A stretch of 63,264 nucleotides of DNA, filler included, from Globobulimina sp. (GCA_003354225.1; 30 parts of 30 records of this genome joined end to end with filler, not necessarily neighbours in it); one strand, 5' to 3'. Shown: positions 1 through 63,264, numbered from the whole stretch's first letter. Numbers and translations: made by a program. The notes: generated by a model not told the origin, from the letters alone.

Positions 1-890
1 TTAAAATCTTTTTGATACCCCCTTATTCGTACTGCCTCGGGTCTACCATCCCCGTTTATTTGTTTCACCAATTCATATGTCACCCGATCGTTCACAAATG
101 CATTAGTATCCACGAGTGCGTTCCGGCAACAACGTTTATTATCTTCATCATCCCACTCATGCGAGATTGCAGTCCACGTGAAAAAAGCTTCCATTCCCGC
201 TTCATCTATTACGAATCCAAATGTTCGTCTGTAATGCCATCTCTCAATCCATCCTTTGCGACGACCTAAATTATCAAAGGGCTCATAATTTTTGGGAGTA
301 CGGGCAGGGCGATGTTTACCAACGTTCTGATTCCATCCGTGGCGACGATTAGATTCCATCCAACGGACCTGTTTTTATATTGTTAAGTGGACTTAGACGA
401 ACGACAATAAAGCTTAACAGGTGGCGGACTAGCGCTGAACTTGCTATTCATTCTTCCATTATTATTTACCTGTTATTTCATTTTGAAAAGTGGATAGAGC
501 TGCAGTACTGTAGAACTTAACTGGTGGCACAGAGCGTTCTGTCGGGCGAGGCCTGTAATTATCATTGACCTGTTGTTTTAATTCATCGGTTCGCAAAATC
601 ACATTTGGTTGGCCTCTACCGTCATCGGGCTAATACGAATTATTTCGTGGCGGTTCATTCAACCATTGATTTATTGTGTCTCCACCGGGGGTTTCACGTT
701 TACCGCTTTTTTTAATTTCTTGCGTACCAATTAAGTCTTTGGCTTTACAAGTATCCATATGATATTGCATATCGTTAATATTAATAATGTATGCATTTCT
801 TTTTTCATGCTCCAAGACTTGCGATTCTCTCTTTGCGGCATTATTCAAATCTATCAAATCGTAGACGCGCCCTGAAACTGGATTTCGCAT
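1..890 (-). CDS. Spliced cold-shock (CSD/OB-fold) domain protein, 3' truncated; CSD exon is missing from the ORF track
   Basis: Manual translation of 368->1 gives RRKGWIERWHYRRTFGFVIDEAGMEAFFTWTAI...DRVTYELVKQINGDGRPEAVRIRG (RNP1/RNP2-like CSD pattern). Phase-0 introns predicted at 369-418 and 470-521. The link to ORF 630-890 is less certain. Confidence 0.65.
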
Positions 891-1110
891 ATTACACCGA
901 ATGGCGCCCGGACTCTTTGATGCATTTATTGTATCGTATAAGGTATGGTGTGAATGTCACACCCATGGTAGATACAATGAAAAGAGTTTTAACTCTTTGA
1001 CGCTAAGTTTTAATAACAAAATTGACTGGGACCATACAACTGGCTTTATTACATCCGGCACGGGTTTGTTCAACAAGGACTAGTGATTAAATATATATTT
1101 CGGTGAGGAG

Positions 1111-1488
1111 ATGAGACAAATCGGAGGTGCTATTTTTCGAATTAATGGAGGCCATTTTGTTGCGGCATATTTGATGAATGCAATGGAGTCTCGACAGAGA
1201 GTGAGGATATGGATTAAAATGGAAACACTGCAGGGCACAATAAATAAATATTTCAATGCCAAACGTGAGGATTGTATTATGATATTCGTGCATAAAGCAG
1301 AGAAAAGCTGTTATTGTGAGCTATATGATTCATTAGATATGGAGCAATGTCCAAATTGTTTACATTGGATTCATGACGCCTGTGTACTTGCAAATTATGA
1401 TACAGGTGCATCACATGGTTATGGTAGTCCTGGCGAGGAATGGGATGGTGCGGGCTGTGGTTATTGTGACAATTTACAAAGATTGTAG
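1111..1488 (+). CDS. Small PHD-finger protein
   Basis: CYC...QCPNCLHWIHDAC...GCGYC fits C4HC3 spacing. Confidence 0.7.
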   Translation: MRQIGGAIFRINGGHFVAAYLMNAMESRQRVRIWIKMETLQGTINKYFNAKREDCIMIFVHKAEKSCYCELYDSLDMEQCPNCLHWIHDACVLANYDTGASHGYGSPGEEWDGAGCGYCDNLQRL

Positions 1489-1721
1489 ATCAATGATTCA
1501 CTTTGTGTTCTTTTTGTTGTGGTCATGTTCAAATGTATATTTTGCTACTAATATATATATGATCTAGTTTTCATCATGCACTGTCTAGTGACCTTTGATC
1601 TCTTCGGTGTGATACAGTAACTGTGACAGTGTGTGTGTGTGTGTGTAAGATCAGTGCAAAAGTAGTATGCTTATATATGACATCTTGTATTCTTTTTTTT
1701 TTGTTTAATAAATATATGTAA

Positions 1722-1777
1722 GACACTAGCCAATTGGTTTTGGCATTGAAGTCTGGGTTCGAATCCCGTTAGTGTCG
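1722..1777 (+). ncRNA. tRNA-like element lacking an anticodon arm (tRNA pseudogene, SINE head or Pol III ncRNA)
   Basis: GACACTA/TAGTGTC 7-bp acceptor stem, A-box TAGCCAATTGG, D-stem GCCA/TGGC, B-box GGTTCGAATCC, followed by a T-tract. Confidence 0.6.
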
Positions 1778-1805
1778 CAGTCATTTTTTTTTTGGTATTT
1801 GAAAT

Positions 1806-1885
1806 ATATGATTAGATAATATATATATATGATTAGATAATATATATATGATTAGATAATATATATATGATTAGATAATATATAT
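1806..1885. repeat. AT-rich minisatellite (ATGATTAGATAAT + (AT)n), 4 copies
   Basis: Direct tandem copies are visible; a (GT)n microsatellite is also present at about 1629-1646. Confidence 0.85.
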
Positions 1886-2014
1886 GAGTACTAATATATA
1901 CATCATATATAGATCATATATATATGATATTTTGATGAAATTAGCAAATATATTATTAGATTTTATCAATATATTAGCCAAATCCTAAGGGAATCTTCGC
2001 AGTCTAATATATAT

Positions 2015-2114
2015 NNNNNNNNNNNNNNNNNNNNNNNNNNNNNNNNNNNNNNNNNNNNTTAATTAATTAANNNNNNNNNNNNNNNNNNNNNNNNNNNNNN
2101 NNNNNNNNNNNNNN
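2015..2114. other. Artificial contig spacer (first of 29; recurs about every 2.11 kb)
   Basis: N44 + TTAATTAATTAA (stops in all six frames) + N44, identical each time; contigs are 2010-2014 bp, sorted by decreasing length. Confidence 0.99.
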
Positions 2115-2310
2115 CTTGTTTTAAATTTGAATCAATATTTTTCCATTTTAGACTAATTTCTTTTGTGATTGCAGTCATTTTTAAATCTGGTTTTTCTTCT
2201 TTTACTTTTTGTCTGTTATCATTTAAAAATGAAAAATATGAAGATAACGATCGTTTTGGTGCATTCGGATCTTTTGGTTTTTTACTCTTTCTTTGGCGGC
2301 GTTGTGTCAT
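2115..2310 (-). CDS. HMG-box protein (HMGB/NHP6-like), 3' truncated
   Basis: KDPNAPKRSLSSYFSFLNDNRQKVKEEKPDLKMTAITKEISLKWK. Confidence 0.92.
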
Positions 2311-2385
2311 GGCTAAGAAGTTAATGTTGGATTTTTTTTTTGTTTTGATAAATGCAGTCAAAAACCACTCAACACTAAAGTAGTA

Positions 2386-2679
2386 ATGTCGTCTTTTTTA
2401 AGTATATGTCAACAGCATTTCCGGTCTGAAATGTCTCTGTTGGGAATATATTGCATCTTGGAATTTGCCCAAATTACTGTTGCTATAATATCATTAAAGC
2501 AAATAAAAGCTATTAATCAAAAAGATAAATTTCCAAAGTTACTGCTGATATCACAATGGATATTTTATTTATCCGCATTGTCCTTTGCAATGTCTGGAAT
2601 ACCAACCACAATATGTTTTTGCTTTGCATTGAAAGTAAATGATAAATATTATGAGCAGTCCAAAGAACAATTTGGATAA
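2386..2679 (+). CDS. Short 2-TM membrane protein, or truncated remnant of a 7TM-like family
   Basis: Two hydrophobic helices laid out like the N-terminus of ORF 34208-35371. Confidence 0.4.
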   Translation: MSSFLSICQQHFRSEMSLLGIYCILEFAQITVAIISLKQIKAINQKDKFPKLLLISQWIFYLSALSFAMSGIPTTICFCFALKVNDKYYEQSKEQFG

Positions 2680-2896
2680 ACGTCACTTAGAGCTTTCAAC
2701 GGAAATGGCTGTAACAACCATGGATGAACCATCTATTTGATATGTACTGTATATACTACTTTAATATGTTTGTTAATGCAATTATAACCAAATTATATTA
2801 GTTTAGATTAGTTTAGATTAGATTTAAGTTTTTGAAAGTCTTGGGGTTTTTTGATCAAGAATTCTGCCATTCCAGAAAGCCACCCGAACTTCAATC

Positions 2897-3947
2897 ATGT
2901 GTTGCGATTTTGTATTTGGTGGCGATATCGAGCATCCAAACATCCAAATTGCAAACATCCGAGGTAGCAACCAATACAAACTATGGACGAGCTCTGCTTG
3001 TTTTACAGTATTTTATTGTTTTGTATTGTTGTTTGCAATCATCACAGTTGTCTATATATGGTTTACAAACGATGCGTTGGGCATTTGCTACTCTCCAAAT
3101 TTAGTGTGGGTTTTATTGGCTCATATAATCAAACCATTTGTGCTAGCAATATTTTGCTGTCCTGTTTTATGTACAAATCAATCGATTTGCTGTGCTGTTC
3201 TAAGATTATCGCCATATATTTTTGTGGATGTTCCATATGCAGTTTTTGTAATGTTGTTTTCTTGGCTTCCTTTATTACAATGTATATTGGATCAAGATTT
3301 GATCAAAACACATGCATCGATTTTAGTCATATTACTTTCAAGCTTGGTTATTCATTTAATATTCCCTTTACTGGCCACTTTACGATTAATTGAAGTGATT
3401 GTTTTTGAACAAAGAGTTAAAACGTTGCGAGAAAATTACAGTCAACGACATGTCCAACGATATGAAGTTGAAGTGGCACCAATACACAATGAACAGAAAG
3501 AGGAGAAAGAAGAAACATTGACTGTTTTCCACCGTGATGGTTCTAGCACTCTCGCTGCTATGTTAGGAGATATCCTCGAGGACGAATCAAGAGATCAGTT
3601 TGATGAGACATTTATTTATGGAAATCGTAATGATGAATATATAAACACCTCTCTATCCAATATGTTTGCAGCAAGCACAAAATTTATATCTTCTGGTCTT
3701 TTCAGTAAATGGAACGAAGAGGAAATTTGTGTTATTTGTTACGATAATTTTGAAAAAGGTAAATTATGCGCAAAGTTGAAATGCGGACACATTTTCCATA
3801 GGGATTGCTGTAAACAATGGTTAAATGAAAGCGCAACCTGTTTAGTGTATATTTATATATTACTTTGTGAGGGATAATTAATTTAGATTGGTATAATATA
3901 TAGGTCCATTGTGCCGGATTGGAGTGACAAAACGTGCGTTTCTGTGA
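2897..3947 (+). CDS. Multi-pass membrane RING-H2 E3 ubiquitin ligase (intron 3840-3903)
   Basis: About 4 TM helices, then CVICYDNF...LKCGHIFHRDCCKQWL...T; splicing completes CPLCR. Confidence 0.9.
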
Positions 3948-4228
3948 TTTCCAAAATTAAATTATTGTTTCATCACGTTTCCATTTTTGCTGATTTTTGG
4001 AGTAAAATGAATGTCTGACGCTTCTACGTTTCCCTTGAAGAGGCACAGAGTGTATATATTTAAATTAATGTTTTTTTAAAATAAACCTATTACTAGAAAG
4101 CGACCATTCACTCAATTACTCTTTGCCANNNNNNNNNNNNNNNNNNNNNNNNNNNNNNNNNNNNNNNNNNNNTTAATTAATTAANNNNNNNNNNNNNNNN
4201 NNNNNNNNNNNNNNNNNNNNNNNNNNNN

Positions 4229-4705
4229 ATTCACATTGGTTCTTGCTTGCTGTTGAAATAATGCACGTTGTGATTGTGCTAATTGTTGCTGCTGCATTTG
4301 TGCCATCATTGCTTGTTGTTGCAGTGCACGTATTTGATAATTCTGCACATTCTGTTGCGTTTGATATTGTTTCTGCCACATTGCGTAATCTTGTTGGTTC
4401 AAATTTGTCTCAGAACCAGAATTTTTGTCTGTTATTTGATTTTGATATTGTTTTTGCCACAATGTATAATCTTGACCTTGTTGGTTTAAATTGGTTCCAG
4501 ATAAGGATTGTTTTTGTGGTATTTGCTGTATTTGATTTTGTCCCTGTTCTGCCATTGCTAAATGTTGTTGCCATTGTTTCTGATGTTCTGTCATTAAATT
4601 ATTCATTGATGCGGCATTTGCTGCTTGTTGCTGTTGGTATGCTATCCATTGTTGTTGTCGTTGCTGATAAACATTGTGTTGACTCTGTGAATATTGGTTC
4701 GCCAT
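4229..4705 (-). CDS. Gln-rich low-complexity protein, 3' truncated
   Basis: Q-rich ORF with an internal repeat (TNLNQQ..DY..WQKQYQ x2). Confidence 0.65.
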
Positions 4706-4891
4706 TACAAAAATTGAGACTAATCGAAGATGTTTAGAAAGATTTTCGAGATGTTTTTTTTTGTTTATCTCACTCTACTTACTCAAAAAACGGAAAACTA
4801 AATGACCAACACGCTACATCCAACGACTGCGCGATTGTTATTGTTTTTATAAAAAATAAACACATCAAGAGAATCCGGAAAAGTTTAAACA

Positions 4892-6172
4892 ATGTGGAAT
4901 GGACAATTTGAACAACAGATGATTGTATTTGCATTGTCTATACCACAAAAGATTAGCATAATAGTAAGAAATGCAATTTTACGCTGTGTCTCATTAAATG
5001 ATGCATTAGAAGTCTGGGTCTCCATTCATTTAATAATAAATTATTCATTCTTGCATGGATTAAACGGAGGTGATTCAGTATGGATGAGCGCAACCAAATA
5101 TTCCTGGCCTTTTGCACTCTGCATTTTAGTGATCCATTTTTATTCATTAATAAAATACTCGCCCTCTGCAGTGATTTATATGCGAGTCTTAATCACCGCA
5201 TTTTTATTCCCACGCATCGATATTTTACATAATATCATCTTAGCTTTTTTGTTACAGACATCCCTCGCAAATGGCAAATGTCGCTTATTTTCACTGATAT
5301 CGACGTTTATTTGTGACCATAAAAATAATAATTTCTCGAAAAAAACAAAAATTATTTGCTGTCATTATTATTTGATGAAACTATATAATGTGACCAAGGA
5401 AATGTACCTCGATCATTATTCGCATTTATATCATGATCAAAGAATCATTAATTTGTATAATTATTATCAAAATAATTTGATTGAAAATTTGCAGCCCAAA
5501 ATATGCCGCGAAGTGGAAAAAAATCTAACAAATCGCTCCACATTGTCGTTATCTTCCATTTGTATCTCGAATTGGACCTATTTATGGCATATCGTGTTGG
5601 GATACGACAAGTTTTGGATCGTCAACTTTTATAATCGAAACTATATCTATTATGCGGTGGAATTTGTGTATATTAATTTATTATTTGCTGCAATCATTCA
5701 ATATTTATGTAAGTTGTACTGTTTTATGCATGTTTTGCAAGGTAATGGCAGTGTGAATAGCGATGGAATTGCGACTATTATATTTATTTTGTTGGGGGAG
5801 TTTTTAACATTTGGCTATGTGGTCTGGTACGTGAGGAAAAAGGATAACTGCCAATTTATTGTGAGACTGTATCAACAAAGATTTGTATTACGAGTGTTGG
5901 ACGCATATCAAATATCGTCTCATTACGTAAACAGGAAAACATTACACGATATTCAATTGTTATCAAAATATTATAGGAATAAACGGTTTGTTTTTCAAAT
6001 ATTATATGAATCATTTGGAATATCTGACATTGCTACGCAAATTATGAAATATATGGTGCCAAACTGGCAATTATCCATTAAATTAAGTCTAGTCTCGGAG
6101 ACTCGTAAAATACAATCCAACATTGAACAATATAATATATGCAACCATTGTGATGGTGATCAAGGCAAATAA
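4892..6172 (+). CDS. Uncharacterised multi-pass membrane protein
   Basis: 426-aa ORF in AT-rich DNA with several hydrophobic segments. Confidence 0.6.
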   Translation: MWNGQFEQQMIVFALSIPQKISIIVRNAILRCVSLNDALEVWVSIHLIINYSFLHGLNGGDSVWMSATKYSWPFALCILVIHFYSLIKYSPSAVIYMRVLITAFLFPRIDILHNIILAFLLQTSLANGKCRLFSLISTFICDHKNNNFSKKTKIICCHYYLMKLYNVTKEMYLDHYSHLYHDQRIINLYNYYQNNLIENLQPKICREVEKNLTNRSTLSLSSICISNWTYLWHIVLGYDKFWIVNFYNRNYIYYAVEFVYINLLFAAIIQYLCKLYCFMHVLQGNGSVNSDGIATIIFILLGEFLTFGYVVWYVRKKDNCQFIVRLYQQRFVLRVLDAYQISSHYVNRKTLHDIQLLSKYYRNKRFVFQILYESFGISDIATQIMKYMVPNWQLSIKLSLVSETRKIQSNIEQYNICNHCDGDQGK

Positions 6173-6342
6173 TTCAACAAAATGTGTACGCTTTTCCTTC
6201 TGTAATAAATTATTGTTTCAAGTACTTTCAACTATATAAATTNNNNNNNNNNNNNNNNNNNNNNNNNNNNNNNNNNNNNNNNNNNNTTAATTAATTAANN
6301 NNNNNNNNNNNNNNNNNNNNNNNNNNNNNNNNNNNNNNNNNN

Positions 6343-8355
6343 TCAAGACCTGCGTGATAAAATTGCCTAAACTCGTAGCGTGATACGGCAATCGCCCCGT
6401 AATCAACGTGTATAGCAAGACCCCGCAACGCCAACTATCCGCTTTGCGCAACACATTGCCATTCAATTCAATGTTCATCAACGGATTATTGCTCCCCATC
6501 AACAGCGCCAATTCTGGCGGCGTACTGCTCATAATGCTAAAAAAGCGGCTTATTTTGTCCTCTTCGCGCAACACAATGGAACGACTGAAATCCAATAAGA
6601 TCGGTCGGAGATTATTATCAAAGCCTAAACTGTCGATATTTAGATTAAAATTACACGTATCGTGCTTATGGCAAAATAAAATCGTCTCAAAAATGCAGCC
6701 AATCACTTGCGATAAGAAATACTCAGAATAGCAGATCGAGCGTAACGTGATCGATTCGTTCAACATTTCGGGGAAAGAGCGTAAATGCGGCGTCTTGGTC
6801 ACGCAGCAAAAGTTAAATTTGTCGCTGCCATGATCGATTTTTTTGCAAATGGTGGGATACTGCAACTTGTTCAAGATATGGCAGGTGTAATGGAACGATT
6901 TCTGGACATCCAAAAGGTCGCCACCGTGCACCGACGCCGTGCGAGGGATCGAAATCATGTCATAATATTTACGCCGCGTACGCCGGTCCGTTAAGCGCAA
7001 ATAACAAATGTTGTTCCAGCGGCAAATGGTGCGGATAATGATATATTTCTTCCATAGCGGTTCGCGGCGATATCGCAAGCGCGCAATGTCGATGACTTGG
7101 GGCAAGACCTTGGCCACTTCGGCTTCGATGGGATCGGGTAAGTGATCTATGAGAGAGCTGAAATAGCGGCCAACCATCTTCTGCGAGATCATGGTGGAAT
7201 TACTACCCGCCACCGCCCAAAATAATTCATCCCCTTCCAACTCATTGAAATCGACGCCCAAACTCTTAATCCGATCAATAAAGTCGTTCACCGAAATGAG
7301 CCGCTCCCCCACCGACAGCCGGCGCCCTTTTTGGATCCGGCCATGTTTGTCTCGCTCCAATTTGATGGGTTCTAATTTGTTCGAAATCTTCCCTTTATCG
7401 AACAACATTGTTAACACAAACTGCAATTTCGATTTTAAATTGATTTTAAGAGCGCAACTGTCGGTCACCGCCACCCGCTCCATTCTCTTATTACTGCCCT
7501 CCATCTCAACCACCACCAATCCGGGACACAAACTCACGAAGTCACTGAACGTGGCTTTACGCGACGGCAAAAACTTCCGTCGGTTGAATTTGTCGTACTT
7601 TCGATGCACCGCAGTGCCCAACTCGCTCATTCGCAGCCCGTCCACGCCGGCTTTCTTTACGCGCGCGACCATATATTGCTGGATATCGTGTAATTTGTGC
7701 TGCAAATCGGCGGATAATTTATGGAATTCTGGCTTGATTTTGCTATGATACTCTTCTTTTTGCGAAGCTACCGTTGCAATCAAAAATTTCTCACTGAAGC
7801 CGACGTCTTTTAACTTTGAATGCAATTCTTTCTCTTCCTCCATATTATCCTTTTTGGTTAATTCAGACACTTTGTCATTATCTTCTTCTTTGTCGCTAAA
7901 TTCGGCCATTTCGTCCAAGTCCATTGGCTCCGCCTCAATAATATCATGGCCCATATCCTGCACAATTTTGTCAGTAATATGCTGTTTTTGATCATCATCG
8001 TCGGTCTTAAACAAAGCTTGTAATAATTTCTTCTGTTGCTGCGAATTCACATCCTTTGCTAATATTAATTGGTTCATAGGCCGCCCACTCGATTGATTGT
8101 TATTATTTGTTGTTGGCGCCGGCGTGAATTTACTCGTTAATGACGGCGATTTGGTTTTAATTTGTTTATTAAAATGCGACTTGTAAATGGCAGCCAATTT
8201 CTTTTGTTCTTCGGCCTTCATTGAACTGCTCATTGTCATCTTGCCCGAGGCCGTTTTATCAATGCATTTGAACATTTTTTGCTGGATCTCGCGTTGTTTG
8301 ATGCTCTCCACCGACGAGGTCATGAAAGTGATGAATTCCTCCACATTGACGGCGC
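6343..8355 (-). CDS. LOTUS/OST-HTH domain + protein kinase-like (probable pseudokinase) protein, both ends truncated
   Basis: GLRMSELGTAVHRKYDKFNRRKF...TFSDFVSLCPGLVVV (LOTUS-like). Kinase C-lobe LLDFS...TPPE...KADSWRCGVLLYTLITGRLPY with no HRD motif. Confidence 0.75.
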
Positions 8356-9486
8356 NNNNNNNNNNNNNNNNNNNNNNNNNNNNNNNNNNNNNNNNNNNNT
8401 TAATTAATTAANNNNNNNNNNNNNNNNNNNNNNNNNNNNNNNNNNNNNNNNNNNNAACAAAAGTGTAATTTGCAATTTAATCGAACAAATTAGTGACAGT
8501 ACATAGTATGGGTAAAATATCCAATTTAAATATGTAAATGATGTTCGATAGCAGCGCAGAGTGAACTTGTTCTGGCCAGCAATTGGGGTGGTAAACCTTC
8601 AGGGCCAAGCAAGAAATCGTCGATCTGATGAGCTAACCCGACAAGTTTGTTTTGCAGTGCGTTGGGTGTGTTTTATTGCCATGTTGATATCCTGACGGTA
8701 TAGATGGTCGTAAAATAGCACTCTTTTGCCCAATTCACTATTTTTGAACAATTCCACACAATGTTCCTTGTCATCGCCGACAAAATATCTTGTCATATAT
8801 GCTGGTGCGGGGTTTGTGGAAATGGTTAATGCCCATCGGTTGTCCACAAGTTGGTTATAGGTAAAGTTGACCAATGAATGGTCGCGCAGTTCATTCAACA
8901 AGTTGGTTTGGTTTTGTGGATACAAGTGTTGGTGTTGTTGTGCTGAAAATTTTTACAATAGTCAACAATATCTACATAATCAGTGTAAAAATATTACTGT
9001 TCATTTGAAATTCGGGGATTCCAAATTGAGTGAACCAGTCAACATGATTGACATGGCTTAGAATGTCTTTGGTAAGACACATGGTACGTCTGGCGAGTTG
9101 TCTCCTTCGTTGTTCGTTGACAACATTTCCAGTGAAAGCACCGATCAATGCAAACATAGCATTATAAAATCTCACGGCTAAGGCTGGATACATACTTGAA
9201 GAGAATTGTGGAAGGGTTGATTCTAAGCTGTAGATCGACAAGAGCGAATGAAGTTTTGAATCAACGAAGCCATTTTAAAGCTTTACCATACGTCACATTT
9301 CCCACGATTGTGTGAAAAACTTGTTGCGTACAAAAGTTAGTTTGGCATTTGGCGTCCTCTTGCGTATTTGGGTGTACCAAGGGCCGCCCGGCGAGCTTCA
9401 AGTTACGTAACAGTCATGTGACATGCATGTGTGATGACTAAATGCTGTTACACAATATATTTGTTTGCGTGTGAGTGTACAATATC

Positions 9487-9798
9487 ATGGCTACTTCAAA
9501 TTCGGTCGACCCAAGTGAGGAGAATAGTGCAGGTCTTACTGTAGGAATATATTCTTCTCAGGAAGCCAACAGCAATAGTCCATCGCAAGTAGTGAACATG
9601 CAACGCAGGAAAAGTGAAATGGCTTTCTATGCCCAAGTGTTGCTAATTTATATCGTGGTAATTACCGCCATAATTAATTTGAGTTTAACTAATGACAACA
9701 GCCGATTGTGGACGTCACTGCTAAGTGGGTGTTTGGGTTATCTCTTGCCCAATCCGAGTCTAAAAGGGAGAACTTTTGGCCCGCCAACTACGGAGTAG
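9487..9798 (+). CDS. Small 2-TM protein of the type associated with Polinton/adintovirus-like elements
   Basis: EMAFYAQVLLIYIVVITAIINLSL...LWTSLLSGCLGYLLPNP; motif recalled from such elements, not verified by search. Confidence 0.55.
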   Translation: MATSNSVDPSEENSAGLTVGIYSSQEANSNSPSQVVNMQRRKSEMAFYAQVLLIYIVVITAIINLSLTNDNSRLWTSLLSGCLGYLLPNPSLKGRTFGPPTTE

Positions 9799-10568
9799 AT
9801 TGCTTGTGTAAGTTTTTTTGTATAAAATCTGAACTTTGATATACGTACATAGCGGGAAACCTTATCAAATCAAAATTTTCTATGTGCCAGTTCTGTCAGT
9901 TTGTTAATGTTTGAAATGAATGTAATTATTCCAAAATTCAGACATCGGTTTTATGGTTTCCTGTTCTAGTAAGAATGAAATGATGATTTTAAACATATTG
10001 ATGATTACTGTATTGTTCTTTCAGTAAAAGGAGTAAGGTGAGAATTATGCTAAAGGTCGAAGAAAGATCCAATGGTCAGCATTTTATGGAGTTTGTATAT
10101 ATGTCAGGACTGGAGATTAAACAATTTAATTGGCAAATGGATGTACTGCAGGGCATCAGCTGGTATTGGAATAGGGACGACGTATCGGACAGTCAGTACG
10201 AAAGTTGTAAAAGATTCATAAAATCATTATTGTAATAATGTAGGTCGGCCAGTCAGTGTTGTTAATATAAATAAAATCGAAAGTACAGTATATAATATGT
10301 ATTTAATTGGTTAATTTTCTTAAAATAAATTTTTATCAGAAATTGTTGTAATCAGGGTGTTTGCACAATAAACATATTGAACACAAATGGCCGCGCCATA
10401 TTACATATGCAGTAAGACAACGAGGTGCCAATAACAAGCCTGACGTTAAATAGCGGGAATATTTTGAANNNNNNNNNNNNNNNNNNNNNNNNNNNNNNNN
10501 NNNNNNNNNNNNTTAATTAATTAANNNNNNNNNNNNNNNNNNNNNNNNNNNNNNNNNNNNNNNNNNNN

Positions 10569-10715
10569 TCTTTGGCACATCGATTGATTCGCAAATTAGC
10601 AAAAGAGGGAACCTTAAAAAAAATACATGATTCTGGCGGATTTTTATTGTACACCAAATCTGCCAAACAAATTGCTTTAGAAAAGGAAAAAAGAAAGATT
10701 AAAGCAAGAACATAA
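10569..10715 (+). CDS. RPS25: 40S ribosomal protein eS25, C-terminal fragment (not in the ORF track)
   Basis: SLAHRLIRKLAKEGTLKKIHDSGGFLLYTKS aligns with eS25 [30 protein letters not shown]. Confidence 0.75.
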   Translation, partial: SLAHRLIRKLAKEGTLKKIHDSGGFLLYTKSAKQIALEKEKRKIKART

Positions 10716-10915
10716 GCAATGCAATCAATTAAACATTAACATGAATAACATGAACATAACAGTGACTGTCGATTGTTTGTTTGTGTTATTTAATTTTGTA
10801 AGTTATTGTTGACTGAAAATATCATTGAAAAAAAACAAAACTGATCGATCTGATCCGGTCAATGTGTGCAAGGATACTGAAGTTTTAAAGTGAAGTTTGC
10901 TGAAATATTTAACAT

Positions 10916-11359
10916 TTACTGTCCTCTTTCACCCACAAGCCCTTCAACTTGCTGTTGATATGCTTCATAACGCGCAGAATTTGCCACTCTATTCAATATT
11001 TGATGCATTGTATGTTTATCCTGCATTCTCGGATGATAGGTGCATCGCAACCATTTGTCAGCGTAATACCATGCAGCCATCGTAGGTATGGCAAATAATG
11101 GCAATCGGGTCATCCGTGTCATTGAAGGCGTCCATTGAAAGACACAATGTTGAAAAAGCCACGCATGAATTAAACCAGATGTTAATGCGAGACCAACCAT
11201 GAATTTTGGATGATATTGGTCTGTGTGAGTACGTGCTAACCAATTCCAGCCATTATCCTTTTGCACAAAACTACTAAAATTATGATCCGGACCAATTAAA
11301 TCACGATTCTGTTCATAAACATTATTCATTGGCATATGTGTAGCATCTTGATTTTCCAT
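10916..11359 (-). CDS. Small 2-TM protein of unknown function
   Basis: Complete 147-aa ORF with two hydrophobic helices. Confidence 0.6.
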   Translation of the reverse strand: MENQDATHMPMNNVYEQNRDLIGPDHNFSSFVQKDNGWNWLARTHTDQYHPKFMVGLALTSGLIHAWLFQHCVFQWTPSMTRMTRLPLFAIPTMAAWYYADKWLRCTYHPRMQDKHTMHQILNRVANSARYEAYQQQVEGLVGERGQ

Positions 11360-11540
11360 TGTTTTTGATTAGTGCGGTTCCTATTGCTTCAAGAATAAAG
11401 ATTCGATCACAATGAATGGTTTGATGTCAGATCCCGACTTTCAGTACAAAACCGTAACAAAACGGGCTAACATCTCGAAAATCCCTCTAAACTGAACGTT
11501 AAACTCAAAATAAATAAATGGAAATATGAACATGTTATGG

Positions 11541-12581
11541 TTATTTTTTCAATTGAGGATCTCCATAAAAACAAAATGTCTCAATGCCTAAATTATTTGT
11601 TTTCATTTGAATACGAAACAATCCCATTTCACCCCAGTATGTACCCCATGAATTTTTACCAATCCAATAAGGTTCCAAAGTTACATTATTCGGTGCCACT
11701 TCAAAGCCCCATCCAATAATCTCAACATAATGGTTTATTGTGACCGTAAATAAAAACTGTTGATAAATTCCTGTCGTATATTGCTTAAATTGCGGAGTTG
11801 CATCCATTCCACAAACAATAGGTCCACTCGAATATATTGCTTGTTTCATATCATTTTCACCTGTGATGGAGCCCCATTTTGAAAAGGAATACGCTGTAAA
11901 ATTAGATATTGAAGCACACATTTTTGGATTAGCCGCATTGTTACAATACTCACATTGATGCAGAGCAGTGGCTGACGCATCATTGCCAATATATAATTGA
12001 CACGATTCCACCGGCACAGAATGCGCAGAAATATATTTCATTACACTGTGTAAGTCACCACATCCATAACAATTTGCATTGATGTCGTCACCTCCTACAT
12101 TCAATAACGACTGAACAGAAAATATTATCTCCGGCCATGCACTTTGATGATTGACAGCCGCTCTGTTAACATTTAATCGGTCAGACATCATTGAAGTCAC
12201 TGCAAACGCCCAATCACTAAGACAGTAATTGGGAACATTTTGATTGCGAACAGCAGTGATATAGCTTGTACCATTCACGTTATTCCAACTGAATTCTGCT
12301 GGATACGCTGAAATAAAATCAAACTTAATCTTTGTTTCCAGAGTGTCTCTAATCTCGCTATCAACATTAGTTTGATTACTGCCATTAACAACAAATGGTT
12401 CGCTTTCTGGTATGGTCCAATAACACTTTGATTCTATTCCCAAATTATTAATACCGCGGATAATTCGAAAGTAGCCATGGTTGCCCCAATAATCACCCCA
12501 CGAATTGCGGCCAATCCAATACTGCGACCCATCGCTCCCATCGCTGGTACTTCCATACCCAACACTGCCTACTGCCAATGG
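11541..12581 (-). CDS. Tandem two-domain papain-family (C1A) cathepsin X/Z-like protein, 5' truncated
   Basis: End of domain 1 (YWIGRNSWG..WG..GYFRI), then a full domain 2 (RNQNVPNYCLSDWAF, NHYVEIIGWG, KNSWG). Confidence 0.92.
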   Translation of the reverse strand, partial: PLAVGSVGYGSTSDGSDGSQYWIGRNSWGDYWGNHGYFRIIRGINNLGIESKCYWTIPESEPFVVNGSNQTNVDSEIRDTLETKIKFDFISAYPAEFSWNNVNGTSYITAVRNQNVPNYCLSDWAFAVTSMMSDRLNVNRAAVNHQSAWPEIIFSVQSLLNVGGDDINANCYGCGDLHSVMKYISAHSVPVESCQLYIGNDASATALHQCEYCNNAANPKMCASISNFTAYSFSKWGSITGENDMKQAIYSSGPIVCGMDATPQFKQYTTGIYQQFLFTVTINHYVEIIGWGFEVAPNNVTLEPYWIGKNSWGTYWGEMGLFRIQMKTNNLGIETFCFYGDPQLKK

Positions 12582-12753
12582 NNNNNNNNNNNNNNNNNNN
12601 NNNNNNNNNNNNNNNNNNNNNNNNNTTAATTAATTAANNNNNNNNNNNNNNNNNNNNNNNNNNNNNNNNNNNNNNNNNNNNAACTAATTTTACAATATCT
12701 AATTAATTATAATATTTTCGAAATTTTGATGAAGAAACACTGACAGACAAAGA

Positions 12754-12790
<37 letters not shown>

Positions 12791-13467
12791 TGGCACCTTG
12801 CCAATAATTATTGAACAATTTCGAAGCTGATCTTTCTATATCGACAGTATCTTTAACTGTTCATAGTCTCACAATTGCGAGCACAGTCAATTACAGTCGG
12901 CATATTAGCTTTTATTATCAATTAACAAGGCAATTAAGTCACGATAGCAAACCTGGCAAGATCATTTTTTATCACGCAACAAGAGTGCGACATTCAACAG
13001 CAAACATTAGAAGTACAATCAATAACAAATACATCTGGTATACATCAAGATATTGCCCAACAAATAGTTACATATATCCCATATATCAACGAAGCGTCGA
13101 TACAACAATCCATCGATTCTTACGAACAAACTCGAGCATCCTACGCTGCCGAGAATATATTGCGAGCTCAAGAAGTCGATCAAGTCAATCAATTCCGTGC
13201 AGAATACTTAGAAGAGGCATTAGTAGCATGTGCTCCAACACCGGCAGAATTAAAAATGTACCAAGAAATGGAAATTCCTTACTTCAATTACCGGAAACTT
13301 CATCAACCACTTTGTCCGGATTGCAGCCTGATATTCGAGGAATGCAATTGTTGTCAAACACGGTATCTACGTTGGAGTCAAGAAGCGGACATCCACATTT
13401 TCGGCCTTTATCCGACCCTCCGCCAATAAAAAATCGACCGCGTCAAATCCAGGCGCAAAATTTAATA

Positions 13468-14694
13468 ATGACACCAAATAACAATACGCAAAAGCGCAAT
13501 AATAAAAATATTAATAATACCCCTCGACGATCATCACGCATTAATAAAATGCGGCAGCGTCAATATTCACAACAACCTAATCAATCCCCTTCTTTTTATA
13601 ATAATAAACAGCGATATAAATTGAAAAATAAACAAAAAACGTATACGCAAATTCGCAATAAAGCTAATAATAAGACGGCCATACAACAACCCGCAATAAC
13701 AACCAATCAAAAGCCAACAAAACCCCCATTGGCTAATAAAACAACACATAAATTTATTTATAAACAACAACAAAATGAACAGAATATAAATGTGGACACG
13801 GCGGCAGACAATAAAAAGGATTATGATGGCGGCAAAGAGGTAGTGATTAACAAAAAGAAAAGGCGAAGAATACTCGACATCGAAGCAAACGGCGATGTCA
13901 TAGAAATCATTGACGGAAAACCGCAGCAAATCAGTCCAAAGCGGAAGAAAATGCAATTAAATAATTACAGAAATCCCAAGCTAAATCCGGGAACATTAAA
14001 AAAGAGAAATCCCAATGCAAATCCGGGAACATTTAAACCGAATAATTCCAACATAAATCCGAGAAAACACCAAGAACGTAACGCTGAAAATGCAACAAAA
14101 GATAGCAAATCACCCAAAAACAACAAAAATAAGGTAACAGAGCAACAATTGGTGGCGCAAGAAATGCCTATTTGTAACCTCTCTGATGATGAAGACGAGG
14201 ACTTACTATCTTTCGCGCAGTATAAACAAGCATATAGTAAGCGGTACGATGTCAACACGGATTATACAAATATGCCTAAAAATTTTCGCAGCAGAAACGA
14301 CAAACAGCATTGGCATTTTTGTAAGCGTCTATTTGCCGGCAAAAGATCAGTACAAACGGCGCAAGAATGGCTGCAAGAATACAAGCAACCAAATGATAAA
14401 CAACAACAAGTAGTAAACAGTGAGAGTATGAACGACGCCGATTATAAATGCAAGAAAATTGTTGAAGCAAAAGATATTAAGGCAATAAAATGCAATAATT
14501 GCGATCTAAAAATTAAAATTGATAACATTGAATACAACGACGCCCAGATTGCATATATCAGTGATTGGTATTGCAATAATTGTAAAAAAGCAAATGTATC
14601 ATTAAAAATCAAATGGCGATGTAATAATAACCAATGCAAACAATTTAAAAAAAATTGGATTCGATTCGTAACATTAAAAAAACATCAAATTGCG
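13468..14694 (+). CDS. N/K-rich protein with C-terminal CxxC motifs, 3' truncated
   Basis: Natural ATG at 13468; CNNC...CNNC...CNNNQC. The upstream part of the track ORF is probably the wrong frame. Confidence 0.5.
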
Positions 14695-14794
14695 NNNNNN
14701 NNNNNNNNNNNNNNNNNNNNNNNNNNNNNNNNNNNNNNTTAATTAATTAANNNNNNNNNNNNNNNNNNNNNNNNNNNNNNNNNNNNNNNNNNNN

Positions 14795-16249
14795 GCGGAG
14801 AGAAAATATGCGGCGGTTTTGAACCGTCCGCCGGGCCACCATTGCGACGGTGAGAAGTATAGCGGTTATTGCTACATAAACAACATCGCAGTGGCCATTG
14901 AGAAGCAGTTGAACCAAGACACCAAAGTGTTGGTATTGGACATCGACGTGCATCACGGCGACGGCACTCAGAAATTGTTCTATGCAGAGCCTACAGTGCT
15001 AACTGTCTCCTTCCACCAATACGACGGCTCCTTTTTCCCTTCGAGCGGACTGCGGACTTCGTATGGACCGTCGCGGCGACATCCGGCCTATGGCACGAAT
15101 ATAAACGTGCCGTTAGATGATGGCGCCTCGGACTTGGATGTGTTGTACGCTCTGCGTAATATGGTGTGGAACATTGTGGATAAATTCAAGCCGGACATTG
15201 CTTTCTATGCGCTGGGCACCGACGGCGTGGCCAACGACAAAGCCAATAATTCCACCATATTCACGCCCAGTTTGTACGGGCAAATCGCGTATGAGCTGCG
15301 GGAATATGTTAAGTTGATCGTGGTGACCACGGAAGGTGGCTATACGACGGATTATTTGGCCTCGGGAATGAGCGCCGCTTTGCATGGCCTGACGGCACAG
15401 ATCGATGTCGATCATTATCCATCGGAATTCAAGCAAAGTGACATTTTGCCGGCGACCATACACAATGTGGCAGCCACCATTAGTGATTTGCGGCGGGTCT
15501 ATGACTTCGAGCAGGATCCGAATGAGATACGGAAGATTTTTAGCGGTTATAATGACAGTTTCAGCCGAGAGAGTATGTACATTCCGAATGATATGGATTA
15601 CAATGAGAGTGACAGCGAGATGCATGACATGGATATGGAAGATATGGAGATGGCGTTTAGCGAGGAAGTGGAGGTGAAAAAGGATAAGAAAAGCAAGGGA
15701 AGGAAGCATAGGAAACATAGGAAACACAAAAAGAGGGATAAGGACCGGATTGATTTGACGGAGGACAAAGAGAGGAAGAAAAAGAAAAAGAAAAAGAAGA
15801 AACATAAAAAACATAGGAAGGATAAGGAGAAAAGGTCAGTGTCGAAATGTGTGGATAGGAAACAGAGGAAAGAGAGGCGGGATGGCAAAGAGATTGAGAT
15901 AATAGATTTGATTGAAGACAGTCCGATGGCGGATATTAATATAAATGTGCACGGAAATGGAGGGACGAAAAAGAAGAAGAAAAAGAAAAAAAAACATAGA
16001 GATAAGAATAAGCATAGAGATAAGGATAAGGATAGAAAGAAAAAGAAGAAAAAAGCAAAAATCAATGATAATGAGAATAAATCAGATATTAATAATGTTG
16101 CTGTTAATAAGGATGAGAATGAAAGTAATAAAATGTGTACATTGAGTAATATTATTGGGAATGGAGTGAGTGATTTACTTAATATTATAAATCAAGATAA
16201 AAGTAAGAATAATGATAAGATATCATCGGATATCATAGTAATTGAATGA
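14795..16249 (+). CDS. Zn-dependent histone deacetylase (class II-like) with Lys-rich tail, 5' truncated
   Basis: RPPGHH, GYCYINN, LDIDVHHGDGTQ, SFHQY, NINVPL, GTD...D, EGGY. Confidence 0.95.
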   Translation, partial: AERKYAAVLNRPPGHHCDGEKYSGYCYINNIAVAIEKQLNQDTKVLVLDIDVHHGDGTQKLFYAEPTVLTVSFHQYDGSFFPSSGLRTSYGPSRRHPAYGTNINVPLDDGASDLDVLYALRNMVWNIVDKFKPDIAFYALGTDGVANDKANNSTIFTPSLYGQIAYELREYVKLIVVTTEGGYTTDYLASGMSAALHGLTAQIDVDHYPSEFKQSDILPATIHNVAATISDLRRVYDFEQDPNEIRKIFSGYNDSFSRESMYIPNDMDYNESDSEMHDMDMEDMEMAFSEEVEVKKDKKSKGRKHRKHRKHKKRDKDRIDLTEDKERKKKKKKKKKHKKHRKDKEKRSVSKCVDRKQRKERRDGKEIEIIDLIEDSPMADININVHGNGGTKKKKKKKKKHRDKNKHRDKDKDRKKKKKKAKINDNENKSDINNVAVNKDENESNKMCTLSNIIGNGVSDLLNIINQDKSKNNDKISSDIIVIE

Positions 16250-16261
16250 TAATGTCAAGGT

Positions 16262-16306
16262 ATATGCTGAGTTATCTCTAATTGGAGTGTCGATAACTCA
16301 GCATAT
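16262..16306. repeat. Perfect 15-bp inverted repeat just after the HDAC stop
   Basis: ATATGCTGAGTTATC-N15-GATAACTCAGCATAT. Confidence 0.85.
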
Positions 16307-17096
16307 TTGCGAAGGACAGGCATAATCGTGAAATAATTACAAAATGTAAGACAGTCAATGAAGCAAAAATTTTTTATAAAAAGGTCTTGTCCATTGTCAA
16401 AATGCCGTCATGCCTGAAATCATTTACAATTTTTAATATGCCACTACAGACCGAAATTTCGATAATGTCATTTTCATTACGCTGTGGAAATGAAAAAACA
16501 AGAGTGACGATTTTTAGTCACTCTTGTTTGAAATATTTTATTTCGTTTTGCTCACAAATTCATGAAATGATAACATGCTGTTTATACGACGGAAATAGTA
16601 TTCCGCATACGACAGGAGATACTGTTCGGGATCTGCAGTTTTATCTAAGTCCAAACTCTGAGCATTACTTGGATTGATTCCATCTAAGTGACTCCTATGC
16701 ATATTTTAAGGAAACCCCACTCCGGGAACCTCAACTCGCACCGTTTCAACGGTTCCTTTTGTTCGATTAAGATAAGAAGACGTAGACGTAACTATAAAGA
16801 GAGTTTTNNNNNNNNNNNNNNNNNNNNNNNNNNNNNNNNNNNNNNNNNNNNTTAATTAATTAANNNNNNNNNNNNNNNNNNNNNNNNNNNNNNNNNNNNN
16901 NNNNNNNCGAAGTGAAACGTTTCTAGTTCTATGAAAAAGGTCAGCTGCTATTACAAATTATTGCTTGCGAGCGTGAAACAAGTCAGCTGCTATTACAAAA
17001 TTTTGCTTGCGAGCTAATTATGAATTACAAAATAACGCTTGCGAAAAATAATGTTTCGCGTATTATGAAAAATATGAAATTTATGGTGAAATATAT

Positions 17097-18920
17097 TTAC
17101 TTAACTCCATTATTAACACGTTCAATCTCATGGCATATATCTGATTTGCTGCTATACCAATCGCTAAATCCATATTCATCTTTCATTTTATTCGCAACAT
17201 TCATTCCAGGTTCATGCATCGCGCCATCTCCATGATATCCATGCACATATTTGGATACATCTTCATTTGTCATGTTTAATTTATTAAAAACAATCTGTTT
17301 GTTTTTAACATGACCGATAGCAGTTTTGTTGGTATTAATATCATTTGGATCATCTGTCATTGCTTGTTGGTGTATACCAACAGATACAGGTAACATTATA
17401 TGCGGATGTATTGATTTTACCCGCATAAATTCAAACGAAGTGTTCCATTTGGATCCACAATCACTGGTTAATGAACAGCCTGCACTGGATCCTGTTGCTT
17501 CTAATGGAGCTAATATAGAATTTGTAACCAAAGGGATTATTTCATCACATATTGCTTGTTTTAATTGTTGTAAACATGACCTTGAATGCAATCTGTTTCC
17601 AACCATTGCACCGGATACATAATAATCTGCTAATATGTATGGCCATTTATTGTCGGCAATACGGTCTTCAGTCTTTCGTATAAGCCAATAAAATATATTA
17701 GTCATAATTTTCTTACTTCTCTTTATATCCGGCATCCATATTTTCGGCTCTTTTTTAATTTGGGCGTGAATATAATATCTATTTGACTGTTCGTCAAAAT
17801 GATAATAACAAATGTTTTTCAGATAATAACAAATGTTTTTCATATGCTTTTCTTTTTTTATGAACGCCACCGCCTAAATCCGTTCCACACGCTTCACAAT
17901 GTATAATATAAAAACCGTCAATAATTTCATCTTCAAACAAACATAGTCCTTCATGACCATAGAGCACTAATAATCCATCAGGATGCGTTATATATTTAGT
18001 ATTATTTATTTTTTCATCTGCTACAACATTCAAATATTGATTCCATTTAATTTCTTCACCACCTTGGTCATCATCATGGTCATCAACATTGTTTCCAACA
18101 TTTTTTCCACCATTGCTTCCAACATTGTTTCCAACATTCTAAATATATACATTCAGTTTGTTTTAATATCATAATATGTATGTAACTAAACTGCCCAAAA
18201 TGCACTCAAAGTATGTTGGCTTTTCATTTTATCCTTCTCTTTTTTCATTTTATTTCGTTTGCCTGAACCTTTTGTATACGTAGCAATTATTCCATTTCTC
18301 CATTCCATAGTTTCAATATCTAATTCAAGTATTGGCAAATTGGTTATTGTATTATTCCATGTGGATTGTTTGCATTCTCGCGTACGATGTTGTTTTGCAC
18401 TGCGATACATACCAATATGGTCACAATCCGGACATTTAATCATTTTATATTGATCACAATTAAATGTATTATATTCCGATATTTGTTGAATGGACCACTT
18501 TCTCACATTGCGTAAAGTCAATTTCCCGCCGCATATATTTAATTGATTTGCAAATGAATCTGGTAATGTAGCCTTATGTTTTGCTGTCTTTTGCTTTCTG
18601 AAGTTCTAAAGTAAAAAAAACAACAACTTTTTACATTTTCAATCATGGTACAACAACGTTTGCTAACTTAACTACATTTCCTTCGGTCATGGCCAGGATG
18701 CGATTGTAATTCAACATAATTGATCTCAACAACTGTCTCTTCGCATTAATATCTATTTCTGTTTGTACGTTCAAAATAATATGTTCAGCAAAACATAATA
18801 AATATACACCACAATCAACGGAATTATTTTGTTGTTGACAAATTACAGATTGTACATTCAATGTGAATCCATTCGAAATGCCTTGTAATTGATATTGGAG
18901 AGAGATAAAATGGTTAATAT
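17097..18920 (-). CDS. Spliced Ulp1/C48 protease + zinc-finger (BED-like) protein, transposon-type, 5' truncated
   Basis: QQNNSVDCGVYLLCFAE. Introns about 18606-18651, 18139-18191 and 17779-17830 join four track ORFs in frame and complete CEAC...KHLYYIH. Confidence 0.7.
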
Positions 18921-19022
18921 NNNNNNNNNNNNNNNNNNNNNNNNNNNNNNNNNNNNNNNNNNNNTTAATTAATTAANNNNNNNNNNNNNNNNNNNNNNNN
19001 NNNNNNNNNNNNNNNNNNNNGG

Positions 19023-21033
19023 ATGCCATGTACTTTTGATCGCGAATTAGACTTATCCGAACTACGATTTAGAGAAAATAATGAGATCGAAGAGGTGCGA
19101 CGAAATGCCAGTAATCGTGAAACTCAGTTGTTGGGAGAGTTGCGACAGACACAAGAGACTTTAGAACGAACACGCCAAAACGAACGAGAAGTAGAAGAAA
19201 GGTCAGAGGCTAATCGGGTTGAAAGTAGACGAGCAGCTGTCGTTATGCATTTGAGAATTGAAGAAGCGCAGAGTCAAGCTTTACAAGTGGGGACGCAAAA
19301 TCGAGAGTTAATTGAAGAGAATCTGCGCATGACTAATAGATTAACGAATAATGATAATGTTGTAAATAATGAACAGGATATAAACAGTCTTAATGTGTTT
19401 CAGGGCTATTATCAAACGGACCAAGGTGAGCATCGGAATCATGAACGGTCAGAATTTGCAAATGGTGCTGGTATTGGTTTGAGAAACCATTTAATTGAAC
19501 CTGAACGAAATTTTTGGGATGATTTAGAACATCGCATTAGAAATGGACCAAATCTGAACAATGCAATGGGCCCTCCTCCTGCTGCAAATGTACTGGTACC
19601 CGGTGAGCGAAGTAATATTGCGAATCAGGTCGATCAAACGGTAAATGCATTAGTGCCTAGTGTTACGCAGACTGTGCCATTGGTAGCAGTAAACGGTAAT
19701 GAAAGACGGCAACATGACAATAACGGTCAAGTTAGTCGTGGCGGGGCTAGAATGGTACAACGTGGTCAGAATTGGGGTTATCGTGGTCAACACCGTGACA
19801 GACAGCGTGACAATGGTCAAAATCGTGATTCAAGTCCAAATCGTAATCGAAATTATGGGGGTAATGAAAATTCGAACCGAAATCGGGACCGTGATAATAA
19901 TCGTGATCGGGGAAATCAGCGTGACAATAATCGTGACCGTGACAGCGATCGATCACAGTCAAGAGTGACGTCACACCATTCGCGTGACAATGGTTCAAAT
20001 CGAACGCGTGACACATCAATTGAGGAAATTACTGATAATATGCGAAACATGTCACACCGTGACAATCGACGTCGTAGACAACGTAGTCCATCAAGTCCAC
20101 GTGACTCATCGAGCGAAGAGTCTGAGCGAACGCCGCGTCGAAACAACAATCGTGTTGTACCGTCAAACCGACGAAGATACAGTTCGACCGATAATGACCG
20201 GCGTGAGGCAACACCACGTCGTCGAGGGAATGGATATCACGCAAGGCGTCGAATAAAACCGTTCGATCCAAAAAGTGTATTGCCACAACACATTTTTCAC
20301 GGGACCGGGGATAATTTCGAGGAATGGTTACAAAAAGGGCGACTTTTATGTACGGTTTTGGGAAACGTAAATTATTTTTACGAAAATTTGTACTATTTTC
20401 TGGGCGAAATTCCGTTGACATTGTATATTAAAATTTCGAAAGAAAGTAGAGGCGAACCGGTCGATCCAGAAGTCGTACTGGAACAAATGCGTGAAATGTG
20501 GGGCAATCGGGCTGCCAGTCGGGGGGCACAAGCCGAAAGTTACGAAAATTTGGTGCAAGGATCGTCAACATTGCCAACATTTACGAATATTTTCGAAATC
20601 GCATTTTGTAATATGAATCGACATTTGAGAAGGGGACCGGAAAGAGACGATCGTATGTGTCGCGAATTTACAAAAAAAGTTAATCCATCGGAACGGGCAA
20701 AAATCGCGACTATTAGGGCAGGCATGAATGAATTAAATTGGGCTAAAATGTCAAAACGCATTCGTCGACATGCAACGGAAATGGAAGTGTCAATGTTGAG
20801 CGCAAATCAAAGTCGATTTCCCACGCATACTGTAACCGCTAATCGAACCGATTTTGACATGTCACGAGTACAAACATACGCAGCATTACCAACTACAGTA
20901 CCCACAACTACAGAAGTAGTCAAAACAGAGACATCAAGTCAGTTCCATGTAGTAACACAGTATTTACAACGATGCAGTGAAACAAACAATCCAGTCACAG
21001 TACAGAATTTGGTTGATCGGGTGAAACTATTGT
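19023..21033 (+). mobile_element. LTR retrotransposon Gag-like ORF
   Basis: Coiled coil, RD/RS-rich tract, then capsid-like IFHGTGDNFEEWL...FLGEIP...YENLVQGSSTLPTF; intronless. Confidence 0.75.
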
Positions 21034-21133
21034 NNNNNNNNNNNNNNNNNNNNNNNNNNNNNNNNNNNNNNNNNNNNTTAATTAATTAANNNNNNNNNNN
21101 NNNNNNNNNNNNNNNNNNNNNNNNNNNNNNNNN

Positions 21134-21331
21134 TTTAATTAATATTCGATCGTCAGCACCTTGTGCTTGTTGTTGTTGTTGTTGGTTTTGGTGATGCATA
21201 TAAGATCGTGGCGGTCTTTGTAATAATTGTTGCAATTGTTGTAATTCGTCATTTTCTTCTTCTTCTTCTTCGTCAAAGGATGACGATGAGGTTGATGTTG
21301 TTTGATCGTCATCTTCTTCTGCTTCTGCCAT
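21134..21331 (-). CDS. 5' end of an acidic/Gln-rich protein
   Basis: MAEAEEDDDQ... open to the contig end. Confidence 0.5.
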
Positions 21332-21438
21332 CGACTTATTGTTGTAATGTGAAGAGTGCAAAGAGTTTTTTATTAGTGTTATTTTTAAGTTGTGTCGAAT
21401 TTAAATACAAAATACAAGATATACAATCATATGTATTA

Positions 21439-23146
21439 TTATCCAAGAGTTTGAATAAGATTATCAATTTTTGAAAGTAATGAGTTGTTGTTATTAGTAT
21501 TATCAATATGAATATCAATATAATTGTCATTGACATTAATATTATTAAATGAATTTTTGTGATTAGCATTTTTATGAAAATTATATACAGTATTCACATA
21601 ATTTTGTGGCGAGGTTCCAATGTCATATCGTTTTCCATTTATAATTAAACCATGTGTTTCTTGTTCATTTCGTAATAATTGCAGACACGGCGTTAATTGA
21701 AATGTTCCATTATGTCTTATTGGTGGTTTATGATTGATATTATTTCCTAATAATTCCATTAATCGGCTACCATCCAATATATACAAACCAAATATGGTTA
21801 AAAATTCATCATCTCTCAGTCCATCAATTTTTAAGTGCTTTTTTGCATACGATATCAATGGTTTTTCTACAATCTCAGTGATGTACAAGGATTTATGTCC
21901 ATTATTCATCCATTTCCCGCCAATTGTACCAAAGTTTTTAATTTCTTTCTCATTCGTTATTTGTAAGCCATAGCAATTACAGCCATTCTGCGCATGATAA
22001 TTAATTAACTGTTGGATGCATCCAATTTGCTGCGTACTATCCGTTGTTTTATACAAATGATCGCCTAATAATAATAGAAAATTCTCCGAATTTATAAGTT
22101 TTTTCGCCTCAAAAATGGCATGTCCTAAACCTAACTGTTCCTCTTGGATTATAAATTTTATTTTCCTGCCATACGCTATAATCTTTGCAGAATATCTTTG
22201 TAATTCAGGCGATAATTTCTCAATTTGTTGCAATGGCAATTTCTGATAAAACAACGACTTAAATGAGTGTAAATCACAAGGTGACACAATTAAATATATC
22301 TCATTTATGCCACATTTTATAACTTGTTCAATTAGTATCAATATGGCTGGCTTTAATAAGCCATCATTACCATCAACGATTGGAAACAATGCGGTTGAGA
22401 TTGTTTTGGAGGATGGAAACAAAGATGAACCATAAACTGCAGTCGGTATTATACATTTATTTACTTTCTGATAGCCACCAATTATTAATTTAATACATTG
22501 CATTCCTTGCGATTGCGAACCATATTCATTTTCGATGATTTTACAAACAATGTCTTGATCTGATTGCGTTTTACATAATAATTGACATGAACCGTCGCCT
22601 TGCGATCCCACTCCTTTCCCCCCATAAATATATGGCAATATCTTCTCATTTGACAATACGCGATATAACCATTTGCTTTCTAACTGCGTTGGAGAAGCGG
22701 GCTGCGCATATTTATGAAATAATTCCTGTGCTTCGCTCATCAACGCACCGACCACATCAATCTGACCCGCTGCAATGGCCTCAATGGCTCGCAGTGTAAT
22801 ATCCAAATTAATTTCACCCAACAACTTGCGTACATTCATAGATACAGTATTATTGTTATCTGATTTATAACATCTGTTTAAATCTGCTAATATTTTCTTT
22901 GTATCTTTACTTTTATTCAAATCAACAATGACTAAGAATAATGATGATTTAATGGCTAACTCTTTGCTCAAAACATTATCATTATCAAATTCCATACAGA
23001 CCGGTCTCGCGCCATAGGCACAGCATTGGTCCATTCTGCCGCATTGTGATGGCGTGGTCCTTTCGCCCAAATATGCATATTCCATTATGCCCTCAATGGT
23101 TAATTTCAAGCCATAGATATTATTAAATGCTCTCGCTATTAATACA
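21439..23146 (-). CDS. GHMP sugar kinase fused to a GalU-like nucleotidyltransferase domain, 5' truncated
   Basis: AYLGERTTPSQCGRMDQ, GGKGVGSQGDG, then KCIIP...LFP..K, QEEQLGLGHAI, LLLGDH, IVEKP. Confidence 0.9.
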
Positions 23147-23259
23147 NNNNNNNNNNNNNNNNNNNNNNNNNNNNNNNNNNNNNNNNNNNNTTAATTAATT
23201 AANNNNNNNNNNNNNNNNNNNNNNNNNNNNNNNNNNNNNNNNNNNNTCATTAATGAGAT

Positions 23260-23354
23260 TCATATTTAGGATCGCCAATCTAAAAGACAAGTGTAGACAT
23301 TGGAGACATGAAATGTAACGGTCTCGAAAATCACTTAGTTGGCCATAGTCAATT
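23260..23354 (+). repeat. Dispersed 95-bp repeat, copy 1
   Basis: Reverse complement of 33590-33684 with 2 mismatches. Confidence 0.95.
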
Positions 23355-23362
23355 GTTGTATC

Positions 23363-24715
23363 ATGGGAACTAGATTTACGAGACACAGCAAAGTGATCGA
23401 TAAACCACCAATTGCAAAGCAGATAAAAAATGAAAGTAATGCGCATCAACACACAGTGATTGATAACAAGATGATATTTATAACGCAAAAAATTGCATTT
23501 GATATTTCCGATTCATTATCATCATTAATCACTGGATATTTCAAGACACAAATTGCGGAGAATATATTACAAATTATCTGGAGTTATCTTTTCGAGATCG
23601 ATTCATTAAAACCTGTGCTTATATCATGTCAAGCACCAGAAAATATATTTAAATATGAATATATTGTTAAAGGAGAGAAGGAAGAAACTGTCCAATATAC
23701 CATACGAGGGCCAGTAAAAAGAGACAGTCTTACAAATAAAGTACAGCTCCGACATAAAATATTAATATTAGGCACTGCTCAGACTGGCAAATCGACCATA
23801 CTCAAACAACTTCGTTTTTTATACCAATCAAAGTTTACAGAATCTGAATTATTATCGGCGAAGCCACAAATAACTATGAATTTGATTGAAGCGATGAGGA
23901 CATTGGCAATTTATAGTGAGATATTTAAAGATCAGGACAAAAATACCAAAGTAAAAGCGAAAAATGAGAAAATAAGGGAAGAGATCTCCAGACTGGGCGA
24001 CAGAGAACAATTTACTGCCAAACGTTACAAAAGTTTTATTAAATTATACAATGACAAAGGAATTAGAAATACATTGAAATATTGCTCATTATTCCAGATC
24101 ATAGATACATATAAATATCTATTTGATAATATGCATAAATATTGCAATGATGAATATGTTCCAACAATGGACGATTTGTTACATCATTATCGGCGAACCG
24201 TTGGTGTGAATAGAATCGAATTTGAGGAGTATGAAAGCGATGCTTTTATTGAGATATTTGATATCTTTGATTGTGGCGGATTTAGAACGGAAAGATTAAA
24301 ATGGAAACATTTCTATGCGGAGACGGAAGTGGTTATTAATGTGATTAATTTGAATGGATATTTCCGATCGATTTGGGAGGACAATCGGGTGAACAGATTG
24401 ACGGAAGATATTGAATTGTTTGGCTATATTATTAATTTGAAGCAATTGATGGATGCACATTTTATTGTGTTTTTGAATAAATTTGATTTATTTTGTTCAC
24501 ATATTCAGTACGATGATATTAAAAATTATCATCTTGATTTTGTTGGAGATAATAAGAATGTGAAGGAAGTGCTGGAATATGTGATACATAAATTGTTACA
24601 ACAAGTTGATGATGAAAATAAGATGAGAAATATTCATTTTATTGCTACAAATGCTGTGAGTTCAACATGTATTAAAAATGCTTTTGAATATATACGGAAT
24701 GATGTCATTTATTAA
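23363..24715 (+). CDS. Divergent heterotrimeric G-protein alpha subunit with N-terminal extension
   Basis: MGTRFT myristoylation-type start; KILILGTAQTGKST, DCGG.RTER.KW.HF, FLNKFD, TNAV. Confidence 0.92.
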   Translation: MGTRFTRHSKVIDKPPIAKQIKNESNAHQHTVIDNKMIFITQKIAFDISDSLSSLITGYFKTQIAENILQIIWSYLFEIDSLKPVLISCQAPENIFKYEYIVKGEKEETVQYTIRGPVKRDSLTNKVQLRHKILILGTAQTGKSTILKQLRFLYQSKFTESELLSAKPQITMNLIEAMRTLAIYSEIFKDQDKNTKVKAKNEKIREEISRLGDREQFTAKRYKSFIKLYNDKGIRNTLKYCSLFQIIDTYKYLFDNMHKYCNDEYVPTMDDLLHHYRRTVGVNRIEFEEYESDAFIEIFDIFDCGGFRTERLKWKHFYAETEVVINVINLNGYFRSIWEDNRVNRLTEDIELFGYIINLKQLMDAHFIVFLNKFDLFCSHIQYDDIKNYHLDFVGDNKNVKEVLEYVIHKLLQQVDDENKMRNIHFIATNAVSSTCIKNAFEYIRNDVIY

Positions 24716-25391
24716 TCTGCAGTCACATTAATTTGTGCACGTGTTTAATATGTATAGACTACTTTTAATTGATATTAATATAAAAACAACAACAATATGT
24801 TGAGTGAGATACTTGAGAGCCTTTATACTTTACTTGAATGCTAAAAATGACCCATAAATAAAATGTAAGATATTCCATAAATATATATCCTAAATAAGTG
24901 CGGATTATATTTTATTGAAAATATTGTTTAGTTGTTTAATTTGGATTCTTTGTTTGTAAAAAATATCCCAAAACACATTTATTGTCGCGATTAACTCCAA
25001 AAGTTGAAGTCCGATCACCACAATGATTCGTTTGTTTGGATTTGCTTGGAATAGATTCAATATGTAATGCATTGGAGTAGATCCATAATGTTATTGTTCA
25101 TTGGCAAAATAATTATTGCAGCTGGGTATTTGGTCTCAGATTCGGAAATTCGAAACTCTGTGATATTTATTCATATCTTAATTCTCCGATTTCTCTCAAA
25201 TAAAAACCGTAACGCGCAATTAGTAAAAGAAGACCATACAAAAATGGGAATGTGTGGATNNNNNNNNNNNNNNNNNNNNNNNNNNNNNNNNNNNNNNNNN
25301 NNNTTAATTAATTAANNNNNNNNNNNNNNNNNNNNNNNNNNNNNNNNNNNNNNNNNNNNATCACCATATTACGCATGTTCATGTTAATGAT

Positions 25392-25925
25392 TTGAAAAAA
25401 CAAAGAATCATTTCGTCTATTTCGTTAAAATGCAAAGGATGCAAAGAAATAGTTACAGATTGGAAAATTTCAAAAAATGGAATGTATTGGGGAATTCGTT
25501 GCACTGGAAAGAAAAGTAACGATAAAAAATGTAACACTGGTTATTGGATGAAACCTCACACACCAACACCATTGAATGAGGGACATAAACGAATTATATG
25601 TGCGCAAATAAAATCAATGGACGAGTTACGTAATGAATTCATTGGCTTAAGAGGAATCCCGCCTACTTTACCGAAATGTACACAATCAACATCAACAGCA
25701 TCACCAATTCGACAGCAATCATATCAAAGATTACAAATATCATCTCCAGAATCACTAAGAACTCAACAAAATCAAGTAGTAGAACATTCATCAAGCATAC
25801 CACCAAGACTTACTCTTACATGTCAAATATGTTGGATGCAATATGATATACAATGTCATTTCAATGATGCACAATCTCTCAAAAAACATATGAATCAAAT
25901 CCACAGACAATCGTTTCAAATGTAA
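25392..25925 (+). CDS. Zinc-finger protein (N-terminal CxxC...C...C; C-terminal C2H2-like), probably 5' truncated
   Basis: CKGC...GIRC...KC..GYW and CQIC...LKKHMNQIH. Confidence 0.65.
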   Translation: MKKQRIISSISLKCKGCKEIVTDWKISKNGMYWGIRCTGKKSNDKKCNTGYWMKPHTPTPLNEGHKRIICAQIKSMDELRNEFIGLRGIPPTLPKCTQSTSTASPIRQQSYQRLQISSPESLRTQQNQVVEHSSSIPPRLTLTCQICWMQYDIQCHFNDAQSLKKHMNQIHRQSFQM

Positions 25926-25951
25926 CAATTTAAATATAATTAACGTAATTT

Positions 25952-27082
25952 TTATTTCATCATTTCTGGCAACTTAGCTGGCATTACTTGACAAACATGA
26001 CCCAAGAACGTTTGTGCTACATCAATAGTTGTATTATCTGTATGATTATTTCTGTAATCAGATTCCCATATCCAACTTCTTGCTAATGCAATATTTGAGC
26101 CACCAAGACCATAAGATGATTTACATTTTAATTTATCATGTTGAAAAGACGCTTCATCAGTATTATCATGCACTTTTCCATGTGCATCTAAATGTTCAGT
26201 TCCCAATTTTACCATCATATCATCCGAATGGCTGCATTGTTGCACTTGAAAATGTTCCGCTAAAATCTTCAACGCATTACTATCAGCAAAACCACAGCCA
26301 TCTGCCATTAAAGGAATTTTCCTGTTTTTTGCGCAAGCTGCAATAGTTAAATCCAAACAATGAGAGACACTTTCTGATCCAACAATAAATGTATATCTTC
26401 TATGTCTTTCTTTTTTTGTCCAATCTCTCTCAATCACTCTCCACCATGCTCTGTCATGCCAGTTGTGAGGCATACTCATTTTATAATATTTCCATTCATT
26501 TTTAAAAAATGTAGCATCAACTTCAACTGATGAGTCATTATCTCCTAATTTTATCACAATATGCTTTCTAACAATTCCAATAAAGTTTCTAATTTTAAGT
26601 CCCCATTTATATCCTGTTGTATATGCTTTGAATGAACCACATAACTCAGTCGCTGATTTAATTGATGTTGTGCTGTCAAAATAATAAATCATAAATTTTG
26701 TAAAACCACCAATTTGGTTTGCTGAAATAAACCCATCAAAAAAATCGGATCCATTCAACAATCTATAATGACATTCATGTTGCACTGACACAAATCTATC
26801 TTTTTCGCTGTTCCATTTCTTATGATAACCAAAACAACGCCATTCTAATGTCTCGATATCAAAATGCATGAATTGTTTGTTACAATTTAGTTTATAATAT
26901 TCGCATTTTGGTGCCACACTATTTATTGCACCATTTTGAACAAAACACCACACCAAAATGGCAGCCAAATTGCTTTTTTTATATGAATTATCACTCAACC
27001 AGTTGATTACTTGTGATGGTTGCTTACAATTAAATGAATTCGCAGGTCCAGTGAAACAGAAAGGTAATTCTAACAATGGCAT
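25952..27082 (-). mobile_element. Merlin / IS1595 (ISXO2-like) DDE transposase
   Basis: LG...VEVDATFF, VIER, MADG, CSHS, VHDNTDE, WIWESDYR follow the IS1595 motif order, with an N-terminal Cys cluster. Confidence 0.8.
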
Positions 27083-27472
27083 TTTAATATTTGCGATTCG
27101 ATAAAAACTGTTCGCTAAATCAGCGAGTAATACGTTTCTCTGTTACATCATTTACAAATATTAATTTTATTCATTACAGATATATAAGACATACTGTGAA
27201 TTGATTTTTTTTTGCTGTTTCAAATTTTCCATTTCGTATATATTTTTGATGAACAGCTTCAAAAACAGAGCCAATATGTTTACATTTTTTCTTATGATTT
27301 GGAATATCGCCATATTTATCATTACAATCACAATGCGTTTGCTTGATACATCTGCTGCTTTTTACACATATTNNNNNNNNNNNNNNNNNNNNNNNNNNNN
27401 NNNNNNNNNNNNNNNNTTAATTAATTAANNNNNNNNNNNNNNNNNNNNNNNNNNNNNNNNNNNNNNNNNNNN

Positions 27473-29328
27473 TTCCGGCGGATTGAGGGTGGATTTAAAT
27501 AAAGTGTTAATGTCGTTTGGTTCGTCATTATTTTCCATTGTTTTATATGGCACCATGTTGTATATTGAAGCAAAGCAAAATGGGTTGTCATTAGTTGAAT
27601 TTTTATGCGTGGTAATGACCGGTTCATTTAATTTCGTACCCAAATTACCGGCAATTGAACGAGGGAAATTAAAGCAAGATCTGGCGAGTGTAAATTGGCT
27701 ATATTATAAATTTACAAATACTGATATTGGGAATATTTTAATGGCATTCACGTCTCCGTACGCATATTGTAACCGTGTTAAGGTATAAATAGCGTCAGTA
27801 ATATTGCACAAAGTTGATGAAAACCAAGGGTCCGGACTTCGGATCGCATCTTATCCGACACCTTGGTTTTCATCCTGGTGCAATACTAAAATGATGTAAT
27901 TACGATAAGATCTCAAATTATACGATCCAGAAAATCCATCGTTTCTCAGGTAAGTTCTTTGGCAAACTTTTGGAGACCAAAGACGTCGAATTAATATATT
28001 CCTGGCGAGAGAGTCACATAAAAGACTGGTTTTTTATATTTGATATTGATGAATCGCAGTCCTTTGAATTTGAAGAGTTTGCGCGTTTAATTGTGTGCAT
28101 GAACTGTGTGAATCAATTATATTCATATTATAACTCAATCAAAAACGAAGCACCGCAATTAATATACTCCTATAACTACAATATTGACTCGGTCACAATC
28201 TATGAGTTTATAGAGATATTTAATTCGTTAGCTTCAAAGAATAAAAGTAATATTTATTGCATCTGGAAGCTTGACATATTGCTTAAGATCAAGTCCTCGA
28301 CAGAATGGTTACCATTGCTCGACCATTATAAGCCGCTGTATTACAGCATACACACCAACAATATCACAATGATTAGCATATTATCTGCATATAACTATTC
28401 TGACAAAGCTTATGAAAATAGGATCGAATTTGATAAATCATTGATTGAGTCCATTATTAATAAAAAATATAAAATAGCGATGATTATCTGCGAGAATAAA
28501 GGCATTCCCATTGTTGTTTATATCGATAGAGTAAAATTTAAACGATTACCAGGTTATATACAGAATAATAATCATAAGAATATGTATTTGTATGTTACTG
28601 TTCATGTTATGAATTGTGTTGAGTATAAAACGCGTGTGATTCCGATATCAGATGATAACGTTTTTGATGATTATATTTTATTTGTGATTCCATTTCAAAA
28701 GATTGGTAATTTTAGAGAGAGAAAGTATAATTCATTGGAATTTAGATTGTCATATAAATGTGAACCGGAAGAAGAGCAGAAAGAAAAAGAAGAAGAGGAT
28801 AGGAGTGGTAAATGGATGTTTATTGATAAAATAAGTATAAATATGAATGAATATAAACAAATATATAGAAAGCAGGCCGGTGAGATTCTTAATTTAATTC
28901 GACAAAAACAAGGAGGTATTATGCAAATGGGCATAGAGAGTGATAAAGAATATTACATTGAGGAAGAAGAAGAGAGTGAAAGTGATGAGGAGTTTGATGA
29001 TGAAATTGATGAAAGTTTCTATAACGTCGAGGTAAAAAATGAGGAAAATGATTTTTTAATATATAAAGTGTATTTTGGTGCATTGAATATTTACGAACAA
29101 CATGGTTTGACATATTTGGATGAAAATAATATTCATTTGTTACAATCTGTGGAGGAGTTAGGTAAATATGGTGATGATATAAATTATATAATGGATGAAG
29201 GGGATGAGGATTCTCCAGTAATTAAGCAAAACCAACAAGTATCATTAACTCAACAATTACCAGCTTCAGATTATGGCTCTACGAAAATAAATAACAAGAC
29301 TGATAAGACTATGACATACACCGTATAA
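27473..29328 (+). CDS. Membrane protein with EF-hand-like and C2-like domains (intron 27783-27909), 5' truncated
   Basis: A phase-0 intron joins ORFs 27483 and 27970; FDIDESQSFEFEEF EF-hand; YVTV...YKTRVI...VFDD C2-like. Confidence 0.65.
27802..27885. repeat. Palindromic MITE-like insert inside an intron
   Basis: GATGAAAACCAAGG/CCTTGGTTTTCATC plus outer TATTGCAC/GTGCAATA. Confidence 0.8.
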
Positions 29329-29655
29329 AAGTGACATGATTAAATAATACACCCAAATAGCCTAAAAAAACCTTTTTCCTAATGTCTCGTGACTCTCGTC
29401 ACAACTGCTAGTTATTAATAAATTTTTGGATATTTCTAACATTTTTAGCAATGTTGTATCATAAAATATGGAAATGTAAAAGAGNNNNNNNNNNNNNNNN
29501 NNNNNNNNNNNNNNNNNNNNNNNNNNNNTTAATTAATTAANNNNNNNNNNNNNNNNNNNNNNNNNNNNNNNNNNNNNNNNNNNNAGAGCATTTGGAAAAA
29601 CCCAACCCTGAATGTATAACAATTTAAATAAAGAACTAATTTTTACACTTTTACA

Positions 29656-31478
29656 CTAGTTGAAATGATATGGTAAACAAATATTTGCGTTATATTTTTT
29701 CTCCTCATTATGTTTGATTCTAAAGACGATAAAATCATTTGTATGATTTCTAATAAATTTATAATATGGTTTATATTCACTGAAATCAGATGGGAATATT
29801 TCCTCAGTTTCTTCATAATATTCATAACCATCAGGTACTCTCAAACAACAATCAATGATATATCCAGCTGCCTGTATATTACTCATATGATTCGCAATTA
29901 TCTCCTCCAACGAATCACTTTTATTAAGATGGACTTCCAAATCCATTCCAATAGCTCTCCAGCTACGATTAAAATAATTACCATCCACCTGCAATACCTC
30001 AAATCTTACTGTCAATGGAATCGAAGCTGTTTCATTCATTGATACCACTCCATTTAAAAATAAATCAAATTCTGTGCATATTGTTGGTAAAAACTGATGC
30101 GATGAATAAACATTAACATATTGAACATGTTGAACCTGCTGCACATTTGTTGATACATTACGTGGAGTAATCGGATCCGCTAAAACACATTTTGATGGAT
30201 CTAAATTGTCAAAAATATCTAATACTTCCGCATAATGTTGATATAAAATATGATCTCCTTCAAACTTTCGAATTGTATCAAATATATATTGTATAAACTT
30301 TTGTATACTCACTGTACTGCAAAATGCTTTGTTAATTATCGGCACTCTCAATGATATTCCTTTTTTATTCCGATTATAAACAGGATGCGGACATTCTGAT
30401 GGTTTGAAAATATTAATCGCCACAGATAGAGTATATAATGTTGCATCAAACATTAATAATTCATAATTATGGTCATATGGATTGTTAATTATACTTTGTG
30501 TTGGATCTACTGTTGTATTATAGGCATACTTTCCAGTGTCAAAGTCATAACTTCTGCGTAATAATGCAATATTCTTCGGATCAATGCAACCACCGGTACC
30601 TAGTGCAGAATTGTGCTCATTTAATAATTTTGCCACTTTGGTCTGCAGTGCAATGGGATAAGTTGCTGTTTGTATACGAATCACAAACCTTTCGTTATTT
30701 TGTAATAAAGAGTTATTCGTAACAGCATTAACATAAATTGTTTGTTTTTGGTGCATATCATAATATTCTTTGGTATTCTTGGCAAATGGAATCATGTTTT
30801 GATGATATTATATTTTACTTTGATTAATTTTCTGTTTGATCACTTTTTGTTTAGTATTTAATTCAAATGTTAATCGCATACAATTTACACATTCAGATTG
30901 ACGACATTTGGAAAATCCTCCCATTGGACCATGTTTATAAAATATTAATTTGCTGACGGAATTATCCATAGCTCCTAACTCCGACTGCCAACTATTATTA
31001 ATATCATCAGCATCATTAATTGAAATAAATTTGTCTTGTATATAGGTTGACATTTTTGCAATATCCACCTCTCCATTATATAAATTGTTTTGAAATAAAT
31101 TGTTTGATTGATCACATCAAAATATTCCAAAACTAACAATTTATTTAAATTATTAATATTATGTAATTCCATTAATTTTTTCTGTTCATTGCCATGGAAA
31201 CAAATAACGTTTCTTTTATCAATAAGCAAATAAGAACTATTTTTTATTTTTTGTGTCGCAGCACTTTGAGCATCAAATAAGACCGCAGACGCAATCCCAC
31301 ACTGTCTGGAATTTCCTAGATTGTTAAATATTAATTGATAGCATTCGGGAATATTATATTTTCGTTCCCATTCTTGGCAAATAGCAGAAAAGCGCATATT
31401 GGCATTGTAACGAATATCATTCATTTTATCAGGATATATGGTGGATAATATCAATGGTTCTTCACATTCCAATTCCAT
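29656..31478 (-). CDS. Three tightly packed uncharacterised ORFs (167, 86 and 379 aa)
   Basis: Long ORFs in AT-rich DNA; no motif recognised. Confidence 0.45.
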
Positions 31479-31991
31479 TAAGGTATTGTATCACAGGATG
31501 TAAAATTTGATATTCCATAAAATCTCCGTCTGTTTGTATGCATAAAACGAAAAGTTTTGATTCTGTGCAGCTAAAATATTAATAAATAGTGGCTGCNNNN
31601 NNNNNNNNNNNNNNNNNNNNNNNNNNNNNNNNNNNNNNNNTTAATTAATTAANNNNNNNNNNNNNNNNNNNNNNNNNNNNNNNNNNNNNNNNNNNNTAGG
31701 AAACTAAGGATAACGAGTGGTATATGAAGTGTTTCTGGGTCCCAATACATACACAAACAAGTCCTAGAAACACCGAGTACCCTTCCTAACAACACTATCT
31801 AGGTATCGCCGAATATAATTGTTTGAAAACAGAGAGGATTAGATGAAAACAGAGAGAAGTAAGCTAAGGTTGTTGAACTAAAGGTTTTTAAAGAATTATT
31901 CTCTGGCAATAAATATACAGTTGCTATTCATTTCTTTGGAGTAACATTTTGCCTCCAGATAAATGTAAAAGCGTTGCCATGAGTTTATGAT

Positions 31992-32678
31992 TTAATTATG
32001 ATAAAATACAAGTTCAGTTAATTTTGTATGTGACCATTTTCGCCCAACTGAGTAATTACTTTCATTATTTTTAGTTGTTGCTACCACATCCTTTACGAAA
32101 CATCTTTGGCCAATGATACTTTTATTTTCCTCACTATTCTTGCATAATAAAGCTGCTACTTGACACTGTTCAATTTGTTTGGTAGTTTGTTCAATATAAA
32201 ATAAATACGTTTCTCCACATTTTAATTGCAAATTTGTTTCACATTTTATAAACTGATTATCTCTTCCTCCGCCTGTAATGTTTAAATTTTCGAATAAAAT
32301 TTCTTCTGTCGACTGATGAGTCTCATTTGAATCCATTAATTCAAGTTTGGCGTTAAACAGACCGTCACCTGGCCATCTATCAAAGTCCCATGACGTAAAA
32401 TAACCCAATCTAATTGTGATACTTTCCAAAATATATTTACATTTACTACTTTTTGGTGGTGCTATATGTAAACATATTTCATTGCGCGATGGTCGCGGCG
32501 GTGAGGTTATAACATGTGCCGCTATTTCGCAACCAAGTGTTGATTCAATATAACCAATGTATGACGATATAATATGAGCAATATAGACTGGCACAATGCC
32601 AATTGCAATGGATTCAATAATTTCCAATTGTTTTCCTAACGGGTCATAAGAACCACATTCGAGAGAGACAGTTGCCAT
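31992..32678 (-). CDS. Uncharacterised protein
   Basis: Complete 228-aa ORF. Confidence 0.6.
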   Translation of the reverse strand: MATVSLECGSYDPLGKQLEIIESIAIGIVPVYIAHIISSYIGYIESTLGCEIAAHVITSPPRPSRNEICLHIAPPKSSKCKYILESITIRLGYFTSWDFDRWPGDGLFNAKLELMDSNETHQSTEEILFENLNITGGGRDNQFIKCETNLQLKCGETYLFYIEQTTKQIEQCQVAALLCKNSEENKSIIGQRCFVKDVVATTKNNESNYSVGRKWSHTKLTELVFYHN

Positions 32679-32799
32679 CTTCTGCTTTGAGTCTTATACT
32701 GAGAAAAAAACGGAGCTAAATTTTGAATTTTGGACTAAAACAAAATAATTGAAAAAGACATTCAAATTAAATAAAAGTGTATTGCAGAGTTGTTAGACA

Positions 32800-33459
32800 T
32801 TAATAGTTTTCATCATTATCATCATCAGAAGATATTTCGTCCAATGGGTCGCCCGTTCTTTTCTTCATCATATACCAAAAATCATCAGGAGATACTACAC
32901 CATCCCCATCTTTATCCGCCTCCTCAATCATTTCCTTTAATTCTTCATCATTTATATCCTCACCCAATTCCTGGCATATTTTTTTTAAATTTCTTAGTGT
33001 TATATAGCCGGTGTTATCTTCGTCAAACAAGCGAAATATTTTATTAATATCGTCTCTCGTATCGGCTTTGCATATTCTTCCAGTCATAATTTCTAAAAAT
33101 TCCTCGAAATTAATTTCATCTCCGATATCTTTATCTAATTCAAATCGAATTTTTTTTAATTCCTCTTTTTGTGCGTCATATCCCAACGCTTTCATTGCCG
33201 CCCGGAGCTCTTTCATATCAATGGTACCTATTCACGTTATTTACATATACAAAATGGAAATAAAAAATAATTCCGATTGCTGAGTATATTTACCTGAATT
33301 GTCTGTATCAAATAACTCAAATGCCTCTTTTAACTCTCTTTTCTGATTATCATTTAATTGCTGGTTCTGATGTTGTTTGTTGTAAACGTTTGATGGTCTT
33401 AATCTTCTTAATGGTTTCGATTTTGATTGGATTTGATGCCTCATTGGTTTCGACTGCAT
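32800..33459 (-). CDS. CETN: Centrin (intron 33228-33293)
   Basis: QKRELKEAFELFDTDNSG|TIDMKELRAAMKALG...FRLFDEDNTGYITLRNLKKICQELGE...EMIEEADKDGDG. Confidence 0.95.
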
Positions 33460-33589
33460 GGTGGATATATCAAATCAGACCAAAACATATTTGAATTGCA
33501 TAGGTGTTCAACATACCATGTTATTGTTGGGTAGCTTGGGATGAGAGCGAGATTGAGTAAAGTTTTTGCAAGTTACAACTTGTAGAATG

Positions 33590-33684
33590 AATTGACTTTG
33601 GCCAACTAAGTGATTTTCGAGACCGTTACATTTCATGTCTCCAATGTCTACACTTGTCTTTTAGATTGGCAATCCTAAATATGA
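33590..33684 (-). repeat. Dispersed 95-bp repeat, copy 2
   Basis: Matches 23260-23354. Confidence 0.95.
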
Positions 33685-34207
33685 TTTTTACGAGGGAATT
33701 TCGTATAANNNNNNNNNNNNNNNNNNNNNNNNNNNNNNNNNNNNNNNNNNNNTTAATTAATTAANNNNNNNNNNNNNNNNNNNNNNNNNNNNNNNNNNNN
33801 NNNNNNNNTTAGGTCAACTTCGAATACTAGGTTGAAAACCACTCTGGCTAACCCAAAAACCTTGCCAATCACAAAAGAAGTGTTTAGAAGTTTAAGCCTA
33901 AAAAGTCAATTATATATTTATAACTAGTTATAAATCAAAGCAAACAAACAGAGTTCAATTCAAAAAGGTAGCGTTTGTACGAAAAGAGCCACATATATAT
34001 ATAACAAAATTATAAATCTTGACAAAATAAAAAAAACATGAAAAAAAGGAGGAGGTTCTTCAAATAAAAAAATATATATTTTTGTTCTTATTTTTCGGGA
34101 TTATATATACATATTATAGTAGTTTTGTGTACGATTGTACACTATATATGTAATTATGTACTGTATACAAAAGTATTTTTTGTTTGCATGAAGAGCATCA
34201 TTTTAGT

Positions 34208-35371
34208 TCATATGCTTTCCATTGAATTACATCGCGTTTTAACAGTTTTCGATGTACAAAGTGGAGCAGAATGAGTTGTCGTCAATTTTGGAACATTTGT
34301 AGTTGGCAATATATCATCAATAATAACATCTGAAGTTGTTGATGTTGTCAGTGTCAGTATATCATCAATAATAACATCTGCATCATCTGTCATAAATTTA
34401 AATTTACGCTTTAACAATTCAACAGCGTTTAGTTTCGAAAAACTATTGATTTTAATATGTTGATCCATATTCACGTCCACATCACTAACAACATCACATT
34501 TTGCTATACCTCTTATGCTTGAATCACTCGCTAATGTTGCTTTAGTTGGCAATAAAACATAATTCCATAATTCTTTGCATACATTGGAGTCCATACATTT
34601 ACATATTTTACTATAAGGTTTCGCAAAAAACGAAAATGATAAAGAAAAACACACAAAATTTGTATAAATATTGATTGCGACAAACCATTCACTAAAAACA
34701 TGCACGAAATAGCTATTCTGCCAAAATGCAGCTTGTAAAAGCAACAAAGCACAACAAAGCACAGTAATTGACATAGATATCAATGTTAAAATTGTTATTT
34801 TTTTGATGATACCAATAAATTCTTTATTATCATCCCACATTTTGCAGACAGATTTTAATTTGGACAAAAATAATGTCGTTATTGCAGTTATAAAGAAAAT
34901 GTTGAATAAACATAATGTGAATGCACAAATAACCAATGAATGTGTTGTGGTGGTTAATAATACAATAAATACGGCTGTTGAGACGATAAATGCTAAAATA
35001 AAAAAGCGTACGATTGAAGTTGATAATTGCCAGGGTGTTCCACAAAAAATACACTGAGTACGAATAAAAAGTGAGATTATTAATGCTGTGTTTTGGCTAA
35101 AAACTGCATTACATCCAAACGATAACGGGTTGTCAGCCGTAATCTCAACTTTATAAGACACCAATTTCGAAAATGATTCGTAGAACAACGTAGATATCCC
35201 AATAAAGGCAATGATATGATATAATAATGCAGATATAAAGGATAGACTCTTTATATTTTGTGTTTTTTTGAGTTCAATGGCTGTTTTGCATGCGACAGCA
35301 ATAATTGATAGCAACAACACTGCATTGATACAACAGTATCCTAGTCCTACGTGATGGATTGTTGTCGTCAT
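34208..35371 (-). CDS. 7TM / GPCR-like membrane protein
   Basis: About 7 hydrophobic helices, Y..IC.C after the last helix, tail with DVIIDDIL x2. Confidence 0.65.
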   Translation of the reverse strand: MTTTIHHVGLGYCCINAVLLLSIIAVACKTAIELKKTQNIKSLSFISALLYHIIAFIGISTLFYESFSKLVSYKVEITADNPLSFGCNAVFSQNTALIISLFIRTQCIFCGTPWQLSTSIVRFFILAFIVSTAVFIVLLTTTTHSLVICAFTLCLFNIFFITAITTLFLSKLKSVCKMWDDNKEFIGIIKKITILTLISMSITVLCCALLLLQAAFWQNSYFVHVFSEWFVAINIYTNFVCFSLSFSFFAKPYSKICKCMDSNVCKELWNYVLLPTKATLASDSSIRGIAKCDVVSDVDVNMDQHIKINSFSKLNAVELLKRKFKFMTDDADVIIDDILTLTTSTTSDVIIDDILPTTNVPKLTTTHSAPLCTSKTVKTRCNSMESI

Positions 35372-35920
35372 CAGATGTACGTCAAAGCACTTATTTGTAC
35401 TTTCAAGTTAATGTCCAAACTCTGTGCCTAGTCCTAGATTGAAACTCTGTTCTTTTTTTTAAGTTAATTTGCAAAACTTTGTAATATCTATTATCTACCA
35501 CAACATCTTCACCAAAAGAGCAGTATATGTCCCTCCTGAAACACCCATACAAGGCTGGATAAATCGCGATTCTAAACATGAGCAAGATGTAAATGATGAA
35601 ACATGTCTCCTGCCAATATAGTCACAAACATGAAATTCCATCTATTTTAGACGCTAAAAACGTACCAAACATTCCTATAGCATAATTGTTTATTTTATTC
35701 ATATGTTTATTGTATATTGCAATGTATCTATACCAAGACCTGGATATATATTGAAAATGTTACAAAAAATGTTAGAAACAATGTAGTAACTAATTTATGC
35801 ATTTTCCACCACACCACACANNNNNNNNNNNNNNNNNNNNNNNNNNNNNNNNNNNNNNNNNNNNTTAATTAATTAANNNNNNNNNNNNNNNNNNNNNNNN
35901 NNNNNNNNNNNNNNNNNNNN

Positions 35921-37932
35921 GCGACGACATTCATGATATAAAATATTATAATAAATCGGGTGCTGCAAATAATGTACAACAGCAACGCTCGAATGAACAG
36001 AATAAAAAGAACGAGCGACAGCAATTTACGATAACGATATCGCAGCCAAATAAAGCTCCCGCTCATAATGATAAAGCTCGCAATAAAAGACCGCAAAATA
36101 GGCCGCATCCCCGGACGCATTCAGAATCAGTCGATATCTTCTTCGACGCCACAAATTAATCCCTCTCCAACATCAAACCCATCAAAAACAGCACAGAAAC
36201 ATACCACAAACACCACCGACATCAACACATATTACGTAGGATCCTCACACCACACTTTCGATCATGGCCGGTCGCTAAGCCGCTCTATAAATTGCTTGAG
36301 GCCAATGAGCCATTTGCAATGAATGCAGAGCGCCGAAAATCATTCGCTTCCTTAAAATTAATGATTCAAAGGGCCGACATCTTAATTCACCCGGACCCTG
36401 ATCGCAAATTACATGTATTTTGTGACGCATCTATCCAAGGCATCGGTGGTGTGGTGGGCCAATATGATGACGGCGGACTATTTCGACCCATCGCATTTGC
36501 ATCGAAATCTTTTACACAAACTCAGCAGAATTGGCATGTGAGCGAACAGGAGGTATTCGCAGTGATTTACATGGTGGAGAAATGGAGGTATTTGCTGGTC
36601 GGGAACCACTTCATAGTCCATACCGACCATAAGAACTTACAAGAGCTCTTTAACAGAGCCAAGAATTTCCGCGCCGGGAAACTCTATCGATGGGCCGTAC
36701 GACTTCAGGAATACGACTTTACTGCCAAATACGTGCCTGGTTATGAGAATATTGTGGCAGATTATTTATCGAGGAATGGATTGGTAGCGGAACATACCGA
36801 GAACAGTGTCATTATAAACGAATTAAGAGAGGCCCGCAAGCTCCGCACACACGATATCTCATCATTATATTTGAGTTATTTTCAGACTCAAATAATAACA
36901 GAATCAGAGCATAACACGGCGGCATACATCGATGACATCGATCCCATTCACAAATCACTCCCACGGCTCGCAATTGATTCGCATGCATATAAACGAAATC
37001 CGATCGCACTAAAATTAAATTCGTCAACGATACGAATTAATTTAAATCCGACATTAAAAATAAATTCGATCCATTCGACTGGATCAACACATACTGAATT
37101 TAATGAATTTGATGAGTTTTATCATCAAATCACTGACAAATACCCGACGAAACTGCATAATTCATATAATTTGCGTGCATTAACGGCCATAAATTGCCAC
37201 GCAAATTCGCATAATGTACATAATAAAAATGATCTAAACCACGATAGAATGGGTTTAGATCACTACGGAATGAGCCCGGAACATGCTTTGATTAATCCGG
37301 ACCATACACAAATTGATTTGGCCCATGACGCAAATTCGCATTACATTCGCAATCAAATTGGCTCAAACCACGATAGAATGGGTTTGAACCACAATACAAT
37401 GGTCCCGGATAACGACTTAATTCACCCGGATCGTAATGTAAATTGTCCAGATCGCGTTAATCCGAACCATATCGATGATATTTCCGCTTTGCACGACGAC
37501 GAAATTATCGATGATGATATCTCAATGGATTCATCACGTTGCGACCAGGGCCCTTTTGGTAGGCATTTCTATCCCGATTACGACGAATCAGATGCGACCT
37601 CGATCGATACCGATGTCATTATCGATCAATCGGATGTCTCAGACCCACCAACACCACGAAGCCATGAAAGAGGCAAAGAAGAGCGGAAACCCACACAAAT
37701 AACAAAAACTAAACAAAAACAAAAACAAACAGAAACACGTCGCAGATCTGCAAGGCTCCGAAATAAAATACCTGCAAATCAAGATCAAGATATTGCAGAC
37801 TCTAAATTGATAGAAATCCCTCACGTCGATGACATCCATGATATAAATCAGCGCAAATTATATGGTAAGCGCTTGGATGAAGCAATAAAATTAAATAACC
37901 AAATCCTTTCATATAAACCAAATAATACCATT
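35921..37932 (+). mobile_element. Ty3/gypsy LTR retrotransposon fragment (RT connection + RNase H), apparently lacking PR/RT
   Basis: FCDASIQGIGGV, IAFASK, EQEVFAVI, VHTDHKNL, RWAVRLQEYDF, NIVADYLSR. Confidence 0.92.
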
Positions 37933-38178
37933 NNNNNNNNNNNNNNNNNNNNNNNNNNNNNNNNNNNNNNNNNNNNTTAATTAATTAANNNNNNNNNNNN
38001 NNNNNNNNNNNNNNNNNNNNNNNNNNNNNNNNACGGAGGTGCCGGTAAATCATCGCCTATGCCATCGGCATCGTTTCGTGATCGTTTCTTATGAGGGGAA
38101 GACATGATGTTGTATTTTAAAACAGAGCTTTGTAAAAAAAAAACTGTACATCTAAACAATAACTACATTTTAGCAGTA

Positions 38179-39686
38179 ATGTCGTCCTCTAAACAATACG
38201 TTCTTGCTGAGTACAATAATCAAACCCGAAAACGTAGGTATTTGTATCATCGAACAAAGTCGATCGCATTTGTATATTTGTTCTAAATCTACATAGTTCA
38301 AGGCGACTGGGCAAATGACACCTACCCAAATTTAATTAAAGCAGTTCGTGTCAAATTTAATATTGTGCATGAGATGCAAATTGAGATCAAAGTTTATGAC
38401 AAACACAACAACAAATTCTTTACAATTGACGAAGATGATATGGTTGAAATCCAACCAGCCGGATCAATAAAAATAACAAAATCAAGAAATCAAACGAAAA
38501 CTAAACCAGTGCCACAAACATTAAATCAAGAAGAAGAAGAAGAAGAAGATGCAATTCGTCGTAAATGGAAAGTTAACTCCAAAGTTGAAGTATATTCTAA
38601 TACAATGAAAAAATGGATTAAAGGCACAATAAGTCGTATAGTTAATGACGAAGAAGGTGAATGGCTACGAATACAATATCTTAAAAATCGTGAAAAAGAA
38701 ATACAACGTTTCAGTAAATACATTCGACCAACTGTTCAAGCAACAAAACCCGCGGCAGTCTCTCCGGTTGAAATTGTACCGCAACAAAAAGAAGAAAAAG
38801 CAGATGTAGCTCAAGAAGATACTGTCGTTGTTGTTAAGTACCACATTATTTTACTTAATTATATATAATAAAAAAATTAAACTCTACACGTTTTCAGGGG
38901 AAAGAAAATGTAAATTCAGGGAAAGAAAATGTAAAGCAAGCGATAAATGAAGAAACTGCGGAGAAAACACCCGAAATTGAACAAAAAGAAGAACCAGAAC
39001 AACATAAAAAAAATGTTGAGCCAGAAAAAAAAGTTGAGGTTGAATGTGAAGGAAAAACAAAAGATGTTAAGTGTTTCTATTGTGTTTACTATATGACGAC
39101 ACATAATAAAGTGTATACATTTTAGGATGCAGCAAAAAATGAAGAAACGGCAGATAGTATTATACAAAAAGTGGAAAGTGGAGCTGGAGCTGCAGCAGAA
39201 TTTGAAGCAGGGATTGCAGGGAAGAATCCAATTTATATTAAATGTAGCCGATGCAGCTTATATAATGCTACGTCATCGGCGCGGTGTGTCGCTTGTTTCC
39301 AATTATTACAAATGTTTCCATGTAAAAGAGGTCCCCATGAAATAGTGAATGAAAAAATTGTACCAAATGTACAGAAACCATCATATCGATCGTATGCATC
39401 AACATATGCGGCAAAATATCCATGGTTTGCTCGCCAACAACGCGATTTTCAACGTAAACGTAAGGCGCAATATGCTGCAGCATGTTATGCAAAACAATAT
39501 TATGAAGGTATTCTTCCGCCGTTACCTCCATCATATCGATATTATGGACCTATTCGCGTTCGAGCAAATTATGGCAATGTATTTGGCGGAGGTGGGAATT
39601 ATAATATTTGTTGGGAATTCAATACAGCTGTCGGGTGTCCACGAGGCGCATTTTGTCAATGGATTCATCAATATGTAGTTAAATAA
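38179..39686 (+). CDS. Four-exon protein: PB1-like, Tudor/Agenet-like, RanBP2 zinc finger, CCCH zinc finger
   Basis: Introns 38234-38296, 38833-38897 and 39066-39125 keep frame; WKVNSKVEVYS..KKWIKG; CSRCSLYN...CVAC; CWEFNTAVGCPRGAFCQWIH. Confidence 0.75.
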
Positions 39687-40145
39687 GCTATTTTTCTTTT
39701 TTTGTATGTTTGTCCATGGCATTAAAATAATTATCGCTCTGTGTCTATGGATAATTAATTATTTTTGTTATAAATAATGATTTAGGTCCAACATTTTTTA
39801 ATTTGTAAAAATTTATTTGTATTTATTTTTTTCTTAAAAACAACATTTGTCCATCATGCATTTATTGATCTGTTTCAATGGACAAATATAGTTTTCTTTA
39901 TTTACTTGGTTTTTTGGTTTTTTTCGTTTGTAGTGACCTAAATTATAAATTATACACTATAATAATAAAAGTTTAAATATCTAAAGTTCACTGATCGATT
40001 AATGCAATAGAAGTTATCGAAATATTCCCTTCCCTTCATTGACTNNNNNNNNNNNNNNNNNNNNNNNNNNNNNNNNNNNNNNNNNNNNTTAATTAATTAA
40101 NNNNNNNNNNNNNNNNNNNNNNNNNNNNNNNNNNNNNNNNNNNNA

Positions 40146-41006
40146 TTACAAACCCACGAACAATACAAAACCAAAGCAAAAATATATTTAAATCATGAGG
40201 ACGTAAATAATCAAAGCAAAAACCATCAGGAAATTGCAGACAAAATTGATGATAAATTAAATAAACATTTATCACCAAAAAAAAATATAAAAACACTGAC
40301 ACAAAAAAATTGTTTATCTTTTGGTGATGAAGAGGAAGAGGAAGAGGAAGACTTTGATTTGGCGGCGTGTGTCCATAACAATAACAATAACAATAAAAAA
40401 CGTAAATTAACATCGGAGGATAATTCGAATTCGAAAGCAGTAAAACGCAGGAAAGTGATGCACAAAAATCCAAATGTGAATACCTCATTTCTTGGAGATC
40501 CAGAAAGAGATTTATTGGATGATAAATTACGCAATGAATTGGAGTCAGAATGGTATAATAAACAGGTGATAATAAAAAAAGAGAGATTGGAGATAACATA
40601 TAGTTATTGGGACGGAAGCGGACATCGACGGAGCATTGAAATATGTAAAGGAATATTAATTGGTGAGTTTTTAGAACTGGTTCGCAAAGAATTATCACCA
40701 CATTTTAGCGAATTGCGAGGAATCTCTGGTGATTATTTGATGTATATTAAGGACGATTTAATTATACCACATTCATATTTATTTTATGATTTAATTGTAA
40801 CCAAAGCAAGAGGGAAAAGTGGACATTTGATGTTTAGAAATCAAGTTTATGATAAAGGCGATTATGTGATTGATCGGGACAGTGGCCATCCGGGGAAGGT
40901 TATTACTCGTTCGTGGTATGATAGAAATAAACACATTTTCCCTGCTTCGAGATGGGAGTTATATGACAGTCAAACTCTGCTCAATAAACCTCCATTGCAA
41001 GTATAA
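40146..41006 (+). CDS. FAM50: FAM50/XAP5 family splicing-associated protein, 5' truncated
   Basis: KNPNVNTSFL.D, ITYSYWDGSGHRR, LMYIKDDLIIPH, KARGKSG, WYDRNKHIFPASRWE. Confidence 0.95.
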   Translation, partial: LQTHEQYKTKAKIYLNHEDVNNQSKNHQEIADKIDDKLNKHLSPKKNIKTLTQKNCLSFGDEEEEEEEDFDLAACVHNNNNNNKKRKLTSEDNSNSKAVKRRKVMHKNPNVNTSFLGDPERDLLDDKLRNELESEWYNKQVIIKKERLEITYSYWDGSGHRRSIEICKGILIGEFLELVRKELSPHFSELRGISGDYLMYIKDDLIIPHSYLFYDLIVTKARGKSGHLMFRNQVYDKGDYVIDRDSGHPGKVITRSWYDRNKHIFPASRWELYDSQTLLNKPPLQV

Positions 41007-41133
41007 GTATAAGTAAATGTTTTCAGTTTTCATATCCTTGCACTCTGCACTCAAAAATTATTGCGTGTTATATTAATTAGCACACTCAAAATGTCACACT
41101 ATATTTATATTCATATTCATATTAATATTAATA

Positions 41134-41849
41134 TTATTGTCCAGGTGAGAAGACATCATGTTGACCCACGTTATCCATCAAAGATTCATTAATGTTCTCT
41201 GCAGATGGTTGTTGTTGTTGTTGTTGTTGATTTGAAACAATAACAACATCTGGCTCTGTCTGATTCTGTTGTTGTTGTTGTTGTTGAGATGGTGGATTTG
41301 TGTATCCTTGATCTTCTGCATATTGTTGTTCCAATTCACTCAATCCCTGATATTGTCCACCTCCAGTCACCATTGTCGATTTTCTCATATTAAAACCTTG
41401 TATTTGTGTAATTATGTATTCATTGAATAAAAAAGTTAATAAAATTTACCTGTTTTTACCTCAAATCCATCATTTTTTAATGATTTTAATAAGAAATAAC
41501 AGAATAATGGTTTTGGTAATAAAATGAATACAGCCATCACCAATACAAACACGGCTAAGAAGGCTTTTTCATTTATTATATGTTGACCAAATACGCATAA
41601 TGATAAAAAATCTGTAAACACTGATAATATGTAAAAATACCACGCCATTCCACGATTTGCGTGTTTGTCATCTACCGGACCATAAACAGCACGTAACAAT
41701 AATAAAAAAACAAAAGTATTGATAATTAACCAAAGCATTCCTAACATTGGCAATTCCTGCAACACCGCAAAGGAAAAAAATATTGTATGCCATATCAATG
41801 CTACTTTCCAGTTAAAAAAGCTTGCTAATTCAGCCATAATGGTCTTCAA
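41134..41849 (-). CDS. AGTRAP-like 4-TM protein with Gln-rich tail (intron 41397-41449)
   Basis: ILSVFTDFLSL...FVLVMAVFILLPKP; the intron joins the two track ORFs; the true start is uncertain. Confidence 0.55.
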
Positions 41850-42256
41850 ATCTTAAATGGTTTAAATATGTATAATGTACCGGATTGATTGTAGAATTAT
41901 GCAGCAAACGAAAGTTTTTGTTCAAAAATTCAACATAACATTTATGATTCATTTTATTTCAATAAAAAGTCGAAAATACATCTATGATTGTAATGAATGC
42001 ATGCATGCTGTTAATATACATTGGAATAAACAAGATTGCAACGAAAAGTAATAAAAAAAACGGCAAACCACAAAAAAATAAACTTAATATTGAGAAAGCA
42101 GAAAATTGATTGCATTATAAAACAAAACAAAACAAAACAAAAAAAAAAACAAGATANNNNNNNNNNNNNNNNNNNNNNNNNNNNNNNNNNNNNNNNNNNN
42201 TTAATTAATTAANNNNNNNNNNNNNNNNNNNNNNNNNNNNNNNNNNNNNNNNNNNN

Positions 42257-43057
42257 TATCATAAAATATGCTTTGAGAATCCTTCCATCCATTTTTAGCA
42301 AACGTAATGATAAGTCAACGGTACAATTTCTAAGACAGTAAATTATTTGGAAATTCTTGCACTTTGAAATAAATTCTCCATTCATCAATTGCAAATAACA
42401 CGATTTGCTCCATTTAATATTTGTATATTTCCATGTTAAATTATTTAAAGATTCATACATTACCATTGCTTGATTATAATTAAGTATTTTATTTGGATTT
42501 CTTTTAGAATCATCATACGTTTTTATTGAAAAAATATTAAATTCAAAAACAATTTCCATTTTTGTATAATTTTTTAAATATGAACTATGCATAATAGGTT
42601 CAGACCAACCCAAAATATTGAAATCTCTATCAAATGTATGTGATTTTGATGGATAAAACTGTTTCAGACACTTTTGCCCATTAACTTCAAAACAAATGTC
42701 ATAATTAAAATTTGCAAGCACTGTTTTGATTGAATCAGACCATTGCTTAATGTTACATGAAATGCAGCAAATTCCTTTATTTTTATTGCTTTGGGCGGAT
42801 ATGGAAAAATTAAATATGATATCATTTGTTTTAAATGTTTTGTATACATTAAAATTTTGTTTGTATGGTTTCTGCAATAATTTAGCATAATTCTTTTCGT
42901 CAATTATCCACTTAAAACTAACTATTGTATCAAAAAATAAACAAATTAATGCAATGATGACGTTTGGTACATTGAGACCAACCAATTTTCCGAAACTATT
43001 AACATATCCAGATACCAAATGTTTCTTTTGGGTTTTGCTTAACATCATGCACAACAA
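42257..43057 (-). CDS. Uncharacterised protein with MATH-like beta-rich domain, 3' truncated
   Basis: FKWII start and GW end of a beta-rich segment. Confidence 0.5.
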
Positions 43058-43464
43058 CGTTTAGATTAAGCTGTTTTTAGTTCAAGTTGGTTAACTAGAA
43101 CTTAACCGATCATTATTGAGAAGTAAATGTGAGAAGTTGGACACCCGATCATGGTTATCCACCATTGACAAGGCTGAATTAAAATCATCCGCCTTAGCTG
43201 TTATCGGGCTTTGTCGCACTTTGTCAGAGTATCAATGCTTGCGCAAAACAAAAAACACTCAGATTTTCGACTTATGTTTTTTTAATTTGATTTTTTTTTT
43301 GCTTTTCGATTTCGTTTTATTCAATGCGTTCATCATTTGGACCATTTTCATTAGTTTCGTTAAATCAAAATTTTGCATAATTTTCTTGTCTTTTAGCGTT
43401 TTAACCACACCTTCCACTGTTCTCAATGCATCAATTATTCCACTGTCATATACATCAAATTAAA

Positions 43465-44267
43465 TTAATACAAGTTACAAAAACCTAATATAAATCTTAA
43501 CGATTGTTTTGGATCCATCAACGCAGAAAACACAGCACCAATAACACTGACAACTTTTTCTGAAACATCCCAATAAATATTTGCAAATTCCGTTAATTGG
43601 TCCATTGTTTTTGGATATTGGCTAATAACTTTACTCAAAAATGGTTTATCAAATATATATTGTTCAATATTTTCAATTTGATTGATAAAACTTTGATTAT
43701 TTGAAAGCACATCGATTGATGATAATATTAGCAAAATTAAGCACATTCGAACAATGCCAACTTTCGCCATTAACAATACAATGGATAATTTGGACAATAA
43801 CTGGCTGTTATTTCCTGTGCCACCAATTTTTATTCTTGCATATGTTTCCGCCAATGTTGCAGCAGCGGTAGTTAATAATTTATTGATTTGATTTGTTAAA
43901 ATGGATACATTGCTGTTTATTTTCTTTCTGAGTTCTTCAGAGATTAACGATGAATTTAATAATGGTTTGATTTGAGTCGCAAGCAATATTAAACTGTACT
44001 ATTCATTAAAAAAAACAAGAAAAGTGTTGCGTATAATAAATATATATATTAACCCAGCGGTAAGGAGAAGAATTTGCTTTTTGTGCTTCATTGTCAGAAA
44101 CTTTGTACAAGTAAACTTAGAAAATTAAAATTAAAATTTAAAGATAATTTAACATAGTCATTTTGGTCCGATTCCAAAGATAACTCTCTGAGTGCTCTTA
44201 CGATATCTGGCGAGTCATTGAATGAATCTTTTCCTTCTTCTTTCAATTCAAATTCTGATATTTGTAA
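43465..44267 (-). CDS. Multi-exon uncharacterised protein, 5' truncated
   Basis: ORF 43465-43986 extended by predicted introns with donors at 44053 and 44153. Confidence 0.5.
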
Positions 44268-44488
44268 NNNNNNNNNNNNNNNNNNNNNNNNNNNNNNNNN
44301 NNNNNNNNNNNTTAATTAATTAANNNNNNNNNNNNNNNNNNNNNNNNNNNNNNNNNNNNNNNNNNNNGTGGGTTGTTCTTAAGGTTTTGAAGAAGTTTTT
44401 TTGTCAAAATCTTGAATCTTCTATTCGCAGCATACCGTCGTTATCTCTCTCTCACAACACAAATCTCTCCCAATCGTCCTCAAACACA

Positions 44489-46378
44489 ATGACTGCCAAA
44501 GCTAGTATTGTTTATGCTGTTGGTCGTAATGACAAAGGCGAGTTTGGTGTCGGGAATTCACATCAGTTGCAAGAATTGACTGCATTGAAATGGAGTAATC
44601 ATATCAATGTAACTGAAATATACAATGGTTATTCATTCGCAATTTACAGAGACGATAAAGATAGGTTTTATGCGGCCGGACATAATAAATACGGCAGCTG
44701 TTTACAGGGAAAAAGTAAAGGAGAGGAAATCGAGAAATTATCAATGATGAATGGATTGAATGATTTAAAAATATCGAAAATATTTTGTAACACTGTTTTT
44801 TATTCATTTCATGCCTTCATAGTGACAAACGATAAAAATATTTATGCATTTGGACGAAATGATTTATCGCAACTTGCAATTGGATGCGATGCAAATCAAT
44901 ATAAAGTATGTCGAATGCAATGGAAATATGGAAATATCCAACAAATACAATGTGCGTACAGATATTCCCTCATTTTATCAGAAAATGGAAGTGTTTATTC
45001 GACAGATTATAGTTTGTATGGTGGCAATGCACAAAAAGCAGAAAATAAAAATGGAGCAAAGGGATGGACGCATATTAAAACATTAACAAATATTTCACGG
45101 ATTGCAGCGGGCGCAAATCATACATTGTGTTGCGATACGAATGGCAATGTCTATTCATTTGGGCGTAATCATTATGGCCAATTAGGTTTAAATAAAAGCG
45201 ATAATAATAAACACAGCAAACCAACACAAATTGCATTCTTCCAACAAAGACATATCATTGCCGTTGATGTTTGTTGTGGTAATTCTCATTCATTGCTGGT
45301 ATCGCAAACTGGCAAAGTATTTGCATTCGGCTATAATTACTATGGCCAATGTGGCCAAGGAAGTGCATTTACAAACAATTATTTAGCAACACCAACACAA
45401 ATAAAATCATTTGCAAATAACAACAATATAAATAATATTCAAACAATACTATGTGGTGAACATCACTGTGCCGTGATTACTATAAATCAAATTATTTTTA
45501 TGTTTGGATATAATTATTTTAATCAATGCATAATATCCTCATACAATGCAAAGAAAGATGCCCCGATATCCATTAATAATTTCGTCCAAAATAAGTTTAA
45601 GAAACAAATACTTTCAATCCATTTGGGATCCGCCAATACAAAATTAATTTTATCGAATGAGAATAGTAAAATCACTAAAATGAATAAGGAAGAAATTGCA
45701 CCAAAGTATAACCAGGATATTATTGATGAATTAGTAAATTTAGGGCTTGGTTCAAAGAAGGAATGTATTGCCGCTTCCATGTTAGTAATAAATCCAAATG
45801 ATATCAACGAAATTACCGATAAAGTAACACAACTACAAAATGTATGTGCTATATTTTATATTTTTATACTGTATCTTATAAACATAGGATATAAACAGAA
45901 AGAAATGGGCAATAATATTAATGATGAAAAAGAGAGTGAAATGTCGTCCTTTGAGCAGGAAATAACTGAGTTGGTAAATATCATCAAAAAGCATTTTAAT
46001 TTTATGTCCAAACAAGAAAAGACTGTCAATGCAATGATTACTAAATCCGGCGAACAAAATATTAAAAAACTACAAAATGCAAAAACAAAAGCTTTAGAAA
46101 CGGAGAAGAAATTATTGCGAGACATTATGTCTATAACTTCAATGAATGATTTTTTAACAAACATCATTTTAATCGAAAACTTATTTAATTTCCAATATAA
46201 CGAACAAGAACAATTAAAACAAAAACAAGCCAGAAATAAATATGCGGAAAATATATTAATTTATGAAAAGAAAACAAAACCAATTTGTAATACCCTCTCA
46301 TTCATCGATTTAATATTCCAATCATACACTGATTTAACTGCATTTAAAGAGTGGTTAAAAATGCTACAAACTGAGTGT
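44489..46378 (+). CDS. RCC1-repeat protein with UBA-like and coiled-coil regions, 3' truncated
   Basis: Repeated VY.FG.N.YGQ.G and IAAGANHT motifs; probable in-frame intron 45842-45898. Confidence 0.92.
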
Positions 46379-46478
46379 NNNNNNNNNNNNNNNNNNNNNN
46401 NNNNNNNNNNNNNNNNNNNNNNTTAATTAATTAANNNNNNNNNNNNNNNNNNNNNNNNNNNNNNNNNNNNNNNNNNNN

Positions 46479-46895
46479 ATCACATTTTTCCTCCTCTTCC
46501 TCTTCGATGTCAGCATCGACGGTGAAGCGGCGCACTGCTTCTCTTGGATCGGCGATCAATGCTTCTGTCATGCTATTGATTTGATGCTTCATTTCCTTCA
46601 TTTCTATTTTAGATATTTGACGTCCGTGGTCATAGGCGGGCACTTTGGCAGTTTGAGCGATCGAGAGACGCGATTCGGGCGTGTAATCTTTGGGTAATAT
46701 ATTGTCACTGATAAGGAACTTTTGTTCCTCTTTGGTCTCTTCTTTCACTTCTTCCTTTTCTTCTGCCTTTATTTCTTCTTTGATTTCGTCTTTGGGTTCT
46801 TCTGTTATTTCTATTTTGGTTTCCTTTATTTGGGTTTGCTTTATTTTGTCATTGTCGACTAAAGGAGCCGTTTCAGGAAAAGGAGAATCTGCCAT
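46479..46895 (-). CDS. 5' end of a Glu/Lys-rich protein
   Basis: MADSPFPETAPLV... open to the contig end. Confidence 0.6.
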
Positions 46896-46966
46896 TATGA
46901 CTAGATCTCAAGTTCAGTTCAGTTCGTTAAAAACTTGTACAGAAAATCATTTGTGTGAATAATTAA

Positions 46967-47587
46967 ATGCCTTCGATTTGCCGTGTTTGTTCGTTGGAAA
47001 CATCGAAACTTTGCTCCGGTTGTAAGTCTGTTTATTATTGCAGCTATCAATGCCAACATAATGACTGGAAAAAACATAAGAAAGAATGCAAAAAGTTGAA
47101 ATGTAATGATATGAAAGTATGTAATTGGTCCAATTTTGTGACAGTTCCAAGTTGGGCACCATTATCGGATAAAAGAGATTGTTTAATGCATGGAGGATGT
47201 GGGTGTAATGCAGTAAGGTATGAATTGCTGGCAATACCCAGACAGATCCAGCACTGTTATTGCTCGATTTGCCGCAAAATGCATGGTTCCATCAGTGCAG
47301 CCTGGTCGCCTTTGGCTGAGAGTGATATTAAGTTTGTGTCAAATAAAACATTGACATACTTCAAGTCGTCAGATAGAGTTAAAAGAGGATTTTGCAACAG
47401 ATGCGGATGTAAAATATATTTGAAATATGAGTACCAGAAAGGATTGATTTGGTTAACCACTGCATCTCTAAACTCACATAATCTAAATTGGCATCAGAAC
47501 AAACGGAAAATGCACATTTTTACCAAATCAAAAGCAGAATATTGTATCATTCCAAATGATGGCCATAAACGACTGTCTGGGACTTAA
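46967..47587 (+). CDS. MYND zinc finger fused to a GFA/CENP-V domain
   Basis: CRVC...CSGCKSVYYCS..CQ..DW..HK.EC; GGCGC.AVRY...HCYCSICRK.HG...RGFC.RCG. Confidence 0.92.
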   Translation: MPSICRVCSLETSKLCSGCKSVYYCSYQCQHNDWKKHKKECKKLKCNDMKVCNWSNFVTVPSWAPLSDKRDCLMHGGCGCNAVRYELLAIPRQIQHCYCSICRKMHGSISAAWSPLAESDIKFVSNKTLTYFKSSDRVKRGFCNRCGCKIYLKYEYQKGLIWLTTASLNSHNLNWHQNKRKMHIFTKSKAEYCIIPNDGHKRLSGT

Positions 47588-48888
47588 CTAAAAGTTTTTT
47601 CCAGCACAAAATCATGTCGTCGCTACTCAACTGTTTAACCGCATCCATCCTATTATTTGTACTAATTAATTTTTGGCACATAATCGATAGACGCGATAAA
47701 CATAATAAATTCAATTTAATTTAACAAAGATTGGAATCCGAGCATTTTCTGTTGGGGCAAATGGATTGATCCAAATTCCAATGAAATGATATTTGTTATA
47801 CTAGTATCCCATAATAAAGGATATGGTGGATTCAATATCAGTGATGCTTTGATAATCGATGGGTTCAATGAAGCCTTAATATATGTGTGGAATGCTGATA
47901 ATTTGGGACCATTTGAATGTAAATTATTGAATGTAAAAAATGGCAGAAAGCAAGCAAACGCTCATCAAAGATATTGGAATTATCCTCGACTGATATCATA
48001 TATATTCATATAAATACTATATTTAAGCAATGGTTAGCTTCTCCCAATCACCATTTTGATGGGAATACATCAAACAAATAGAATCCATCACATCTGATCC
48101 AAACATCATCAAAGCAAAGACAAGAATGGCCGATGGCGACTTTGTTTTTTTAATTTGTGAATTGAAACAATCAAATTTTATGAAAAAGACAAGAGCAAAA
48201 TTGAATTGGTTTAATTCCAAATTTCCAATTATACACGTTTCGATACAGTTTAATCTTTTCATTGTAACTCAATATAAATTTAGACCAACAAAATATACAA
48301 AAAAAGGGTGCTTTCAAACGTCACTTCATTTAAATTTTACAAATTATTATTCGTGTTTCATTAAATCCAGGATACATTTCAAGAATTTCTTCATCTGTAT
48401 CAAAATAATTTGAATTAAATAATAATGGTTTCTTAATATTTGATGGCGGATTGGCATCACGAACATATAAACATTGATTATAGTAATTANNNNNNNNNNN
48501 NNNNNNNNNNNNNNNNNNNNNNNNNNNNNNNNNTTAATTAATTAANNNNNNNNNNNNNNNNNNNNNNNNNNNNNNNNNNNNNNNNNNNNCAAAACAGTAC
48601 TTCACCTTAAATGCATATAAACTTCTGGTTGTAATACAAGTTGTTGTTGAAACTAAAAAACAAGTCCAAAAAAGTGTCTCGTGAAATTTGCAGTAACCTA
48701 ATTCAGGTCAGAAAGACGTCAAAACTGTATTTGTAAAAAATGCATTTCACTTATAACAATTTTTACTGGAGAATATACGATTGTTATAATTTATTCAAGC
48801 AAAACAAAACATGCTCCATCTTGGTTGTTATACAATCATGACATTAATAGGTCTTATAGTATATTATTTAGAGAATTACATAATCACA

Positions 48889-50600
48889 TCAATGACCAAA
48901 AATATAGTGTTTAGCGAGTGGTGATAATTCTTTTACCATATTAACCACAAACTCCCAAATTTGCTCCGGATCATCATTACAGTTGTGTGGAAATGTATGT
49001 TGAAATAGTGTGTTATTATTGATAGTCAGTATTTCACGAGGAAAGCAATGTATTTCGTGATCACAGTATCCAAATTTAGGAGAAAGTTTGGTCAGACTAC
49101 GTTTGAGTTGTTTATAGGTGTACAACTGAACATCCTTCTTCGTCCTCATTCCACGCACGACCGGTTTGACAGGATCATTTTGATTTATTATTTGACCCTC
49201 AAACAGGGTGTCAAAAAATGCTGAGAATGTGGTTAATTCATCGTTTTCTCCACTTCTCCTCCAACCTTTAGTGGCTAGTTTTCGTTCCATTTCCGATAGA
49301 TTGAGGAATAGATATAATTTAGGAGCCAACGAAATTGCGATTTCAGCTCGAAACTCTTGCTTGAAAAGCAGAGGCTCCAATGCCAGTTCTTTAGCCATAG
49401 GACCTTCCAGTGGGACAAAATATTTATGTTCGATTGCTTTGAATTCCTCCCTTCTCTCTGGTTTACAACATTCAAGCATATTATCTCCAGCTAACAATAT
49501 ACACAAACTATCCGTATCCATACACTGAAGACTCCAAGCGGAACGACGAAAATATTTATGGAAAACATTGTAAACACAGGAGAGAAGTGGGATTTTGGAA
49601 CAAGAGAGAATGTCCGCAGAAAGTTGTTTTGGTAAGACTTGTTGACAAGAAGTGTTTCTCATACCAAATTCCAAATATATTCCACGATCTTCTTCTGGAC
49701 CAACATCATAGGAATCTTTAAAGTTTTCTGCCCTACGCAGTTTACCTGATTTTGATGCAGGAACATACTTGACTTTATCTCGATCTAATAGGTTGAGCAA
49801 TCCGAAGCCATATGCATGATTCGCGATCGCTTTCAGGGCTATTGTCATTGTAGGTTCATCCATTTCTTTTGCCCGTTTTCTACCAGCTACAATTTTATCC
49901 AACCAATCTTCCATTACGGCGCCTCGTTGAAATTGTAGTACTCTGTTGATGTTTGTGACTTTAAGTCCCAATTCATTAACATAGAAGGTAAACAGTGGAC
50001 TGGCGATCACAATATTATCAACCTTCATTGTTGAGAGTAAAAAAGTCTGTCCATTTTTCAACAAATCATGAGTTCTAGCATACTCCTTTTGTTTTTCATC
50101 AACAAGGTCATCTCGCTCGATTTTCTGTTTACAAAAGAAAGGTGGTAGGGTACTGAATTTGTCATACATCTCAGGCGTGCGTGGTACCTCCATAGAGCAC
50201 TCGATAAACCCATGTATTCTTTCCTCGCTGATCAGTTGACTCATCCTCTGCCATGATATGTTTTCTTCGACTGCAGGAGGTGATGAGTCGGTCGCAAATC
50301 TAGCTAAATCTTTAGCATTGTTTGTATTGTACTTCAGTTCATCGAGGAAGTCGTGCTCCCAAATACAGACCAACTCTTTGACATCAGGGTGGTTTTTGAT
50401 GTATTCGTTTCGTTTCATTGTTTCTTCATAGAGCTCTCCATATGTTTTATCATTAACTGGATTCTTAGCATCACGATTTGGATAACATGCCGGACATCCA
50501 TGAAACATACCTATAACAATGTGATTATACACACGAGTATGATATTTCAATGTATTATTAAGCTCCTGAACTTACACCCGTCAAATTCCAAAGCAACAAA
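48889..50600 (-). mobile_element. Polinton/adintovirus-type protein-primed DNA polymerase B with Vsr-like insert (intron 50511-50575), 5' truncated
   Basis: EFDGCMFHGC...IWEHDF; KAIANHAYG (motif B); MDTDS (motif C); APKLY; TKG. Confidence 0.9.
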
Positions 50601-51124
50601 NNNNNNNNNNNNNNNNNNNNNNNNNNNNNNNNNNNNNNNNNNNNTTAATTAATTAANNNNNNNNNNNNNNNNNNNNNNNNNNNNNNNNNNNNNNNNNNNN
50701 GTAACATTCATTTCATACAAAACATTAATGCTCGCACAGAATGTATTTACAATGTCATCGTAATATTGAGTGTGGTATTCCGCATGCAAACATTTCTTTA
50801 CTTCACTTTTATTAAATTTACGAGTGGCCCTTATGCGGTATTTATCGCCGGCATCGCAGGGCTCTGTGGATATAGGTATACTGGAAACGATATGATCCAT
50901 AACCAATGTAATATTGTTTGCAAAGAAAATCATGTTTGAATGAAGACGCCAATCTATTTTTGATATAGACATCGATTTGTATCCAATCAATAAAACAATA
51001 GATATTATACACGATTTAATAACCAACTTGGCCATGGTAGACATTATTCATTTTTAGCTCACGGATGGATTGTGCTCGCGGACCATGGCTTACTTTCTAA
51101 AACTTTGAAAACCAACGTACAAAA

Positions 51125-52367
51125 ATGAAGCAAATGATATCCATCCAATCGCCGACTCGTGACACTACTGAAACAGAGGAAGATGGTTTAAAACGCATAA
51201 ACTATCCCTCCATAGATGCCGGCAGTGCCACTGTTCGTCATTTAATGCGTCAATATGGCTTTGAATCCTCTTCAAACACACACCACCTCGACGACGATGA
51301 CTCTGACACCACTCATATCAACGATGAAATTGCGAGTAGTGGCGATGAAACTGATCAAGACTCCAAATCGCAACAACAGCAACAGGAAGAAGAGGACAAT
51401 TACACCATTACCATGTCTGCAGAGCCAACCATAGAAACCTCCACAATCGTAGCTTCATTCCCAGATTTATCCTATAACCAATTCCAACCAGTTCCAGCGC
51501 GCAGAGCCTCTGCTTCCATGACACACAAAGAGAGTATGATCACTATAGACACCTCCTATAAAACTAAAAAAGGCGTCTTGCAGCTAAACAAGCACAAGTT
51601 CCAGACTCGTGGCCATGGCACTGGGAAATTTAAACGTAGATCACAATCCGCCATGTTATCCGTGACTGACACTGCATCCGTTTTAACCTCTGAACAGGAT
51701 ACGCCGTTTGTATCTCGTGTACCAATCGATAGACCCAATCTGAAGCAGCAAAACCACCAAAGTCGTAACCGTAAACAAAACGAGATGAATTATTTGCATT
51801 TATTGCAGCCTACACCACGGAGATTGTCCCTGTCGTTATCCTCCATGACTTCGGAGGATGCGTACCCGCATATCTCCGCATATTCTGATAGTATAAACAC
51901 GATGGAGTTTGAACGCGATGTCAGTAAAACATTCGAGATTGGATCAGAACAGTTATCCTTTCGCAATTCATCCCGTATGACACCGCACAGCAATCACAAG
52001 CATAAAATGAGAGTGAGCCCTCGTTTTAAATCGCGTGGGGTGTCCAAGGAAGTACTTCCTAATCAATCGCATAACTCCCATATGCATCTACAACGCAGGC
52101 GGCAAAATATGATGTTGACGCGCAATAATTTAGTTGACGTCGCTAGCAACAACAACAAAGAAAGAGACCGGGATGACACTGTGCATTCTATCTCTATCAC
52201 CTTGGATAGCAATAACAATCAGGGGACGGTCATGATACATTCCAATCAGAATACGATGGTGGGACATAATAATAACAACCAACACCAACATGACCAACAC
52301 CAACAGGTCCAACACCAACACCAACACAGTAAGTTATTAGCGCCGCTATTAGATGACATGAACGGTA

Positions 52368-52403
<36 letters not shown>

Positions 52404-52711
52404 TATTATCATCTGATGCGGAAGAAGAGGCTGACGATATAGATCTAGCAGAACCAGACGGAGATGAACAGGAAGATTGTGACTGTGAATATGAGTGTGA
52501 GTGCGAATGTGAATGCGAATGTGAGTGTGAATGTGAGTGTGAGTGTGAAAGTAGAAACGATTTCGAATCGCAAAGTGTTCAATATACCCAGGTACAAACA
52601 CAAACAGACACCGAGTCTGAGTTTAGCGTATATTTGTATAATAATTATCAACTCAACGCGTATGACAGCGGCGATTCTGGATATTCGTTATTGGAGTTAG
52701 AGCAGGCTATT
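51125..52711 (+). CDS. Intrinsically disordered protein with poly-Asp and (Glu-Cys)9 tracts, 3' truncated
   Basis: ORF of about 530 aa, S/T/Q/N/D-rich. Confidence 0.75.
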
Positions 52712-52811
52712 NNNNNNNNNNNNNNNNNNNNNNNNNNNNNNNNNNNNNNNNNNNNTTAATTAATTAANNNNNNNNNNNNNNNNNNNNNNNNNNNNNNNNN
52801 NNNNNNNNNNN

Positions 52812-54310
52812 ATAAATTCAAATTATAGTGTAGTTGTTTATGGGTGGTTGTTATATAAGATTTCTGCGCCTCTTTTACCATTCGTGTTAATATTGCTTTC
52901 AAATCATCTTTGTTTCTGACTATATTAGAAACGTGTTTCGATAATTTGGAGGGGTCACGATTTTTAAGCCATAATGGATATCCATCCTTGATCCAATTTA
53001 TTTCTATCTTACCGTTTGGATGGTCGCTTAAATAATCCGTGAATAAATTTATATTAAAGTGTTGTGGTATATTGGGTGGGTAAGCCCAAAGGTCAGCTAA
53101 TTTCTGGAGTAAATTAGCACAGTCTTTGTCTACTTTTGAAAGTAACGGAATATGTGATCCTGCGTATAAACAAAATAGAGACACATTCTAAAGCAATTGT
53201 TTCTGTGATGGTGTAAATAATATCAATTACAAATAAATCAAACACGAATTTAGTAGTCAATCAAAAGATATTTATTTAAATATCTCTCGACAGTGTGGAA
53301 TTGTGTGTGTGTCATCTCCACATAAACACGTATGGACACGTTTCATTCCTCCGGTTCTGCAGATTGGACCTTTGGAGAAACACTTTTCGTTATCCATGTT
53401 ATGTCCGGCACAATAATAGCCACTGAAATCCTTTTTATATTTATCTTTTAAACTCTTTCGTGTTGTGTTCATCCAATTGGTTATCCGACTGATTCTTGCC
53501 TCTCTCTCTTGTTTTGTTAATTGTTGGTATCGATTGTTACTTGTTTTGCCCCCTCGATTATTGTTATTATGTTGGTTTTGTGTATTATTTATTGTTGATG
53601 TTGTACTATTTAGTGATTTTTGATGATTCATTAAAGTTTGTTGAGTTTTTATTAATTTAACATGATCATAATCATTGAACATAAATTGTAACCACATTGG
53701 GTCCACCGTTGCTTGCAATTTCTTATCCGTTTCGAGAGTCGAACGGAGTGTGACATGTTGTAAAGATATAGTGATTGAGATGGCGTCTTCGATCGCTATG
53801 GACATTGACTCATTCAAAAATAGATAAAATAACTGTTCATTCAATAATGGATCAATAATCAATTGAGTTATCAAAATCGATGCTCTTTGCCAATCACTCA
53901 AAGCGACATTTAACATTCTGACATAACGATCAACCTCATCTGAGGCACTTATCTCGTCGATATGTTTCTTTTTGTACATAATATTCAGACTTTTGATTAA
54001 ATCGTTTCTCTGTTTGCCGACGTATAAAGACCAATTGTTAAAAATGATTATCACTTCATTGAAAAACGTGGACACATTCGATTTCTCTTTGAATATATTA
54101 TTTATTGTTGTTGTGTGATTCGCTCTGATTAAATGTTTAGTTTTTTTTGTATTTTTCATAATTCCTAACATAATATCTGTGAAATTTTGGGGGTTCACTC
54201 TCCAAACAAACATTAATAAGTCCATTTGTGCTGTGGTGACTGTTGATTTTTTGCTTTTCTCCTTTTTCTTTTTTGTGCCTGATTTGCTATCATCTGAGTC
54301 ATCATCATCT
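52812..54310 (-). mobile_element. DIRS/Ngaro-type (tyrosine recombinase) retrotransposon: gag plus start of the RT ORF
   Basis: Gag C-terminus YC..HN...C...C...HTCLCG...H...C; next ORF has YLSDHPN...WIKDGYP...N...KE, typical of the DIRS/Ngaro pre-RT region. Confidence 0.7.
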
Positions 54311-55162
54311 GTATAATGACATAAACAAACATAAAATGGATATATTTAGGTTCGTCTGTATGTAAATTCTTTATGCAATGGGTCTTATATACTACGTAAA
54401 GTTATACTTAGTTTGTATAACGCCATCGGAGTTGAATAAATTTGACAGTTATTCTCTTGAATAACTTGTCATTCACTCCCTTGATGGTCCTCAATCTCTC
54501 TGTGACTAATTTAAGCTGATTATGAGTTGAGACATGACATTTTGCACAAAATGTCATGTCAATGTAGCTGCATTTCACAAACTTAAATTTCAATCTATTG
54601 TAAATTGTAAAGTGCGGAAACAAAGTAAACAAACACGTCTTTCTCCAGAAAAAACGGGATTGTATAATATAGATAAAACACACAAGGTAGTCATCCAAAG
54701 TCATACATAAAGATTGTAAACAAACACATTGTATACACGGCTCACATGATAAAAGGATACAGATCCAAAACAAACCTTGGATTTCACCGATAACATCCTT
54801 GTTTCGCGCGCAATTCATCATANNNNNNNNNNNNNNNNNNNNNNNNNNNNNNNNNNNNNNNNNNNNTTAATTAATTAANNNNNNNNNNNNNNNNNNNNNN
54901 NNNNNNNNNNNNNNNNNNNNNNTATGATAATACCAAATTCCCTATATGGTCATTATTGGGAATAAAGCATCGTATTCATATGCAACTTTATCTCTTGGAT
55001 GAGTAACGTTTCCCGAAAACACAGTTTTGAGCCTTGGGGGCCAGAACCAAAAAAGGAAGACAGTCTGTTGTATTTGTCATAATTAAATGTCTGTGTACCG
55101 AAATATTTTGCACCCCAGGCAGATGATAAGCTACTAACTAAAAACTGAATTCTGCACATCCA

Positions 55163-55250
55163 TTGATTTCTGTGTTATATTTGTATCTGTTTTTTGCTGG
55201 CCAAGTATTGGCATGCGCAAAAACAGATACACATATAACACAGAAATCAA
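55163..55250. repeat. Long hairpin (18 bp perfect + 13 bp stem)
   Basis: TTGATTTCTGTGTTATAT.TGTATCTGTTTTT ... AAAAACAGATACA.ATATAACACAGAAATCAA. Confidence 0.9.
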
Positions 55251-55292
55251 GGAAAAATTGACATGTGTAAAAACAGATATGGTCAATTGATG

Positions 55293-55839
55293 ACTTCTGT
55301 TATGATATCTCTAATAGATACTGATACTGACATTGATACTAATACTGATATTCAACCCAATGCCAAAATATATTCAAACGTACGTTTCTGATACAAGATA
55401 CAACTATCTCATACGAATCAAAGCTTTTCATGATATTAAATATATCTTCAAATTACTTGCCATTGTTGACTGAACGTGACTGTAAAGTTCGGAATTGTGT
55501 TCTGATTGGTTGAAATTTAAATCTTCGTTCAATGCCGTGCCATTGTTTTACTTCAGTCAACCTACGAACATGGCAGATTACAGACAAACACTACAGCGAT
55601 GGGCACTAAGAATAAGTGAGCACTTTGAGGCTTCAAGATGTATCCAATATCATAAACTTTGATTCGTATCACGGAGTTGTATCTTGTATCAGAAACGTTT
55701 GAATATATTTTGGCAGTATCTGATACGTACAACTGTATTGATATTATTGAATATCAGTATCAGTATCAATGTCAGTATCAGTATCATATGATGTATCAGT
55801 ATCTGTATCAGTATGTATTAGAGATATCATAACAGAAGT
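55293..55839. mobile_element. MITE/foldback element with long imperfect TIRs
   Basis: ACTTCTGTTATGATATCTCTAATA...TATTAGAGATATCATAACAGAAGT perfect 24-bp ends; similarity extends about 150 bp inward; GATACT subrepeats. Confidence 0.85.
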
Positions 55840-56042
55840 AATTGAGAGATGATAGCATGAAGATTTTCTTGAAATTGATGCGATTTTTTCGCGTAGCAAT
55901 ACGCACATTTTAAATAATAAAAAAAAGAATTAAAAAATAACAAATCCGATTTCATTTAAACATTAAAAAGTGTATGTTATGTGCAGATTCCATTATTTTT
56001 ATTCGAGGAAAAACATACCAGAAACAGTCGTTTTCAACATTA

Positions 56043-56786
56043 TCATATCTTTTTTTTAATTTTTTTGGTTATGATTGCATGTACATCGGTAAAAGTTGTT
56101 AATTGTGATGGAAGAATTCCAACTTCAAAAACAATAAATGTAACAATTCTTAATTTTAAATGTATCCCAATGATTAACTGACCAAATGTAAATATTGTAT
56201 GAATTAATAAACCACATAAATATAAAAATATGCGTAATTTTACTTTATTTTTATTACCTAAATAATAATATATAGATGCTACATGTAATGGCCATCGTGC
56301 AAGTAATAACCAAGCAAATATTGTTATATAATATCTACTAATAATAGGAAATTGATGATATATTTTTGCATCAAATATATCGACCATTACAATAAATGCT
56401 GCCAAATGATGAGTAAAATTATACCATTTCATATTGTTTGTATAATATATGATATCTATGCAATAGATGGACGCAATTAAAGTTATAACAAATTTCATTG
56501 CCTTATCAAACACATAATTGTTGTCTTGGAAATCATCAAGATGAAATTCTGACCAATTAGATATTGCAGCAATACTGGTTATTACAAATCCTATCAAAAA
56601 ATACATTGCACAAAATAGTTTGATTTTAACTTTGATTTTATTTTTAATGCTTAATTCATCATATGTATCATTTATATTTGCTACACACAATATATAGTCA
56701 GTTGTTGGATGAAATAATATAAATGTAGATATTGGTACAACTGACCATACTAACCACCATAAATTAACATTATCTAAACACATCAT
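56043..56786 (-). CDS. TLC (TRAM/LAG1/CLN8)-like membrane protein
   Basis: Multi-TM; SIYCID...FTHHL motif. Confidence 0.6.
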   Translation of the reverse strand: MMCLDNVNLWWLVWSVVPISTFILFHPTTDYILCVANINDTYDELSIKNKIKVKIKLFCAMYFLIGFVITSIAAISNWSEFHLDDFQDNNYVFDKAMKFVITLIASIYCIDIIYYTNNMKWYNFTHHLAAFIVMVDIFDAKIYHQFPIISRYYITIFAWLLLARWPLHVASIYYYLGNKNKVKLRIFLYLCGLLIHTIFTFGQLIIGIHLKLRIVTFIVFEVGILPSQLTTFTDVHAIITKKIKKKI

Positions 56787-57033
56787 TTTTATTATTTCTT
56801 TTAAAGTTTGTTTTTGTTTGTCAATAAGTGCAGTTGGGTGTGTTTTTAACTACTTTTTGTTGAGTTGAGTATGTTTTTGATTGGTTGAAAAATGTTTTGA
56901 TTGGTTGATAATTTGTTTCTGTTCTTGAGGAATNNNNNNNNNNNNNNNNNNNNNNNNNNNNNNNNNNNNNNNNNNNNTTAATTAATTAANNNNNNNNNNN
57001 NNNNNNNNNNNNNNNNNNNNNNNNNNNNNNNNN

Positions 57034-58590
57034 CAGTTTTATGCGCGGCTATGGACTTATTATGTGAATGGACATTGTGTGGATAAGATCGAGTTGTTAG
57101 TTCTCGGTGGAACTTGGAGTGAATATCCAGTGCAATATCAAGAGGAGTTCATTCGAGATTGCTTTTATGCTTCAAACACTTTTTATGATTTTATGGATCT
57201 GACTCATCTGAGTGGAGATAAAGCGTTCTCTGAACAAGAATGCAAAAAGAAAATCCGTTTAAAAAAGTCGTTGATTGAGGAACAAAAAATGAATGAAAAC
57301 AGCCAGTGCCGAATTATTGGCATTACATTGGAAACGAGACCAGACTCAATAAACAAAAGAGAGGTAAAACAGTTGCGATATTACGGCTGTACGAGAGTAC
57401 AAATTGGCATTCAACACACAAATGATGCGATATTGGCAAATATTAACAGAGGCTGTTTGAATGTGGACGCAATTAAATGTGTGAAATTGTTGAAAAATGT
57501 GGGGTTTAAGTTGGATTTCCATTTAATGCCAGATTTGCCGGGCAGCACAGTAGAGATTGACGAGGAAATGTTTTATTATGTTTTAAATAGTACACTTTTA
57601 CAGGCGGACCAATGGAAAATTTATCCGTGCCAAACCACCAAATATACGGTGATTGAGAAATGGTTCGAAAGTGGCAAATATTGCCCATTTGAAGCGAGCC
57701 AATTATTAAACTTATTGATCAAAGTAAAAAACCACATTCATCCATGGATTCGCCTAAATCGCATTATTCGCGACATTCCAAATCAATATATTTTGGCTGG
57801 AAATGAGGTTACAAATTTAAGGCAATTTTTACAGAGAGAAATGAAGGAAAATGGCGGCAAATGTGCTTGTATTCGATGTCGAGAGATTGGCGCAAAAGAA
57901 TTGGATTTCAATGATGAGAAAAATAAAATTGTTTTAAAGATTCGTTGTTATGAATCGAGCGATGGCATTGAATATTTCATTTCTTTTGAAACTTTTGATG
58001 AAGAGACAATTTTTGGCTTTGTCAGGTTGCGAATCTGTGATAATTTCGAAACGGTTAAAGATGTATTCCCAGAGTTGGCGGATTGTGCTATGATCCGCGA
58101 ATTGCATGTTTATGGCCAAATGCTTCCAGTCTTTACAAAAGGTGATCAAATGAAGAAAACGCAACATTCCGGCTTTGGTAAGAAATTAATGAATGCTGCT
58201 GAAATTATTTCGGTGTTGAATGGATATAAAAAAATAAGTGTCATTGCTGGCGTTGGAACGAGGAATTATTATCGCAAAATGGCATACAAATTGAAAGGAA
58301 CGTATATGATAAAAAAGTTGGGCAATGTTCGTTATTACACACATTTATTTGGCAATTCATTGGAATTGGTTGCGACCCAAACTCCGTATAAAGAGATTGT
58401 GCACAAATTGAAAGAGAAAACAAATTTCGATTCTTCATTGAAAAAATCAATCCATGTTGAAAAAGATTTGGTGGTCAAACATTATGTGATCCAGAAAAGC
58501 CTCATTCTTTCTCATCTGCTCAGCATTAATGTGCTTGTCGTGCTGATTGCTTTTCTTATTCTGTGCTTTCTGCGAAATAAATATTACTGA
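57034..58590 (+). CDS. ELP3: Elongator subunit 3 (radical SAM + KAT) with C-terminal TM helix, 5' truncated
   Basis: DKIELLVLGGTW, GITLETRPD, GCTRVQIGIQH, HLMPDLPGS, KIYP, RLNRIIRDIP, CIRCRE, RELHVYG, QHSGFG, GVGTRNYY. Confidence 0.96.
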   Translation, partial: QFYARLWTYYVNGHCVDKIELLVLGGTWSEYPVQYQEEFIRDCFYASNTFYDFMDLTHLSGDKAFSEQECKKKIRLKKSLIEEQKMNENSQCRIIGITLETRPDSINKREVKQLRYYGCTRVQIGIQHTNDAILANINRGCLNVDAIKCVKLLKNVGFKLDFHLMPDLPGSTVEIDEEMFYYVLNSTLLQADQWKIYPCQTTKYTVIEKWFESGKYCPFEASQLLNLLIKVKNHIHPWIRLNRIIRDIPNQYILAGNEVTNLRQFLQREMKENGGKCACIRCREIGAKELDFNDEKNKIVLKIRCYESSDGIEYFISFETFDEETIFGFVRLRICDNFETVKDVFPELADCAMIRELHVYGQMLPVFTKGDQMKKTQHSGFGKKLMNAAEIISVLNGYKKISVIAGVGTRNYYRKMAYKLKGTYMIKKLGNVRYYTHLFGNSLELVATQTPYKEIVHKLKEKTNFDSSLKKSIHVEKDLVVKHYVIQKSLILSHLLSINVLVVLIAFLILCFLRNKYY

Positions 58591-59149
58591 CAAAGACTGA
58601 GATTAAATTAGAAATCTTTTCCACAATTTTAGTAATTTCATCATCGGCGGTCGGAATCTTCCTTCATAAAATATCCATTCTCCACGGATACCGCTAACTG
58701 TTTGGTTTAATTCCATTTTCAGTGTAATTTACCGATTGGTTTACTTTGATTAAATAATAAATATCATTTTAAATAATAAATATAAATAATAAATGTTAAA
58801 TATAAATTCTAATATAAATGCCTGGTTTGGGTGTATTCCGTGATCTTTATCACCATACTATTTTAGTTTGCATACAGTTTATTGCTATCTGTGTAGACTG
58901 ACTAACGCGTGGTTACACTCAAAGATGAAAGATGTTTTGTTCAAATGTTTTTTCTACTCCAAACACTCTAAAAACAATGAGTTTTGAGACTAATCCACCT
59001 CGTGCTCCACATACAATGCAACATGTTCAACAACAACAACAACANNNNNNNNNNNNNNNNNNNNNNNNNNNNNNNNNNNNNNNNNNNNTTAATTAATTAA
59101 NNNNNNNNNNNNNNNNNNNNNNNNNNNNNNNNNNNNNNNNNNNNTCATA

Positions 59150-59245
59150 TGAGGAGGAATTGGATGCAGACATCGAGGTGGAATTGGACGCAGACATTGA
59201 GGTGGAATTTGATGCAGACATTGAGGTGTAATTTGATGCAGGATC
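59150..59245 (-). repeat. 24-nt tandem repeat encoding (SASNSTSM)n
   Basis: About 4 copies in a Ser-rich ORF fragment. Confidence 0.75.
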
Positions 59246-59969
59246 AATGGAATCGAAGGACGCGGAATCGATGTTACTTTCGGACGAGGCTGCTGCTGCT
59301 TGGCCAAAAGCAAAGGAATCACTGGAATCGCTGGAATTTGACACTGATACGCTACTGCTTGCACTGCCTAATTAGATGCAATACAAAATATATGAGTAGA
59401 TTTGCATAATGGGAAAGTACAAAAAAAAGATTTGTTGTACCTGAACTGCGTATTTAGTAATAGTTTGTGGTAATTTAATTTGAATTGAATTCGAACTGTC
59501 ATTTTGTAGGTAGGTATACGTAGACATACACGTGGCTAAACCATAGGGTTAATGATAGGGCTATTATGGCTAAGAGATGGATATTCTTCATTTCAATCGA
59601 TTATTTTAGGTGCTTACGATGAGTTGATACGACGAGTTGATATACGAGTTGATACGAGAGGATGGTGGATGAAGAAAAAAAGGTTTTGGTTGAAAAATGT
59701 AAAAAAAAGTATTCTGTTGCGTGTTAAAATTATTTGTAAACCTAAACCCATATATAATGTATACTTAATATGCAATTATATACTCATGGCAATATAAGGT
59801 AAATAATTCTAACACGTTTCGTCAACAGTCACCTTTTGGAGTCTATGCATGCAGCTTGTACAACACCTGACATCTAATGATCTCATATTCGATCCGTCCT
59901 CATAGGCTTGGTACATCGAAAAAAAAAATATGCTTCAAAACAAATCACAACAAAACGAAGAACAAATTA

Positions 59970-60987
59970 TTAATAATTATTTTCAGAGAATTCTGATTCT
60001 AAATCAACTTCAGATTCCAAGATCCGTTGAAGTTCTTGTTCATTTGCACGATTATAACCATATCCATCCATAAAATCAGAGGTTAAAATCTGATGTTTTA
60101 AGAAATGACCATGTGATCCATACAGAAATTTGGATGGATTATGAAATGAAATCAAACCATGTTTAATCATACAATTTGCAATATGCGGACTCAATAAAAT
60201 CCAAACAAAATTAAACAATGATATTAAACTCCACATTGAAAATGCCTCCGTGCCATAAATGCCATATAATACACAAAAAGAACCTATTTATAATATTTAT
60301 AGCTATGATTACGAGTTCAATGATAAATAATACAATAAACACACCTAAAGTGCACGAAGCATGACATATAATGAGCCACAGTGGGCGGTACAATGTGAAT
60401 AACAATATATTTGGCAGCAAATATAAGCAATTCATAAAATATATAATGATTTTCCATAAAATATGACTTTGCATTAAAGCATGCGCATAAATAATAGCAG
60501 ACCAATCCTGTTTGCCTTTGTCGCCAACAAATATACAAATCGACTCTTGATATGATATTTCATTGTATATTCTTACAGTTATACAAAATGCGTACCATAA
60601 GTAATAAAACATCAATATTAATTTAAGTGAGCCTTTACGGAGGGAATCCGAACGAAATAAATCATTATAAAACGATGTTTTGTGTGCAAATTTTAATTGA
60701 ATTATAGGAAATAAAAACAGTAAAAACATTATAAAATGAGATAAAATTTGATTGAATAAATTGCATGAATTTATAGTGGTATTTTCTTTTATAGCAAACA
60801 TCCAAATTAATGTTTGTATGATCTCTTGGATTGCAATGGTAAATACTAATGGTATTGCTGCACGATCGATATATTGATTTCGATAATAAATATAAATAAT
60901 TCCAGTCCATTGGAAGGCTAGAAATGAAAATGGAATTTCCCAACTAAAATGTTCATGCTCTTGGTGCAGAGATGCCGTTAAACCCAT
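59970..60987 (-). CDS. Multi-pass membrane protein (intron 60284-60344)
   Basis: A phase-1 intron joins two ORFs (CTLG|SFCVLYGIYGTEAFSMWS); QE..Q..IW...C...NQ motif. Confidence 0.65.
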
Positions 60988-61254
60988 TGTTTTTTTGTTG
61001 AGTCACTTGAGTAAGACACAATTAATATTAACAATGACACCGCATCTTTTTTTGTTGGCGTTGTTTATAATTAACTTTTACGTAATATGTTCCACCCAAT
61101 CACTTGATTTAAGCAATTGGATGAAAATCAAAGCGAATGCGTTATGGAATAAAANNNNNNNNNNNNNNNNNNNNNNNNNNNNNNNNNNNNNNNNNNNNTT
61201 AATTAATTAANNNNNNNNNNNNNNNNNNNNNNNNNNNNNNNNNNNNNNNNNNNN

Positions 61255-62929
61255 CTCCTTGATTTTCAAATTGCGGACACATTTCAATGTCTAACTGGTC
61301 GCACATAAATTGAACTTGTCTGGAAAGCTGTCCATTCATTGCTTTTGAAGCTTGCAATTCGAGCTCCTCCATTGTCCATGGCGCAATTGCTCCAAATTCA
61401 GGCGCATCAGTTCTTGGTGCTTCTCTGTGCAAAAACAAATCCTCGAAAGTTGCGGCCCATTTATGTCTTTCGCCGAGATATTGGTCCAAACCAAACAGTC
61501 TATTCGCAGTTGCCATCATCGACGTGCCTTCATATTGCGAGGTGGCAGTCGGCCCATTGGTGGCATTATGGATAACTACGCCTTTATTGATCCACGGCGA
61601 AACCACCACCGTCGGCACGCGAATGCCCAACCGATCAAATGTAAAGCCATTGTTTGCCACCACGCCGTCTGGCGGAGGCACGCCGGTCTGTGGCGGAGCG
61701 ACATGGTCATAAAAGCCACCATGTTCGTCATAGGTAATGAGTAAAGCGGAAGAATTCCAATATGACGAATTCTTTAACGATTCGTAAACATTTTGAATCA
61801 AGGTCTCGCCGTGCGATACGGAGGCATCTTAGCAGTATAATTTGCGGTTTATTTGCGGGAAACAGAGAGTGTGCATATATGCGATATGACTGTGTGCGTA
61901 TACGGAGACTCTCTGTTTGCTGCAAATATGGAGCCATTATGGAAACAGAAGGGTATACAAATATATTTTATGTCAATTTCCAGGGACCTGGATGTTGCCA
62001 ATTTGGTGGGCCGTATTGCTTTGAGGATACCAATGATGGCTGCAACCAAACGAAGGATGCTAAGTCGTCACCTTTTAAATCTTGATAAAATTGCGAAATC
62101 GGATGGAGATTATTGGAGTTTGGCGCGACAGTCAAATCTTTAAAATATCCCAAAGCCCAAACAGTAGCGACCCAATAACCAGCCCAAGAAATATCATTTT
62201 TTGTCAACAAATCAAACTATTTGTCATTATAAATAATTTAAGTGCGTCGACACTCTGCCATTGATAATAAAACATATTAGGTACTTAACATATGATTGTT
62301 GGCTCCATAGAGTGCCGTTATAATTATCCGTCATTCCTATATATAAGAAACGTATATTGTAAATAATAAATATTAAAAGTTGATATACCATTTGCTGTGC
62401 CAGACATTGAAAAGGCTCTGTTTGGATCTGTTGGTCCTGGCACTGAACAAAACCAATTATCAAATACAGCGTATTCCATAGCTAATGTATTTAAAACATG
62501 CGACGACGTATTGTCAATGGCGAACATTCTCATTGGATTTGTAAGATCGTGTTTGTTTAAATGAGCACTATAAACGAAGCCATCCATTTTGGGAACGTCA
62601 ACTTGATGGACTGGCTTTAAATAACCGTAGATTTGCCTCGTTGTACCATCGAAAGTATGGTCTGGATCATCAGGACCTGTATCATAGCCTCCTTTTGATA
62701 CAGCCACACAAGTCGACGAGGTATCGCCTGGAACAACGCAATTATACTCATCACCATTTAAACCATTGATTTCTGGGTTTAATTGTTTTAAAAAACCTAA
62801 ATAATGGTCAAATGAACGGTTTTCCATCATTAATATTATTAAATGTTTAATTGGGTTCTCCTGTTGACATTGTGCAATAACTATGCAGCTTAAACACCAG
62901 AAAAGGATTTGTTGCAATTGCAAGGACAT
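61255..62929 (-). CDS. Secreted phosphoesterase / non-specific phospholipase C (NPC/AcpA family), 3' truncated
   Basis: Signal peptide, MMENRSFDHYLG, SVPGPTDPNR, YDEHGGFYDHV, LGIRVP; introns 62337-62388, 62217-62289 and 61828-61987. Confidence 0.95.
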
Positions 62930-63049
62930 TATGACTATTACTACTTTCGAAACGATGCAACTTTGTAAGTGTGGCTTTTTTTGATTCCTCAAAACTTTTA
63001 ATTTCCTAAAAACAGTACTTTTTTTCGATTTTTGGATTTCCGTGAAAAA

Positions 63050-63264
63050 AATAATTCCCATGATTCCATTAAAAACAATAATTCCGATGATTCCCTTAAA
63101 AAATAATTCCCATGATTCCCTTAAAAACAATAATTCCGATGATTCTCTTGAAAAAAAGACGGAAAAAAGTTGAAAAGAATTATTGTTTTCAAGGGAATCA
63201 TGGAAATTATTGTTTTTAAGGGAATCATCGGAATTTTTTTTTTAAGGGAATAATCGGAATTATT
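63050..63264. repeat. Foldback-type array: ~26-nt units, 4 direct then 3+ inverted
   Basis: AATAATTCC(C/G)ATGATTCCCTTAAAAA at 63050-63155; reverse-complement copies at 63178-63264. Confidence 0.9.

Follow-up and report, generated by a model that had tools for sequence, protein, structure and literature searches.

Recurrent 5' splice sites of the form GTT[AT]AG, shifted by one base, in a foraminifer

Introns predicted from reading frame in this DNA repeatedly open with GTTAAGT or GTTTAGT, which have one base more than the usual GTAAGT, and this raises the question of whether these donors are real and whether the lineage may recognise its splice sites with a one-base shift. The window, that is, the whole stretch of 63,264 nt analysed here, consists of 30 joined contigs of ~2 kb from an AT-rich, intron-poor eukaryote. 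It contains no rRNA and gave 0 Rfam matches to snRNA genes. Judged by the nearest relatives of its conserved proteins, the source organism is a foraminifer: its Elp3 is 73% identical to that of Bolivina argentea, 72% to that of Nonionella stella, and only 50% to that of Reticulomyxa, and an exon of a PLC-like gene encodes protein that shares 65-68% identity with Bolivina and 54% with Nonionella.

A sequence-only reading of the window had named 13 donor positions, and all 13 carry the bases that it gave. Seven are shifted donors, GTTAAGC (418, - strand), GTTAAGT (521, -; 38833, +; 39066, +; 62289, -), and GTTTAGT (3840, +; 18191, -), spread as described over five contigs (1, 2, 9, 19, and 30) and lacking G at exon position -1 in every case (t, a, t, t, t, t, and a, respectively). 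By our own estimate, a -1 G count of 0/10 is not significant alone (p ~0.1 at a 20% G background).

Introns verified by RNA, homologues, or protein domains

Six introns could be verified, as follows (a slash marks the exon-intron boundary).

62217..62289, - strand: intron 2 of the phosphoesterase (PLC-like) gene on contig 30, 73 nt; donor tat/GTTAAGTACC, acceptor AATAG/TT
62337..62388, - strand: intron 1 of the PLC-like gene, 52 nt; donor atg/GTATATC (-1 G)
61828..61987, - strand: intron 3 of the PLC-like gene, 160 nt; donor cag/GTCCCTG (-1 G)
43443..43501, - strand: intron of the contig-21 gene, 59 nt; donor atc/GTTAAGATTT
3840..3903, + strand: intron of a RING-finger gene, 64 nt; donor cct/GTTTAGTGTA, acceptor ATATAG/GT
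33228..33293, - strand: intron of a centrin-like gene, 66 nt; donor cag/GTAAATATAC (-1 G)

RNA evidence comes from RNA-like contigs of four runs (X2, X6, X7, and X8) on contig 30, where all three joints end CT..AC on the + strand. Joint 62216>62290, which removes intron 2, is present in all four runs with a cut ambiguity of 0, and PLC homologues read QQSYFDLL across the same junction. Joint 62335>62388 (cut +1), corresponding to intron 1, was found in X7, X8, and X2 (3/4 runs), with homologues reading SGTSNGM, and joint 61827>61988, corresponding to intron 3, in 4/4 runs, with depth falling to zero at 61858-61924 and homologues reading NWQHPDASV. One 971-nt contig of X2 has 0-4 differences per piece and therefore derives from the same organism as the window; the contigs of X6 to X8 are ~5% diverged and have the same junctions as X2.

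The remaining three introns are fixed by protein sequence. For the contig-21 gene, whose intron was absent from the earlier list, the transcript-derived homologues P0243 (MMETSP) and P0245 (merc) read ..PK[QE]SG[LI]SD.LKTV.. gap-free over the junction, and the genomic gene calls P0244 and P0248 from two relatives run into the orthologous intron, reading S-L-[R/S]. These residues imply GTTR at the orthologous intron too, so that the donor motif is probably conserved there in both relatives. In the RING-finger gene, the Pfam zf-RING_2 match of the unspliced frame ends at the exon end, at profile position 41 of 44, and joining the exon before 3840 to 3904 gives ..NESATCPLCR, which completes the RING finger. 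Removal of 33228-33293 from the centrin-like gene restores the EF-hand loop DTDNSG/TIDMKEL; the last 14 residues of the upstream exon correspond to EF-hand_1 positions 1-14 of 29 (a weak match, E = 0.015).

The shifted donors in this foraminifer are thus real and recurrent. Three verified donors, in three genes, are of the GTT[AT]AG type (62289, GTTAAGT; 43501, GTTAAGA; 3840, GTTTAGT), and two of them, 62289 (RNA and homologues) and 3840 (RING finger), belong to the original seven. The other three verified donors (62388, GTATATC; 61987, GTCCCTG; 33293, GTAAATA) all have -1 G. Across the six, G stands at +6 in 3/6 and at +5 in 0/6, as had been proposed, and the description of donors with AGT at +5 to +7 as a recurrent class holds, the junctions being real wherever they could be checked. 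The companion claim, that donors with -1 G have degenerate intronic parts, stands for 62388 and 61987 (RNA) and for 33293 (split EF-hand), which lack an intronic AGT; for 41449, 60344, and 27783 it is in silico. Calling the shifted form a "normal splicing code" is plausible where a single class of introns is meant but not for all introns, since 3/6 verified donors are of a different kind.

Candidate introns and enrichment of the motif

The other five shifted donors (418, 521, 18191, 38833, and 39066) are in-frame GT..AG solutions at junctions of open reading frames. These and further candidates, together with a counter-example, are as follows.

18139..18191, - strand: candidate intron, 53 nt; donor gca/GTTTAGTTAC, acceptor TATATTTAG/AAT
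18606..18672, - strand: candidate intron after an Ulp1-protease exon, 67 nt; donor gta/GTTAAGTTAG, acceptor TTTTTTTACTTTAG
38833..38897, + strand: candidate intron linking two open frames, 65 nt; donor gtt/GTTAAGTACC
39066..39125, + strand: candidate intron picked by motif-blind DP, 60 nt; donor gat/GTTAAGTGTT
470..521, - strand: candidate intron paralogous to that at 369-418, 52 nt; donor cca/GTTAAGTTCT
369..418, - strand: candidate intron, 50 nt; donor cct/GTTAAGCTTT
27777..27909, + strand: candidate intron with two in-frame donors, 27777 cgt/GTTAAGGTAT (GTTAAGG) or 27783 aag/GTATAAATAG
38234..38296, + strand: candidate first intron of the contig-19 gene, in silico, 63 nt; donor aac/GTAGGTATTT
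41397..41449, - strand: candidate intron, in silico, 53 nt; donor cag/GTAAATTTTA (-1 G)
15308..15314, + strand: GTTAAGT within coding sequence, no sign of splicing

The donor at 18191 is the sole in-frame one for its best acceptor, and no homologue was found. The exon upstream of 18672 has a Peptidase_C48 match. Other in-frame donors lie about 3-18 nt from 38833 (at 38824, 38827, and 38830), 39066 (at 39084 and 39039), and 18672 (at 18675, 18657, 18654, and 18651). The intron at 369-418 is a tandem duplicate of that at 470-521, including the exon flank GCCACC, and the two thus count as one event. The candidate at 27777-27909 contains a ~95-nt hairpin (predicted fold, -44.9 kcal/mol; z, -6.1).

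A working set of 16 introns was assembled by us and by the author of the sequence-only reading, with 521 and 418 representing one duplication. All 16 start with GT and end with AG, and no consistent branch motif was found across them. The GTT[AT]AG type accounts for 9/16 working introns and 3/6 verified donors, and from these 63 kb we infer that the class is common genome-wide. GTAAGT occurs at 0/6 verified donors, and GT[AG]AGT at 0/6 verified and 0/16 working donors.

In a strict motif-blind screen, 145/6035 GT sites passed (2.4% background), and GTTAAG was the top hexamer with 5/15 (binomial p = 2.0e-5; about 0.005 after correction for 256 hexamers), compared with 1/31 for GTTTAG and 1/14 for GTAAGT. 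GT[ACG]AAG passed in 0/52 cases, so that T at +3 is specific, which fits pairing at +3 rather than a free bulge. No GTTAAG donor lies in phase 1; the TAA inside the motif therefore does not account for the result. GTTAAG was again the top hexamer in a looser motif-blind screen passed by 795/6035 sites (9/15 versus 1.98 expected), with GTTAAGT at 7/10 versus 1.32 expected, and a DP gene finder run without a donor model (iteration 0) called 36 introns, 7 with GTT[AT]AG and 0 with GTAAG. Counts over the whole window are unremarkable (GTTAAGT, 10 versus 6.9 expected; GTTTAGT, 8 versus 6.9), and GTAAGT is unenriched (14 versus 19). The motif is insufficient for splicing, as the GTTAAGT at 15308 sits in an unbroken Hist_deacetyl match (profile 101-297), with 171 open codons upstream and the next stop 939 nt on, and further copies are antisense or intergenic.

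Possible reading by U1 and U6

We lean, by a little, toward the view that these are ordinary foraminiferal GT-AG spliceosomal introns of the major (U2) type, 50-160 nt long, with two compensating classes of donor. The first class would combine an exon-side (A/T)G/GT with a weak intronic part (GTAAAT, GTATAT, or GTCCCT), and the second would lack -1 G and carry the seven-base intronic signal G-T-T-[A/T]-A-G-T. At the latter, a canonical U1 5' end would most likely read the AAGU block one base deeper in the intron, and the U6 ACAGAGA box would then read the same shifted block. U at +3 would take the pairing position normally held by U at +2, GUUAAGU adopting a "shifted" or "bulge +2/+3" register and GUUUAGU an "asymmetric loop +3/+4" register, with cleavage staying before the first GU. 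Duplexes were folded against the U1 5'-end 11-mer printed in PMC4856993, which presupposes a canonical U1 in this organism. In these models, cca/GUUAAGU folds into the full shifted register (G+1 with C9, U+3 with A7), and +3 to +8 of GUUAAGUA pair with the 11-mer, the noncanonical register being better than the canonical one. Canonical-type donors such as cag/GTAAAT, which are predicted to pair at -8.3 and -8.5 kcal/mol and so rank at quantile <= 0.006 among all GT sites, suggest that the organism has a U1 with a canonical 5' end. The GTTAAGT donors are predicted to reach -4.0 to -5.7 kcal/mol, which 5%-17% of the GT sites in the window match; with pairing so modest, canonical U1 alone does not explain why all seven bases recur.

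The absence of GT[AG]AGT, the expected best binder of canonical U1, from the verified donors fits a changed optimum at least equally. Under this alternative, possible though on balance unlikely, the recognition machinery itself is altered, either by an extra 5' base in U1 (in all copies or one isoform) or by a changed U6, U5, or protein contact, and GUUAAGU is the true optimum. The recurrence of the full motif despite modest pairing points this way, as do the lack of GT[AG]AGT among the working donors, the poor showing of GTAAGT in the strict screen and in the window, and the GTTR implied by the relatives' gene calls, which would have been kept across ~45% protein divergence. Across eukaryotes, however, the 5' end of U1 is known to vary hardly at all, and the same genome has a verified canonical-like donor, cag/GTAAAT. 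A U1 with an inserted A gave 0 matches in a pattern scan of contigs from prokaryote genomes, a blank that carries no information, as a foraminiferal U1 would hardly be among them.

We think it improbable that the pattern is a small-sample effect, in which the introns are real, donors are degenerate past GT, and GTT[AT]AGT is a minor variant over-represented in 30 contigs and by the reader's choice. The near-expected whole-window counts, the low yield of GTTTAG in the strict screen, the verified donors of other kinds, and the in silico status of most junctions, with in-frame alternatives, are all compatible with such an effect; against it, GTTAAG tops two motif-blind screens at a p value that survives correction, three independent sites in three genes are verified, and two relatives probably carry the motif at an orthologous intron as well.

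Common descent of the donor within a mobile or duplicating, introner-like family of introns appears more doubtful still. The tandem duplication of 521 and 418 with their exon flanks would suit such a family, the first 10 bases are identical in 62289 and 38833, and 43106 has GTTAAGTTCTA in common with 521 and ..AAAAACAG with 418; moreover, inverted matches of 6-7 nt to the intron's own 5' end occur in 4/16 introns (shuffle p 0.04-0.075 each). Yet an alignment of nine introns has a mean column identity of 40%, with only G1, T2, and one more column invariant, and beyond the donor only the tandem pair is alike, although 63 kb of sequence is a weak test for such a family. The orthologous intron also seems old, being common to relatives at 51-57% protein identity, and neither target-site duplications nor terminal repeats were found. 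U12-type (minor spliceosome) introns were rejected, with a probability close to nil, because 0/16 donors fit the U12-type donor consensus; CTTAAC, which resembles a U12 branch site, lies 13 nt before the 3' end of the 418 intron, but the other introns of the class have no such site at that distance.

Relation to known 5' splice sites

Noncanonical U1 registers reportedly occur at atypical human 5' splice sites. Those validated in humans include the shifted (+1), bulge +2/+3, and asymmetric loop 1 (+3/+4) registers (Tan et al. 2016, PMC4856993), and the same source predicts 68 bulge +2/+3 and 349 asymmetric-loop +3/+4 sites among 201,541, all validated noncanonical registers combined making up ~1.5% of human sites. 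The sequences of its test sites match ours: the asymmetric-loop +3/+4 oligo contains GGUUUAGUAU, equal to GUUUAGU here; in bulge +2/+3 either U of GUU is unpaired, in the same sequence as here; and the shifted-register oligo, /GUNAAGUAU, likewise lacks -1 G (PMC4856993). Cleavage at the first GU is common to the human noncanonical registers and the foraminiferal donors. What is rare in humans makes up half of the verified donors here and more than half of the working ones, the foraminiferal register being a predicted one.

5' splice sites fall into two classes, AG//GU and //GURAG, in which exon and intron positions compensate for each other, and these are tied to U5 and U6 contacts and to U6 m6A. 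The window has a similar division, with verified -1 G donors that lack an intronic AG and AAGT/TAGT donors that lack -1 G, although the numbers are too small to support this anticorrelation statistically; the foraminiferal intron-side class differs in its extra base (GU-U-AAGU). A long donor consensus is also found in budding yeast, GTATGT. That lineages of intron-poor protists and yeasts have extended donor consensuses of their own is an idea cited in section 7 of PMC10245619, and here too a genome with few introns has a long motif conserved at its donors. The known extended consensuses, however, keep a six-base GTRNGT, whereas the foraminiferal donors have G at +6 and T at +7.

Among the papers listed on foraminiferal and Reticulomyxa introns and splice sites, and on GTTAAGT in introns, none describes a GTTAAGT donor; the genome paper on Reticulomyxa, those on actin introns of foraminifers, and supplements lay outside this scope and may bear on it. 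In their passages on introns, PMC6783311 and PMC3079666 term foraminiferal introns only "canonical." The foraminifer Reticulomyxa has about 2 introns per gene with a mean length of 87 nt (PMC13746701, Table 1), and the introns of the window resemble such published foraminiferal introns in being of the GT-AG type, short, and few per gene.

Splice junctions of the shifted donor class

The window is composed of 30 contigs of 2010 to 2014 bases each, in size order, joined by spacers of 44 N, TTAATTAATTAA and 44 N, and has a GC content of ~34%. Its open reading frames are eukaryotic, including a histone deacetylase, a papain-type protease, RCC1 repeats, XAP5, a G-alpha subunit, a centrin-like EF-hand protein, Elp3, a RING finger, a phospholipase C (PLC)-like phosphoesterase, and a retroelement RNase H; Rfam, at gathering level, gave 0 RNA families over the whole window. 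Elp3 is matched best by Bolivina argentea at 73% and by Nonionella stella at 72%, with Reticulomyxa at 50%, and the PLC exon is 65 to 68% identical to Bolivina and 54% to Nonionella. Judged by these identities, the organism is a foraminifer closer to the rotaliids than to Reticulomyxa. The genomic homologues of Elp3 contain no read-through inserts and therefore add no donors. Two genes are of mobile-element type.
16908-18920, minus strand, contig 9: exon encoding an Ulp1 protease (Peptidase_C48), followed by lineage-specific exons
35921-37932, plus strand, contig 18: retroelement RNase H

The introns of interest begin with GTT[AT]AG and place AGT at +5 to +7 instead of following GTRAGT (the shifted donors). 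All 13 donors listed by the sequence-only reading were re-read in the window and have the sequence ascribed to them, and none of its seven GTT[AT]AG[TC] donors (418, 521, 18191, and 62289 on the minus strand; 3840, 38833, and 39066 on the plus strand) has G at –1. RNA was examined on contig 30, which carries the PLC-like gene, with four coded sequencing runs (X2, X6, X7, X8) that behave as RNA there. RNA contigs skip 62217-62289 in 4/4 runs ("both" = 0, an unambiguous cut), 61828-61987 in 4/4 runs, and 62337-62388 in three runs (X7, X8, X2); all three joints have GT..AG ends on the minus strand, and depth is zero at 61858-61924 in every run. One 971-base X2 contig shows 0 to 4 differences per piece from the window and thus comes from the same organism, and X6 to X8, ~5% different from the window, have junctions identical to those of X2. 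The GTTAAGT donor at 62289 is therefore shown in RNA. Homologues cover the junctions of the same gene with QQSYFDLL (62289), SGTSNGM (intron 1), and NWQHPDASV (intron 3).

Shifted donors and their sequence (a slash marks the exon-intron boundary)
62289, minus strand: donor tat/GTTAAGTACC ... AATAG/TT; RNA, 4/4 runs
43501-43443: intron, donor atc/GTTAAGATTT ... GACAG/T; new, absent from the sequence-only list; gapless transcript-derived homologues
Sequence context of class donors: tat/GUUAAGUAC; cct/GUUUAGUGU

Protein motifs fix further junctions. In the RING-finger gene, the zf-RING_2 match of the unspliced frame breaks off where the exon ends (3840), having reached position 41 of the 44 in the profile, and removal of 3840-3903 yields ..NESATCPLCR. 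The exon upstream of 33293 stops at position 14 of 29 of the EF-hand_1 profile (a weak match), and removal of 33293-33228 yields the EF-hand loop DTDNSG/TID. The contig-21 exon had 6 matches when searched with HMMER against 1.84 billion representatives; two transcript-derived homologues (MMETSP, merc) run gapless over the 43501 junction as ..PK[QE]SG[LI]SD.LKTV.., which verifies the intron 43501-43443. At this junction, short genomic ENA gene calls of two relatives (57% and 51% identity) read through into the intron instead, as ..KDS-L-R-R(end) and ..KES-L-S-V... Since the codon after TC/G begins with the T of GT, Leu is TTR and the donors of the relatives would be GTTR; the codon that follows encodes Arg or Ser, as expected from GTTAAG[R/Y]. 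We infer that these relatives carry a GTTR donor at the orthologous intron. Another ENA genomic call, P0002, is 70% identical to the PLC of the window and has 19 extra in-frame residues, GIFNN...IFQS, inserted between GGFY and DHV; they resemble a retained 57-nt intron, the codons of which read back to a donor G/GTAT.. with G at –1, a donor of the other class, here in a relative.

Six donors are verified in total, and they fall into two kinds: GTTAAGT, GTTAAGA, and GTTTAGT belong to the class, and GTATATC, GTCCCTG, and GTAAATA lie outside it. All three outside the class have G at –1 and none of the three within it does. G occupies +6 in 3/6 and +5 in 0/6, and GT[AG]AGT is found at none of them. 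The shifted donor class observed in the sequence-only reading is real, and it is now extended by one newly verified site and two more candidates.

Position of the motif and predicted junctions

Over the whole window, counts of the motifs are unremarkable (GTTAAGT, 10 versus 6.9 expected; GTTTAGT, 8 versus 6.9; GTAAGT, 14 versus 19); it is position, not raw abundance, that distinguishes the motif. Eight of the 15 copies of GTTAAG (18672, 27777, 38833, 39066, 43501, 62289, 521, and 418) sit where an open frame of the coding strand ends, at a candidate junction. The others are coding (15308, 43043), antisense (6990, 382), or unassigned (43106, 47588), besides a ninth copy at an ORF end, 17105 (minus strand), directly followed by a stop: here GTTAAGTAA stands at the extreme end of a 256-codon frame and is either a natural stop (..NNGVK-stop) or a class donor with the next exon off the contig. 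The copy at 43106 opens a 36-nt segment (43071-43106, minus strand) between two contig-21 genes, GTTAAGTTCTA...CTAAAAACAG, which matches the 521 intron over its first 11 bases and the 418 intron over its last 8, and could be a short 5′-UTR intron or a chance likeness.

To pass the strict screen, a GT site needed at least 50 open codons upstream, a stop no more than 22 codons on, a compatible AG 40 to 170 nt downstream behind which 35 or more codons are open, and a longer sense than antisense frame. Of 6035 GT sites, 145 pass, and GTTAAG is the top hexamer (5/15, p = 2.0e-5), compared with 1/31 for GTTTAG, 0/52 for GT[ACG]AAG, and 1/14 for GTAAGT; in a looser screen, GTTAAG passes 9/15 versus 1.98 expected. 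Each of the eight GTTAAG donors has phase 0 or 2, whereas the TAA of the motif would be in frame only in phase 1, so TAA does not explain the enrichment. GTTTAGT alone is not enriched and is backed by one verified and one strong case. That the class arose by chance in a small sample is improbable: the sample is only 63 kb, but the screens and three independent verifications speak against it. Descent of the GTTAAGT introns as copies of one intron family is more improbable still, as nine class introns have nothing in common past the donor, the tandem pair 521/418 excepted, and the class can hardly be of U12 type, which its donors do not fit.

A DP gene finder based on codon scores, stops, and GT..AG only, without a donor model, gave at iteration 0 36 introns in chains scoring at least 25, among which GTT[AT]AG accounted for 7 and GTAAG for 0. 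Part of the predicted junctions fuse separate genes and are false, and the RNA-verified 62289 donor was misplaced, so the exact boundaries from this finder are unreliable. When iterated with splice-site matrices that it learned, the finder inflated its 36 "introns" to 151 and was discarded; a one-site-per-junction EM was discarded as well, its profile being noisy and its position for the verified 62388 donor wrong. With all in-frame alternatives enumerated, the best acceptor of 18191 has no in-frame donor besides 18191; 38833, 39066, and 18672 have alternatives a few codons off, and 27783, previously read as a donor with G at –1, has the in-frame alternative 27777, which is GTTAAGG. The donors 521 and 418 are tandem duplicates of one exon-intron unit and are therefore counted once. 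In this unit (369-533, minus strand, contig 1), two adjoining candidate introns of 50 to 52 nt are duplicated with the upstream exon ends around a 51-nt exon, GCCACC[AT]/GTTAAG[TC] ... TCCACTT..AACAG/GT, an intron duplicated together with its exon.

The contig-9 exon between 18672 and 18191 gave no homologue (159 candidates, none scored), and Pfam found no family in 9/10 of one set and 10/10 of another set of ORFs around candidate junctions, the sole match being Peptidase_C48 in the Ulp1-protease exon upstream of 18672. JGI metagenome contigs scanned with the PLC alignment yielded 24 loci, all at most 50% identical, with no close foraminiferal genomic locus; most are contiguous, transcript-like matches, and no extra orthologous introns were gained.

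Recognition of the shifted donors

Few RNA-RNA codes of eukaryotes are as conserved as the pairing between GURAGU and the U1 5′ end, and the shifted and bulged registers known to us are all rare exceptions from human genes. In the available text of Tan et al. 2016 (PMC4856993), noncanonical U1 registers are validated, and both variants of the motif are sequences of such registers: the asymmetric loop +3/+4 oligonucleotide includes GGUUUAGUAU, and the shifted-register one is /GUCAAGUAU, without G at –1. The same text predicts 68 "bulge +2/+3" sites among 201,541 human sites; the validated noncanonical registers combined make up ~1.5% of human sites (PMC4856993), as opposed to 3/6 verified donors in the window.

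With the U1 5′ end as printed in PMC4856993, RNA.duplexfold pairs +3 to +8 of GUUAAGUA and predicts the full shifted register for cca/GUUAAGU, with G+1-C9, U+2 opposite C8, and U+3-A7. That T is strictly required at +3 is in keeping with a paired base there rather than a free bulge. The predicted pairing of GUUAAGU-type donors is only –4.0 to –5.7 kcal/mol, a level reached by 5 to 17% of all GT sites, and canonical-like cag/GTAAAT donors reach –8.3 and –8.5 kcal/mol. The stronger cag/GTAAAT sites suggest a canonical U1 5′ end, and our best reading is that it would pair with GUUAAGU donors in a shifted register; the modest energies and the lack of GT[AG]AGT among verified donors leave room for a changed recognition RNA or protein, which we regard as unlikely though not far-fetched. 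A pattern scan of prokaryote genome contigs, a collection hardly expected to hold a foraminiferal U1, gave 0 matches to a U1-like RNA with an inserted A. A test for inverted repeats between donor and intron interior gave a weak hint in 4 of the 16 working introns, a set mostly of in-silico junctions (each p 0.04 to 0.075).

The sequence-only reading had proposed a shifted or bulged U1/U6 register, or variant snRNAs, as a normal splicing code; this is partly supported, in that the recurrent shifted donor class is real by RNA, homologues, and screens and is probably conserved in relatives, with a U1/U6 register or a variant snRNA as its putative reader. A bolder version, which we consider doubtful, holds that the 5′ splice site optimum in Foraminifera, or at least in this rotaliid-like lineage, moved from GURAGU to a seven-base GUUAAGU kept at orthologous introns across species, with GUAAGU essentially unused; the cause would be a remodelled reading RNA, either a U1 5′ end longer by one base or a shifted register made obligatory by changes in U1-C, U5, or U6. 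If so, it would be, to our knowledge, the first lineage to have changed the length of the U1-5′ splice site code. If at least a third of introns begin with GUUAAGU or GUUUAGU and hardly any with GUAAGU, such a lineage would constitute a natural experiment on two questions: how U1 hands 5′ splice sites over to U6, and how cleavage is kept at the first GU. In the available text of foraminiferal genome papers, introns are labeled merely "canonical" (PMC6783311, PMC3079666), and a table in PMC13746701 gives ~2 introns per gene and 87-bp introns for Reticulomyxa. Searches of openly accessible main texts listed no paper that describes donors of the GTTAAGT type from Foraminifera. Six-base donor models in gene finders will misplace exon ends in foraminiferal genomes; the motif-free predictor misplaced 62289.

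Leader-like element, repeats, and hairpin

Three further elements were observed around these genes.
62936-62982, minus strand: leader-like element directly upstream of the PLC start codon (62929)
63045-63264: repeats upstream of the PLC gene
27790-27885, plus strand: hairpin inside the contig-14 candidate intron

Many contigs of 4/4 RNA-like runs align to 62936-62982 and then diverge gene-ward into different sequences; no fewer than 11 loose ends lie at 62932-62936, and a further 15 exist besides these. Several loose ends have ATG a few bases on in our reverse-complement reading. Illumina adapter terminates two runs on the far side (62965 and 62973), suggesting that the RNA 5′ end is fixed, and depth in this bin is 2 to 3 times that of the neighboring exon in X2 and X8. 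In the genome, the element is contiguous with the PLC 5′ UTR, with GT following at 62935; the window contains it only once. It resembles a dispersed 5′-UTR element or a shared 5′ end of the spliced-leader type. The region 63045-63264 is filled with inverted and direct repeats of 58 to 89 nt at ~90% identity. The contig-14 hairpin is near-perfect over ~95 nt and has no other copy in the window; a MITE-like insertion and a structured small RNA are both conceivable origins, and the whole 133-nt intron folds at –44.9 kcal/mol (z-score –6.1), with 0/200 shuffles as stable.
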